Shown: positions 1 through 64,000 of the stretch, piece by piece
How positions within the stretch are numbered: the first letter of the stretch is position 1
How the letters are laid out: the number at the start of each line of letters is the position of its first letter
Origin: Amoebophrya sp. A120
Lineage: Eukaryota; Protista; Dinoflagellata
Direction: 5' to 3'
Length of the DNA stretch: 64,000 nucleotides
Assembly (NCBI GenBank): GCA_905178155.1
Contig: CAJINV010000028.1
Span: forward strand, 169,235 to 233,234
The notes under the pieces: model-generated
Seen by the model: only the letters and a program-made list of their open reading frames with translations
Told to the model about the DNA's origin: nothing
Database searches by the model: none
Translations under genes and position numbers: made by a program

Positions 1-631
1 AAATGCGTGTCAAAGCGGAGGAGAGCTCCTGTAGCGGCAGTAGTGGGCCAACGGCAGGAGCACCGTGCAAAAGAAGTTCCTCTGGTGCTCGTCCTCTTCC
101 CGTCGCATAGTGCTGTCGCATCGTATCCACTTCGAGAAGAGGCGTAAACTTGTTTAGCAAGTAGCACGTGGTGACGCCGCGGTGCGGAACCCCTCTTGGT
201 CCCCCTGTGGCTAAGGACGCTCTGGTAGTGCTCGGTCTCATTCGAGATTGCAGGAGGCGTCGTCCCCCGAAATACTTGTGGGGCCAGACCGCACTGCTAT
301 CTCCAGCCGCGCCAGTACTTGTGTTTCCGCGATGCTCCGCTACTGCGACCACGAGCAAATACGTTTCTGCGGAGGCTCCGGTGGCGGCAACGGCGTCATG
401 TGCGTTGCCAGACGGCGCAAATTCGGCCACAAAGCGGATCTGCAGATCATAGTCGAGTTGCTCAGCGTTCACAAGACAAAACAGACTTTTGTCGGGACTC
501 TCGCTTTGATACCTTGCCAGAAAGGCCTGAACCTGTTCCCAAGTCGTTGTCTGACTACAAAACAGCACTTGGTGCGGGTCAGGGCGAATTTGAAGGGCAG
601 CGTGGCTCCAGATAATTGCCGGAAGAATGTC
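1..631 (-). CDS. Downstream exon of the RNF213-like gene (not in ORF track)
   Basis: After a CAG acceptor (632-634) reads DILPAIIWSHAALQIRPDPHQVLFCSQTTTWEQVQAFLARYQSESPDKSLFCLVNAEQLDYDLQ, matching the RNF213 pattern LP..EVLLCT..TT.EEV.LLL.R....YSLLFADQLSY. Frame is open to position 1. Confidence 0.75.
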
Positions 632-3600
632 CTGAGGCCGTCGTAAACGAGAAAGATGCGGGCCTCAGTTACTTGCGACCAAGTACAGCGACAACTCTTT
701 CTTTTCAGAAAGTCATGATCTTCGTATCTAGATGTACTTACATTCAGGAAAGCGGAGATCATAGTGATTTCGAGCAGGCTCAAGTTATCGTATATAAAGG
801 CACTGTGATTAAACGTATCTGTATGTACATACTTCCCTTCATCTTCTTGTTCTTCCTAACCACACAGCTAGCACACTTTTTTTTTGATAAAGATGTGGTC
901 GCTAGAAAAAATGCGTAGCGTCGCCGTGAGCTATGTCTTTATAAAGTTTTTTTTGGGCGGTTGACAGCATGATCCTGCGCGCACTCCTATGCGAACATTC
1001 GCTTTCTTTCGACGTCTGGCTATTATAGTATAGCAACATGTAATCTAAATCTGAGAGGCCCAGCAACTTAAACTTTGATAGCGATCGCGCGACACACATT
1101 AGCAAAGGAGGAACCTCCCGCCGAACTGCAAGCTTTCCGTCCGTTTGCACTTGTGATTCGACTTGGCTGCCACCATAGTACAGATCGCGTTTGCGATGCT
1201 CACGCGTTGCCTCCACATAGCCTTGCCACACTTTCAGAGTCGTTGCGTCTACTAGAGCTAAATCCAGCCCATGCTCGGAGGGAAGACGCAGGCTTTTTGC
1301 AGCACCAGACCCCTGGACGCGCATTGAAACCGTGGTGGCAACCGCAGAGTAGAAAGACGATACACAACGCCCCAGGGCGTCAAGCCAGGCTTCTGCCGTG
1401 GTAGCCTGCTGGAGACGTCCCACACCGCCGTCGTGTACTGCACTCGCCCAACCAGTTTCCAATGCTGACTCCGAGAAGTTGGTCTGGAAAAGGAACCGCA
1501 ACATATCGGACACTTCTTGCCCAACGTGATCGTTCGTCGTGAAAAAGTTTTCGACGACCCAAAGTTGCTGGCCAACGACGCGCGTAAGGATTCCATGCTT
1601 GCGCTGCGCGGCAGCAAGTGCGACCTGCCACTCCTCAGCATCCTTTGCAACCGCGGCAAGAAAATTTCCCAGGTCCCCGGAGGAGCTGAAGCCGACTTCG
1701 CGTTCGACCTTGTTTTTTTCCTTTTGAAGCAGCAGTGCGCTACTACTAGTACTCGTGCTGTCTTTGCTGCTCCGGACGCGATATTGGAAGTGTCCAGCGC
1801 GGCGGATCGCTGCCAGTAGGCCCCGTAGCTCGAACACCTGGTCCGATTGCTCGTGGAACACGCGAAGCAGCTCGACAAGTGTCTCTCGTTCCCGAACCGC
1901 TTCTTCCTTGCGCTTACTGTCCTGAGCCAGGTTCTGCCGACTGGAGGGCGTGCTGCAAGAAGCTTTTCTTACGTCAGAACGGCTGTCCAGCATCCTTGCT
2001 TGCTGCTTCAGTTCCCGCAGCTCCCGCTCAGCCAAAGTGCGACGCCTGGTTGTCGTTGCTGTGTCAGCAGCTGATGTAGACCGCTGCTGCTCCTCGTAGT
2101 CATAGAAGGCCTCGACCGTGACAAAACCGGCTTTGACGCTTGTGCGCACGATGCCGCTCTCGACTAGGCGCCGGATCTTCGTCTTGCTTGCTTCGTCGCG
2201 GTCCGCAGCAGAGGCGCCTTCCAGCTTCTCCTTGAATCCAGCAACAAGTGAGCCGCACTTCTCCACATTTTCGATGAAGAGTTTCTCTTGCCCCGCGATT
2301 TCATGTAACAGCAAGCCGCACAGCTGCCGCAAACGGGGAAGCGGGCCGGGAGGAAGCAGCATTCCCGATTTCTTTGGGGCATCAGACTTGGCAAAGCGAA
2401 AAAGCTTGCGCAGAACCTCAGAAACGCTGACGAGTCGCCGCACAGCATCCAAGTCTAGTCGTCCGTCGCTATTCAAATCGTCCACGACTTCATTGAGCTC
2501 GCTTTCAAGATCGCGCTTTCGTTGCGAGTAAAGAAACTCTACCAAAGGTGCGTTAGCGTTTAACGCACAAAACACGTCGTTGGCCTGCTTGGTGCTCTGA
2601 ATCTCTCTCTTCAACTTCTCGGAGAAAGGATTTTCCATGTTATCGTGTTCTTTTGCTAACGGACTGTACTCAAAAAGCAGCAGCTTGGAGTGCGTGCTGC
2701 TCGTAATTCCAGACGGCATTTTCGGTTCCCATCCTTCAATTAGCCGCATCATTTTCTCCCCGACATTCTCACAAGTCTCAGACGATGAGCCAGACAAGGG
2801 CTTCACCGGGGCGGCCGCTAATCGCATCATTTTTCCGAATGCAGATAAGTGTGTTGCCTTAGCTTCGTAGTCCTTGCAACAGAAGCAGGCCAAGAGCACT
2901 TTTTTTCGCTTCACTGGTTGACGCAGTATTCCTCGCAAAGCGGTTAGCTCGTGTTCTATAGCGAGGAGCGAAACCTCTAGCTGGGCTGCCTCCTCGCCCT
3001 CCGTCGCGTCTTTGCGCTCGATGTCGCGCTCCTCAGCACTGGAGCCTCCGCTGTCGAGCTCGCGCTCCTCCTCACTGCTGCTACCACTTGCACTTCCGGC
3101 TGCTGCTGTGTCCCTATGAGTGCGGTAGAATTTCTTGTGGCGTGAGCTACTCTCCATGTCGGCTTGATTGCTCTGATGAATTTTTGGGACCAGGGCATAC
3201 ACGTCGCTCAGGCGTAGCGGCTGGCTACCGGGGCATGCTCCGGTTTGCGGATATGTGACACAGCCAGCTCTCTCCAAAAAACTTCTCCACTTGGTAACAA
3301 AGCGGCTAGCGGCGTTTTGCAACGCCGCATCCAGCTCGGGAAGTTTGGAATCGCAGCTTTTGAGCACGCGCATCGCGCTCGGCGCCCAGCATTCATGCAG
3401 AAAAAAGCTCGACTGCAGCAATACAGAATACTTGTGCACACTGCCAAACGTTGGCAACTTCAGCGTTGCTTCCTGTACAGCGTGGTTCGCGACAGGCACA
3501 GGGCCGCCGCCCGACATTTCCTCATCTCCAAGCCCAACAGTCTCCGAAGACTCCTTCGCTGCAGTTTGGTCATCAGAAATCCACAGATGAAATTGGGCGG

Positions 3601-6600
3601 CTGACACGTATTCCTCGCTTTTCTGCAGCTCCTGATACCACGCACGAGGCTCCTTCTCCTCAACCGTCAGATCCAATTTTTCCAGAAGTATCACTAAACT
3701 TTCGGCCTCAGTGAGGTATTCCGTCCATAAATTCGTGGCGCGTCCATATATGCTCAAATATTTGTGGACTTGAGAAGCATACTTTCTTTTTGGCTCCCCT
3801 CCTGCAGGACCCAAACTTGCCGTCTCAGCGGCCTGACCGGTCCCTTCGGCTCCATCTGCGGCACGAGAACTGGCCATTACGACACCAGCAGGGGTCGCAA
3901 TATGTAAATCGCACAGGGTTGCCCACTTTAGCAGCTGCGCTGGATTCTTCGAAAGCGCTGCGGCTTCGCGCAAGGAAACGTTAGCAAACCGAGTTGACGC
4001 GAAGAGAAAGCCCTCCAATCGCTCCATCCAGGTGGTGACGAATGGCTCCTTGCGAAGAAATCGACTCAGCTCAGGAAGGTCCTTTTCGCGGCAAAGCGCC
4101 GTGAGGTAGTACTGCTCAAAACGATCTGGAACGGAAGCGATTTCAGGCAGCTGTGGAGAAGACCTGCTTTTCTGGGTCGTTCCCGCAATGTGCCTCTCCA
4201 CCTCGCTTGTTTTTTCTTCGCCAACGGTATTCGCCTCAATCGGGCTCGGAGGGGCAAAATAACACTGTTGCATCCGCTCGCATTGCAAATCTTCCGCCAG
4301 GGCCACAACGTTCGCGCCCTCAAGCAGCCGCTGACACGATTTCAACAGGCGCAAATCAAAAATCTTGTTCCCGAAAATGGCTCCCGCGATTCTCAAAGCG
4401 GTTTGCGCATCGAGTTGTTTTTTCCTCCAGTGATTGTCGATGACCAAGTTGACAAGGTCCCAGAACTGGTCTGTGATTGCAAGTGAAACTGCAGGGCGCC
4501 CCTGCTGTGCCTGGGCAACTTCCGGACAGAAGAGAGTTCTCGCCTGGTGCGAGAGCAAGTGCGCAAGAATGCCCTCGTCATCGCCAAAAAACTTGACAAA
4601 ATTTTCTCGGACCGAACGGAACAGGGCCGGCGCAAACAGGGACGAGCGTGATGGTTTTGGGTCAGTTATTTCTCGCTCAACCTCGAGTGGAGATCGACCA
4701 GATTGAAATTCTTCGGGTGCGGATCCAGTACGTGGCGTATCGATGTTGTCATTGTTGAGCTCGTTCTTTGAATCTGGTGTCGTGCTGTGCTCCTGGAACA
4801 CTTTTAGGGAGCTCAGATCACTTTGCGGTCCCGCTGCAGTGGCGGTAGTGCTCTCGCTCTGGTGACCCGCTGGCGTCTCCCCGTGCTGAAAAGTCGAAGT
4901 CGGAAATCTGCTGTCATGATCTATGGCCTTGAGCAAGCACAACAGGTCCTGCAGAAACACGCTCACGCTAGAGCGAGCTTGCTGGAGAAGAAACTCAGCA
5001 ACGGTTGCAGGAAAGGATTCCTCCCAGATCTTCCGCTCGACACAGCCTGCTGCGTCGTGTGTGACGAGGACTCCCAGAACCTTCGCTACAAGATCCATGT
5101 TGTTGTCGTGCTTGCAGACATCCGCCACGAAACGGAGACAGAAACAGGCAGGGTGGATGAGATTGCAATCCAGTCTGTAGCTCTCCTCCAGTTGGGTTGC
5201 TTGTCCGCTTGGTCGTCTCTCTTCAGTAGACTGTGCAGCAACTTCCGGTAGCGCTTCGATTTTCTCCGCGGAATAAAACGGTCTTTGGTCATTGCTATTG
5301 CTGACGTCATGAGCAGATGTTGAAGGCAAAGTGTAGCTTGCCGCCATGATGGCGTCGCGGCACCGTAGCTGCTCCTGCCCGCTTTTTTCGCCTCCCCCGG
5401 GCTCACATTCGGGCTGCAGAATGCACACGCGCTGGTTATGACGAACCTTCGATTGCCTAGCAAACACATCCAGCACCGCCCGAAAAACTTTTTCGACGCG
5501 GCTTAGCAAGCCATCGTTCTTTTTGCGCGCCGGCGCCGGGGACACCGCATCGCGCAAAGCTTCAAACGCTTGACTGACGAATTTCCGAATGAAGGGGAGA
5601 GCAAAAACTTTTCTGCGGATTGGATCTGACATCGCAGCTTCCAGACACTGTTCCAGAAAAAGCGGAAGGTCTCGAAATCCACCTAGCAGATCGTCTCCGC
5701 CTTGCGGCCACACAGCGCCTCTCTGCATGCGGTTCCCGTGCAAAAGGTGCAACAAGATGTTTCTGGTGGTCGACCGCCCGCTGTGCAACCCATGCGTGTT
5801 GAACACACTGGATTCAGTGACTTCCTGCCACAGGCCAGCCTCCTCAACGCGTTGTAGAAAACGAAACAGGCTCGAGAGAGAAACATTCCGGGTTGCAGTA
5901 TCCGTGTCTTTTTCACTTGCTTCCTGGTCTTGCTGAAGGGCGCAAAGCAAAAGTTTTTCCACCACCTTGTCACGGAAAGCGAGATCATCGGCCCCCAGGG
6001 AAGCGGGCAGTGCCAGCCCTTGCACGCTTGTCTTGTGGCAATCTAAATCACGAGTGACGGTAGAGGTGAGCGCAGGATCGTTTTGAAGATCTTCTTGTGC
6101 ATACATTAGCACCTTCTTCACGCGAACGAGTACTTCCGTTAGTGCAAGAGCTTCGGAATCCGCACCTGACGTCGCGCTCCCCGTTTCCGAGCAAAGATTT
6201 GCTTTCACGTCAGTTCTTGGCGGGCAGTTTTTCGTACAACCAGCAACGGGTTCCTCTTCGCCGAGCAGGTGCTCTAGCACCCAGGCTAGTAACGCCGATT
6301 CCCTCCACCTTGTCTGGTCCTTTCCGCGAACGAAACAGACGACGGCTTGCAACACCCGCAACCAATCGTAGTGGCCTGCCAGCCGCCGAAAGGCAACGCG
6401 CAGACCGTTGGAAAGCGGAGTGGTGTATCAACCGAGAACTCGCAAACATGATGCCTACCGTGGTGTGTTACGCTTACGCCCTTTTTTCCGTCTTGCAGTT
6501 CTTCATGCATAGCGCAGCGGTTCCACTTCCGCTTTCAAATGCATATGAAAGCAGGGCTATAAACGTAGTTGCGCAATTCTCTATTCTTTTTCTTCCGTTG

Positions 6601-9415
6601 CACGGACAACGACAGATGCATCACATCAAAGGAGCACAGCCTACATAATAAACAAGTATGAACTCACGGAAGTCGGAAATCTTCGTAGTGGAAAATGTGC
6701 ATTTGTCTGCTTTTCACTGTGGTACGATTTTTTTCCTGGACGTTGCATTGTCGGTTCGGCTTGCCGCCAGCTCGACGATTTCTTCCTGTAGCATCTCCAA
6801 CCCAGTCGGCTTTTCCGATGTGATACTGTCCAACATGGGTCCCTCCCAAGCGTTCCGATTTTTCAATGCTTCGAGAAAGGCTCCGAAAGAAGGCACGCTC
6901 CCAGCTAGGTCTGGAAAGTAAAAGTTTATACTTAAAGTAAAAAGCCACTAGATGAATGAATGAATGCTGGGTCGCTTAAGCATCTGCTCGTGCCCTACCA
7001 CTACTAGAGCCAAGGGGCTACAAAAGTTAGTTAACTAGTCTTCCCACAGCACAGCATTTCCCAAAATTGTATAAACGAAAAGAGCAAGGCCCTATGGGCA
7101 ATACATAGACCGACGGCATGATGCTTCAACTCGTATTGATGATTCCGCGCCAACATCAGCAGCACATCAGAAGTCTACATGAGTCGTGGTCAATATGTCA
7201 ATAACAACTAAGTACAGATACCTTTCATATTGATCGGACGCTTGCACCGTAGCTTGGTTTTCTCCATTTCCACTATGCAAAAAGGATTCTGGTTCTCTTG
7301 AATCTCTCCGCTCACGACCTGGAGAACCGTAGCCGGACCGGATGGGAACGTCATCTTCTTCGCCTTCTTGTCCTTCTTCTGCGTCCAAAAATCTATGGCC
7401 GACAACTTGGGGCAAAGTGGCGAAGATCAAATTTTCAGATTATGAATTAGCCCACAAAAGAAATCTCTACTGATGCAGCTAGTAATTTTAGTCTCACCCA
7501 ATAGCATTCCCACTAACTAGAATTGACGTACTTACGCCTTTCATACCGCAGATTCTGTATGCGAAGCAAAATCGCAAGTTGTACTTGGTCCGACACCGAG
7601 ATTGTTCTCGTATTTCCATCAGCAGCAGACGCTCGGATGACCTAGAAAATGCTAACTTGTTACTTATGCCTCGAAAAGTTGCGCCGGATAGCTTTCAGGT
7701 CTACTGACATGCCTAGAATGTCCACAGCTTCTATCTTGTGGTCTCCTCGTCGTTGCCCATCGCTCCGTCCTGTCGTAAATAATCACAGCGCGTGAGCGTG
7801 CGCGTGCAGGAGGGAAAATACTAATTCCAAGTAAAACAGACTTAAGAAAAGCTTACGCCTCTCGTGGCCGCCTTCGGCATTTGTATTCCCAAACGGAAAA
7901 CAGAGGGAATAGTATGACTTTGTTGTAAAGTTCTCTACAGTAGTGAGTGCTTACTCTTCAAATGACGTAAAAGTACAACAGAAACGTCTCCCTTTGCTTC
8001 GCCTTGACGCGAAAAATAAAAATGTAAAAAGCAAACAAGAACTGTACCTTTGTGGCAGCCGAGCCGGTACATTAGATACGAGCTTAAACGGTCTTTCACG
8101 CGGTCCTTGTCGCTAGACGCAAGCATGATCGCTGTAGACTCCTCCAGCGTTGTAGTTCCTGGTAATTCCATGTCTTGCAACAACTCCACTGCGTACGTCC
8201 ACGGGAGTTGTTTCCGGAGTGAGGCCAGTGCGTCACGGCTCCAGGTTTCGTGCTCAAGCAAAGCCGCGAGCGCCGCAGCTTTGCTGCTAATCGGACAAGG
8301 AATATCAGCAAAGTCCTCAGTAACAGCATCAAGGCCGATCTCCGAACTTTGTATGTCGTGGTGAAATTTGTCCCCCCTGTACCAGATTCGAGCGGAAAAA
8401 TATGGTCGACAGCAGACTCAAGGGCTTTCAGATTTGTTTTTGTGTCTTGCGTACGCGCACTCTGCAAAAATCCGTGCAAGGTAAGTATCATTTAAAAATA
8501 AAATTGAAAGTGGGAGTAGCAGCGAAAAGATGATGGACTCTGATGCTATGCATCAGCATCAGGAGCAGACATAATTCATAGATCATCATCATCATCATGA
8601 ACTTCAGTAGGTGGAGGGGGGTATTCGAAGTTTTCAAGTGTGATACTGAGACGGGACCCCGGTATTTTCGCAGTCGTCGTCAACATCCTCGTCGTCAGAC
8701 TCCACCCCTTCCGGCTGTTCTGAGAGGGGCGGTTGCGGGACTGAAAGCGAAGCAACGCAGGCAGGAACGCCTGGGGAGCTGGGACCAGCGTCTTTTTGCT
8801 CGTCCATTTTCGATTGTTGACAGCCATCGTTTGGACGCTTTGTCTTCCCAAATCGGCTCTGATCCGTGGGAGCGCTGCTGGGTTGCATATCCGAAATTTC
8901 CGAATCAGACGGGTCTGCATGATTTTCATTCCAGGAGACGGACGATTCGGATTCCGATTCGCCCTCGTCATCATGAGCCGCCTTTTTCCGAGAAGCAGGC
9001 TTCGACGAAGTTTCTCCACTGCATCTTTTATCCGTGTAAAAAAGACACCTTGACACCGGTGACAGACATGTCGAGGTTTTTTCGTGCATCTTATACGGAA
9101 GGTCTACTTCCTATATGTACCCGCGTTATTTGCCGTGGCGGAAAGACGCAAGTGGCTCGGTCCTCTTTTCTAAATGCAGACATTGTATATTCGCAAACCA
9201 GGAAACGAAACGTTCAACGAAATATAAAAATCAATGGAAATCATGGAATGCATGTCGGCGATAAGGTGCTTTTGCTTTTCATAGCCCTGCTGGGGGGCCT
9301 TCGAACCCGCGGACCTCGGGCTGTTCTTGATCTTGTGCTTCTTCTGCTTCTGCCTTCCACCCCCGCGGCCGCCCTTGGTCGGCTTTGTGCCTCCCGCTTT
9401 CTTTTTTCCACCCAT
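1..9415 (-). CDS. RNF213/mysterin-like giant AAA+ ATPase/E3 ligase, N-terminal part, multi-exon, runs off the left edge
   Basis: Probable start MGGKKKAGG at 9415; several small exons at 6.4-9.4 kb; one ~5.3 kb exon. Segments FHEQSDQVFELRGLLAAIRRAGHFQYR and EEWQVALAAAQRKHGILTRVVGQQLWVV, and the exon at 1-631, resemble the RNF213 region just before the AAA+ core. Exon boundaries approximate. Confidence 0.75.
902..6361 (-). CDS. Large internal exon of the RNF213-like gene (1819-codon stop-free frame)
   Basis: ORF track 902..6361. Both ends probably run into intron sequence. No internal stop despite many Gln/Trp codons, so the host uses the standard code. Confidence 0.8.
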   Translation of the reverse strand: MRVLQAVVCFVRGKDQTRWRESALLAWVLEHLLGEEEPVAGCTKNCPPRTDVKANLCSETGSATSGADSEALALTEVLVRVKKVLMYAQEDLQNDPALTSTVTRDLDCHKTSVQGLALPASLGADDLAFRDKVVEKLLLCALQQDQEASEKDTDTATRNVSLSSLFRFLQRVEEAGLWQEVTESSVFNTHGLHSGRSTTRNILLHLLHGNRMQRGAVWPQGGDDLLGGFRDLPLFLEQCLEAAMSDPIRRKVFALPFIRKFVSQAFEALRDAVSPAPARKKNDGLLSRVEKVFRAVLDVFARQSKVRHNQRVCILQPECEPGGGEKSGQEQLRCRDAIMAASYTLPSTSAHDVSNSNDQRPFYSAEKIEALPEVAAQSTEERRPSGQATQLEESYRLDCNLIHPACFCLRFVADVCKHDNNMDLVAKVLGVLVTHDAAGCVERKIWEESFPATVAEFLLQQARSSVSVFLQDLLCLLKAIDHDSRFPTSTFQHGETPAGHQSESTTATAAGPQSDLSSLKVFQEHSTTPDSKNELNNDNIDTPRTGSAPEEFQSGRSPLEVEREITDPKPSRSSLFAPALFRSVRENFVKFFGDDEGILAHLLSHQARTLFCPEVAQAQQGRPAVSLAITDQFWDLVNLVIDNHWRKKQLDAQTALRIAGAIFGNKIFDLRLLKSCQRLLEGANVVALAEDLQCERMQQCYFAPPSPIEANTVGEEKTSEVERHIAGTTQKSRSSPQLPEIASVPDRFEQYYLTALCREKDLPELSRFLRKEPFVTTWMERLEGFLFASTRFANVSLREAAALSKNPAQLLKWATLCDLHIATPAGVVMASSRAADGAEGTGQAAETASLGPAGGEPKRKYASQVHKYLSIYGRATNLWTEYLTEAESLVILLEKLDLTVEEKEPRAWYQELQKSEEYVSAAQFHLWISDDQTAAKESSETVGLGDEEMSGGGPVPVANHAVQEATLKLPTFGSVHKYSVLLQSSFFLHECWAPSAMRVLKSCDSKLPELDAALQNAASRFVTKWRSFLERAGCVTYPQTGACPGSQPLRLSDVYALVPKIHQSNQADMESSSRHKKFYRTHRDTAAAGSASGSSSEEERELDSGGSSAEERDIERKDATEGEEAAQLEVSLLAIEHELTALRGILRQPVKRKKVLLACFCCKDYEAKATHLSAFGKMMRLAAAPVKPLSGSSSETCENVGEKMMRLIEGWEPKMPSGITSSTHSKLLLFEYSPLAKEHDNMENPFSEKLKREIQSTKQANDVFCALNANAPLVEFLYSQRKRDLESELNEVVDDLNSDGRLDLDAVRRLVSVSEVLRKLFRFAKSDAPKKSGMLLPPGPLPRLRQLCGLLLHEIAGQEKLFIENVEKCGSLVAGFKEKLEGASAADRDEASKTKIRRLVESGIVRTSVKAGFVTVEAFYDYEEQQRSTSAADTATTTRRRTLAERELRELKQQARMLDSRSDVRKASCSTPSSRQNLAQDSKRKEEAVRERETLVELLRVFHEQSDQVFELRGLLAAIRRAGHFQYRVRSSKDSTSTSSSALLLQKEKNKVEREVGFSSSGDLGNFLAAVAKDAEEWQVALAAAQRKHGILTRVVGQQLWVVENFFTTNDHVGQEVSDMLRFLFQTNFSESALETGWASAVHDGGVGRLQQATTAEAWLDALGRCVSSFYSAVATTVSMRVQGSGAAKSLRLPSEHGLDLALVDATTLKVWQGYVEATREHRKRDLYYGGSQVESQVQTDGKLAVRREVPPLLMCVARSLSKFKLLGLSDLDYMLLYYNSQTSKESECSHRSARRIMLSTAQKKLYKDIAHGDATHFF

Positions 9416-11123
9416 CCTGCTCGTCAAATCAACGAAGGCAATGCAAATGAAAATATCATGATTTTGATTTATATTGTCTACCTTTTCTACGCGTGCCAAC
9501 TACAATCCCATAAACTATTTTTGTGTGGCTGTGCTTGCTGGGGCTCGTTGAAAGCCAACTATTAGAGCACTATCGAGGCCCGATAATCTGGATCTTCTTG
9601 TACGAGTATAGCGATCGCGGCGATCATTAAACAAACTGGCCTAGTTGTAAGTTTGAGAACGGTAAAGCTGGTTCAAAGGATACATGTCAAAACCTGAACA
9701 CGATAAACCCTGACTGGTCGCTGGGAGTGTTCGATGGTTTGTTATGCAAGCGATCAACCCGATCTCGAATGCATCTGTGTACAACGCCGACAAGAGGAGA
9801 ACCTAACGGGGTCTGGTTCTGCACTGGAGCGAAATGCAGGCGAAAGAACTTGTTCTGAGCCCGCCGAAGCGTCACGCTGACGGAGAAAGCTACTCATCCT
9901 GAAGCGGTAAGCTGATCGTGATCTGTTGAAGTGCCGGCACCATGGCAGCTGGAGGATATAATTATGATAAACATAAATAAGTATTCAAAAAAATTTCGAT
10001 CAGTGCGACGGCATTGTTACTGGTTTCCAAAACCTTGTCATGCATGAAAAAAGCGTGGTGGGCAGAGCGCGACCCACGTGTCATCAAAGCATACATACGT
10101 GTCTAGTTTGGACATTGTATGTTCGAGTTCGAATCCAAGTACTTGACTATCTGATGATCGAACTCTGGGTTTAGCACTGACTGCTGCGCACTATTGGCAT
10201 CCGTCCAACATCATGCCCGGATCAAAAGAAAAACCGGTTACGCCAAAGGCTGCAAAATGAACCAATGCGCGACCAAACGATTATACTGTACTTCGGAATG
10301 AGGCCCGAGGGCGATTTTCGTTCGTATTTTTACGATTTGGCTGGTATAGAAATAGAGCTTTCTCGTTCCCATCGGCACCATCGGTTCTTATCAAAGAAGC
10401 ATCTTACGCGAACTTCTTGTGCGGACAGGAACTGGTGGTGGTGCGCGGATCTCTCATGTTCCTGCTTGAAACCAAATCAAGCTAGTGGACCAATGGAAAC
10501 CCAGATTATATGTACTTCTCTAGTCACAAACAAGTCACTCAATGTCAATCTGCTCTACTTTATCTTCGTTCGCCTAGTTTGCTTTACCTTCTACAGGTGG
10601 AAGGCGCGTTATCGACGGACAAAAAAAGCGTCGCAGCCCCAGCAAGCTTCAATTGCCTCCACTTTCTTGATCGCATCGGCATCCCGGCAAATTATATAGT
10701 TTTCACATCGATTGAGACGGCAATCATGTCTATGCCATGCACGGAGGGGTAAAATAAATACAGAAATGTTTCCGCTAACCAGTCATGCAAGTGGTCAAGA
10801 AGATGTGGATGACGCATACGTAATTCAAAGATCCGCTTCACCAAAAGCTGAAGTAAGTATCTTCGACACCGGACCAACGGCCATGCAACACAAAACTAAT
10901 TCAAATTCTTCTGTACCGCTGTGTTTGTAATGAACATTGTTGCTACATCTGCAGAGACGGAAATGTCACAGATTCGAAGGAAAGCATGAAGCAGACCTAT
11001 TCCTCGAGCGCGCACGCAGGCTTACGGACTTGTTTCGAAACATGCATGTGGATGCGTCGCAACTTTCTGAAGTCGACGGCAAGAGGAGCGAACTGAGGTT
11101 TCGACAGTGGCCCGGCTGACGTC

Positions 11124-13302
11124 TCATATCCGTTCAAGCTTTTGTACCAAGGCATCAATTTCTTGAAAGCGCTGCCGAGTATGGGAGACTGATCCACTGA
11201 CGTCCTGCCCAATTGCATCGACATCCCAGCCGACCGCACTTTCGTTTCTGCGCGCACAGCAGAGTAGGACCGCACGCTCCCATCCGCTAGACTGCGCCCG
11301 ACTGGGTGCTCTATCCAGAACAACGTTGCTTGTCACATCTCGCAGCTCCACCTCCAGGTGCGAGAAACCGTCGATATCAGCCCCAGTTGCGAGGAAAAAG
11401 TACATTCCGTGGATAGCATCGGGCACTTCATCCAGGTAAATCTCAATAGTTTGCTTCTTCTCGCACCTTTTTCCAGTTGGCTGCGAACATCCAGCGTGAT
11501 AAATGCCACTGACCTCGTCCTTCCTGAGAGTGTGGATTCATCATATTGGTATATTTAGGCTTCACTTACATTTTTTAAGATCGATCGATATAATGTAGTG
11601 ATCCATCCTCCTTTCCATGATCATGGTCGTGCTACTTGCAAAGTATATGCATATTGGAGAAGTAGTAGTAGAGGCGGTGAGCAGGGCCCGGACGAGGATT
11701 CTAGGTTCGGTTCCCGATTTGGTAGAGTCGTTGAAACATTGATACTCACACCGCCCCAGGAGATTAATCTACTATACGTAAACATGTGCCCTGCTTTTAC
11801 AGTCGCAGAGATACGGTGCGTGTGCGGAGGTCTAATTATGCTTAAGCTTATGTCATCCAATTTCACATTCTCAATAAAAAAGCTCAAATCAATAAATGCC
11901 GTACTACGCGGTCTACTCCAGGAAATCCTGTGTGGAAAGTCGGCAGCAAGAGAAAATTCATCTGGTTCCGAATTCATCCAGAACCACATAGTTGTTTAAT
12001 ATAAATGTAGAGAAACCTCCACAAACTTCTTACCCTCGGAAATCGACGTGATGCAGTTTTTTTCCCTTTCGGGTTCGTCCTATCGCGACACAGATACCGT
12101 TCAAGTGCCTCGCGTAGGGCATCGCATCGGATGGGTGTTTCCACTTCAGGTCAAACCGCAGCCTCGTAGTGTCCGATACGCCGCCTTCGCCCACACCGCC
12201 CTCGAACATTCGCCACACCAGGCGGAGGTGTGATCCTGGCGGCACTCGGACGTCCCGCCAAAATTTCGCAGCCGCCGCGGGCGAGACATTGGAAGAAGAA
12301 TCTTGTGAGTTCCCAACTTTCCGCTGCAGTACATCCTCTCCGTTGAGAAGCAATTTCTGGTTCCGCTCGGGAACTTGGAACTTCGTCTCGATCTTCTTTC
12401 GAACATCGCGGAGAGAGTGCGAGCCGCTGACCGGAAGTTGGTACGATTTCATGTGAGAGAGAAAACATTAGTCGCGAACGCAAGGTAAATTTTGGTGTGA
12501 TGTAGACATGCGGTGCGCAGTGATTTGTCTCTCGGCGGGGGCAGTTTATATACGCTTACGCAGGCTTTAGAAGGTGTCAACAGAAATAAACGGCTCCGAC
12601 TCATATTAGGAAAATTCCAGAGGGTCAAAAAGCCGGCAACATTTATTTTCGACCACCTTTCGAATGAAAATGAAAATGTAAATGAAAATGAAATGTCCCA
12701 GCATAATTAAATGATTCAGATTCCCTTCCGGACAACCATCTTATGCAGCAGATACAGGTCATCGTCATGCAGTATCACCCTAGCTGAAGAAAGAGAAGCA
12801 GAGACAACTGCAACCAGAACTAGTAAATGTAGAAATGAAATTACGGTAGTACTAGCTCACCCTTGTGACGAATGCTTTCACCTTTACCAAAAATTTTGCC
12901 AATGGTTCTAGACAGAGTTCGACCTCGATATTTTCCCAAAATGTCCGTGATGAGTACCTCACCGGGTTCTTCAAACAGCGCCATGCAATTAGCTGCCGGA
13001 TCTGCGCTTCCGCGGCCCGCGCGCCTCTGCAGGTCCATCTCCTTCTTCTGTTCCGAGATCACTTCAAGAAGAGCCCGGCACTTTCGCTGGACCAGTGCTG
13101 CCTGGAGCTCCTTTGCGCGGTCACAGCTCGGGGTTGCAGAAAAGAGGAATGTATCCATTCTCCTTTCTTCCGTCTTCATTACCATTGTTGATGCGTCCAG
13201 CCGGCACTGTAGGCACTCCTGCAAATCTTCGGGTCCAAGCAGCACGTCCAAGTCAGGAAAATCGCGGACCGGTTTCTCTGTTTCACACGAGGAGCACAGC
13301 AT
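11124..13302 (-). CDS. Zn-finger + ubiquitin-like + TerD-like domain protein, multi-exon
   Basis: Exon ~12930-13302 has CxxC...CxxC (CSSCETEKPVRDFP...ECLQC). Exon 12030-12452 has a Ubl fold (SLRDVRKKIETKFQVPERNQKLLLNGEDV) then LRFDLKW..HLNGICV (TerD start). Exon 11124-11426 is TerD C-terminal-like (IHGMYFFLAT..AVLLCCARR..GWDVDAIGQ). Confidence 0.65.
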
Positions 13303-14610
13303 CTTTGTGCAAGTCCACGAGCCTCCTCTTGTCACTCACAGCACGGAGAATCTTATTTCGGATCTCGTTCTGAAAACTTTCGAAATTACGTCAGGAAAAG
13401 ACAAGCGGTATAACACATAGAGCGGTATAACACATAAACTCAGAAATTAAATCAGGTTCTGTTCACTACTGTGCTCTACTCAAGCTGGAGGGAAAGTTGC
13501 GTTCCTTTTCGTATTATGCGACGGCTCGTGCTGCGAGTTAGAGCAAAACCACATTGAAAAGTAAGATGAAAATATAAATATTCGGCGCCGCACCCACATG
13601 GCAGATCATTTCGCTGTGATGTGTACGTTTAAGCTTAAGGGCTCAACAACATAATCTCTGTATTGATCGTATTCATTGTGATATTCGATTTATCCGTCAG
13701 CCCCGTGCTGAAGCCATCTGGAATTTAGTTTGGATTTGCGCCAAAACGAAAACAGGGGCATGCGTGAAAACAGACTTTCTTTTTGGAAATGCAGGCACGA
13801 CCGCCTATCCTCGAATGGTGATCGTACTACGCTTAGCAGGAACTGCTACATGAGCCGTCATATTGTGTGTATGCCACCAAATTCGCAATAGTCTACTGGG
13901 AGAACCATCATCAAAGCCCTAAGTGCGGTCTTGTGCTCACTTTATTCTGCATTATGCGACCAGCAGACAAATCAAATTACAAAAGCATATTTATCAGCTA
14001 AATTTATTTTTCGCTTTTCTCTACAGGTAGAGGTATAGATCGATAAAGTGCACTTCTTGTGGAGGTGATTGCGTCTCTTGATCCGTCCTCACGAATGATC
14101 TAGCGTTTCATACCGTACACGCTGCTCCGTGACTCTCTTGCGACTGGAGATGAAGTCCAGGACAACACTTAGTACACAGAAAATGAATCTGCTGCAGGCT
14201 TGCTTTCTACAGTTTTGGCATCCGGGAAAGCGCGAGGGGAACGCAAGAAATACATATCTCGGTTTTGCCTCCAGCAGCGCTTGCAAGATCATTTTCATCC
14301 CCGTCTCAGGCCATCACGTTGAAGTGGGTGGCGGAGCTGGGCACTCAAGATCAAGATCTTTCCTTGGCTTCAGATCTTTTCTCGACAGAAGCAGAAACAA
14401 ACGGCCGCTTGAAAAAAAAAACTCCCTACAGTAGGACATTATCCTGCGCTTCCTTCGAATCATCACTGCAGCTTTTACACTTCAGCTTTACACTTCGACT
14501 TCGATTTAATTTTAGAAATTCAAGAAATTCAACTAAACTTATTTTCTCGCTATTTCCTCTACCTCTTGGCTCCATACCCACCACACAAGTCGCATTTATG
14601 TCTGACAAAC

Positions 14611-14667
14611 TGAACAAAAACAATCTGATTGGCGGTGAGTCACCGCCAATCAGATTGTTTTTGTTCA
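14611..14667. repeat. Perfect 57-bp palindrome (28-bp arms, 1-nt centre)
   Basis: tgaacaaaaacaatctgattggcggtga-g-tcaccgccaatcagattgtttttgttca. Confidence 0.97.
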
Positions 14668-15318
14668 CCGTGACTAGCGTCAGCTCGTGCAGGTAGCAAG
14701 TTCTGTTCTTATTCGTGTCTGCTGTGTGGTCACTTCTACTTCTAGCTGCTTTATCGGGATTTTCGTTCATTTGTTCCCGAGAGGCTCCTCCCCGAACGGT
14801 GACGACAAGCAAACCGCTGCGAGAAAACTGTGGCAACCACAATGTGAACCTGGAGTGCAAACGAACACGAAAACCGTGGACCTGCGCGTCATCCTGTCTT
14901 TATTTTGAGAAGCTATTTTTGTTCGTGTCTTCCCTGCTCCTCTTTCGCTCCACACGCGCGACCCGGCGAGCCGCCATGGCTGGTTGCACATCTTACCAGC
15001 CGGCCCTCTCACTCTCAAAGCCGTCTCGCTGCCAAAATGCCCGCGCTCGAGCCTTTTCATCTTACGAGCCGGTCTCTCAGTTCGCGCAGCTGCGGAAGAC
15101 GCCGCTCCACTGCTGGCTGCAAGCGCAGCTGTTCAAGTTGCTCGCCTGCTGAAGCTCCTGCTTTCGCTCACTTTTGCTCTCCAGCTCGCTGCGCGTGATG
15201 CTTTTTCGCAACGAGCGCACACAAACACAGCACAGAAACAAAAGACGCCGCGTTCGTTAGGTCACGACCATGGTGTTGGTACTCAAGCAGAGAAAACGAC
15301 AACGACAAATACGGCAAC

Positions 15319-15864
15319 GGCCTGCACAAAGGCAGGCCACGGACCGCATGGTCAGAGGAGAGCTCGCCCCCGGGCAAAGATAACGAATTACCAGCACCCG
15401 GCCAGCCGCGAATGAATAGCGGCGAAGCCGGCGTGCAGACGCCCGGGGGTAAGCGGGTTACTGGCAACAGGCCCAGATGAACGTCGGGCCCGCGCCAAAG
15501 AGAGACAAAAAGCGGGCCCAGACTAGTAACATCGGGCCCGCGCAGCAGGCAGGTGCAACGGGCCAGAAAACTCGGGCCCGCCCCTTAGGCCTGGTTTGTG
15601 TGTGTAATTACTCACAGGAAGCGCGCATCGCATTCGGAGGCGCGTGTGAACGAGGGCGCCGCCCTACTAGTAAGCCTCCGGGCGGCAGGAGGGTGCACAT
15701 GCACAATGGGCAGGCCCCGCAATTGGTGCGGGGCGGCCCTGGTCGTAGGGGCGCGCCCAAAAAGGGCAGGCGCCGAAGCTGACGGGCCCACACCGCAGAC
15801 AAGCGGGGGGCCCATAATTTATATAGACAAAGGGCAAGCCCCGCAGACGACGCGGGGCGGCCCC
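15319..15864 (+). ncRNA. Putative structured RNA scaffold, copy 1
   Basis: About 11 consecutive GC-rich stem-loops, e.g. ggcctgc/gcaggcc, ccccgggc/gcccgggg, gcgggccc/gggcccgc, gccgccc/gggcggc, gccccgca/tgcggggc, ccccgc/gcgggg. G-U pairs favour the + strand. Transcription not shown. Confidence 0.6.
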
Positions 15865-15882
15865 GAAATTAAGCGACTGGCG

Positions 15883-16038
15883 AAGAGGTCCTCCAGGGTT
15901 GCCAATGTTGCACCGCGGTGGGGCCGACCGGTCCAGAAGTCAGCGGACGCCTAGGCGGCTACCTTGGACCCACTTCCCGTGGACCTTCCTCCGAGCGCCT
16001 TCCTCTTTGCCGGTCGCTGGGAAATGCGCGAAGCGATG
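15883..16038 (-). pseudogene. Variable insert 1 (same as insert 2 at 18566-18721), possible coding fragment
   Basis: Unique to cassettes 1 and 2. Minus frame reads SKVAA*ASADFWTGRPHRGATLATLEDLF; family not recognised. Confidence 0.35.
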
Positions 16039-18001
16039 GCGATTATGTCCGACGCGACGGCCGCGCATTTTGCGACAAGAAAACTTGAAGTGTCGCGCTT
16101 CATTCTGCGTCAAGTTGCAAACCGCATTACGACACTATGTGTGAAGGGTTTGTGTGATTGGATTGAATAAAAAAATGAAAATAAGTAAATAGCAGACGAA
16201 ATGAAGTAAAGTAAAGAAATGTAACATTCGATCCATTCAGAAGATTTCTACTACAACTCACCGTTGCTGGTGCCACGGCGCATGGTAAAACCTGAAAAAA
16301 AAAACAGAACCTTCTCTCTTCTCTCTGGCTTGCGGACTGTCACTCCGAGAGCACACGACGCAGCTTGCGCCGGTAGCCGTACACAGCGGTCATGTTCATC
16401 ACTCTCTGTATTGATGAAAAAAAAAAATCCCCTCGAGCCCATATGAAGCAATCAATCATTTCACTGATTTGCCCAACACATGAAAATAGGACTCTCGGCC
16501 TCGCCCGCTGATCGAAATACCCAACAAGATGGAGCGAAGTCATAGATCTACGCTAGCAACGTACTCAAACTCCGTGCTGCGGATGAAGAAACGCAGTCAT
16601 TGGGTCGCTCATTCACTCTCAGCTGCCGTCCTGTTCCATAACTGCGTGGGCTCAAAAAACATTCCAGAAAAATTTTTTAAAAAAAAAAATGAAAGGACAG
16701 TGAACTGCTGCAGAGCAAGTCCTGGTTCAGACCAGCTGAGCTACTCGCGACTCTGGGCGACTTCTTCTTCTGCAACGACGCTCCAAAAATTTACAATCAT
16801 GCTGATGGTAGTCCAGAGTATCTCCTGTCTTGTTTTGACCCGAAGCAATCCTAATCCAATTCGGGAACTTGTGTGTCCTCACAACAATCTGCTTTTGCAA
16901 GTCGTGTCACTTCTGTGATTTATTTTATCGCTGAGTTGAATCAAAATAATGCCTGCATGTTTGCGTAGTTGTCGTCCTCACGAACTCTTCCTAACAGCAC
17001 CTCCCGCCATCCTCGTCGCCAGCACTACCTTGAGCAACGGTAGTTCCAGCTATCCCGCTTCTCAGGGTCCGGGTCGGTGGAAGAAGCACGACAACAAATC
17101 TTCGGCCAACCAGCGAATGCGACGATACTATCGTCCTGGATGCACATGTGCGTCCGGTCGGCCTCTCATGGAGAAGAAGTGCAATGAGGTTTACCTCGGT
17201 CCAGAAAAACTCAGCTTTTGCGTTCTTGTTTTATCAATTAGAGCAAATCCTGCACATTTCTTGACGACGTGGGGCGGCGCCCTGAGGCGGAGGGAGGTGT
17301 ACTGAGGCGCACGATGCTGCTCCTCCGGTCGTAGGAGAAGCGGAAGCCCGCTCTTTTGGGTATCATCGCGGCAACCTGCTTCATGTCGATCAGCAATTTC
17401 GTATTCGTCCACCCGGGCGATGTATTGACTGGGACTTTTCACACTGTGACTCCTCCCCGAACAGTAGCAGGAAAAAACCGCTGCGAACCACAGTTGCGGG
17501 TCAATTACGGCAGCCGCAATGTGAACCTGGAGTGCAAACGAAAACGAAAACCGTGCACAAGTTCGTCATCATCATGTTGTTTTGAGAAGCGGCAACTATT
17601 CGTGTTTTCTCTCCACTCGCGCGACCCAGAGAGTCGCCAGGGCTGCGTGCGCAGCTTCCCGGCCAACGCTCTCACTCTCAAAAGCGTCTCCCACTCATTG
17701 TCCGTCTTATGGACCGGTCTCTCAGAATTTTGCTCACAGTGAATGATCCACATGCAAGACCTGTGGAAAACGGAAAACGCCGCTCCCCTGCTGGCTGCAA
17801 CGCAGCTGTGCAAGTTGTTCGCTTAAAGCTTCTACTTTCGCTCACTTTTGCTCTCAAGAAGCTCGATGAGTGTGATGCTTTTACCCAGAGAGCGCACACA
17901 AACACAGACACACAGATACACAAGACGCCGCGTCTGTTAGGTCACGGCCGTGTTGCTGGAACTAATAGAGACAACCAAACGACAACGACAAATACGGCAA
18001 C

Positions 18002-18547
18002 GGCCTGCACAAAGGCAGGCCACGGACCGCATGGTCAGAGGAGAGCTCGCCCCCGGGCAAAGATAACGAATTACCAGCACCCGGCCAGCCGCGAATGAAT
18101 AGCGGCGAAGCCGGCGTGCAGACGCCCGGGGGTAAGCGGGTTACTGGCAACAGGCCCAGATGAACGTCGGGCCCGCGCCAAAGAGAGACAATAAGCGGGC
18201 CCAGACTAGTAACATCGGGCCCGCGCAGCAGGCAGGTGCAACGGGCCAGAAAACTCGGGCCCGCCCCTTAGGCCTGGTTTGTGTGTGTAATTACTCACAG
18301 GAAGCGCGCATCGCATTCGGAGGCGCGTGTGAACGAGGGCGCCGCCCTACTAGTAAGCCTCCGGGCGGCAGGAGGGTGCACATGCACAATGGGCAGGCCC
18401 CGCAATTGGTGCGGGGCGGCCCTGGTCGTAGGGGCGCGCCCAAAAAGGGCAGGCGCCGAAGCTGACGGGCCCACACCGCAGACAAGCGGGGGGCCCATAA
18501 TTTATATAGACAAAGGGCAAGCCCCGCAGACGACGCGGGGCGGCCCC
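18002..18547 (+). ncRNA. Putative structured RNA scaffold, copy 2
   Basis: Near-identical to copy 1. Confidence 0.6.
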
Positions 18548-20685
18548 GAAATTAAGCGACTGGCGAAGAGGTCCTCCAGGGTTGCCAATGTTGCACCGCG
18601 GTGGAGCCGACCGGTCCAGAAGTCAGCGGACGCCTAGGCGGCTACCTTGGACCCACTTCCCGTGGACCTTCCTCCAAGCGCCTTCCTCTTTGCCGGTCGC
18701 TGGGAAATGCGCGAAGCGATGGCGATTATGTCCGACGCGACGGCCGCGCATTTTGCGACAAGAAAACTTGAAGTGTCGCGCTTCATTCTGCGTCAAGTTG
18801 CAAACCGCATTACGACACTATGTGTGAAGGGTTTGTGTGATTGGATTGAATAAAAAAATGAAAATAAGTAAATAGCAGACGAAATGAAGTAAAGTAAAGA
18901 AATGTAAACATTCGATCCATTCAGAAGATTTCTACTACAACTCACCGTTGCTGGTGCCACGGCGCATGGTAAAACCTGAAAAAAAAAACAGAACCTTCTC
19001 TCTTCTCTCTGGCTTGCGGACTGTCACTCCGAGAGCACACGACGCAGCTTGCGCCGGTAGCCGTACACAGCGGTCATGTTCATCACTCTCTGTATTGATG
19101 AAAAAAAAAAATCCCCTCGAGCCCATATGAAGCAATCAATCATTTCACTGATTTGCCCAACACATGAAAATAGGACTCTCGGCCTCGCCCGCTGATCGAA
19201 ATACCCAACAAGATGGAGCGAAGTCATAGATCTACGCTAGCAACGTACTCAAACTCCGTGCTGCGGATGAAGAAACGCAGTCATTGGGTCGCTCATTCAC
19301 TCTCAGCTGCCGTCCTGTTCCATAACTGCGTGGGCTCAAAAAACATTCCAGAAAAATTTTTTAAAAAAAAAAATGAAAGGACAGTGAACTGCTGCAGAGC
19401 AAGTCCTGGTTCAGACCAGCTGAGCTACTCGCGACTCTGGGCGACTTCTTCTTCTGCAACGACGCTCCAAAAATTTACAATCATGCTGATGGTAGTCCAG
19501 AGTATCTCCTGTCTTGTTTTGACCCGAAGCAATCCTAATCCAATTCGGGAACTTGTGTGTCCTCACAACAATCTGCTTTTGCAAGTCGTGTCACTTCTGT
19601 GATTTATTTTATCGCTGAGTTGAATCAAAATAATGCCTGCATGTTTGCGTAGTTGTCGTCCTCACGAACTCTTCCTAACAGCACCTCCCGCCATCCTCGT
19701 CGCCAGCACTACCTTGAGCAACGGTAGTTCCAGCTATCCCGCTTCTCAGGGTCCGGGTCGGTGGAAGAAGCACGACAACAAATCTTCGGCCAACCAGCGA
19801 ATGCGACGATACTATCGTCCTGGATGCACATGTGCGTCCGGTCGGCCTCTCATGGAGAAGAAGTGCAATGAGGTTTACCTCGGTCCAGAAAAACTCAGCT
19901 TTTGCGTTCTTGTTTTATCAATTAGAGCAAATCCTGCACATTTCTTGACGACGTGGGGCGGCGCCCTGAGGCGGAGGGAGGTGTACTGAGGCGCACGATG
20001 CTGCTCCTCCGGTCGTAGGAGAAGCGGAAGCCCGCTCTTTTGGGTATCATCGCGGCAACCTGCTTCATGTCGATCAGCAATTTCGTATTCGTCCACCCGG
20101 GCGATGTATTGACTGGGACTTTTCACACTGTGACTCCTCCCCGAACAGTAGCAGGAAAAAACCGCTGCGAACCACAGTTGCGGGTCAATTACGGCAGCCG
20201 CAATGTGAACCTGGAGTGCAAACGAAAACGAAAACCGTGCACAAGTTCGTCATCATCATGTTGTTTTGAGAAGCGGCAACTATTCGTGTTTTCTCTCCAC
20301 TCGCGCGACCCAGAGAGTCGCCAGGGCTGCGTGCGCAGCTTCCCGGCCAACGCTCTCACTCTCAAAAGCGTCTCCCGCTCATTGTCCGTCTTATGGACCG
20401 GTCTCTCAGAATTTTGCTCACAGTGAATGATCCACATGCAAGACCTGTGGAAAACGGAAAACGCCGCTCCCCTGCTGGCTGCAACGCAGCTGTGCAAGAT
20501 GTTCGCTTAAAGCTTCTACTTTCGCTCACTTTTGCTCTCAAGAAGCTCGATGAGTGTGATGCTTTTACCCAGAGAGCGCACACAAACACAGACACACAGA
20601 TACACAAGACACCGCGTCTGTTAGGTCACGGCCGTGTTGCTGGAACTAATAGAGACAACCAAACGACAACAACAAATACGGCAAC

Positions 20686-21229
20686 GGCCTGCACAAAGGC
20701 AGGCCACGGACCGCATGGTCAGAGGAGAGCTCGCCCCCGGGCAAAGATAACGAATTACCAGCACCCGGCCAGCCGCGAATGAATAGCGGCGAAGCCGGCG
20801 TGCAGACGCCCGGGGGTAAGCGGGTTACTGGCAACAGGCCCAGATGAACGTCGGGCCCGCGCCAAAGAGAGACAATGAGCGGGCCCAGACTAGTAACATC
20901 GGGCCCACACAGCAGGCAGGTGTAACGGGCCAGAAAAATCGGGCCCGCCCCTTGCGCCTGGCTTGTGTGTGTAATTACTCACAGGAAGCGCGCATCGCAT
21001 TCGCAGGCGCGTGTGAGTGAGGACGCCGCCCTACTAGTAATCCTCCGGGCGGCAAGAGGGTGCACAAGCACAATGGGCAGGCCCCGCAATCGGTGCGGGG
21101 CCGCCCTGGCGGAAGGCGCGCGCCCAAAAAGGGCAGGCGCCGAAGCTGACGGGCCCGCGCCGCAGGCACGCGGGGGGCCCGTTATTCATTAGACAAAGGG
21201 CAAACCCCGCAGAAGGCGCGGGGCGGCCC
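20686..21229 (+). ncRNA. Putative structured RNA scaffold, copy 3
   Basis: Same stems; changes mostly in loops and linkers. Confidence 0.6.
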
Positions 21230-21599
21230 AAAAAGCTTTGCTCTGCGCGGTGGCGGGCGCTCTTGTACTGCGTGCCGGCGGGGCCCGGACGTAGCCGAAC
21301 GGAGTCCGGGCGCCGGTCGCCGTGTACCAGGCGGCAACGCCGGGCACGCAGGTCGCCACCCTGACCGATAGGGGCACCGTTCCCGGCACCGCGGCGGCCA
21401 GGTATTCCCGCACATTGCACGGATTTCCCGCAAGATTTGCCAGACACGGTTCCACGGCAGGCACTCCCGCAAGGGCTGTGATCTTGTCCCGCAGCGTGGC
21501 TCCGGCGTTGCTGCAGGAACAGGACCCCGCGCTGGGAAAAAGTTCCTCCGAGCTGAAACGGCAACAGTATCGGAACGGGCAGCCTCTTCTCCGTTTTTC
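21230..21599 (-). pseudogene. Variable insert 3: possible tyrosine-recombinase core-binding (SAM-like) domain fragment
   Basis: Minus frame NVREYLAAAVPGTVPLSVRVATCVPGVAAWYTATGARTPF resembles the V..YL...TI....AI..WH...G...P pattern of DIRS/Crypton-type YR N-terminal domains. Confidence 0.45.
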
Positions 21600-23780
21600 C
21601 TCGAGCGGCGCAGCACGGCTTGCAGGTGGAAACGCACCACTTTGCATCGCCGGGCGAATGATGCCACAACATGCTGACTTGCTGGTCGCTGGCAAGTGCG
21701 CAGCACAGCCGCGACTGCGCGAAATGTCAGACGCGACGGCCGCGCATTTTGCAACAGGAAAATTGTCGCTCTTCATTCTGCGTGAAATTGCAAAACGTAT
21801 CACCACACTATTTGTGCAGGCTTCGTATAGTCGGGTTGAGTAAAATGAAAAATAGCAGACGAAGAAAATGATAATTCTCAAACTTGCTGTTGCTAGCACG
21901 ACGGGGCATCGTTAAGTCTGACAAAAAAAAACCAAACTTCTCTCTTCTCTCTTGCTTGCGGACTGTAACTCCAGGAGTTACAACACGAAATTATCCACCC
22001 AATTATTTGTTGCACACGGATACGACGCCTGTGCCGGTAGTCATACACAGTGGTCATGTCGTCTACCAAACATCTCGGTAGAAGTGAAAAACAAACCCGC
22101 TCAAATGAGTCATCGGTTTGCCCAACACGTGAAAAAATAGGACTCTCGGAGGTCTCTCTTCCTGATCGAACTTCCCAAGACAGCGGAGCGAAGTCATATG
22201 TCTAGACCAACACCGCACTCAAACTTCGTATTGCGCATGAGCAAGGACAGCCATCGGGTCGCTCATTCACTCTCAGGTGCCATCCTCTTCCACAAAAAAA
22301 AGCCGCGAGGAAAAAAACATTTCAGAAAAAGCCGAAAAAAAAATAGTAGCAAGGTCAAAACCGCGGGAGAACATTTCCTGGGTCAACTAACCGCGTTCAT
22401 TGCGATTGCGGGCGACAATCCCGCAAGGTGCCTCCACAAATTTACAATCATGATGAAGTTGATGCTGGTAGTCCATAGTACCCAATGTCTTTTGCTTTTC
22501 ACCTGGTTAACTGCAAGGAATTTTGTGTCACTTCCATCTACTTGTTGTGCAAGACGTGTCCTTCTAATCGCTGTGTTGAATTGATACAGTGTTTGCATAT
22601 TTGCGCCGTAGCACTGGTCCTTACAAACTCGTCCTACCACCACATCCCGCCACCCTCGTCACCAGCACCACCTCGAGCAACCGTAGTTCCAGATCCAGGT
22701 CCTCAGGGTGGAGGAAATGCGGCGGAAGACTCCGGTTGGCTGCGAGTGCGAGGGTGCCGTCGTTCTGAATGCACGTGCGGTGGTCTTCCACAGAGGTCGT
22801 GAAACGAAATCACGTGGTTTCCCGCGATCGCAGACCAGTCGTCATCCACGGTCTCAATCGTGGTGGGGCTCGCACGGCTCTTCTTCAAAGCGTCGAGAAA
22901 CTAAAGCGACAGACCGAGATGTGCAGAGGGATAAGATGGCCGTCTGAGTCGTTGTAGGTGGAGAAGACGTTTCATATTGACATCATCTTCCGTGCCGGCT
23001 TCTTGTTGAGCACCAGCTCCGTGTCCGAGCTGCCGGTCGGTGTACTACAACTCTTTGCTGGCGGCACCGTCTTATTCACATCGTGGCGTCCTCTCGTCCC
23101 CGACGGCAGATTAGAGCAAGCCGCAGCAGAAGTGGTTCAGAAATGCCGCTGCAAGGGCTCCACCGACGTTCAGCAGCTGCAGTGCACTGTGCAAACAAAG
23201 ACGGAAAACTACGGACCTCTGGTGCGTCATCATGTTCATTCGCGAAGCCTATTATGCTTCTTGGATCACCTACCCTTCTTGCTCGCTCTCCGCAAGCCGC
23301 GCAACAAGCTGCTTGCATCTCTCTTCTTCTACCCTTCTTGCTCACTCTGTCCCGGAAAAATCACGGCTCACTCAAACAGGCAACACTTCTTCGGTGCCCG
23401 CCTCACTGGTGGGGCTTCTGCCCAAACCAGTCTCTCAACCAAGAAGAAACATCTCAACGACTAAAACGAGAATCCAAATCACGCTGCGATGCAACAACAC
23501 CAGCAGGTGGGAAAATAAGCAACGCCTCACTCGTTGCTTCAGATGCACAATTTGCAAGCGCAGGTATTAATAGATGCTGTTGCCATGCTCTTGCTCCGAG
23601 CGGTCGTTGTCCTCAATATTCAGCCTTTGCGTACCACAGGAAAACAACACAAACACACGACGACATGAAAGAACAACCGCAACAAATCGACAGGCCGCCC
23701 AAAAACTTGGGTAGCGTCAGTCCTCTTGTCGGGACGGGTTTTGCGAGATTGATATCAACGACAAACACCAAAGCGGCAAG

Positions 23781-24337
23781 GGCCTGCACAACAGCAGGCC
23801 ACGGACCGCATGGTCAGAGGAGAGCTCGCCCCCGGGCAAGGATAACGAATTATCAGCACCCGGCCAGCCGCGAATGAATAGCGGCAAAGCCGGCGTGCAG
23901 ACACACGGGGGTAAGCGGGTTACTGGCAACAAGCCCAGATGAACTTCGGGCCCGCGCCAAAGAGAGACAATGAGCGGGCCCAGACTAGTAACATCGGGCC
24001 CGCACAACAGGCAGGTGCAACGGGCCAGAAATAAAATCTAAATCAGGCCCGCCCCTTGAGCCTGGCTTGTGTTGTAATTATTCACAGGAAGTGCGCATCG
24101 CATTCGCAGGCGCGTGTGAACGAGGGCGCCGCCCTACTAGTTAGTAAGCCTCCGGGCGGCACGAGGGTGCACATGCACAATGGGCAGGCCCCGCAATCGG
24201 TGCGGGGCGGCCCTGGTGATAGGGGCGCGCCCAAAAAGGGCAGGCGCCGAAGGTGTTGGGCCCGCACCGCAGACACGCGGGGGGCCCATAATCTATTAGA
24301 CAAAGGGCAAACCCCGCTGCGAACGCGGGGCGGCCCC
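23781..24337 (+). ncRNA. Putative structured RNA scaffold, copy 4
   Basis: Same stems; loop insertions (agaaataaaatctaaatca; ctagttagtaag) and altered last loop (tgcgaac). Confidence 0.6.
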
Positions 24338-24355
24338 AAAATTAAGCGACTGGCG

Positions 24356-24489
24356 GAGACGGCTGCAGGTTAGTCCATCCCGCGCGTGGTCCCGTCCGTC
24401 TTGCGATGTCTGCGCGTCCACTGAGAATGGCAACCTGTGCAGCGGAACGCCATCTCAAACGAGGGGGCGTTTTCCTCCGTTGTTTTGTT
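24356..24489 (-). pseudogene. Variable insert 4: CxxC zinc-finger-like fragment
   Basis: Minus frame APSFEMAFRCTGCHSQWTRRHRKTDG; compare MECSSCRLWWRRK in insert 8. Confidence 0.4.
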
Positions 24490-26577
24490 GAAGAGCTGGC
24501 GGCATTCAAGTGAGAAAAGCCGCCCCACTTCCAGGAGGAGACAACTTTGCCATGCGATTCGTGTGTGCGCAAACCGATGAACAAAAAACTCCTGTTGAAA
24601 GAATGTGAAGCGGATGGCAGGGCGCCAAAAAATAAAATAATCCAACTTGGGAACCGCTCAGTCTTCTTCCTCACGCAACGTTCACTGAAGACCTTGCCCA
24701 CACTCTTGCTGGTAGTCACATACAAACACGCTCATGTCCGTACTTCTGTATTGCTGAAACTGACTTCTGCGAGCTCAAGACAAGATAAACCCATCAGCGC
24801 CGGTGGTGTACTGTTCACATGAAAATGGCTGGGTCTCTCAATCTCGCCTTTGGAACTGGGTTCTCGGAATTCCAAATACAAGCAAAAAATTCAGAGTACA
24901 AGAAAGATGGCCCATTATACGCAAAAAACGCACTAAAAAATGCTTCGCTTGCGAAAACTCCTAGTACCTCGGGTCGCTCGGTCATCACTCTCAGCTACCG
25001 CCACCATCCACAGAAAAAAACGCGACGATTCAAAAAATCATTTCTCAAAAATCCGGCTCAGGTGAAAAAAAATGGCCACAGAAAAAAATATCCGAAGAAC
25101 AAATCAGTGCCAATCGACATTACAAGTAACTGCACTGTGGTCGTCTGCAGATTCATCTACAACCGAGTCGACAAATCAATGGTCTTGATGGTAAGCCGTA
25201 GCACTTGAAATGTGCAGCCTCAGACCCTTGCTACTACGTCAGAGTACTTAAGCAGCAATTTGATAAGAAAAGCAAGGTCAGCTTGGCTTTCATCTTTCGT
25301 TTTCTATTTCTAGCCGAGAGATCCCGTAATTTTTTTGTTCTTCGTCCCCGCCACGTGTACATGCTATACTTCATCTTTTCATATTTGGTGCTGGAGCAAC
25401 AGTCTGCCAAGCAGATTCGCAGATTTATTTTCTGTCCTTTTCATGTACTTTCGCAAAACAAGAACTTGTTTTCGTGCTTCTACTTAATCCCAGAGTTGCG
25501 CTATTCATCAAAATAGTCATGGTCTCTCGTCGTCGTTCTCGCACACTCTTCCTAGCTGCACCTCCCGCCATCCTCGCCGCCAGCACCGCTTCGAGCTACC
25601 ACGGTTCCAGATCCCGCTTCTCCGGGTGGAGGGAGCACGATGAGAGATTTTCGGCTAGCCTGCGGGTGCGACGACGCAAGTGCGGCCTGGATGGTCAATG
25701 CGTCCTGGATGCACATGTGCGTCCTCGTCTCGGCCTCCCATCGCGGATTGAAATGAGGTTTACGCTTACCCCGGTCCAGCGAGACTTGGTTTTCTTGTTT
25801 CATCAATTGGAGCGAGTCTTGCACGGTTCTTGACGACGCGGGGGAGCTAAAGGGCTGGAGGGAGGTGTACAGCTGAGGGAATTTAACATGAACTTGGAGG
25901 TCATAGCAGAAGTAGAAGCCGTGTCCTCTTGATGTCAACATCTTTGCGACCGCCGGGTTTATGAAGATCAGCACCTGCGTATCCGTCCCGGTTGATGTAC
26001 TCACTGGTACTTTTCACACCCTGACTTCATCTCCTCTCCGAACGGTGACGGGAAAAAAACCGCTGCGACCCAGAGTTGCAGGTCAACTGCGGCAGCCGCA
26101 ATGTTAACCTGGAGTGCAAACGAAAACGGTAAGCTTGGACAACGGCGTCATCATGTTGTTCTGAGAAGCGGTCACTTTTCATGCTTTCTCTCCGCTCGCG
26201 CGACCCGGCGAACCGCCAGCGCTGCGTGCGCAGCTTCAGTACCAGCGCTCTCACTCTCAAAAGCGTCTCCCGCTCATTGTCCGTCTTACAGACCTGTCTC
26301 TCAGAATTTCGCTCGCAGTTGTCAATGATCCAGATGCAAGATCTGCGGAAGACGCCGCTCGCCTGCTGGCTGCACTCGCAGCTGTGCAAGTTATTCGCCT
26401 AGAGCTTCTACTTTCGCTCACTACTTTTGCCCTCAAGAAGCTCGCTGCGCGTGGTGCTTTTGTGCAGAGAGCTACAGAAACACATATGTACACAGATACG
26501 AAAGACGCCGCGTTCGTTAGGTCGCAGCCGTGTGGCTGGAACTGCAGACATAAAACAACGACAACGAATACGGCAAC

Positions 26578-27123
26578 GGCCTACACAACAGCAGGCCACG
26601 GACCGCATGGTCAGAGGAGAGCTCGCCCCCAGGCAAAGATAACGAATTATCAGCACCCGGCCAGCCGCGAATGAATAGCGGCAAAGCCGGCGTGCAGACG
26701 CCCGGGGGTAAGCGGGTTACTGGCTACGGGCCCAGATGAACGTCGGGCCCGCGCCAAAGAGAGACAATGAGCGGGCCCTGACAGTAGTAACATCGGGCCC
26801 GCGCAGCAGGCAGGTGTAACGGGCCACAAAAATCGGGCCCGCCCCTTGAACCTGCCTCGTGTTGTAATTCTTCACAGGAAGCGCGCATCGCATTCGCAGG
26901 CGCGTGTGAACGAGGACGCCGCCCTACTAGTAAGCCTCCGGGCGGCAAGAGGGTGCACAAGCACAATGGGCAGGCCCCGCAATCGGTGCGGGGCGGCCCT
27001 GGCGATAGGGGCGCGCCCAAAAAGGGCAGGCGCCGAAGTTGGCGGGCCCGCACCGCAGACACGCGGGGGGCCCGTAACTCATTACACAAAGGGCAAACCC
27101 CGCAGACGGCGCGGGGCGGCCCC
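26578..27123 (+). ncRNA. Putative structured RNA scaffold, copy 5
   Basis: Same stems as the other copies. Confidence 0.6.
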
Positions 27124-27257
27124 AAACGCAAAGGCTGGAGTCTTGGCGCCGCGGTTGCGCTCGTCCTTATTCAACAACTCTCCGAGTTGAGTTCTACAAC
27201 GAACCGCCGCCCGCCACTCTATCTCAGAGAACTCCTCAGGGCTGATCGCGGCAACTG
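27124..27257 (-). pseudogene. Variable insert 5: coding-like fragment
   Basis: Minus frame AISPEEFSEIEWRAAVRCRTQLGELLNKDERNRGAK is open; LLNKDER echoes LSQDER of inserts 6 and 8. Confidence 0.4.
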
Positions 27258-29478
27258 CTCGAGCGGCGCAGCACAGCTTGCAGATGGAAACGCACCACTT
27301 TGCATCGCCGGGCAAATGATGCCGCAACGTGCTGACCTGCTGCTCGCTGGTAAATGCGCAATGCGCAATACAACCGCGACTGCGCGAAATGTCCGACTCG
27401 ACGGCCGCGCATGTTGCAACAGGAAAAGTGTCGTGCTTTATTCTGCGTCAAATTGCAAAACGTATCACCACACTATGTGTGCAGGCTTCGTTTAGTTGGG
27501 TATGGGTTGGGTGAAAAAAAAATAGCAGACGAAAGAATTTGGTAATTCGCTTCGAGAAGATCTCTCAAACCTGCTGTTGCTAGCACTCCAGGGCATTGTA
27601 AAATCTGAAAAAAAAAACAAACTTATCTGGCACGGACAGACGCCTGTGCCGGTAGTCATACACAGTGGTCATGTCGTCTATCAAACATCTCGGTAGAAGT
27701 GATGAAAACAAAAACATCGTGCTCAAATGAGTCACCGGTTTGCACATCACGTCAAATAAATAGGACTCTCGGTCTCTCTTCCTGCTCGAACTTCCCAAGA
27801 CAGCGGAGCGAAGTCATATGTCTAGACCAACACCGCACTCAAACTCAGTATTGCGGATGAGCAAAGACAACCATCGGTTCGCTCATTCACTCTCAGCTGC
27901 CATCCTCTTCCACAAAATGAAAATCAAAAAAAGTCGCGAGCGCCAGCGCGAGGAAAAAAGTATTAATATCTCAGAAAAACTCAAAAAAAAATAGTTGCAT
28001 TGACGAAACCGGTACCGCGGGAGAACAATTCCTCGGTTAACTAGTAACCGCGTTCGTTGCGATTGCGGGCGACACTCCCGCAAGCTGTAGCTGCCTCGTC
28101 CACAAATTTACAATCATGCTGAAGTTGATGCTGGTAGTCCAGAGGACCCAATGTCTTTTGCTTTTCACCTGGTTAACTGCAAGGAATTTTGTGTCACTTC
28201 CATCTACTTGTTGTGCAAGACGTGTCCTTCTTGTAATCGCTGCGTTGAATCGATACAATGAAAGCATATTTCCGCCGTAGCACTCGTCCTTACAAACTCG
28301 TCCTAGCAGCAGATCCCGCCACTCTCGTCACCAGCACCACCTCTAGCAACCGTAGTTCCAGATCCAGGTCCTCAGGGTGGAGGAAATGCGGCGAAAGACT
28401 CCCGTTGACTGCGAATGCGAGGGTGCGGTCGTTCTGAATGCACGTGTGGTGGTCTTCCCCAGAAGTCGTGAAACGAAATAGCGTGGTTTCCCGCGATTGC
28501 AGACCAGTCGTCATCCACGGTCTCAATCGCGGCAGGGTTCGCACGGTTCTTCTTCAGCGCGCCGAGGATCTGAAGCAACGGAGCGAAGCGTGCAGAGGGG
28601 TAAAATGGTCGTCTGAGTCGTTGTAGGAGAAAGAGCCGTTTCATCTTGACATCATCTTCCGCACCGGCTTCTTGTTGAGCACCAACTGCGTGTGGTCTGT
28701 GCCGGACGATGTACTACTCCCTGGCGGCGCCGTCTTCTTATTCCTATTCGCATCGTCGCGTCCTCTCTTCCACCCCGACTACACCAGAATAAAGCAATCC
28801 GCTGAAGCGGAACGGAGATGCACCGACAAGCACCCAAGCTACGTCCAGCTGCAGTGTGCTGTGCAAACGGGAACCAAGGAGCTCTGCGTCATCATGTTTA
28901 TTCCCGAAGCCAATTGTATGCTTCTTGGATCAGTTATTCTTCTTGCTCGCTCTCCGCAAGCCGCCCAAGCTGCAAACACGGCTGCTTGCATCTCTCTTCT
29001 ACCCTTTCTCCTCACTCTGTCCCGGAAAAATCACGGCTCACTCAGACAGGCAACACTTCTTTGGTGCCTGCCTCACTGGTGGGGCTCGCTTCGCTCGAGC
29101 TTCTTTGCCCAAATCAGTCTCTCAACCAAGATCAAGAAGAAGCATCTCAACAACAAGAATGAGAATCCAAATCCCTTTGCGACACAACACCACCAGCAGC
29201 AGCAGGTGGGAAAATAAGCAACGCCTCACTCGTTGCTTCAGATGCACCATTTGCAAGCGCAGGTATTAATAGATGCCGTTGCCATGCTCTTGCTCCGACT
29301 GGTCGTTGTCCTCAGTATTCAGACTTTGCGTACCACAGGAAAAAACACAAACACACGACGACATGAAAGAACAACCGCAACAAATCGAGAGGCCGCCCAA
29401 AAACTTGGGTAGCGTCAGTCCTCTTGTCGGGACGGGTTTTGCGAGATTGATATCAACGACAAACACCAAAGCGGCGAG

Positions 29479-30033
29479 GGCCTGCACAACGGCAGTCCAC
29501 GGACCGCATGATCAGAGGAGAGCTCGCCCCCGGGCAAGGATAACGAATTACGATTACCAGCACCCGGCCAGCCGCGAAACAACAGCGGCAGTGCCGGCGT
29601 GCAGACGCCCGGGGGTAAGCGGGTTACTGGCAACAGGCCCAGATGAACGTCGGGCCCGCGCCAAAGAGAGACAACGAGCGGGCCCAGACTAGTAACATCG
29701 GGCCCGCACAGCAGGCAGGTGTAACGGGCCAGAAAAATCGGGCCCGGTCCTTGAGCCTGGCTTGCGTATAGAATTACTCACAGGAAGCGCGCATCGCATT
29801 CGCAGGCGCGTGTGAGTGAGGACGCCGCCCTACTAGTTAGTAAGCCTCCGGGCGGCAAGAGGGTGCACAAGCACAATGGGCAGGCCCCGCACTCGGTGCG
29901 GGGCGGCCCTGGTGATAGGGGCGCGCCCAAAAAGGGCAGGCGCCGAAGCTGACGGGCCCGCGCCGCAGACGCGCGGGGGGCCCGTAATTCATTACACAAA
30001 GGGCACGCCCCGCCGTGAGCGCGGGGCGGCCCC
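29479..30033 (+). ncRNA. Putative structured RNA scaffold, copy 6
   Basis: Same stems; loop variants gaaacaaca and cgtgagc. Confidence 0.6.
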
Positions 30034-30455
30034 GATGTCCTGCTAGTTAGTCTGGCGACGACGCAGCGGCGGCATTGCGGGCGATCCGGCGTTCATCCTG
30101 CGAGAGTATCACACAGAAAAATACTGGCAGGCTACATTTGGAATGCAAAAATAAAGATCCAGTAGAATGGCACGAGGGCGCGCATGACAGATTTTTCTGT
30201 GTCTTTCTGTTTGCATTACAGTTATGCCCTGCCAGCTTTTTTCTGTGGGATAGAAAGTTGGCCTTCATCATACGGGTTGACTCCCCTTAGGCACTTGTAG
30301 CACCCGACCGCTAGGCGGGTCGGGTGCACCCCCGGAGGAAGTACACGGCTTGCCACAAGGCATAGCCGGCATTTTGGAGATTCCGGCTGGGGCAACCCGT
30401 AAGGGCCGGTGCCGTCATGTCCTCTTGGAGTTGCACACAGACGAACCGCCTCTTT
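30034..30455 (-). pseudogene. Variable insert 6: zinc-finger gene fragment with retained introner
   Basis: PKCRLCLVASRVLPPGVHPTRLAVGCYKCLRGVNPYDEGQL|SQDERRI; paralog of insert 8, differing largely at synonymous sites. Confidence 0.8.
30107..30252. mobile_element. TIR introner inside insert 6
   Basis: tatcacacagaaaaatactggcagg ... cctgccagcttttttctgtgggata; removing it plus 5 nt restores the frame. Confidence 0.85.
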
Positions 30456-32246
30456 TGTATAGAAGGAAAAAAACCAAACATCTCGGTAGAAGTGATGAAA
30501 ACAAGCACATCGTGCTCAAATGAGTCACCGGTTTGCTCAACACGTGAAAATAGGACTCTCGGTCCCTCTTCCTGATCGAACTTCCCAAGACAACGGAGCG
30601 AAGTCATATGTCTAGACCAACACCGCACTCAAACTCAGTATTGCGGATGAGCAAAAACAGCCATCGGGTCGCTCATTCACTCTCAGCTGCCGTCCTCTCC
30701 CACAAAATGAAAATCAAAAAAAGTCGCGAGGAAAAAAATATTAATATCTCAGAAAAACCCAAAAAAAAATAGTTGCATTGACGAAACCGCTACCGCGGGA
30801 GAACAATTCCTCGGTTAACTAGTAACCGCGTTCGTTGCGATTGCGGGCGACACTCCCGCAAGGTGTCTCCACAAATTTACAATCATGCTGAAGTTGATGC
30901 TGGTAGTCCAGAGGACCCAATGTCTTTTGCTTTTCACCTGGTTAACTGCAAGGAATTTTGTGTCACTTCCATCTACTTGTTGTGCAAGACGTGTCGTTCT
31001 TGTAATCGCTGCGTTGAACCGATACAATGAAAGCATATTTGTGCCGTAGCACTCGTCCTTACAAACTCGTCCTAGCCGCAGATCCCGCCACTCTCGTCAC
31101 CAGCACCACCTCGAGCAACCGTAGTTCCAGATCCAGGTCCTCAGGGTGGAGGAAATGCGGCGGAAGACTCCGGTTGACTTCTGCGAATGCGAGGGTGCGG
31201 TCGTTCTGAATGCGCGTGTGGTGGTCTTCCACAGAAGTCGTGAAACGAAATAACGTGGTTTCCCGCGATTGCAGAACAGGCGTCATCCACGGTCTCAATC
31301 GTGGCAGGGCTCGCACGGTTCTTCTTCAGCGCGCCGAGGAACTGAAGCAACGGACCGAGGCGTGCAGACGGGTAAGATGGTCGTCTGAGTCGTTGTAGGA
31401 AAAAGAGCCGCTTCGTCTTGACATCATCTTCCGCACAGGATTCCTATAATTGAGCACCAACTCCGTGCCCGTGCCGGTCGATGTACTACAACTCTTTGCT
31501 GGCGGCACCGTCTTATTCACATCGTGGCGTCCTCTCGTCCCCGACGGCAGATTAGAGCAAGCCGCAGCAGAAGTGGTTCAGAAATGCAGCTGCAAGGACT
31601 CCACCTACGTCCAGCTCCAGCGCACTGTGCAAACGAAGACGGAAACCTACGGACCTCTGGCGCGTCATCATGTTTATTCCTATTCGCGAAGCCAATTATG
31701 CTTCTTGGATCACCTACCCTTCTTGCTCGCTCTCCGCAAGCTGCAAACACGGGTGCTTGCATCTCTCTTCCACCCTTCGTACTCACTCTGTCCCGGAAAA
31801 ATCACGGCTCACTCAAACAGGCAACACTTCTTTGGTGTCTGCCTCATTGGTGGGGCTTCGCTCGAGCTTCTTTGCCCAAGTCAGTCTCTCAACCAAGATC
31901 AAGAAGAAGCATCTCAACAACAAGAATGAGAATCCAAATTCCGTTGCGACACAACAGCACCAGCAGCAGCAGGTGGGAAAATAAGCAACGCGTCACTCGT
32001 TGCTTCAGATGCACAATTTGCAAGCGCAGGTATTAATAGATGCCGTTGCCATGCTCTTGCTCCGAGTGGTCGTTGTCCTCAGTAATCAGACTTTGCGCAC
32101 CACAAGAAAAAAACACAAACACACGACGGCATGAAAGAACAACTGCAAAAAATCGACAGGCCGCCCAAGAACTTGGGTAGTGTCCGTCCTCTTGTCGGGA
32201 GGGGTTTTGCGAGATTGATATCAACGACAAACACCAAAGCGGCAAC

Positions 32247-32789
32247 GGCCTGCACAACAGCAGGCCGCGGACCGCATGGTCAGTGGAGAGCTCGCCCCCG
32301 GGCAAGGATAACGAATTACCAGCACCCGGCCAGCCGCGAAACAACAGCGGCAAAGCCGGCGTGCAGACGCCCGGGGGTAAGCGGGTTACTGGCAACAGGC
32401 CCAGATGGACGTCGGGCCCGCGCCAAAGAGAGACAATGAGCGGGCCCAGACTAATAACATCGGGCCCGCGCAGCAGGCAGGTGTAACGGGCCAGAAAAAT
32501 CCGGCCCGCCCCTTGCGCCTGGCTTGTGTATGTAATTACTCACAGGAAGCGCGCATCGCATTTGCAGGCGCGTGTGAGTGAGGACGCCGCCCTACTAGTT
32601 GTTAAGCCTCCGGGCGGCAAGAGGGTGCACAATGGGCAGGCCCCGCGATGGATGCGGGGCGGCCCTGGAAATAGGGGCGCGCCCAAAAAGGGCGGGCGCC
32701 GAAGCTGACGGGCCCGCGCCGCAGACACGCGGGGGGCCCGTAATTCAGCACACAAAGGGCAAGCCCCACAGACGGCGCGGGGCGGCCCC
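32247..32789 (+). ncRNA. Putative structured RNA scaffold, copy 7
   Basis: Same stems, loop variants, one stem mismatch in the last hairpin. Confidence 0.6.
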
Positions 32790-33396
32790 GAAACTAGGCG
32801 GCCGGCGGAAGCGCGCAACTATGTGGCGTCTCTCCGCAAAGAGCGCAGGGTCTTCCCCTTTGGCAGGTTAAAGACATGCCGCAGCGCTCCAAAGGATCCT
32901 GCCAGGCTTGTATGGTACAGAAAGTAGCAGTCGAGGCGGATTTGTTGGACAAAAATGGAACAGCAGAAACATCCGTCATGCTCATGGGCAAGCTCCTCCT
33001 GGCATGCTGCTTAAGCGCGGATCATTTTTCTCGATGCTTATTGTTGCACAACAAATGTGCCCCGCCTGCTCTTTTCTGCGGGATACCGCTTCGCCGCGGC
33101 CGCGCGGAAGAAGGTGGCTCGTTTGCTCGGCATGTCGGCCGAGGCCGGCCAAAGCACCCGCGTTGGGTCCCCGGTCGCTGCCAGGAGCTGCGGGTATCGA
33201 GCTGTTTATTCCCCACCGTGATGGTGATAGTACACCACGACGCCGGCTCGCACCGTTGTGCCCCAGCGCTTACACCGGAGGCATCGCAACCCGTCAGCGG
33301 ACGCCGCGGCTGGGCTATCTCCGTAAGGCCGGAGACGCCTCGGACTCGGCGGAGCCACTGGCAGGAAAATACGAATGATGTGCTGCCCGCCGTGAC
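32790..33396 (-). pseudogene. Variable insert 7: decayed tyrosine-recombinase catalytic-domain-like fragment with retained introner
   Basis: Box I-like LRP/TEIAQPR (frameshifted), VVVYYHHHGGE*TARYP, VLWP, then across the introner AKR|LAGSFGALRHVFNLPKGKTLRSLRRDAT, like the YR Box II (H/Y)SLRRGGAT. Confidence 0.55.
32911..33085. mobile_element. TIR introner inside insert 7
   Basis: tatggtacagaaagtagcag ... ctgctcttttctgcgggata (imperfect TIR). Confidence 0.7.
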
Positions 33397-34436
33397 GCGA
33401 CTATGTCCGACGCGGCGGCCGCGCATTTTGCGACAAGAAAACTTGAAGTGTCGCGCTTCATTCTGCGTCAAGTTGCAAACCGCATTACGACACTATGTGT
33501 GAAGGGTTTGTGTGATTGGATTGAAAAAAATGAAAACAAGTAAATAGCAGACGAAATGAAGTAAAGTAATATAAATGTAACATTCGAACTATTCAGAAGA
33601 TTTCTCCAACCCACCGTCGGTGGTGCCACGGCGTATGGTAAAACCTGAAAAAAAAACAAAAGCTTCTCTCTTCTCTCTAGCTTGCGGACTGTCACTCCGC
33701 GAGCACGCGACGTTCACTAAATATCTTGCACACGACGCAGTTTGCGGCGGTACCCGTACACAGCGGTCATGTCCATCACCATCTCGGTATTTATGAAAAA
33801 AAAGTTCTTCGAGCTCAAATGAGTCACTCTCACTTCACTCGTTTGCTCAACAAATAAAAAAAGGACTCTCGGTCTCGCCCCCTGATCGAAATACCCGACA
33901 ACACGGAGCGAAGTCATGTTTCTACGCCAACAACGAACTCAAACTCAGTGGTGTGGATGACGATGAAGAAACACATGCATTGGGTTGCTCATTAATTCTC
34001 AGCTGCCGCCCTCTTCCACAAGATTAAGTAACCGCGAGGGCAGCTGAAAAAAACAGCTCAGAAAAGTTCGAAAAAAAAACAACGTAAGAGGAAGAACAGC
34101 TACGGAACAATTCCTCGGTTAGGCTTACTGACTTACTTGCGTCTATCAGCGACTTCCGCAAAAGCCTCATATTTACGAATCATGTTTATGGTAGTCCAGA
34201 TTACAACGTCCGGGCTTTTCCTTTTGAGCCGACCATTCCTTGTCTCCTGTACGGAACGTCAGGTGACTTCCATCTACTTTTGCACGAAGCCGTGTCCTGT
34301 GCTTCTGCTAGCTTTCAATCAAATTCACTCAGTCGAGTCAACAAATAAACAATGCGCGCATAGTTGCGTAGTTGTCGTCCTCATAAATAAACTGTGCCTA
34401 ACAGCACCCCCCGCCGTCCTCGTCACCAGCACCATC

Positions 34437-34762
34437 TATCAAAAGGAAAAATCCCGCCTCCCCATATCAAAAGGAAGTTTCTGATGCTGGATCTGCGTAC
34501 ACAAATCAGCTTTGTATTGCAGAGAGGCACTGCGGACAGATCTCCAGGCTAGATAGGGGCGTATGCATGTGTCTAGTTGTTTAGCATGGCAAACGGCTCC
34601 CCTTTAGGCCCAACAGCATGACAAATCGCCTCTGTAATGGGGGCAAAGCTTTTGCCCCTGTCTTTTTGCAAGACAGATGTGATTTGTGACCTCAAATCAG
34701 CAACGCAAATTTTCAGAAACAGGCCTTTTCGATATGGGGAGGGGGGATTTTTCCTTACAATA
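34437..34762. mobile_element. TIR element (introner family) in the spacer of cassette 7, 5-bp TSD ccatc
   Basis: ccatc|tatcaaaaggaaaaatcccgcctcccc ... ggggagggggggatttttccttacaata|ccatc-type ends; the equivalent site is empty in other spacers (~17025, ~22665). Confidence 0.9.
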
Positions 34763-35690
34763 CCATCTCGTGCTACCGCAGTTACAGACCCCGCTTCTCA
34801 GGGTGGAGGAAGTACGACGAGAGATCTTCGGCCAACTGCAAATCCGAGGATGCGATCGTCCTGAATGCACATGTACGTCTCGGCCTCCCATCACGAAGCG
34901 AAATGAGGTTTGCCGCGGTCCGAAGCGGGTCCGCACTCTTGTTTCATCCAATAACGCAAGTTTTGCACGGTTCTTGACGACGTGAGAGCGCAGGAGGGAG
35001 TTGTTGGTGTACCGAGGGAAAAGAACATGAATGCTGGATTTCGTAGGAGAAGTAGAAGCCGTGCCTGTGTCCTCTTGATATCAACGGAGTACCTTTGTAT
35101 CCGTCCCGGTCGATGTACTCACTGGTACTTTTCACACTCTGACTTCATCTCCTCTCCGAACGGTGACAGGAAAAAAACCGCTGCGACCCAGAGTTGCAGG
35201 TCAACTGTGGCAGCCGCAATGCTAACCTGGAGTGCAAACGAAAACGGAAAACGTGGACAAGGGCGTCATCGTGTTGTTTTGAGAAGCGGTCACTTTTCGT
35301 GCTTTCTCTCCACTCGCGCGACCCGGCGAGCCGCCAGCGCTCGTGCGCAGCTTAGCGGCAACGCTCTCAGCACTCTCAAAAGCGTCTCCCGCTCATTGTC
35401 CGTCTTGCGGACCTGTCTCTCAGAATTTCGCTCGCAGTCAATGATCCAGATGCAAGATCTGCGGAAGACGCCGCTCCACCGCTGGCTGCAAGCGCAGCTG
35501 TGCAAGTTGTTCGCCTAGACCTTCTACTTTCGCTCACTTTTGCCCTCAAGAAGCTCGCTGCGCGTGGTGCTTTTGCGCAGAGAGCTACAGAAACACATAT
35601 GTACACAGATACGAAAGACGCCGCGTCCGTTAGGTCGCAGCCGTGTGGTTGGAGCTGTAGACACAAAACGACAACGACGCATGCGGCAAC

Positions 35691-36234
35691 GGCCTGCAAA
35701 CAGCAGGCCACAAACCGCATGGTCAGTGGAGAGCTCGCCCCCGGGCAAAGATAACGAATTATCAGCACCCGGCCAGCCGCGAATGAATAGCGGCGAAGCC
35801 GGCGTGCAGACGCCCGGGGGTAAGCGGGTTAATGGCAACGGGCCCAGATGAAGGTCGGGCCTGCGCCAAAGAGAGACAATGAGCGGGCCCAGACTAGTAA
35901 CATCGGGCCCGCGCAGCAGGCAGGTGTCACGGGCCAGAAAAATCGGGCCCGCCCCTTAGGCCTGGTTTGTGTATGTAATTACTCACAGGAAGCGCGCATC
36001 GCATTCGCAGGCGCGTGTGAACGAGGGCGCCGCCCTACTAGTAAGCCTCCGGGCGGCAAGAGGGTGCACATGCACAATGGGCAGGCCCCGCATTCGGTGC
36101 GGGGCGGCCTTGGCGGAAGGGGCGCGCCCAAGAAGGGCAGGCGCCGAAGCTGACGGGCCCGCACCGCAGACACGCGGGGGGCCCGTAATTTATTAGACAA
36201 AGGGCAAGCCCCGCAGATGGCGCGGGGCGGCCCC
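35691..36234 (+). ncRNA. Putative structured RNA scaffold, copy 8
   Basis: Same stems as the other copies. Confidence 0.6.
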
Positions 36235-36318
36235 AAAATTAAGCGACTGGCGGGGAAATCCTCCGAGAATTCTGCTGCGGCTATAACAGGCCACGAACCT
36301 GCGCTCGTCCTGAGAGTG

Positions 36319-36464
36319 TATCACACAGAAAAACGCTGGCAGGTTACATTTGGAATGCAAACATAAAGATCTAAGAAAATGGCACGAGGGCGCCCATGAC
36401 AGATTTTTCTGTGTATTTCTGTTTTCATCACAGTTATGTCCTGCCAGCTTTTTTTTGTGGGATA
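36319..36464. mobile_element. TIR introner inside insert 8 (same codon position as 30107-30252)
   Basis: Same TIRs and 146-bp length as the insert 6 element. Confidence 0.85.
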
Positions 36465-36622
36465 GACAACATGCCCTCGTCGAAGGGATTCACCGGCCTC
36501 AGGCAGCGGTAGCACGCGATGGTCAACCTGGTGGGGTGGATTCCCGGAGGAAGTACACGGCTTGCCACGAGGCAGAGCCGGCACTTAGGCAGAGCCGGAG
36601 GCGGAATGGTTTTGCAATGATT

Positions 36623-36746
36623 TATCCTGAGGAAAAACGTGCCCAGCACCTTCCTGTCGGTCGAATCTGCATGCGCGGAATGGTGTTCATGCGCGACAGC
36701 AGCGGGCTGGCGTTATGGTGGGGCAGGCACGTTTTTCCACGGGATA
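36623..36746. mobile_element. Second TIR introner inside insert 8
   Basis: tatcctgaggaaaaacgtgcc ... ggcacgtttttccacgggata. Confidence 0.85.
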
Positions 36747-38009
36747 TCTCCCCACTCAGCCTTGGTGTATGCTTTCCGGCGCCACCACAGGCGGCAAGAA
36801 CTGCATTCCATGTAGTTCCCCGCGCGGCTCTGCAGTGCTATTGTCCTTGCATACCGTCGTAGGACATAACGCCTCCGCGTCCGGATTCATCCCGCGGTCG
36901 CACTGATAGCACGTCACTTAAAACGTCTTTACGTGCATCCAGCAGGGGAAGAGCTGGCAGCATCCAAGTGGAAAAAGTCGCCCCACTTCCAAGAAGAGAA
37001 AACTTTGCCATGCGATTCGTGTGTCTCAAACCGATGAACAAAAGATCCTGCTGAAAGAATGAATGTGAAGCGGATGTATGGGGAACCGAAAAATATAAAT
37101 AATCTAAGTTGCGGACCGCTCAGTCACTCAACTTTCACTCAAGACCTTGCCCACGCTCTTACTGATGCTAACACAACGCACTCATGTCCGTATTTCGGTA
37201 TTACTGAAACCGGCTTCCACGAGTTCAAAATATAGACCAGTCCATCAGGAGCGCCGGCGGTGTACTGCTCGCATGAAAATGTCTAGCTCTCTCAAGCTTG
37301 CCTCCTGATCGGAATGCCCAATAAAACCCGAAACAGGGCACGTCCGCAAAAAACGCACTCGACGCTGCGCTTAACGAAACTCGTGGTACCTCGGGTCGCT
37401 CGTTCATCACACTCAGATGCCGCCCGTTTTCACGGAAAAAAAACGATGCGATGCAAAAAAAAAAAGATGAAAATCCTTTCACGAATTTGAAAAAAAAAGG
37501 CACCGACGGCACCGCGGAAGAACATTTTGAAGTCAATCGAGGCTAATTACTGCACTGTGGCCATCTGCAGATTTATTCCTAACTGAGTCGACAATTTCAC
37601 GATCTTGCTAGGTTGGAGTAGTGCAAGTACTTGTAAATTGATTTTCATCCTGGACCTTTACCATTACCTTTTACAAGGAAATACGACTCCGAAAGTAGAA
37701 ATTCGATCGCGGTATGAGGAGTAAATGGTAGAGCAGCAAGAATCTGAAGTGCATACATAAGGCGAGCACGGTCAGCTTGTCTTTTCTATTTCTAACTACC
37801 GAGACTTGTGGTCCTTCGTCCTCGTCACGTGGTCCACCAGGCGGACACACATTCATTTTTCCTGCAGTTACTTTCTTGCTACAAAGAAACTCCTCTTCGC
37901 GCCCAGAAGCAATCGCGCCGTCTAGAGCAGCTGCTCGTGCCAGGAGCAAATTGCTCTATGAAGATCGCTTCTGTCGAACCGCTTCGCCGCAGAATAATCT
38001 CGACCACCC

Positions 38010-40901
38010 CTAGCGACCACAGCTTCCGCTCGTCAGCGTGATGGAAAGGCGGTAGAAATCTTCGGTGGACTGCGAATGCGAGGAGGCAGTTGTCCTGGAT
38101 CCGGGTTTGGACTTCTTCACGACCGGCTTTTTATCGATCAGTACTTTTTATGCAATGCAAATATCCCTGGAGACGTCTGGAAGGATTCGAAATTGTGGCG
38201 CTAAAACAAGAACAAACGCGCCGACATTGCCACTGTCCATTATCGCTGGGGAACCAAGCCTCCCCAGGCGCTGGAGCGCCATAGGGTCGGAGCGAATTTG
38301 TGATGCGAATTCTACATCGTGACAAAATCTGTCATGCACGTTCACAAAAAGGCCCCACTTCTTGTTACAGAAAGAGCGGCCTATTGTCATGCGGATTATA
38401 CATTGGGCCGATACCTGCGTGAAACCTGTGATGCTAGAACTTGCATGCCAGACGATCTCATCTGCGTCAGGCAAAAACTGCATGACAAATGTCTGCACTC
38501 TTCCAGACGACCCAGACATATTTATCCCTTTGATACTTCTGTGTCCGTGCAGGTCACGATGAACTCCGTTATCCACTGCAAGAGTATCGTACACGTACTC
38601 GTTGTAGTACTTGCATTTATGCATTGCAAATTTCTTTCTTAAGGCAAATCAGAATTACAGATTTAATTTGTAATGCTGGGCTAATTTGTATTATATGCAA
38701 GTTATTATATACTAGTACGATACTTTTCCATTTCGTATCCGTAGTTCCACAACCAGTGGCTCGTCTTCCATTGTGGCTGTTGGGCCGTGCTTCCGTGGCC
38801 TTAAAGATGCCCTCGCCGCCGTTAGAAAAGAGGTTAGCGACATCCTGTCTGGTAGTCGAAAACGGTGGGGGACGTCGCGCGCCCGCGGGGTACTCGATGG
38901 TGGCGAGGTAGTACGCAACATGATGCTGGTCCACAACCTGGTGGTCATGTTCATCTTCATTCGTGTTGGTGCTTTTGCTTTTGGTCGGTAGTTGTTGGCC
39001 ACGACTGTCTCCCTGCCCGTCGACACAAGTTGTCGGTGAAAGAATTGAATGCTGCTCGTGGTTCTTGCGCAGCAGCAGCAGGCGGGTCACGTACTCCTTG
39101 TGGGTAGCCGGCTCCATGGCGACCAGGGAAGCAAAGTCGAAGATCAAATTTGGAACCCAAGAAGAACGGGAAAACATCGAATCCGAGCGGTTTTTCATTC
39201 CCGGTGCCAAGGGTTCGCTGTGCTGCCGGTTCATCTTCTCCTGCGCGGTAGTTGTAGCTGCACTCGCTGCCCTTATTTCTTGCGGCGTCCTCTCCGGCAC
39301 AGCAGCTCCGTCACCAGCACCCGGTCCTCGCACGTCAGAACAATTGATGTCGACGTTTTTCTCTGTACGCATCGTGATCATGCTGGGGAAAAGCACGCTT
39401 GCGACCTGGCCCATGTCGAATTGCAGAATGTCCTGCTGGACTACGTACAGCTTCCTCAGCGCCTTCGCTTTGTCATCACACATCATCCTCTATCAAATGC
39501 AAAAATGTCTGGATCTGGAAAAATGCGCGATCTGTCATGCAGCTTTATTTGCATGATCCATGAGGACTGGAATGCAGGACGTAGCATGACAGATTCTGCG
39601 CGATCTCTCTGCTGCCTATCGTGCATGAGAAACTCCCTCGCCACTTGGTCAGAACTGGACGACTTTTGGTAATCATGCAACACAGATTTTTGCATGCTTC
39701 AGATTTATAGCATGACAAGTTGCATTTTTCCAGACCCAGACTACATTTCTACATTTGATATCTTCACCTTGTCGTGCACTTCGCTTTTTGAGGCTTCGTA
39801 CGTCCACCACGAGAAGCTGTGCTCGTAGTTCTCCGCAGCTGTAGTTGTGTCGTCTACTAGTTCTTGCGCACGGATCGGTTCCACATTCGCATGGTTCCTT
39901 TTCGTCGCGATCACCAAGTTCTTTTTGCCTGGTGGCGCTTGGTCGTCCACAGGCGACTTTGGTCTTTGTAAATCGGGTGGTCCATCGCACGTCTCCGGAG
40001 CGCCGGTTTTTTCCGCTTTTCGTAGCCATTCCGCGATGACTATCACGAGAAAAAAGTGTTACAGTTACCCACGTGTTGGAGTTTCTGCATCACAGATTTT
40101 CTCTTTGTGGCAGAGAAAACTTGTAATGCGAAGATCATAAAGAGAAAACAGGAAGGAAACGAGGCTCACATTCACAAGCATTTCCCGCATGAGAAAGGTT
40201 GTCTGTGTTGCCGGTCTTGCATTACAATGTGTAAGATAAGTGTAACACTTTTCTCGTGCAATAATGACCTTCGGCAGCTCCTCCCGAAGGGGGTACTCGC
40301 ACACTTTGCCTATGCGTCGCAAATATGATTTCTGGGATGTCGGGAAGCAGAGCACTTGTATGTACTGTGCTGCGGAATGTTTATGTTTGAATAAGGAGGA
40401 AAAAGTCTATGATGCATCTTCAAGCGGACGAGAGCTAGTGCGCAGTTGTCATGCAGAAGCGCAGTTTCTCATGCAGTTTGCGCAACGGAATCGCGTACCC
40501 GTACCCTTCAACAGATTTATCATGCCTGGTGGGGTACTGTAGTCGGACTGTGTGATGTATCCTGCAGAAACTAGCATGTGCATGACATGGCTTCACCTCG
40601 CCCAGACACTTTTGTACGAACGCGTATCGATGCCGATGACGTGGGACACTTCCGGTTGTTCCGCGAAAAACAGCAAGTCAGCACTCGCACCGCAACAGGG
40701 AACCAGGACCACTCCGTGGAGATCCTCCTTGCGAATCTTGTTTAGCAGGTACTCCCGACGCTCTCCCACGTGCCACGTCGGTGAGTGGTCTTTCGTGCCC
40801 GGTACCCATCGCTTCGCCCAATAGTTGGGATCCAGAGCAGCCACGTCGAGGGCCATTTTTTCTTCTAGCGGGGTAGTTGCGCAGCTCGTAATTGTTGGCA
40901 T
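38010..40901 (-). CDS. TPMT: Thiopurine S-methyltransferase-like SAM methyltransferase, 6 exons split by introners
   Basis: YWAKRW..TWH, VLVPCCGASADLLFFAEQ..VIGID, QDILQF, LIFDFASLVAMEP..KEY, EYPAGARRPPPFSTTRQDVANLF, EFIVTCTDTEVL..TEDFYRL*. The last three junctions were checked in frame by removing each element plus 5 nt. Confidence 0.85.
38149..38535. mobile_element. Introner (TPMT intron)
   Basis: tatgcaatgcaaata ... ccagacatatttatccctttgata; flanks ctttt/cttct. Confidence 0.8.
38570..38737. mobile_element. Introner (TPMT intron), perfect TSD tccgt
   Basis: tccgt|tatccactgcaagagtatcgtac ... gtacgatacttttccatttcgta|tccgt. Confidence 0.9.
39491..39760. mobile_element. Introner (TPMT intron), TGTCTGGGTCTGG family
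   Basis: tatcaaatgcaaaaatgtctggatctggaaaaatgc ... gcatttttccagacccagactacatttctacatttgata; flanks tcctc/tcttc. Confidence 0.9.
40041..40263. mobile_element. Introner (TPMT intron), perfect TSD atgac
   Basis: atgac|tatcacgagaaaaaagtgttaca ... tgtaacacttttctcgtgcaata|atgac. Confidence 0.9.
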
Positions 40902-41618
40902 TTTTTATAACAGTTTTGTTCCTGACCCTAGGTCGATAATCAATGAGCAACACGGAGCAATAACAAATATCCTGACTTTACACTTTGATGCGTACTTGAA
41001 TAAATCACTGGTTGATGTACAGGAACTACTTCTTATTCTGATCGACAATAGATCAGGCCTACCTCTTTGAGTCACAGTCATCGAACTTGCAGCGATGGAA
41101 AAAACTTACTTTCTTTTAAGTCGAGGATATTTCGGATGGCACCTAAACATTCACATAGGTACTTCGCCCCGCCACCGGTTAGGCATGTACTTGAGCGAAA
41201 CTTGAATTAAGATGCTCTGCAATCCAGCTCTGTCTTCCTGCAATAACATATTGAATAACAAACTCACACCAGAGAAGGATCAAATCCATCGCTTCAAACG
41301 AGGAGGAGGTGGAGAAGAAAAATACTGCTGTTGGAACTGGTGCTGTGGTAGACAAAGTGGAGCCACGACGTCAGGTCCTCACAACTTGTGGTGGCTGCCG
41401 GAATCAATCCATCGACTATTCGAGGTCGAAGTTGAGCAACAAGAACAAATTGCAACCGAAAGTGAAATGATGATATTCATCTTGTTTAGCAAAGTGAACA
41501 ATTCACGATAACGGTGGACCCGAGGAAATATACATCAAAATGCTTTCTAGAACAATTCGGGCCTTTTTGTCGCAGCTTGCTTGCACCTGGTGAGAAGGCA
41601 CGAAACGAGAACGGACAG

Positions 41619-42240
41619 CGGGATGCCCCGTGACCCCTGTCAAGGTCAACTGAGCCGCAGTGCCGAGACCCGGCAAGCCCTGAGAGGACGTTCAACGCAA
41701 GTACTCAGGTCCGCGCAGCTGATTCACATAGGCAGTCTGGCAAGGCATCGACGGGCGCTGGCGCCGGGGCACAACTCAGGCAGCAGGCATTGCTGGGGGC
41801 AGCGCCATTGCGAGCCAACGCAATGCCCTGGGGACTGCGCTGCGTGCCCTTCAAACGCGACCAACCCAACGCCGTGGGGCCCGCCCACGCGCCCACGCCT
41901 GCGGCCTGCAGACGTGCCTGCCGCCTCTCTCCTTTTGGGGTTGGCCTCTCCAACCGCCTCAAGGCTGGCGGCCCGCGCCTCCGTGGCATCAGCGCGCAGC
42001 CCCAATAAATTTGCCCGCCCGTTGGCTGCTCCGGCACGAGAAGCCTTCGCCAGGTTTCAATCCCGGGCCCGCCTGACGACTGCGAAACCCCCCGCACGAA
42101 GGTCGGCGCGGTCTGCTTCTTTGTACTTCCGCCGGCCCGGCATGACCTTCGGCGGGCCGCCAAACTTCCGGCCGCGATCGAAACGAATGAGGTGGCAGCC
42201 GTCAGTCCCCGGCGCCTCGTCCCACCCCTCGCGCCGAAAT
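41619..42240 (+). ncRNA. Second, divergent GC-rich multi-hairpin scaffold candidate
   Basis: Dense stems: tgacc/ggtca, tgccg/cggca, cctgag/ctcagg, ggcgctg/cagcgcc, cattgcg/cgcaatg, cgtggg/cccacg, ggttgg/ccaacc, ggcccgc/gcgggcc enclosing cgaaggtc/gaccttcg. Ends in ccgaaat like the array scaffold. Confidence 0.45.
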
Positions 42241-42249
42241 CAAAATCAA

Positions 42250-42630
42250 AATGCTCGGCCTTCCAGAACTCCCGCGCACCGCGGCGCAACTCGGCGAACT
42301 TGGTTGGTCACAAGCGTGCAGGAGCTCACGCGAGGGGATTGCCAAGTAAGGAAACAGGTCGGGGCGCCAGTTCCGGGCCTTTCTGCGTCCGCAGTTGCGG
42401 CAGTGGAACAATAGGCAGAACCCGCTTGCGCGCGTCTGCCTGGCCGATGCCTACTACTGCAGCAACCGGCGCAGTGCCCCCATTCGTCGCAGGCACACGC
42501 GCTCAGGTTTGCGATTCAGGAGAGGGGGCCTGCAGGTCTGTGCAGCTCGGCCCCACAGCCGCCAGGATGTGCCATAGATACCACAGTAGAGCATGTGGCG
42601 CCAATTGCTGCAAACCATGGCCATGCATCT
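42250..42630 (-). pseudogene. Decayed coding fragment behind the second scaffold, possibly YR Box I region
   Basis: ALLWYLWHILAAVGPSCTDLQAPSPESQT*ARV...VAAVVGIGQADARK...RL*PTKF resembles G.R..DL..L plus beta strands; the catalytic Arg is absent. Confidence 0.35.
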
Positions 42631-43163
42631 CTCAATGTTAAAGGCAAGAGCACTTCCGGCGAAATTCCTTGGGCGCATCAACACGAACAGGAAAAATAGC
42701 GCGGCTGCGTGTTCATCACACAACAACCCTCATGAAACTTGGTCGGCTATGTGTTGTATTTGCGTACGATTTTTTTCATTGAAGTTGTTTATGTTTACCC
42801 AAAAACGCGGCGTCTGCTTCACTTTTATTATCTCAGTTTCTTCACAACCGGATCGCGTAGAGAAAATCGAAAATCTTTCCGCTGCGAAGTAATAGAATAC
42901 CTTGCGCAGCTATTTGCGTGCGCAACGAAAGTAATCTGCTTGGTTCTTTGTGATGAGTGGGCGTTTTTTGGCGAGAAAAATGAGAAATAAAGAAGAAAGA
43001 ATTTGCCATACTGAAAACGCAAGACAAAGAGTTTTTTCTCTGGTGTGGCCAAGTAAAGCTTGCAAGAGCCGGCGAGAATGAAAGAACAAGAAGATGCTAG
43101 CTGTGTGTCCAATAAAGAAAACCTGAGATAAAAGTTGTAAGGAAAAAAGCAGGCTCTTTTGTA

Positions 43164-46100
43164 TCAAACACTTCGGGCAGCTGTTCGCTTCTTTTTTTTC
43201 CCGTCCGTTTTCTTCTTCATCACCTGGTTAAGTTTCGTTTTCGTTTTCGGTAAATCATGATACAAGCCTTTATGCAAAGCAGGGAAGTAATAGTAGCCGA
43301 TGATTGAAACAACATTGAAGCAGAACAACTCAAATTGACGCGCCGTGATGTCACAAGACAAGAATAAGGAAAGCAGCATGTTATGGCAAAAATAACTCGC
43401 ATACATACCGGTTTTTCCGCGACCTTGGGCAAGTGCTCTTCACTGTCGTTGTTCTTCTTCTTCTTGTATGCAGTGCAAAAGCATGGTAAGAGTACTAATT
43501 GCAATCGTGCAATACAAACTTCTTTTTCAAGCGAAATTAGCATGACCAATTCCAGTTTCCATTCTGAGGTGAGCTAAAAATTTGTATTTGTGTTGCACTA
43601 GTACGACTACGATACTTTTGCGATTCATATCTTGTCCTTCTTTTTGTTGTCACCACTCCCGTTCTTGATGGAACTGGACTTCTTGTCCTTGCTGGAACTG
43701 GACTTCTTGATGGCGGCCTTGTTCGCGACAGAAGATTTTTCAGCTTAACTATGCACGATAAGTATGCCACCGCCCGTAAGTGGAAGCGGAAATGATCGAA
43801 CCACATACAGGAGTAGAAGAAGAAGTTGTTGAGACAGAACATAACCTCGCTTCTTTCATCTTCTTCGCGGAAATCAAGCATGATTCTGTCCTCCTTTATA
43901 TATAATTTTTGCGTGACAATAACAATATCAACACGGCTCGGCTCAAAATTGCACTTTGTTGACCTTGGCGTTGGCATATTTGCATTTCATAATTTTTTCC
44001 ATCCGACTTCAGCTTATTACCGCTGGATTTGAGTTTCTTTGAGGCCTGTTTTCGTTTTGATTTTTTTGTCGAAAGATCAAAAGAATCGAAGGAACGGTTA
44101 AAGGGAAACTCATCAAAGTCAAGTGTGTGGTAGTACTAGCAGGAGGAATAAAAGTAGTACTTAAGTCACACGTACGACTGTCACCGTAGTTCACGAAAGA
44201 CAAAGGGAAAATTATACCGATTCAGCTTTGTGGTCCACGTTCTTGTCGTCTTTCTTTTCGGCGTCCACGAGTTTAGCTTTACTAGCGCTCTTGCCCTGCT
44301 TCTTGTCTGCATTATCTCCTCCGTCGTTGCGCGCTCCCGACTTGTGTCCTACCAGGTTGTATCCACTGCAAATCATGTGTCTGGGTCTGGCTGAGTGGAA
44401 CGTGTGGTCATGCTCGTCTGGCAGTCGAATCTATCCTGCAAAATCTGAGTTGCATGACAGGCAAAATAAACACCACCACTCTTTCCTATGCAAGGCCGAA
44501 ACGTTTGAAGAGCGCTAAAGCACTTTCTGACGAAGTGCAGCTCCTCTCGCACTGCAATATTAAAACGCGTCGTCGTGAATCGACCCAGCCCTTGCACAGT
44601 AAGTATTCGCAAGTCCGCTCCACAAGTCTGCAGACCCAGACATACTTTTGCAGTGCGTAAATTCAGAGCGTCCACGACACCGGTCATGTTGTTGGCGGTC
44701 TGTTTGTATATTTCATTGAAGTAATTATGTATTGACTTGTTCTTGTCAGAGCAGAGGCACACACAGCACATCGTCGAATATATCGTTGAAAACATCTTCG
44801 AAAACATCACAACGGCAAATAGGGGGCTTCGACTTGTTCCGACCTACCAAACGCACGGAGCAAAGCGAAAACGGCACCGTGGAAAAAAAATTGCGCGCAG
44901 CTTGATAGTACTGCACGAATAAGTATAAGCTTACCAGCTTTGTGGAACTGCAACCAAACGGCAAAATCGCCGGCACGGCCGGCGTACCGTAAAAAGATTT
45001 TTTCGCGCTTGTCGTGAACCGTTGCGACGTATAACAATGCACAACTCCCCCTCCCCCTCATTTGGTTAGCATGAACGGCAATACAAGCATCAGCAAGAAT
45101 GCCGGTTTTGCATGACAAATTTGCACAGGAGTGTAGTGCTATTTGGGCTACCAGAACTTGTCATGCAAACAGTGCGAAGAGGCAAAGGGACAAAGGGTGG
45201 ATTGGGTATTTCGCATGACAAACGAGGGGGAGGGGGAGTTGTGCACTTCCATACGACGGTGCTTTGGACGACGAGGCAGTAGTGGGAGCTGGGGTCTTAT
45301 CAAATTCAAATATGTCTGGTGTTTTGTCTGGAAGCAAGACCATGGTACAGCACAGGGAAGAGAACGACTTTAACATTTTGAAGAAAGAAAAGAGAAGAGA
45401 ACTACGTGATATAATATGTAGAGAGAGACTAAAAGCATGTTATGACGTCCACCGGTGGTACTGAGTACTACTACTTATACTATCACTTGCGCAACATTCA
45501 AATATGTCTGGGTCTGGAAACTTGTCATTGGTGGGCGGACTGCAATACGCAGCCTAGCACGACAAATTTTTCAACTACTACTGTGCTTCATTTTCCGCAT
45601 GGCAAACTGCGTTTTTGCATGACAGGCAAGAGGCCACTTTCCTGCTCATCCTCATGCATTACAGATTTATGAGTCATGCCAGACAAGCGTGACAAACATG
45701 GCAATCCTCCAGACCCAGACATATTTGCCATGCATAGGTCTGCGTTGTGGTGGGACTACTACTGCTACTTCCCTTTTTCTGCTTTTTTGGGGCTGGACCT
45801 GCGACTGCGTCGTCAGCCTTGTCTTTCGCTTCCTTGCCCTGGCGATTGCTGCTGTCCTCTGGCACCTTAGCAGCGCCCCGCTTCATGCTGGTGCTATCGT
45901 ATGCTCTGCAAAAGTACTATCGACGCACTTGCGCTAAGGCTAATTACAAATGTGCATGACGAATCGTCCGCCTCCCAAGCTAAAAATACATTACAGATAC
46001 AGACTCCATTATCTGTCATGCAAATTATTCGCATGGTAAGTACTTAGATACCTTTGCAATGCATATAGCCCCGGTAGCCGCAACTTCCATGTCCTCGTTA

Positions 46101-49100
46101 ATCTTGATCTGGTTCTCGACGTCGACCTGTAATTTGTGATTGTATGTCAATATAATCAATTGTAAACCAATAATCAGGGCATATAATTTTGCGGATTCAC
46201 ATGTCACTCCTCGGAGGTGGGAAAGGGGATCGGATCTTCTCTAATATTGTTCCGTGAAAGAACCAGCACAAGCTCGGACGACCAGATTCAATCATAGGAA
46301 ACAAAATACTACTGTAAAAAATGGCTGACGCGCAACACGCAACATCGCTGCGCCGCGGCCTCAAGTAAGTCAGTGTGTAAGTAGTACCTTTCTCCCAGTG
46401 ACAAGCCCATTGATCATCTGCAGGTTTTCTTTGGTGAGCTCGTTTAGCTATGCCTTGCAAATATGTAGTCTGACAACTCTGGAATAAATTTGTCTTGCTG
46501 AAGATACTCGCATTTTTATTGCACAGTGACCGCTTGTGCCGCAGAACAGCGTCAGAAGTTATTTGACACGGCTTGTCAGTAGAAGTAGTAGTTCTTGTTG
46601 CCGATTCTTACAAATGCTTATAAACCGCATGACAAACTTGTTCCATCCAGCACGATAAAAAAAACTACCCAAAAATCGCATTCATGCATAAATCGTTGCA
46701 GATCTTCTTCTTGTCCTCAAACAAGTCTTGCAGTTGCATTACGAATTCAGATCCACACTACAACATATTTGCAATGCATACCAGGACCTGCTCAGCAAAC
46801 TTCGGATCGACTACCCGCTGGACTGTTTTGACGCAGTGTATGGAACAAGCCTCGGGTCGGAAATTCATCTCAAAGTGAAACGAAACACTTTGATGTTACA
46901 TGAAATGCAAATGCGACACAGGAAGTGAATGTACTACTCGATACAAACAGGGGACGCAAAAATGGACGCTGAATAATGTGCAACTTACTACGGGCTCGGA
47001 ATAAGAATATGGAAATGGAGTTGTGCTGTTAATCTATAAATTAGCATGACATCTTCAGAGGGGCACGCCATCGCCCTCACCAGCATGACAGACATGCGAC
47101 ATTGATGTAATGTCATGCACCGACTAGAAATGTTGCCTCGCCTCCGCATACAGGCCGAGGCGTTTTTTGCATTACAAATTCTTTCAACTTTGATGCTTAC
47201 TTTCCAACCTGAGAATTCCATACAGAGTGCGCGCACCTCCCCATCGTTGCCCCTCTTGAGCAAGGGGCAGTTTTCTTTCTTGCAATATGGGGCTTTCAAA
47301 CGTGAATACATCGACGTGGTGTTACGTGATTCTCTTATCTTAAACCGATAGAAAACACAAACGCAACCCATGATAGATTAGGTACCTTTCAGTTTCATCC
47401 GCAGTAGATGATCAGCCCAATAAAATAGAAATACCAATTTGTGACAGAAGAAAAAATATTAGGGGTGACGAAGATACGCAAGCATAAGAAAAACGGCGAA
47501 GAACGATGTACAACCAAGAACCTTGGACGATGAAACTCGAGTCCCCAGAGTCCTCGAGGAGAGATGCGAGGGTGACGCTAGTTGAAAAAGCAGCACTAAT
47601 ACTAAAAAAAATTGCAAGACTAGGCCACATTTCCCGAGACGGAAATAGACTTGTAACGCAAGAGTGGCAAAGATAAAGGGGGCTTGTGCATCGCGGCGCA
47701 TCACAGTTTTGGCAAGGGTTAAAAGCTTGGCACTCAGTCAGCGCATGGACGATCTGTCACGCGAATCAACTTGATCGATGTCTTTCGGGGGGGAGTGATC
47801 ATGCGGAGTTGTGATAATCATAATAACAGAAACAAAAAGAACTTTGCATGACAGACGAGATTTCGCGTGGCGCGATTCTGTCGATGTATAGCGTTTGAGC
47901 AGTCCATATGTAGATCTTGAGGATTTGCACCCTGTTGCAGAGCATCATCTCCCGAAAGTTTTGCGAGTTCGCCCCCGTCTGTCCCGCGAGTCCGCCGGCT
48001 CGACTCTGGCCCCGCCCCGTTCGCAACTCTGGCCCCGCCCCGTCCTCCAAGACCACAGCTATGCTGTGCAAAAGTATCGCCCTCGTACTAATTGCAAATA
48101 TGCATGACAAATCTCTTTCCTAAGTTAAAACAGCATTACAAATTCCACTTTTCTTCTTGCCAAAATTTGCAATGCAATTTATACTAGTGCGCCACTTTTG
48201 CAATGCATAACAACGACGGCAATACCATTTCCACCCTGGTACCCGTTGAAGCAGGTGGACTGGTCCGCCATCAAGATTATGCATTTTTACAAAGATGTCT
48301 TCTGGGACCTCCACGTACTCCGAAAAGTAAATGCGAACTTTTGTTGTATAATGCAGATTGATCTTGGAACAGGCAATAAATTGCTGTGCTGCAGAGTCAC
48401 GATGAAATGCGCAATTAAGTAAATTGAGTGTGTTTCGTATCTTCATGCAGATGATCATCAAGTAGCCACACGGATGAAGGAGCCTGCGCGGAACGTGTGG
48501 CTGTGCTCTGCGTGCATTCCAGCAGACCTTCCACTCTCAGACAAAAATCAATGCAAAAACAGCATGGCGAACCACATCTGCATCTGTCACTTTTCCAACC
48601 CTTCAAGACATTTACATTTGCACTCCGTACCCATCACGTCCCCCGGGCGCAACCCATATTCGAGCTGGAAGTCGGCGGCCCGCTTTTTGTTTGCGGTAGT
48701 ATGAGAGTGCACACCCAACCCTCCCCCCCATTTGTAATGCAAAATAATTCACAACCTCGCCTCTTGCTGTGATGGTGAAGGACTCTCTGCATGACAAATT
48801 TCGGAAACTTAAGGTGTCCTCCGATCTTCTTCTGTGGTGTGCAAATCTTCATGCAGACGCCACATTTGTGCCGTTGCTTGTGTTGCTACTCATCAATCCC
48901 TTTTGAAGGAGGGAGAGGAGGAGTTGTGCACTTTCATAATCATCTGACTCCGTACTAAAAACCAAGTTGTATCCTCTGCAAAAGTCTCGCACAACTGAGT
49001 CGCACTGCTACTTGGAGGACTAGTCTCGTGGTCCAGGCAATACAAATGCAAATATTAATATCCTTGCTTTGCCGTCTTTTGGTTCCCTGACCAAATAATG

Positions 49101-50473
49101 CGTTTTTAGTCTGAAGACATTTCCTAAAATGCTGCAGCGAGCTACTTCTTGTCCGTGATGTGGAGGCGCTTTTGCAATGCATATACCGAGCTCTCCCATG
49201 CGGATGCATAGCTCTTCGGGCTGGAGGCTTTTTGCCTGGTTCAGGACATCCCTCACCTTTTTTCCCTCTAGTATCCCATGAAAAAACTGTTTCACTCTGA
49301 TGATCTTAATCTTATCAAGATCTGCATCACCAGTTTGTTACAAATGACACAGAAAATTTGCCATGCGCGCTTCCCAAGGGAAAAGACGCTGTTAAATCAA
49401 TGTCTTGCAAGTGTAGCAAGACAAGTCGTTCCGTGCTCTATTCTCTGCATCACAAGTTCACAGTGAAACAGTTTTTTCTTGCGATATCTAGCTGTGCCTT
49501 CGTCACCCCGCTGGCGGTTTGCCCCTCCCTCTTTTTTTCTGCTTATCCAACCAAAAAAAGCAAAGTAGGTGTATAACTTTGTGATGCGCTATATGCAAGA
49601 TGATTGAGCTTGCGGCACGGCTGTCATGCTGGTCACGCATTTTTACAGGCCCCCTTCATGCGTGGTTTCACGTTTTGTCTCTCTGCGCATGACAGGTTTT
49701 TGCTATCATCATGCCAGACAGATTTGTAATGCTGTTTCGGCAAAAAAAAGCTACTTACTTACACCTTACAATGTTTTATCCTTGGATACTGCTTTCTCCA
49801 ACTTCACTTTGGAAGTTTATGCATTGCAAAAGTATCGTATTGGTAGTAATCGCATTACATACAAATTGGCTCCGCACGACGAATGAAATTTGTCATGCTG
49901 TTTTACCTTGGGGTGGAGGTTTCCAATGCACGACTGCGATTACTACGAGTACGATACTTTTGCACAAGATAAAGTTGGGCTCCAGCCGATTGCGGATGAG
50001 AAACAGTCGTTGATCTTTCTGATATCAAGTGCAAATATGTCTGGGTCTGGAACAATGCATGTTTGTCATGCTTGTCTGGCATGACTCACTCTTAAATCTG
50101 TCATGCACGTTACCCAAGAGCCCCATTTTTCTCTCATGTAGAAAGGCAGTTTGTCATGCAGAACAGGCAACGCCAACACCTAAAAGCTCAAAAACTTGTC
50201 ATGCTGTGCCAGCACTTGTGGTCTCCTCATGATACGCCACCCAGCACCACAAGTTTCCCGACCCAGACACATTTGCACTTCATATCGGTCCTGCAAACGT
50301 AGGCCGCCTTCCCCTCTGTACGATGCTTCGTCCGTTTTGCGCAATATCGTAAGCTGCTTTTCTTCAGCAAGAAGTGCCTTGACGAGGGCTTTCTTCGATT
50401 TCTGTTGCGCAGCGGGCTTCTTCTTTTTGGCCTTTCCATTTCCATTTTTCGCCAGCACCTGCGTAGTTGACAT
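43164..50473 (-). CDS. One or two hypothetical Lys-rich genes made of micro-exons separated by introners
   Basis: Start MSTTQVLAKNGNGKAKKKK at 50473; short exons between TIR elements (e.g. KRGAAKVPEDSSNRQGKEAKDK, IKKSSSSKDKKSSS). Full model not resolved; no family recognised. Confidence 0.45.
44364..44655. mobile_element. Introner, TGTCTGGGTCTGG family
   Basis: cactgcaaatcatgtgtctgggtctgg ... cagacccagacatacttttgcagtg; outer ends approximate. Confidence 0.8.
45030..45253. mobile_element. Introner, C-rich TIR family, perfect TSD cgacg
   Basis: cgacg|tataacaatgcacaactccccctccccctc ... gagggggagggggagttgtgcacttccata|cgacg; a relative lies at 48700-48938. Confidence 0.9.
50023..50284. mobile_element. 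Introner, TGTCTGGGTCTGG family (duplicated at 56013-56273)
   Basis: tatcaagtgcaaatatgtctgggtctgg ... cccgacccagacacatttgcacttcata. Confidence 0.85.
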
Positions 50474-52199
50474 TGCCGCAATTTTATCAAAAGAAGGAGG
50501 GAATACGAATACAAAACAAAAACTATAGGTAAATAAGCCTACATCACATGGCTCCTCGGGTTTGCAAGTTAGTATTGCCCTGTCAGAGTGGGCAAATTAA
50601 GATGATCATACTCATGTTGGTAAATTCGAAAAAGCCGTCTGGCTTTAGTACTTCCTTGTTGCCCGCTCCGGGCGGCCCGGCAGCGCTGTCCTCTGGCATG
50701 ATGTTTCCAGGAATGAGCGTCGTCGCAGGCGGCCGCGTCGTGTCGCTTGAGTTGGGATGTCGCTTGTTTCAATGTCGCTTGTTGTCGCTTCCAATAAAAT
50801 CCAAGTCAGATAATTTTTCGAATGCACCGCAAAACAAAGTGATGCAATATGATAATTTTTCACAAAAAAGAAAAACGTCTTTTGTGTCTCGAGCCTCACG
50901 TAGAGACGAGCGTAGTATGTTCGGAAGAGATCGCTGCATGAAAGAAAAGAGTGTGACACGATTACACTGTGCTTCGCGACATTTTTATCGATAAGCATAG
51001 CAAAAACACAATGGAGAGCAAAAACAGTGCGCCGCCGTAGAGCGTGATCTTCTGCAATAGTCGATCAGGGATCGTTGGCTTTTTCTCAACAAACATTGGC
51101 ATCAGCATCACCTCACGCACCCCGCACTTCTACCCGCACTTCTAAAAAATGAAAAACTGATCATCTTTGCACCGAGGATAAGAGATCACAATGTCGTTGT
51201 AGTTGCATGGAGATCAGATGCGCAACTATTTTCGGGCTCGACTGTGACGAAGAGAACTTGAACTGTCTCTGGTGCGTGGGGGTCTCTAAACTACAGTACA
51301 AGATCAGTCGACTCTGAGCCGTCCGTCGTGGTTCAAAATGGCTACTACGGAAAAAAAACAAGGAACCTTCAGGATCTTCCATCACCATCCTTTTTCTGCC
51401 AGGATCATGGAGAAACTGATTTCTCTTCCGTATAAACGAGCAGCTGGTGTACTGACTGGATCAAGCGAGATCATCTTGTCTTCATCTCGTGTTGCTAAAT
51501 TGTTAGTATCAGAGCTAGACCGCGGCCAGAGAGATCCGTTTTTTTTGTGTCAAACTACTTTCGCTCCGAACCAGAACCAGAATGCATGGTCTGACGGGCC
51601 AGAGACCAATGAGAGGAGCTTTGAGCTTGCTGCTTTGTTTTGCTTTTGCTTGTTTTGCTTTTGATTTTGTTATCGCTTTTGTGACAACTACCATGCAGAA
51701 GATCTCGGTTTCAAGTTCAAAATAACAAAAAGTCGCTGGTGCTCCGGTTGTGCTGTTCCTTATGTGTGTGTGCAGACCGCAATCTACTCCGTGGTTGAAA
51801 CAATGCAGCACCAGCACTCCGGAGCTTTCATTTAGATGTAGTAAACAGAAGCTTTCGTGTAGCGGTTGACAGAAGTTTTCATTTAGATGTAGTAAACAGA
51901 AGCTTTCATTTAGATGTGAGACTGCTGGGACGGAGTTGATGAAGGCACAGAAATTGCATTTGCATCGGGAGCTAAGCACAACTCAGGTAGTGAAATAGGT
52001 ATAAACATACGAGGATGCCCTCCGTTCTCAACCAGCAACGTGGAATTGCTTTTCCAGTTCCTATTGTAACTCTAAAAGAACTAAATCTACAGTTCTTGCT
52101 GCGTACATTCAATTCATAGTATTGTACCTGAAAATTGCACTAGAAAACAGCCTCTCGCTGCGGAAGCGCGGCACGAGGTCAGCTGAAATCAAATTGATT

Positions 52200-55100
52200 T
52201 TACTCCCAGTCGTCCGCGTCAAAATACTGACACTCCGCCTCTTCCTCCGCAGTGAGTGCGGCCCTCCCCTGATCAGCCCGTTCAGTGGTCAGGATCTTTT
52301 CGTCCTCCTGTGCGGAATTGGCACCACCGTGATGGTCCACCGCTGCTGTAGAGGGCACACCGCTCCATCGTGAAGAACCACAGCGCCTCGCTCGCGCGGC
52401 CGCGTCTCTCACCACGACCCCTTGCCGGTGCGAAGATTTCTTTCTCGCGCCATCGCTTCGCACCAGCGGCGATCCACTTCTGCGTATGCGTGCCCCACCC
52501 TCGTCGCGGCGGCCTAGTGGTACCAAAGCTGCGACATCCTCCTGGCTCTTTGCGTCCACGATCAGGATCTCGTTCTCCTTTTTGAGCTCCGAGCCAGAAG
52601 AACTTGGGGTCGAACGCTGCAGTGAGCAGCCATTCCTTGCCTCGCCGCTGGAAATTTCCATTCGCGCCAGCAGGTCGGCCAAAACATCACCGGAAAAGCT
52701 TTTCGGACGAGTTTATGCAGCACAAAAACGTGGTTCCCAGCAGCATCTTCCCGAATTTTTTGTGATGCATATTTGCATGCTCAGAGGCAGAGCGCCCCCA
52801 CACAAGCACAACATGCAGGGCGATTGCTAATGGTGTTCTTACTAGGGAAAAATCCGTATCCTAGTACGGGAGTGAACCCACGATGCTTTCGGACTAGCTA
52901 CCAGAGGGTCGAATTCAGAGCGTAGCAGCCAAGCCGGTCATCACGCGTGGGTTCCAAGAATAAAAGCTGCCCGGACTTGCGGTCTTGCAGATTTTGATTT
53001 TTCATCTTGACGTACACGTACTTAAATGTAAAAGAGTGGGGACCACGACCTTTTTCTGCAGCGTAGGTATTCTGCGGGACTCAAATGCAACAGCTCGTCC
53101 GGCTCCAGGCATCGCATTTCCACGTCGCCCTCCTTGTCGTCGGGTAACAGAACAAAGGGCACCGCGCCCGAAGGTCCGAGATCATCTTCTTCCGGAAGAT
53201 TTTTACAGGCAGCTGTTGTTGATACCCCGGCCTCGCGGCCCGTCGCGCTGGAAGCTGCTGATCCTTCTTGCCCGTCCTCTTGCTCCTGTGCTTTCTTCTG
53301 TGAGGACGAGGAAAACCCGATCTTTAGGGCCATGTACACGCGATCCAGCGGGCAAGGGTCTTTCATCCGGAACTCGATCGCCTGGGGCTGGTATCCTGTG
53401 CAAAAGCATCGTACTGGTATAAATCGCAATACGAATTGGCTCAGCAATACAAATTAAACTTGTATATGCTGATTTGCATTAACAACTAGATTTGTAATGC
53501 GTAACTGCAATTAGTACGAGTACGATACTTTTGCAATGCATAGCTTGGTCGACATGAAGCGTTTCACCTCTTGGACGTGCTGGTCAAGCAGCCGCGCGGT
53601 CACGAATTCGTAGGAGGGACAGTAAAAACTCCAGATACGGTGTTGCAGGTCGCGCGTCTTGCGCATCCACATTTTGTAAATCTTGTACCGCCGTTTGCGA
53701 AAGCTCCGCAACTGTGTCGCGAGGTGCCGCGACACACTCTCGCCTACCAAGTGATGTTGCAGGTCCTGTGTCCCCTCGCCGCGTGCCGGTAGTTGTAGTT
53801 CAGACACAGAAGTTTTATCATTCCCACTCTTGTTGTTCAGCTGCAGCACTGGCATCTTCAAGGGCTGCTCTCGACGCTCGGCATACGAGGTGACAAGTTG
53901 CAGCAATTTTTCCTCTCGGTGGAGCAGCTCCGCGGTCTTACTAGCTCCGCCCGTGCTGAGGAGCAAGTGGGGCCGGCGAGCAGCCGCAGCGTTGGCCCCG
54001 TGGAGCAGCGCCTGAGTATAGGTATCCAGCGCGAAAGCCAAGCTGGCCTGGTCAATTTCCGGGTAGGTATACAGCAACTGCGCGAAGAGGGCCCCCTCCT
54101 CGGCATTCACCTTGTTCCAGTCGCGTAGAAACGCCGACCGCCACCGCCGCAACCGCGCACGCCAGGCGCGCTGCTCGCCCATCAGCGAAAGGTACTGCTC
54201 GTGTAGGCCACGCCCAAGAAACAGCAAGTGCGTCTGGTACAGGGGGTCGAAGGGATCCTCGGACCGAGATTTCTGTTTTTCAAAATTCATGAAAATTCCA
54301 TTTCAAACAATTTCAAACACCAGGGGTATCTTCCAAACGTGATCCATCATGCAGAGTGCAGCAGAGAAATTTCAAGTTACGCTGATAATTTCATCGACAT
54401 GAGTGTAGTTTTCACTGTAGTACGTACAAATATTAACATGAGCAAGAACAAATTTTTTCGATACGACTTTTTGGACATGCTGCAGCCGGATCTCCTCGCA
54501 CCGGGTTGTGACGGACCGTTCCAACTCATGAGAGTACAAAACCTCCCTGCTTCCCTCACTCATTTGTGATGCAGAATTACCAACCACTATCACGAAGACA
54601 AACTCTCGCGTGGAGGCACTGTTTGCATGATAAATTTCGGAACGACCTGATACAGTACGACAATCAGTGAGCGCAGATTGGTCATGCGCAAGGCCGCCCA
54701 TTTCTTCCGTTGCTTGGGTTGCTGCTGTTGATCTTGCACCTTCAATCACTCCTTGATGAGTGGGACGGTTGGGAGGTTGTGCGCATCAACTCTCATAAAC
54801 TTCATCCAGCATGGCGGCCCGTTTCTGCAGACTGGTACTCACGAATTTATTCACGGAGTCGTAGTAGTGTTGCAGGGTAACGACCGGCAGGTTGCACTGC
54901 TCCGGTGGCGGTGGTCGCGGAGCATGTAACAGTTCTTGTGCATTCTCTCTGGAGCAGCCCACTCCTCTTGTGCCAGCGTGACAAGTGCCGTCACCAGCGG
55001 CAGGTCTCGACGCCGCGCAGTGTGTCCCCATCTCGCTAGTCCTTGCACCCCGTGGCCCGTCCGCTCCGGCACCACGAGCCGCCGCTGCCAACGAGCGCGG

Positions 55101-57931
55101 CACCAGGTGCGTAGTCCAATCGATGGGACCGGTGTTTTTTCTCCGGTCCGATTGACCCGTCGCGGTGGGCAATATCAGATGTAAAAAATGTCTGGGTCTG
55201 TAAGAATGCAGATTTTTGTCATGCTGCTTTTGCATGACACAAAATGTCTCTCATGGAAGCCCTAGCACCATAGGTTTCGAGAAGCTTCCGCTTTGCTTAA
55301 TCCGCATGACAAATCCCCCATTTTCGTGACAGGAAATGGGCGCCTTTTGCTGCCTATGCATGAGAGATTTGTCTGTGTTGTGAAATGCGCATCACAAGTT
55401 CGCATCCTTCCAGACCCAGACATTTTTACAGCTGATAGGCAACACGGAGGAACAACTCGAAGATGCGCCAGAAAGAGGGTCTGTCGGCAGAGCCCCGCTG
55501 GCGGTTTGCCCCTCTTTCTTTTTTTCTGCTTATCCAACCAAAAAAAGCAAAGGAGGTGTATAACTTTGTGATGCGCTACATGCAAGATGATTGAGCTTGC
55601 GGCACGGCTGTCATGCTGGTCACGCATTTTTACAGGCCCCCTTCATGCGTGGTTTCACGTATTGTCTCGTCTCTGCGCATGACAGGTTTTTGCTATCATC
55701 ATGCCAGACAGATTTGTAATGCTGTTTCGGCAAAAAAAAGCTACTTACTTACACCTTACAATGTTTTATCCTTGGATACTGCTTTCTCCAACTTCACTTT
55801 GGAAGTTTATGCATTGCAAAAGTATCGTATTCGTAGTAATTGCATTACATACAAATTGGCTCAGCATGACAAATGGAATTTGTCATGCTGTTTTACCTCG
55901 GGGTGGAGATTTCCAATGCACGACTGCGATTACTACGAGTACGATACTTTTGCACAAGATAAAGTTGGGCTCCAGCCGATTGCGGATGAGAAACGGTCGT
56001 TGATCTTTCTGGTATCAAGTGCAAATATGTCTGGGTCTGGAAGATGAATGCATGTTTGTCATGCTTGTCTGGCATGACTCTTAAATCTGTCATGCACGTT
56101 ACCCAAGAGCCCCATTTTTCTCTCATGCAGATACGCAGTTTGTCATGCAGAACAGGCAACGCCAATGCCTAAAAGCTCAAAAACTTGTCATCCTGTGCCA
56201 GCACTTGTGGTCTCCTCATGATACGCCACCCAGCATCACAAGTTTCCCGACCCAGACACATTTGCATTTCATATCGGTCCTGCAATCGCAAGCCACCTTC
56301 CCCTCTGTACGATGCTTCGTCCGTTTTGCGCAATATCGTAAGCTGCTTTTCTTTATCAAATGTAAAAATGTCTGGGTCTGGAAGAATGCAACTTGTGATG
56401 CTGCATTTGGATTCCAGAAGAATCTGTATTGCATGAGTACCAAAAGGAATGCAATTTTTGCTACGCGGAGAGGGCATTTGTCATGCGGAATAGGCACCAA
56501 GAAGATCTCACAAAATCTGTGATGCTAGGGCATGCATTACAGGCATCAGGGCTCATGCAAAACGTGCATGACAAGTGTCAGAATCTTCCAGACCCAGACA
56601 TTTTTACACTTGATATTCTTTCGAAAGAAGTGCCTCGACGGAGGAACAACTCGGGGATGCGCCCGAAAGAGGGTCTGTCGGCAGAGCACTGCTGCTCGAT
56701 TGCTGTGCCGGTCGGGTCATGTTACTGTTTATCCATTGCAAAAGTACTTCTATCTTAAGTGCCTAGGCCTACTCCTATGTATCCAAAACAAATAATATAA
56801 ATCAATTGCAGTCCTGCATGACAAAGTTCTTTATCTTTGTCTTTCCCAAGAACCTCAATCAGCATTTTACAAACTCGACTTTTCTTATGCGAAAATTTGA
56901 ATTTGTGGTACAGTGCATTCTAGTACGAAGATGCTTGTGCTGTTGCAATGCATATGTTTGTCGTTTCCTTGTTCCGCAAGTGCGTAGCCCAGGGTTGCCT
57001 GTTGTTGGCCGAGCTGATCGTCAATAGAAATGGCTGAAGAGGACGTAGTTTCCCGAGCTGCCTCGTCACGCGCATCGCAGGGCAGTGAAAGCGGATCACG
57101 CGGCCCACCGCCATGTACATGTTCATCACGGGGCAGCGATCCTGTTGGTGTCTTCGCCGCAATAAGGTTGGTGGACACCGGTGCGCCGGAAGGAGATTCC
57201 GTTTCCGTCCCGTCACGGTTAGAAGAAGGTCGTCCATCAACATCTTCATCTACATCGGTAGCAGATGTTCCCCTTCCTATCGTTGCATCATCAAGAGCAC
57301 TTCCTGCTATGCAGGTCTTCATTCGAAACCTGCGTGGGCCAGACGCAATCTTCACAGGTTGGATTGGCTTCGCTGCAAGAAGAGCTCGAGTTGTGCTGCA
57401 AGTGAAGCGTCCACACTGCTGCAGCGCCGGTCCTCCGACGACCGAATTTGTAGTAGTTGCAGAGGACGAACAAGTCCCTCCATGGCTAGTTGAGACCGAA
57501 ACGCGCTTGCTGCCCAAGTGTTGCGGCGGGGGACCAGCTCCAGGTCGATGCCTGTACCGATTGCTCTGTAGCTGCAACAGCTTGCTAACCAGACGGCTTC
57601 TTGTAGTTGTGCCAGCTCCTGTTCCGCTGGCGTGTGCCCGCTGCAACAAGGCCCTGGCGACGCCGGGGACGTTTTTAGACGCGGAGGCAAGGGACGCCGC
57701 GCTCAAGGTCCCATAAACGAGGATCGTCCACCCGATGACCCGCGATACGAGTCTCAAGTAGAAGGCGACGGCACATGCGGATGCCGGTGCAGTTCCCAAT
57801 GTGGTAGTCCCTGACCACCGGGCCGTGGTCTGATAACTTCTCATGGTCTTGGTTTTTGCGTTTTGGTTTATCGAGACTATAGTTGCCACCCTTGTTGCAA
57901 GTGCGACAACAATCAGACCGGTGCTGATCAA
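52200..57931 (-). CDS. Hypothetical multi-exon gene, hydrophobic N-terminus, introner introns
   Basis: Exonic ORFs at 56955-57931, 54786-55172, 53543-54290, 53030-53391, 52200-52720. Junctions K|PQAIEF and VL|PTATGQ are in frame after removing element plus 5 nt. Ends approximate. Confidence 0.55.
53392..53542. mobile_element. Introner, TGCAAAAGTATCGTA family
   Basis: tatcctgtgcaaaagcatcgtact ... agtacgatacttttgcaatgcata; flanks gctgg/gcttg. Relatives near 43467, 45900, 48060, 48970, 49818, 55808, 56730. Confidence 0.85.
55173..55437. mobile_element. Introner, perfect TSD ggcaa
   Basis: ggcaa|tatcagatgtaaaaaatgtctgggtctg ... cagacccagacatttttacagctgata|ggcaa. Confidence 0.92.
55494..56637. 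repeat. Copy of 49507-50383 flanked by a 50-bp direct repeat
   Basis: Highly similar to 49507-50383 including three introners; direct repeat at 55444-55493 and 56638-56687. Confidence 0.9.
56354..56615. mobile_element. Introner, perfect TSD ttctt, absent from the paralogous copy
   Basis: ttctt|tatcaaatgtaaaaatgtctgggtctgg ... ccagacccagacatttttacacttgata|ttctt; empty site at ~50360. Confidence 0.95.
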
Positions 57932-60344
57932 ATTTTTGTTTGTTATCAGGAGACTTTGAATTCTTTTGTCGCGATTTTATTACCTTGATGATCTGCGACA
58001 TTGGAGTTGGACTCAGAAAAGTGGGTGTTGTGAGATCATGGAGATATCACAGATGGACTGCGAAACGGAAACTGGAACTGAGTGGGCAGCTATACCTCTA
58101 CTTGATGCATGTCATATCAATACAAACTCAAACTTGGAGCTCGTTGTTGAACAAACCTCGTTTGCAAAATCAAAATGCAGCTGCCGATATAGAAATATGA
58201 AATTTGTAAGTGAAGACTTAGGCTAAAGAAAAAAAAATAGAGTCGTCAGGTGAAGATACGTACTCGCTGAAAAAAAAACGGAAAATACTTAAAGTGATCT
58301 CTGCGTTCTTCGGTGATCATTTTATACTTGTACCAGTGATGGAGATCGGACAAAAAAAGAACCAACCATTGCTGCACGCTGCTGACGCCGTCGGGTAGAG
58401 CAAGCCCTATACAAATCGCATGTCTAGCACATGATGACGCTGACAATGTGTGCGCTTATTTGGCGAACTGCTGCGTGCTATACTCTCTGTTAAAACCCGA
58501 AGAAGACCAAGCGCCCGGCTTGAGGCGATGAATAGTCAACTTTTTGAGAAAGTAACACTGCGGCAAGACTGTTTCCTTCGAGCGCGGACGCTTTCAAAAT
58601 TAGGCTCTTTCGGACTTAGCAGTGTCGACCTGTGGTTCGTCAACAAGCCGTAAGTGGTGGTACAACCCAGTCTATTGTTATGTATGTAAGCCATAGCAAA
58701 AATCTCAACAATGCGAATATGGCTACTTCACGTTCAACAGGAAGAGCAAAAGGCTAACCCGAGGTTGCAGTATCGTACAGGAATGAGCGCACCGAGGTGG
58801 CAATATCGTACTCAAACAGCTCTTCACAACGCAATACCACATCATTCTTGGTCACAAAGCATTTGTGTCTCGATCCTTACGTAGAGACAAGTAGTGCGTG
58901 TTCGGACGAGATCGCTGCGAGACCTTGGGTGGAGGTCACGCAGCACTTATAGTATGACTTTTCCTACCTCACAGCACTTCACCTCAACGGGCGTGGTTTT
59001 CGCGATCCAATAAGCCGCGCACTTCGTGATCTTATAGCACACGATCTGCAAACCGATCACGGCAGAGAAAATTTGCTCAGAAGGGGGTGAGCAAACAGAG
59101 CGAGCACGTCCGGGAATCAGCACCGAACATAAATGCTTATCGTAATATTTGCTCGAGAGGTTTCTTGGTCTTTGACTCTCTCACCACTACGAGAGTGGGT
59201 GACCGTGCAAGAGCCTTTGAATAAAAGAGCATGATGGTCCTTATCGTCGTCTTCTTTCTTTCTTCAGTCACGTTTTTCTTTTTCTCTTTTATTTTCAAAA
59301 CTTTCTAAAACATCCATTTTCTCGTGCGGTTTTTCTTGTCACTTAGTGTAGATGCAGTTTAGACTTTCGAGAGCTGTTAGATGACGGGTCGAAAAACGCA
59401 CCAAGCCTGCACTCTCGCCTACCGTGATATCTTTCGGCGCAAGGTCTACTACAAGATGACGGGTCCTCTGGCATTACAAATGCTAAAAAAACGTCCAATT
59501 TGTGATGCTGAACGCCTTTCCGCAACAAAATGTGTATGCGACTAACGCGTAATCCCAATCATTTCTCATGCGATTTTTCAATTTATCAAAACGATAAAAG
59601 TTTAGTTGTAGCCCTTGCGACTCCCGTACGATCGACGATTTTAAATTTCCACGAGAGTAGTGTAATTTTTACCGAAGGTTTTATGCTTGTGATTCAAGGT
59701 TTGTATTGCAGGAACGATTTAGAGTTTTGCACTCACTGCAAGAACGGTTTTTTCAGTACAAGAGTGAGGTTTTCAAAATAACCGATCTGAGTACTTAAGT
59801 TGCATCAGTAGTTTTCAAGTTCGCGATTTTTATATAGATAAAGCCACGCGAACTAGTGGAGAAAAAGCTACACTGTCTGAATCTTACTTAAAAACGTTTA
59901 GGGAACGAAAGAGACATACTACCTTAACTGAAAATTTGCGAACATTACTAAGAAGAAGGAGCCAATAAAGCTCTGCTCAGTATCGAAAAGTAAAATTTTA
60001 GGTGGGGGCAAGGCGACCTTGCGGCTCGAGTCAAATCATACATGGCGTGCTATTTCGTGTTTTTGTAGTTTCGCTATTCCGTGTTTTTCTAGTATATCAT
60101 AATGAACAGGATCAAAATTACGGCTGTATCATAGCGAGCAATTTGCTCTGCCGGAGCGCTGGGGGTATCAAGTAGGTTCACAACTCTAGCATACTACGAC
60201 AAAAGTTTACACTACTTGGAAGTCTGGCTTCAGCTACATCGACCGTCGTGAAAATCAAAATATACTTTTTACCAACGACAGGAACGCCAGAATGTCCTCA
60301 ATCTCAGATTGTCATCATGAAAGAATAGAGGTGCTTGAAGCAAT

Positions 60345-60449
60345 TTACTTCTTCTTCATGGACATCTTCTTCATGGACATCTTCTTCATGGCCATCTTCT
60401 TCATGACCGGGACCGGGGCGGTAGTCATCATCTTCATCATCTTGGCCAT
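60345..60449 (-). CDS. 34-aa Met/Lys-rich micropeptide, DVNP-tail-like
   Basis: MAKMMKMMTTAPVPVMKKMAMKKMSMKKMSMKKK*, A-rich leader, paralog 640 bp away. Confidence 0.7.
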   Translation of the reverse strand: MAKMMKMMTTAPVPVMKKMAMKKMSMKKMSMKKK

Positions 60450-60987
60450 CTTGATTGAGTTTTTTTTTGTTGTTAGACAACACAGTTTCCCTACGGTTTT
60501 TTATTGAAGGTGAAGATTGAGCAGCGCAGTCATTGTCATGTAATGGTTACGCATAGACACTACTGCATGATATCTTCAATCTCTTCTCTCTCCCACGTAC
60601 TGAGTTCTGTTCTCGCGGCCTACCATTTCCTCTTTCTTTTCTCGGAGTGGTTGCTTTAGTACGAAAGTTTGGTCACACCTGTCATAAACACGTAGTAGCT
60701 CAATCATCAATAAACTGACACACTCAACCTCTCTGCACTCTGCTCATCCATCGCGGAAAACGAAAACCAATCCTGCACGCAGAAAGAAATCCTGCATCTT
60801 TTGCAGTGTGAATTCCTGTAGTAGCATGTAGCGCGTAGAATACTACGACGCGTTGATAAACTACTAACTCATCATGCACCAGCTTTAGCTACGACTGCCA
60901 TAGATAACACTACGAGCAGGAGCGCTGGGCTGTTCCTAGGGGAACACTCTCAAAAGATTGTCATCTAAAGAGAGGCATAGAAGAAAT

Positions 60988-61077
60988 TTACTTCTTCTTC
61001 ATGGCCATCATCTTCTTCATGGACATCTTCTTCATGACCGGGGCCGGGGCCGCCATCATCTTCATCGTCTTGGCCAT
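60988..61077 (-). CDS. 29-aa Met/Lys-rich micropeptide, paralog
   Basis: MAKTMKMMAAPAPVMKKMSMKKMMAMKKK*; start, stop, frame and ~60 nt of leader are shared with 60345-60449. Confidence 0.7.
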   Translation of the reverse strand: MAKTMKMMAAPAPVMKKMSMKKMMAMKKK

Positions 61078-64000
61078 TGTGATTGAGTTTTTTGTTGTAA
61101 ACAACACTTGTTCCCCTACGGTTTTTGGTTGAGGTAAAAATCAACATTTTGAATGACCACGCAGTTTTTCTTCTCAAACATGCAAACATCATCTCCGTCC
61201 ACTTCACAGGGACATGCAATAGGTACAACTGGGGTGCCGCATTATTAACTTACGCATTTGTCGCTCTCTCTCTCTCTCTCTCTCCAGGCCAGAAAAGCTA
61301 AACATCAAAAGTTCTGCAGTCATCTCATTCAATTCCGGCGTTGCAATTCCCTCCCATTCTCTGCCGATGATACACACGCGCACTATACTCAAAATAGCAC
61401 TTCTACACCTGCAGGGTACGTGTCCAAATCATTTATACCAAAGTTTCATTCTTGTCTTTCTAGCTACGCCCTTCTTGTGTACTGCGAAATCAAATTGCTG
61501 AGGGTTGTGCGCATGGATCTGAGTTCGTTTTCTCTCAGTTTTGCACCATCATATTTCCCCAGTCTCTGTTTTTCAAGCGAGAAGAAAACGCATGTATTTC
61601 TGTTTTTCAATTGGAATTGCGTGGCAGCGCAACTCCGGCCACAACTGCTTCACTTACTATTTTCCGGAGACACTTTGTATTCACTAAAGCAAACGAAGAC
61701 AGGACTTGCACATAACGATACTTATACGACGGACAACATGCATACGAGCCATTGTCATTCGCTAGAGATGCAATCTTTTTAGTCTTTTAATGACTGCTGC
61801 TTATTCCTCCTGTCACCTGTAGCAAGACAAAGCTACGCATTTCGTTTTTTGGCGCGAAACAAATCTTCATCAGCTCGACCGTCGTAGTAGTGGATTTTTA
61901 GTTTTTGTGTTCGGGTTCCGATCGTCTAACTTGCTTGTTTCTTTGTGTGGCCTAAGCGTAATCTTTGGGATCTTAGCTACTTCTTTTTCTTGCGTTCAAT
62001 ACAAAAATCTGAACTCGCAACTTGCGTCAGCTACGCCGAGGCGTAAAGCAGAGGTAAGCATTTTCGGAGAGAGACACGGTGTGACTACTAGTAGAGTATA
62101 GTGAAAAGCATCAAGTAAATTTCGAAACGTTAAAGGCGGAACTGCCGTAGTCTTTTTTTGTGTTTTGAGTTTTTATTTCTGCTGTGCGAATAATAGCGTC
62201 GAAGCCTACTATGAGCCTCTGAATGTCTAGGCATGGACAAGCGCCCCGGCCACTGCTTCAATTCCTATTTTCTATCTCATGTGTCTGCGAAGGGAAAAAT
62301 GTCAAAAAGGCTTGCATGCGCGGAGTGCAACAACATGCCTGACCCCAGGGAATTTTTTCCCGGTAGAAGTAGTTTTTTTTCTGTCTCAAGCGCTTCATTA
62401 AGTTTTGCGTTTTTTTCGTTTTCCTACAATATTTCCATGCTAAATATCGTTAGTGAAAATTCGTGATACGTACTGCTTGTTGTTTGTTTGTTGTGAGTGG
62501 TCACGTGGAACCGCTTGAAAGTTTTTTGCTTTCTCTCACGTGGCTAGCGCTACTTCAACAAAAAGACAAGCTGGGCAAGCAACTTGTGCTTGTGGCTTGG
62601 ACCCTTATAGAAAAACCTTTTTCTGCAGGACAACTACACGAACCTGGCAAAAGAAAGCGATACTACTATTTTGAAAACTAAACGTAAAACTCTGAAAGAC
62701 GTTTTTGACAAGTAAAGCGCTCTTGTTGAAGGAAAAGATAAAGTCTGAAAGTTGAGACGAGAAAAATAGAAGTTGTTGAAAAGTTACGATGTCGGTATTG
62801 AAAGTTAAAAGTCTACTGAAAAGTTGGGAAGGTCACAAAGCAGTGCTGCTCTAAAAGTTGCACTGTAGTCCTGTTTTTCGCAGTTGCAAGGTAAAAATTT
62901 GGAGTTTGTGCTTGAAGGAACTGTTTTTTTTCATTTAAGTTTTTTGCTTTTCATCTTGCTTGTCGCCTACGAACGCTGCAGGTCGTTGTGGGCCTGTCTA
63001 CGTACTACTTCTTCTCTATACTTGTGAAGCTGTGGAGAATAAAAAGCCGAGACGGCCGGTAAGAGCAATGTCTGCGGGATTGCTGCGGGTTTGTGACATT
63101 GCGTCGCTTCTTTTGCTTCGTAGTACTTAAAACAGCACACGCCAAGCGTTTCGAAAGCAGTGCTGCAGAGCGACCCGCGACGGCCCTCTGCAGGCCTGTT
63201 TCGGCTGCAGTGTCACAGCTGGCCGTCTGTGCTCTTCGTAGTTTGAAAAAGAAAGTAGTGCTGGTCTGAAAAGTTGAAGTCTAGTCGTGTTTTTCAAGTT
63301 ACGAGCCTGAAGGAACTGTTGTTTTTATTTTGAGTTTTTAACTTTCATCTTACTTGTCGCTTACTTCTCTGTTCTACGCTGCAAGCCGCTGCGGGCCTGT
63401 CTTACGCTTTTTGCTTGTTGCTACTGTCGTACACGTACTGTTTTTTTCTTGTGTATGTGCTTCTTTCTTTCCATGCCTGGACATGGCGTCAACTGTTCGA
63501 GGACCTAAAAAATCCAAATTTTAGCACTCACATCAGATCGTTCGTGTCAGCATCGAACGAAAGGTATCTAAAAATCAAAAATTTCGTGTCAAATGAGTAT
63601 GTTTCTCTGTTGATTATGAACGTCTATAAAACCACCCTCTGCATCTACTTGACAAATGCATGCGCTTCTTCCAAGTTGTAGACTCTGATTTTACTTCATT
63701 CATATTTCCGTATCATTTTCAAAAAGTGATGTTGATGACAAGGAGAAGATGTAGAAAGTGCTGTGTAGTTATGGGATCATTCCAGATTAGAAAGAGAACG
63801 ACCACTGCACCAACTTGATGTCGCGCTTTATTCTCTGTGTTGTCCATCTTCGGTTGTCCTCAACGGGAACCACGACCTACCTCGCTTACTGGGATGTTCA
63901 CGAACGTACTCTCGCGTCGTGGTCGTGTAGTCACTGTTCTTTTGTTTTCCTCCCGATCTCCTTGATGAACACCAGAGGGCATTTTCTTCTCATTGCCGGT

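Follow-up and report, generated by a model that had tools for sequence, protein, structure and literature searches.

A tandem array of conserved hairpin-rich cores beside changing segments in Amoebophrya sp. A120: possibly an RNA locus of a new type that captures sequences

Layout of the array

Amoebophrya sp. A120 is a marine parasitic protist, one that controls harmful algal blooms. In the window analysed here (the whole stretch of 64,000 nt from contig CAJINV010000028.1), at least eight units of 2.2-2.9 kb stand in tandem, each composed of a conserved hairpin-rich core and a DNA piece that differs between units. The features are as follows.

14785..15296, A-type left flank, which bounds the array on this side
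15315..15864, core 1, multi-hairpin conserved segment
15865..16006, insert 1, the same as insert 2 (18548-18689), for which no homolog was detected
16007..16970, minus strand, spacer S (example, unit 1), acceptor-like motif at 16294
16970..17450, minus strand, segment T (example), decayed relative of the TPMT-like last exon (E 1.6e-13 to 38003-38118)
17998..18547, core 2, in the duplicate of units 1 and 2
20682..21229, core 3
21230..21599, minus strand, insert 3
23777..24337, core 4
24338..24489, insert 4, joined to its own spacer by an RNA contig
26574..27123, core 5
27124..27257, insert 5, joined to a core by an RNA contig
29477..30033, core 6
30034..30472, minus strand, insert 6, coding for a Stc1-like zinc-finger fragment that lacks a start codon
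30107-30252, introner inside insert 6
32243..32789, core 7
32790..33385, minus strand, insert 7, its minus frame broken and in one stretch weakly similar to monoglyceride lipase (E 0.003)
34437..34762, young introner in T of unit 7, high-copy by depth and loose ends, with a perfect 5-bp target duplication
35687..36234, core 8, linked with insert 8 in an RNA contig
36235..36947, minus strand, insert 8, Stc1-like zinc-finger ORF
36313..36463, introner A, spliced out in three RNA runs (joint 36312>36464)
36617..36745, introner B, likewise spliced out in the three runs (joint 36616>36746)
37612..40856, minus strand, TPMT-like methyltransferase gene (Pfam TPMT E 4.6e-6, translation, RNA end at 37612), the right boundary of the array

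Eight multi-hairpin cores of ~545 nt and seven distinct inserts beside them, as announced in the preliminary description, were recovered. Units 1 and 2, with cores 1 and 2 inside, are 99.7% duplicates; two copies are assembled and about four are suggested by DNA depth. Outside the core the units are mostly 50-90% alike, and identity between units is 91-94% in the core, 49-89% in S and 59-93% in T. The left flank occurs as type A (before cores 1, 2, 3, 5 and 8) and as a distantly related type B (before cores 4, 6 and 7), with about 50% identity between the two. The summed DNA depth over core 8 fits about 8-13 copies, in agreement with the view that the core is not the terminus of a dispersed element. 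GC content is 57-66% in the inserts against 45-52% in the flanks. A GC island at 41550-42650 was considered as a diverged core and rejected.

In an Rfam scan at E<=1, the array region had no match, and the four weak matches all lay outside it. A tRNA scan gave no match inside the array. Among 39 ORFs and 48 read-through frames, Pfam detected no cas gene and no TnpB, Fanzor or IscB nuclease.

Conservation and folding of the core

The core is about 550 nt long, and the seven distinct cores are 90.6-94.2% identical in pairs. Folding of core 1 gave z -7.0 on the plus strand (0 of 100 shuffles as good) and z -6.7 on the minus strand, and the alignment of cores folded at -276.6 on the minus against -259.7 on the plus strand. 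Both core strands fold equally well, and the idea of one folding strand is not confirmed. Variable positions are rarer in stems (16/190) than in loops (24/99; p 0.0005). Covariation is not significant, with both-side changes in two pairs and 44 of 500 shuffles as good, in a test that left out five long-range pairs and had one pair off by a column. The loops are A-rich on the plus strand (64/99), a feature of many plus-folding RNAs.

Likeness among the cores could be explained by gene conversion alone. In the core alignment, 210 of 378 informative site pairs are incompatible with a tree, and patchwork exchange among cores is thereby shown. In the libraries searched, a set without a repeat library, no known element matched the core, and its motifs were absent from the viral and prokaryote contigs searched; one match in a bacterial contig was judged to be chance. 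The core ends showed neither target duplication nor poly-A. Closure of the core by a helix with a YGGCG motif was also considered and rejected, being inconsistent.

The inserts

The seven inserts (135-715 nt) each follow a core in plus coordinates. The junction with the core is ragged rather than sharp: past the core, shared sequence decays over 14-35 nt, and the YGGCG motif is also present there. Among 21 insert pairs, only 6/8 is clearly homologous, apart from a 120-nt spacer-side block of 3/5. Inserts 4, 5 and 7 as distant homologs of 6/8 failed pairwise comparison. In units 3, 5 and 6 the spacers are about 90% identical while the inserts differ, which shows that inserts turn over fast.

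The best reading frame had been placed opposite the folding strand in all inserts. For inserts 6 and 8 minus-strand coding is confirmed (pS 0.64, pN 0.16 over 40 codons), and among the others just insert 3 adds support, since with the block 21600-21720, common to unit 5, all its minus frames are stop-free over 461 nt. A best frame on the minus strand is not confirmed for every insert: insert 7 has its sole stop-free frame on the plus strand, and its lipase likeness is without Pfam support. A codon test of insert frames, with a weak model and one of seven training pieces in the wrong frame, did not extend the claim to the other inserts. After splicing, insert 8 yields a 112-aa Stc1-like zinc-finger ORF (annotated gene model P0001) which ends inside the core.

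Homology searches found no source gene for any insert, and for this reason capture of fragments is something that we infer. The inserts stand at single-copy depth at 88-90% identity, at odds with the intact multicopy sources that had been expected. In the protein collection no longer relative turned up for pieces of inserts 8, 3 and 7; these are weak negatives, and one query included introner DNA. HMMER against 1.84 billion representatives returned only the unit-8 gene model and one repetitive snail protein, which was judged spurious. An Atlas search gave an Stc1-like lead of 0.90 for insert 8 and no match for insert 3, PDB had no match below E 0.09 for inserts 3, 5 and 8, and a fold model of insert 7 reached pLDDT 31, too low for use. 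The proposed derivation from tyrosine-recombinase elements found no match in Pfam, PHROGs, NCBIfam, PDB, plasmids or the protein collection, searches which short decayed fragments can escape.

Spacers and introners

The spacer DNA is indeed shared between units, but it is not inert, for it contains a decayed 3' end of the TPMT-like gene. The 3' end of that gene was duplicated into the units. Minus-strand acceptor-like motifs homologous to the one at 16294 lie at 18978, 21920, 27607 and 33647, and another lies at 37053. In S, T, A and B, pN/pS values of 0.56-1.41 single out no coding frame, and no ORF common to the units was found. On these pN/pS and ORF comparisons, a conserved N-terminal ORF in S and plus-strand ORFs of A/B running into the core were rejected. 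Of 19 indels in T and B, 14 are multiples of three and resemble local slippage.

Amoebophrya introners are characterized by inverted repeats starting with TAT, an A-run end and short direct repeats, and they are spliced out (PMC7789003). The elements inside inserts 6 and 8 correspond to this definition.

Transcription and strand

Three runs were treated as RNA and compared with a DNA run, because introners kept in the DNA run are skipped in them; introner A, for example, is kept in an unbroken DNA contig (36224-38455). A 994-nt RNA contig spans 35797-37070 from core 8 into insert 8 with both introners spliced out, and both splice joints are present in all three RNA runs. Core and insert are thus co-transcribed and spliced in unit 8. 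Loose contig ends also place inserts 4, 5 and 6 in RNA contigs. The proposed combination of a constant structured core with a swapped segment therefore exists at the RNA level in at least some units.

The preliminary description had the plus strand transcribed, with antisense inserts. The geometry of the RNA ends points, indirectly, to the minus strand. The ends at 25187, ~34184 and 37612 fall within about five alignment columns of each other, 37612 being the 3' end of the TPMT-like mRNA, and each of the others (18951, ~24579 and 37070) has a minus-strand acceptor-like motif 13-27 nt away; no equivalent conserved motif was seen on the plus strand. Since RNA ends match the TPMT mRNA 3' end and the minus acceptor motifs, the array transcripts are likely minus-strand, with the inserts sense and 5' of the core. 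Both genes flanking the array are on the minus strand, and Amoebophrya genes form unidirectional clusters (PMC7789003). Both gene models annotated here lie on the minus strand, and none of six plus-strand candidate ORFs is annotated. The readable inserts are sense to the minus strand, strongly for 6 and 8, moderately for 3 and weakly for 7. Splice-site tables did not distinguish the strand.

In contig depth, most of the core and most inserts lie far below T and A/B, and RNA depth drops inside the first 100-200 nt of the core. No RNA contig covers 37139-37590 in the three RNA runs, although a contig gap is not proof of silence. The unit-2 RNA contig ends 40 nt before the shared 3' end. Two raw-read runs gave one and zero reads.

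Comparison with known systems

No known family fits the array. The omega (re)RNAs of TnpB and Fanzor also set a constant structured part beside a variable one; their scaffold is ~120-150 nt and the guide, read past the transposon end, 17-20 nt (10.1101/2023.08.09.552727). In contrast, the array has a 550-nt core and spliced inserts of 135-715 nt without dispersed copies, and, unlike TnpB, Fanzor and IscB, it has no nuclease gene match, no Rfam match and no sharp element end. CRISPR shares the tandem layout of constant and variable parts, the latter turning over. However, its repeats and spacers are short, whereas the array units span 2.2-2.9 kb and are each likely their own transcript, with ragged junctions, no cas match and no target found.

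LINE template-switch chimeras, such as U6-L1 and WEIRD-MGL of Magnaporthe, join a piece of cellular RNA, in sense orientation, to the 5' side of a constant part (PMC2104539). Such chimeras are dispersed and have target duplications, whereas the array occupies one locus with homogenised cores, no poly-A junction and no LINE identified. Helitron and Pack-type elements resemble the array in captured gene fragments, a terminal hairpin and tandem copies. A Helitron ends in a 3' hairpin and CTRR, then T, and its copies are dispersed. The array termini do not fit, and its copies are not dispersed.

The GC-rich RUF6 ncRNAs beside var genes of Plasmodium offer a conserved GC-rich element adjoining variable sequence in an alveolate parasite, but the array element is co-transcribed and spliced with its variable part and has no Rfam match. 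piRNA clusters likewise have a long precursor with fragments of other genes; in the array, however, the fragments are likely sense, one per unit and beside a constant core. Antisense multicopy content of the piRNA type was not found, the inserts being single copy at 88-90% identity, although more diverged sources are possible.

Interpretation

The preferred reading, held tentatively and falling somewhat short of probable, is a tandem ncRNA family in which the core-adjacent segment is repeatedly overwritten by gene fragments, possibly silencing tags. The units would be likely non-coding transcription units, likely read on the minus strand, and each RNA would run from a short leader through the captured fragment peculiar to its unit and the 550-nt hairpin core to a 3' part, which likely takes its polyadenylation site from the duplicated TPMT 3' end. 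On this reading, a reverse transcriptase copying array RNA likely switches template at the 5' edge of the core to another mRNA, and the chimeric cDNA then overwrites a unit through recombination in the core. Such overwriting would give sense orientation, ragged junctions, variable spacer loss and homogenised cores. A spliced mRNA as template is disfavoured by the introners inside inserts 6 and 8, unless these arrived later. The core would bind a protein and present the fragment as a putative sequence tag; its most likely use would be in homology-dependent silencing, once it had been copied into antisense small RNA.

The array is judged new because of its architecture, and it may represent an RNA locus of a new type that captures sequences for a putative function. 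If the inserts are used, it would be a eukaryotic sequence-acquisition system distinct from CRISPR, omega RNA and piRNA clusters; should they be passengers, there would still be the core, an undescribed 550-nt conserved structured element. The core belongs to a lineage with unexplained RNA processing, in which U1 snRNA was not detected and >60% of introns are non-canonical (PMC7789003).

A less likely reading, but still a serious contender, takes the core for an element acting at the DNA level (as promoter, origin or recombination hot spot) or for an RNA with a role of its own, and the inserts for functionless passengers. Core cruciforms would break, and repair would drop random DNA alongside. 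The strand-neutral folding, the GGGCCC palindromes (4-5 sites per core), the early fall of RNA depth in the core, the lack of any insert target found and the two very diverged types of left flank are in line with it. However, RNA contigs cover the whole core and insert 8, turnover is concentrated at one side of the core, and the readable inserts are co-oriented, a weak point from few cases.

An unlikely extension of the preferred reading is a eukaryotic acquisition array with fragments possibly from the dinoflagellate host or viruses, whose tag-plus-scaffold RNAs would direct silencing or cutting of matching sequences as a heritable memory. Host or viral origin is possible because the inserts are GC-richer than the flanks and lack a close source in the parasite DNA.

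Slightly more doubtful is a set of fast-evolving minus-strand genes for short proteins, with inserts as coding exons and the core as a structured 3' UTR. The open 112-aa ORF of unit 8 would suit this, and one and the same core stop ends the ORFs of units 3, 5 and 8. Purifying selection is seen between 6 and 8, but in no other pair. Moreover, there is no common N-terminus under selection and there are several upstream AUGs, no start codon is present in unit 6, unit 8 begins with a frameshifted repeat, inserts 1, 4 and 5 are just 135-155 nt, insert 7 contains 3-4 stops, and the inserts are mutually unrelated.

It is improbable that the plus strand yields scaffold-guide RNAs whose antisense fragments target tyrosine-recombinase elements. 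DIRS-type elements have overlapping ORFs, which could leave insert 3 open in three minus frames; the A-rich plus-strand loops and a motif in insert 7, which by eye we take to be Box-II-like, point the same way. Against this stand the RNA-end geometry favouring minus, the lack of a recombinase match in the collections searched and of a multicopy source at 88-90% identity, and the ragged 135-715-nt inserts, so unlike guides of 17-20 nt (10.1101/2023.08.09.552727). An equally small chance is given to a non-autonomous rolling-circle or other mobile element in tandem copies that captured flanking DNA at one end, since, although CTGG lies 14 nt past the terminal hairpin in units 1, 2, 4 and 8 and Helitrons are known for gene capture and tandem arrays, CTGG is followed by C, not T, and is missing there in units 3, 5 and 7, the copy number fits the array alone, and the host TPMT 3' end forms part of the repeat unit.

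Organization of the array

Self-comparison of the window yields eight copies of a hairpin-rich core of ~550 nt within 15315-36234, adjoined by seven distinct inserts, and the array reported in the preliminary description is real. On the plus strand, the elements of a unit are arranged in this order:

left flank, of type A or B
core, the conserved segment
insert, the differing segment
spacer S
segment T, a decayed copy of the 3' end of a TPMT-like gene

Distant homology is found between S and S', and between A and B. Segment T is similar to the final exon of a minus-strand TPMT-like gene (37612-40856), and tandem duplication of a block carrying the TPMT 3' end thus gave rise to the array. None of the frames in S, T, A, and B has a coding signature. 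Units 1 and 2 form a 99.7% duplicate. The depth of DNA contigs, which is only a rough guide, is 136-160 over these units against ~40 elsewhere, and suggests ~4 copies, two of them assembled; window positions 15864-21229 are probably a collapsed assembly of this repeat at ~4x single-copy depth. As for the surroundings, a large minus-strand multi-exon gene (902-13420) includes an 1841-aa exon; the gene has domains resembling TerD and ubiquitin, along with a zinc-finger-like stretch. A GC-rich island (41550-42650; 64%), unrelated to the core, lies upstream of the TPMT-like gene and has long open frames on both strands.

The seven distinct cores share 90.6-94.2% pairwise identity. For S the range is 49-89% and for T 59-93%, and A agrees with B at ~50%, so that the core is far better preserved than its surroundings. 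Among 378 pairs of informative core sites, 210 conflict with a single tree, a pattern indicative of gene conversion or unequal crossing-over. The segments following cores 3, 5, and 6 are 87-93% identical in S, T, and B, yet their inserts differ, indicating that insert turnover outpaces flank divergence. Only one of 21 insert pairs (6/8) is homologous, apart from a 120-nt spacer-side block of inserts 3 and 5. Core-insert junctions are ragged, with the common sequence fading across 14-35 nt past the core; YGGCG occurs 14-21 nt beyond the core in all seven distinct units, and the amount of S lost varies between units.

Transcription and folding

Transcription was read from runs X3-X5, which come from one sample of one study and were assigned as RNA by guess. 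A single contig (35797-37070) bridges core 8 and insert 8, and loose contig ends match inserts 4, 5, and 6. T and A/B have deeper contig coverage than most of the core and inserts, a comparison of low weight since contigs are unsuited to ranking gene parts. Three contig ends align within ~5 columns: 25187, ~34184 (a position derived from record length), and 37612, where the TPMT mRNA has its 3' end. The opposite ends, at 18951, ~24579 (matched by eye), and 37070, each have a minus-strand pyrimidine-AG motif 13-27 nt away, and such motifs recur in five S spacers. Neighboring genes are on the minus strand, as are both annotated models within the array. Against this, core loops are A-rich on the plus strand and one contig stops 40 nt early. 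Taken together, contig ends, acceptor-like motifs, and neighboring genes indirectly make minus-strand transcripts highly probable. The inserts would then read as sense and sit 5' of the core, opposite to the plus-strand, antisense layout first proposed.

The structure of the core is thermodynamically real. On either strand, core 1 gives a far more stable fold than its shuffled versions (z -7.0 plus, -6.7 minus), and the core alignment folds slightly better on minus. Variable sites occupy 16 of 190 positions paired on both strands versus 24 of 99 unpaired positions (p 0.0005), a contrast partly confounded by base composition. Covariation tested in the core was not significant. Thus, the folding strand, earlier given as plus, cannot be read from core structure. 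The core had no Rfam match. Immediately left of the array lies a near-perfect 70-nt inverted repeat (14605-14674), whose miRNA matches are all sub-threshold.

Proposed origin and possible function of the units

The units most likely represent a non-coding RNA family in which the core-adjacent segment is occasionally overwritten. A silencing-tag function of the RNAs is putative and our best guess; the overall reading with this role included is tentative, at somewhat below even chances. Reverse transcriptase would switch template at the 5' edge of the core, and recombination within the core would then fix the chimeric sequence in a unit. These steps would account for sense inserts, ragged ends, spacer loss, and homogenized cores. 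Such capture is suggested by analogy to chimeric retrotranscripts (PMC2104539).

That the inserts are passengers adjoining a fragile or regulatory core is rather unlikely. Short protein genes with a common 3' UTR are improbable, and the array differs from a coding array on the features tested. Inserts 6 and 8 are coding on minus (pS 0.64, pN 0.16, 40 codons). Their product resembles an Stc1-like zinc finger, an Atlas lead at 0.90 in which 34% of the cluster carries the family, with no Pfam match; splicing of insert 8 leaves an ORF annotated as a protein in Amoebophrya sp. A120. Insert 3 with the shared block has no minus-strand stop triplets in 461 nt (8.8 expected; 0/300 shuffles). Insert 7, with stops read through, weakly matches monoglyceride lipase (E 0.003), a likeness that Pfam does not support.

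Antisense guides against tyrosine-recombinase elements, as initially put forward, are very unlikely: several searches of the inserts, which short decayed fragments can escape, found no recombinase. No longer source protein came up in the searches for one. A mobile element capturing sequence is equally doubtful. The DNA run places the inserts on unique contigs with depths of 37-46, and depth summed over core 8 at 88% likeness mostly falls between 260 and 520, or ~8-13 copies, so that neither is a young dispersed family; insert sources may be of greater divergence. Features for comparison with known systems include DIRS overlap, Helitron termini, and recombinase motifs. On the features tested, the array belongs to neither CRISPR nor Helitrons, nor to omega RNA (10.1101/2023.08.09.552727). 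A literature search, with most subscription papers outside it, returned no description of the locus or layout. The locus is real, transcribed, and undescribed, and its function is putative.

Introners

Elements within inserts 6 and 8 fit the introners of strain A120, as defined in PMC7789003, and would be later insertions under template switching. The DNA run retains both introners of insert 8, which X3-X5 skip. Inserts 6 and 8 share an introner (30107-30252; 36319-36464) that is 90% identical, while adjoining synonymous sites are near saturation, and the two target-site copies in unit 8 differ at three of five bases. It may have moved between these paralogs by gene conversion. Splicing of 36313-36463 and 36617-36745 removes the element plus ~5 nt on just one side; calibrated on known genes, this asymmetry could reveal the transcript strand. 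Amid many introner-like repeats, an 870-nt direct duplication (49506-50370 and 55493-56359) has 95% identity.

Follow-up and report, generated by a model that had tools for sequence, protein, structure and literature searches.

A tandem array of palindromic cores with constrained stems beside a TPMT-family gene in Amoebophrya sp. A120

The 64-kb stretch of Amoebophrya sp. A120 DNA analysed in the present study, here called the window, carries a tandem array of eight cores of ~560 bp, all in the same orientation and with pairwise identities of 89–100%, embedded among spliced nuclear genes (Table 1). The array spans ~23 kb with a unit length of 2.7–3.4 kb, and neither nhmmer nor a covariance model of the core left half found a ninth core in the window. 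The core has a GC content of 0.63–0.70 (about 65%) and is a modular, GC-rich palindrome of ten predicted hairpins, in which GGGCCC and GCAGGC each occur six times and a 37-bp hairpin is duplicated. Its borders are sharp, the identity between A-type and B-type copies changing from ~0.6 to ~0.9 inside 40 bp. As the left flanks of the A and B copies are only ~50–60% identical, no common upstream promoter was seen; the right flanks differ strongly between copies, and the termini of the array fall within spacers, away from the core borders.

Table 1 Features of the array and of the adjacent TPMT-family gene (positions in the window)
Feature	Position	Strand	Remarks
Tandem array	14785..38118	.	8 cores with 7 complete spacers; 2 partial terminal units
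Core 1	15310..15866	.	Left flank A-type
Spacer with decayed coding-like stretch (stops, frameshifts)	16841..17709	-	Covered by an 869-nt RNA contig with 0 differences
Core 2	17993..18549	.	Hybrid: left side core-3-like, right side core-1-like
Inferred unequal-crossover point	18192..18193	.	Apical loop of third hairpin, core 2
Core 3	20677..21232	.	A-type
Spacer stretch paralogous, in frame, to TPMT last exon	22663..22799	-	Sequence paralogy
Core 4	23770..24340	.	B-type; 8/18 stem-variant letters; possibly decaying
Core 5	26569..27125	.	A-type
Core 6	29471..30034	.	B-type
Core 7	32238..32791	.	B-type
Core 8	35683..36239	.	A-type
Intact TPMT-family gene, intron-split, several introns introners	38013..40901	-	Array ends on the right with the last exon of this gene

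The spacers fall into two old subfamilies and contain decayed gene pieces. Paralogs of the coding-like stretch in Table 1, whose strand was assigned from its reading frame and the neighbouring genes, are present in every spacer, and further stretches paralogous to the TPMT last exon lie at 28336–28457, 31101–31229 and 34784–34866. Since the spacers are in part decayed copies of the end of the neighbouring TPMT gene, the array probably grew in place. Each core precedes a conserved ATG context of the minus strand by 0.42–0.58 kb; TTTT/TTTG boxes were not enriched on the minus strand. Two identities proposed for the spacer ORF were rejected, namely a complete TPMT paralog (the spacers are missed by a profile of TPMT made from ten relatives, and only the last exon matches) and a HUH transposase/Rep, based on an HVH motif noticed by eye (Pfam, 0/8 frames; NCBIfam at cut-off, 0/7; homologs, 0/31 candidates). 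Also rejected was the proposal that the GC island preceding the intact TPMT gene, at 41560–42620, is a diverged core: it gave no nhmmer or covariance-model match, aligned no better than shuffles, had k-mers in common at the chance rate and had fold z-scores of −0.1 to −2.1. A word-index homolog search with an 1819-aa protein and with TPMT exon 1 returned no match.

Alleles have been shuffled between the cores, as 169 of 351 site pairs are incompatible, and core 2 carries the letters of core 3 throughout its left flank and at position 18192, but those of core 1 from 18193 onward. This mosaic pattern and the single breakpoint are observations; the mechanism would be unequal crossover with gene conversion. 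The likeness of the cores owes much to recombination among copies, besides selection, a contribution overlooked in the preliminary description of this DNA. By DNA depth, which is a rough measure, there are ~10 copies of the core, compared with thousands for a nearby introner. Pattern scans of viral contigs (0 and 87 loci), prokaryote genomes (2) and metagenomes (6) gave 95 loci, of which nhmmer kept one, L004, the other 94 not being homologous, and BLAST searches of phages and plasmids found no match. The family is therefore low-copy, with one homolog, L004, in another assembly, which shows a likeness of 0.89–0.92 to the window cores and whose leader shows 0.91 to the best leader.

It had been claimed from the sequence that the stems of the core are fixed and its loops free, and formal tests bore this out. 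In 13 hand-picked local helices, with the homolog L004 included, 20 of 224 paired columns were variable against 112 of 320 unpaired columns (p=4e-13), a markedly uneven spread over stems and loops. The loop variants quoted in that claim are present in the eight-copy alignment, and the statement that the larger indels lie in loops agrees with the position of the gap columns, all 36 of which are outside the 13 helices, leaving the stems without indels. The fold of the majority sequence, for which copy 2 was omitted as near-identical to copy 1, gave 21/248 paired and 87/296 unpaired variable columns (p=4e-10), or 19/223 and 40/135 at G/C positions alone (p=3e-7), and 0 of 521 circular shifts matched the stem/loop effect. 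Four spacer controls (eight strand-tests) showed no comparable effect, with a lowest Fisher p of 0.046 and 37/518 shifts equally extreme. Paired bases were G or C in 210 of 224 cases, bulges and inner loops were invariant, and variants private to a single copy made up 16/17 of those in stems and 67/99 of those in loops (p=0.038). Loop variability in the B copies was about that of the spacers (17–18% compared with 16–22% of columns). The core folded with z-scores of −6.1 on the plus strand and −6.4 on the minus strand, and of −7.2 and −6.6 on the two strands with DNA parameters. Because its stems are constrained and no Rfam family matched (below), the view that the core is a functional paired element is supported.

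An Rfam covariance search, which had been recommended as a check, gave no match at the gathering threshold over the 64 kb, and in E-value mode (E≤5–10) returned only chance matches of 15–21 bits. U1 snRNA has a free 5′ ACUUAC and an Sm site; ACTTAC was found in 0/8 cores on both strands, CTTAC was internal and on the minus strand only, and an Sm-like match occurred in 2/8 cores, at the edge. The cores contained no conserved U2, U5, U6 or RNase P motif, no hammerhead CUGANGA core (0/8, and no Rfam match either) and no DinoSL sequence, and the Pol III B-box word was present in 1/8. No T4 terminator was found on the plus strand within 20–35 bp of the core borders; on the minus strand, T4 runs lie inside the core. 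The telomerase-template words CCTAAA, CTAAAC and TAAACC were absent (0/8 cores) and CCCCAAA was found in 3/8, at the border, the Amoebophrya telomere being TTTAGGG/TTTGGGG in the passages of PMC7789003 used here. The Rfam and motif searches thus agree with the preliminary description, which had noted no hallmark of rRNA, SL RNA, SRP, RNase P, snRNA or telomerase RNA. In addition, the best pairing of the core with six intron ends was 9 nt, equalled by 2 of 60 shuffles and not significant over 12 tests, a correction that also removed 8–9-nt core matches to two introner 5′ ends. No description of the core was found in the literature searched, which for PMC7789003 comprised text passages.

We also compared the strands for signs of selection on an RNA. 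The majority sequence folds about equally well on both (−284 kcal/mol on plus and −292 kcal/mol on minus), and the 95 high-probability pairs common to the two are all Watson–Crick. Only one of 112 pairs in the helix set is compensated, although at ~10% divergence few would be expected even for a real RNA; RNAalifold counted 2/161, at a divergence too low for power, and a separate count over five helices gave 0. The claim that G-U pairs mark the plus strand did not hold: stem substitutions gave G-U on plus in five cases and G-U on minus in ten (p=0.30; 15 changes in all, mostly private to one copy), and loops show the same bias. The likelihood of this split, assuming a 2–4-fold G-U tolerance, is 0.20 with no strand preference, 0.002–0.05 for a plus-strand RNA and 0.03–0.15 for a minus-strand RNA. 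Per base, the stem rate relative to the loop rate was 0.24 for C>T and 0.30 for G>A. Among the G-U pairs predicted on plus, three are invariant (columns 11/499, 50/168 and 64/154), and the G-U share of predicted pairs was below that of shuffles on plus (0.03–0.08 against a mean of 0.079) and on minus (0.07–0.09 against 0.131). RNA tetraloops were not enriched, with four GNRA/UNCG/CUUG loops in 14 folds and none conserved. A-rich loops are a usual trait of structured RNAs, and on the plus strand the unpaired bases of the core are 37% A and 16% T, with a loop AT skew of 0.33–0.38 compared with −0.03±0.09 in 122 background windows; the core also shows G>C skew on this strand.

Contigs from four RNA runs of one sample cover the core, and their spliced joints show that they derive from RNA. 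They also cover spacers on the minus-strand ATG side and cross the right border of the core into the flank, although contigs cannot show transcript ends. Raw reads of three further RNA runs gave 0 alignments over 4000–17950, genes included, so that this zero has no bearing on the core. Contig depth was 6–49 for the core (copies summed) and 26–103 for spacers, depths that cannot rank parts of a gene. Differences between a contig and copy 8 were not taken as assembly errors or conversion and were set aside, because contig building can merge copies. The earlier proposal of a novel ~550-nt non-coding RNA therefore stands in respect of its constrained stems and lack of an Rfam family, but not of a plus-strand RNA, given the single compensated pair, the lack of wobble tolerance and the equal folding; A-rich plus-strand loops and RNA contigs over the core keep an RNA reading alive, with partial support.

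The reading that we tentatively prefer, at somewhat less than an even chance, is that the core is a palindromic cis-element of DNA, under constraint and with copies that gene conversion keeps alike. In its favour are the strand symmetry of the fold, the lack of wobble tolerance, the low G-U share and few tetraloops, the stems of mostly G and C built from repeated motifs, the private nature of nearly all stem variants, the lack of a conserved B box or plus-strand terminator, and the place of each core ahead of a minus-strand ATG context with RNA contigs over the spacers on that side. Against this, continued selection on the promoters of decayed genes, in seven or eight copies at once, is hard to explain; the GC island that precedes the TPMT gene has neither homology to the core nor a fold; and the A-richness of the plus-strand loops resembles, by analogy, that of structured RNAs. 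A close second, only slightly less probable, is that the core encodes a new structured RNA of ~560 nt and is present in eight copies for dosage, the RNA being and either transcribed from plus or cut from a minus-strand precursor running into the spacer. A dosage role would fit selection in nearly all copies, and a conserved core, diverged spacers and concerted evolution are the usual layout of non-coding RNA arrays; the sharp borders, the fixed stems with indels confined to loops, the A-rich loops and G>C skew of plus, its three invariant G-U pairs and the contigs from four runs all agree with such a gene. It is weakened by the near-absence of compensated pairs, by G-U pairs that are tolerated on neither strand and rarer than in shuffles, by the lack of conserved tetraloops, of an Rfam family and of any conserved motif among those searched for, and by contigs that pass the right border without stopping, insofar as contigs can show ends. 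The more specific idea that a new class of ~560-nt RNA replaces a missing U1 snRNA, or guides splicing of introner-derived non-canonical introns, is very improbable, its weak hint being the 8–9-nt introner matches that fail over 12 tests; it takes up the report, in the part of PMC7789003 drawn on here, that about two thirds of Amoebophrya introns are spliced at non-canonical sites and that no U1 snRNA was found.

It is unlikely that the core lacks any selected function and that its stems are merely kept intact by hairpin-templated repair or by gene conversion with a GC bias, while recombination homogenizes the copies. The extensive recombination inside the core would fit, as would B-copy loops that vary about as much as spacers and a core likeness to L004 that does not exceed that of the leader. 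However, template switching that erased the ~58 missing stem changes predicts ~29 compensated pairs where one was seen, bulges and inner loops have stayed invariant instead of being perfected, and G/C positions vary 3–4 times more in loops than in stems, which GC-biased conversion does not predict. Distinctly unlikely, too, is the view that the core derives from a non-autonomous mobile element (Helitron-like, MITE or LTR/TRIM), as its folded end, or from an integrated circular replicon, as its origin. The strongly different right flanks speak for it, and a 2.7–3.4-kb unit with one ORF and a palindromic core resembles dinoflagellate plastid minicircles as described in the portion of PMC2665238 used here. 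The single-stranded DNA element end suggested in the preliminary description is nevertheless not supported: the flanks are old sequence paralogous to the adjacent host gene, the array ends inside spacers rather than at core borders, the copy number is far below the thousands of the nearby introner, a conserved terminal CTRR or rolling-circle nonanucleotide was not found, spacer frames had neither a Pfam/NCBIfam match at threshold nor a detected homolog, and phages and plasmids gave no match, while 94 of the 95 pattern loci were not homologous.

Under the preferred reading of a DNA cis-element, the core would act as a strand-symmetric platform at the DNA level, through predicted protein binding or hairpin extrusion, and probably start transcription of the adjacent unit. 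A host interval comprising the TPMT gene end, its 3′ region and the core may first have been duplicated in tandem, an order of events that we infer from the paralogy observed; the gene pieces then decayed and the spacers split into their two subfamilies. As the core stayed alignable, unequal crossover and gene conversion probably persisted within it, shuffling alleles, and selection would have purged changes in the inverted-repeat arms while sparing those in loops, the pattern that the alignment displays. Regulation in Amoebophrya is gene by gene and not polycistronic in the sections of PMC7789003 consulted. The repeated GC-rich half-sites would be recognized, as duplex or as extruded hairpins, upstream of the minus-strand units.

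Next to nothing has, to our knowledge, been learned of promoters, origins or long non-coding RNAs in dinoflagellates or in the parasites related to them. An element of 560 bp with sharp borders, several copies and constrained stems offers a handle on this gap or on that in splicing. If it acts as DNA, it would give this lineage a defined cis-acting platform and provide a clean case in which concerted evolution is limited to a palindromic block; if it acts as an RNA, it would represent a new class of large non-coding RNA.

Tandem arrays of non-coding RNA genes (5S, snRNA and SL) likewise have a conserved core, diverged spacers, head-to-tail order, shuffled alleles and constrained stems, whereas the present core has no Rfam family, lacks the signals of Pol III and snRNA genes, does not tolerate wobble and, at its low divergence, shows almost no compensated pairs; its RNA is putative. 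The macrosatellites D4Z4 and DXZ4 share GC-rich tandem units of ~3 kb with an ORF remnant and a core conserved at the DNA level, and bacterial REP/BIME mosaics share modular palindromes; the array has no sequence relation to either, and what it conserves is a module of ten hairpins, in a genome of the dinoflagellate lineage and with putative protein binding. The cores of dinoflagellate plastid minicircles, as far as treated in the part of PMC2665238 used, are similar in their 250–500-bp scale, direct and inverted repeats, 2–3-kb units and diverged coding parts; a role as origin or in recombination has been proposed for them, and double-hairpin elements in Adenoides minicircles are cited there. 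In contrast, the minicircle cores are rich in AT and belong to plastid circles, whereas that of Amoebophrya is GC-rich, nuclear and chromosomal, with host-gene-derived spacers. Closest to hand are the introners of the same genome, which are also based on inverted repeats and several of which occur within the array or next to it; in the passages of PMC7789003 on which we rely they number thousands and sit in introns with terminal inverted repeats of 8–20 nt, whereas the core is an intergenic, multi-hairpin element of ~10 copies.

The eight cores of the array, each a GC-rich predicted-hairpin block of ~560 bp, are 89–100% alike to copy 1, lie 2683–3443 bp apart and fold far above shuffled sequences on both strands (z-scores of −6.1 and −6.4). 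According to the preliminary description, their stems are fixed and their loops free. Because variation must not steer the structure, we folded the majority sequence alone, omitting copy 2, which nearly duplicates copy 1, and found variable columns to be spread unevenly, at 21 of 248 paired compared with 87 of 296 unpaired positions (p=4e-10; 19/223 and 40/135 respectively for variable G/C positions only). In a second test, which used 13 local helices picked from the RNAalifold result and added L004, a core homologue from a metagenome assembly, 20 of 224 stem and 112 of 320 loop columns varied, an effect reached by none of 521 circular shifts; four spacer alignments treated in the same way showed no comparable effect (lowest p 0.046, with 37 of 518 shifts as extreme). 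In addition, all 36 gap columns fall outside the 13 helices. These data bear out both the fixed stems with free loops and the placing of indels in loops. Variants private to one copy make up 16/17 in stems and 67/99 in loops (p=0.038), and copy 4 holds eight of the 18 stem-variant letters.

The cores were also said to be much better conserved than the spacers. This stands for raw likeness, as spacers are only 50–52% alike between the A- and B-type subfamilies in global alignment (59–66% in local blocks) and 77–91% within one subfamily. Likeness between A- and B-type cores is 97.7% in stems and 88.6% in loops, about equal to within-subfamily values, with a step in identity within about 40 bp at both core borders. 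The four-gamete test failed in the cores for 169 of 351 pairs from 27 informative sites (1/14 within 10 bp, about half further apart) and in the spacers for 3392 of 35778 pairs. Copy 2 agrees with copy 3 in its left flank and at position 18192, and with copy 1 from 18193 onward; if the assembly is right, this junction would mark an unequal crossover in the loop of a hairpin. L004 has 16 minority alleles in common with varying sets of window copies, indicating genuine alleles rather than polishing errors. Its core matches the window cores at 0.89–0.92, no more closely than its leader matches the best leader (0.91); changes private to L004 fall at 4/224 stem and 16/314 loop positions (p=0.06). 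Loops thus change at roughly the pace of the spacers and stems three to four times more slowly, and much of the overall likeness of the cores is due to recombination. Hairpin-templated repair was rejected as a cause of stem constancy, as it would have left about 29 compensated pairs, compared with the one seen.

We tentatively regard the core as a putative strand-symmetric palindromic DNA cis-element, most likely a transcription-initiation or protein-binding platform upstream of minus-strand units, which would also serve as the recombination substrate of the array; the minus strand is that of all neighbouring genes that could be oriented. Following closely, as a possibility only slightly less probable, is an undescribed structured RNA, as the preliminary description had proposed. 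The AT skew on the plus strand (0.33–0.38, compared with −0.03±0.09 in 122 background windows) and three invariant G-U pairs predicted on that strand point this way, as do the layout, typical of ncRNA gene arrays, and selection across almost all copies, which is easier to square with a need for dosage than with promoters of decayed genes; that the core has no function at all is unlikely. Four RNA runs, all from a single sample and study, gave contigs over the core, two of which extend past its right border, and others cover spacers; this shows transcription of both and says nothing on strand, ends or level.

However, just one of 112 pairs is compensated, and the G-U pairs once read as a plus-strand sign are at odds with the stem changes, of which five give G-U on plus, ten on minus and five mismatches on both strands. 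This 5:10 split has the ratio of the loop background; with 15 changes in all and an assumed 2–4-fold G-U tolerance, its likelihood is 0.002–0.05 for a plus-strand RNA, 0.03–0.15 for a minus-strand RNA and 0.20 for no strand. Stem rates relative to loops are 0.24 for C>T, 0.30 for G>A and 0.12 for G/C transversions. Furthermore, G-U pairs make up a smaller share of the core folds than of folds of shuffled sequences, the core folds share no conserved tetraloop, and the core consists of a patchwork of recurring words, including a duplicated 37-bp hairpin. Its earlier separation from rRNA, SL RNA, SRP, RNase P, snRNA and telomerase RNA still holds: an Rfam search returned nothing, and the motifs that we took to be hallmarks (U1, Sm sites, U2, U5, U6, SL, telomerase template, RNase P, Pol III boxes and hammerheads) are absent or not conserved. 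In its behaviour the element matches the conserved block of a tandem array in concerted evolution, and it does not qualify as a member of any named family tested.

The other earlier proposal, a folded element end, was not supported; neither the end of a mobile element nor a replicon origin is probable. Both array ends lie within spacers, which are homologous along most of their length and carry a decayed minus-strand reading frame. This frame is in part a paralogue of the final exon of the TPMT-family gene (Pfam PF05724) adjoining the array on the right (66–70% over 83–132 bp in four spacers; in-frame protein matches with E 0.007–0.29 in three), and a TPMT profile fails to recognize its remainder. 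As depth in the DNA run is not a copy number, we took from it the order of magnitude alone: single-copy stretches at 41–48, the core at 257 in one contig and 397–738 as bin means, and a nearby introner at about 200,000, consistent with ~10 core copies and this array alone. Among six metagenome pattern matches one, L004, is a true homologue, with leader, core and flank the same at about 90%. We infer that the array probably grew through tandem duplication of host DNA in place rather than by element insertion.

Features of the array and its surroundings (window positions)
Feature	Position	Strand	Remarks
Spacer subfamily A			left of cores 1, 2, 3, 5, 8
Spacer subfamily B			left of cores 4, 6, 7
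1819-aa ORF	902-6361	minus	no Pfam family; homologue search with residues 900-1819 gave none
Canonical intron	11522-12033		spanned by RNA contigs
Open stretch	14426-14860	minus	RNA-covered; holds the 28-bp-arm inverted repeat
Perfect inverted repeat	14611-14667		28-bp arms, single-base centre; directly left of array
Array ends	about 14785 and 38118		
17-bp inverted repeat	15872-15888/16002-16018 (and 18555/18692)		flanks variable segment right of cores 1, 2; left arm again after cores 4, 8; part of right arm at 21684
Introner- or MITE-like insertions	34437-34762, 30107-30253, 36318-36464, 33023-33086		in spacer 8 and right of cores 6, 7, 8
TPMT gene	40901-38013	minus	exon-by-exon map
Non-canonical intron	38141-38738		spanned by RNA contigs
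Non-canonical intron	about 39484-39760		spanned by RNA contigs; inverted-repeat ends
GC island	41560-42620		sole other window stretch with GC >= 0.64; 0.7-1.7 kb upstream of intact TPMT gene; neither core homology nor folding
870-bp duplication	49506-50370 vs 55493-56359		95% identity; many introner-type motifs
Two tandem very short Met/Lys-rich ORFs	60348-60449, about 60986-61078	minus	presumably resemble N-terminus of dinoflagellate viral nucleoproteins; Pfam search of 60348-60449 empty

The window DNA is nuclear and from Amoebophrya, and the spliced TPMT product is on record as an Amoebophrya sp. A120 protein. In Amoebophrya sp. A25 the gene numbers of two TPMT-family proteins (P0009 and P0014) are 11 apart, which hints at a TPMT-region duplication there as well. 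The TPMT intron with inverted-repeat ends is spliced out in an RNA contig, and the DNA depth of its family exceeds that of single-copy DNA by a factor of thousands; such ends are described for Amoebophrya introners in PMC7789003, according to which U1 snRNA was not detected and nothing pointed to polycistronic co-regulation.

The open-access literature searched contained no description of the core element. Dinoflagellate promoters use TTTT, according to PMC11453091, and the core shows no enrichment of such boxes. With the cores of dinoflagellate minicircles, as described in PMC2665238, the likeness is one of layout.
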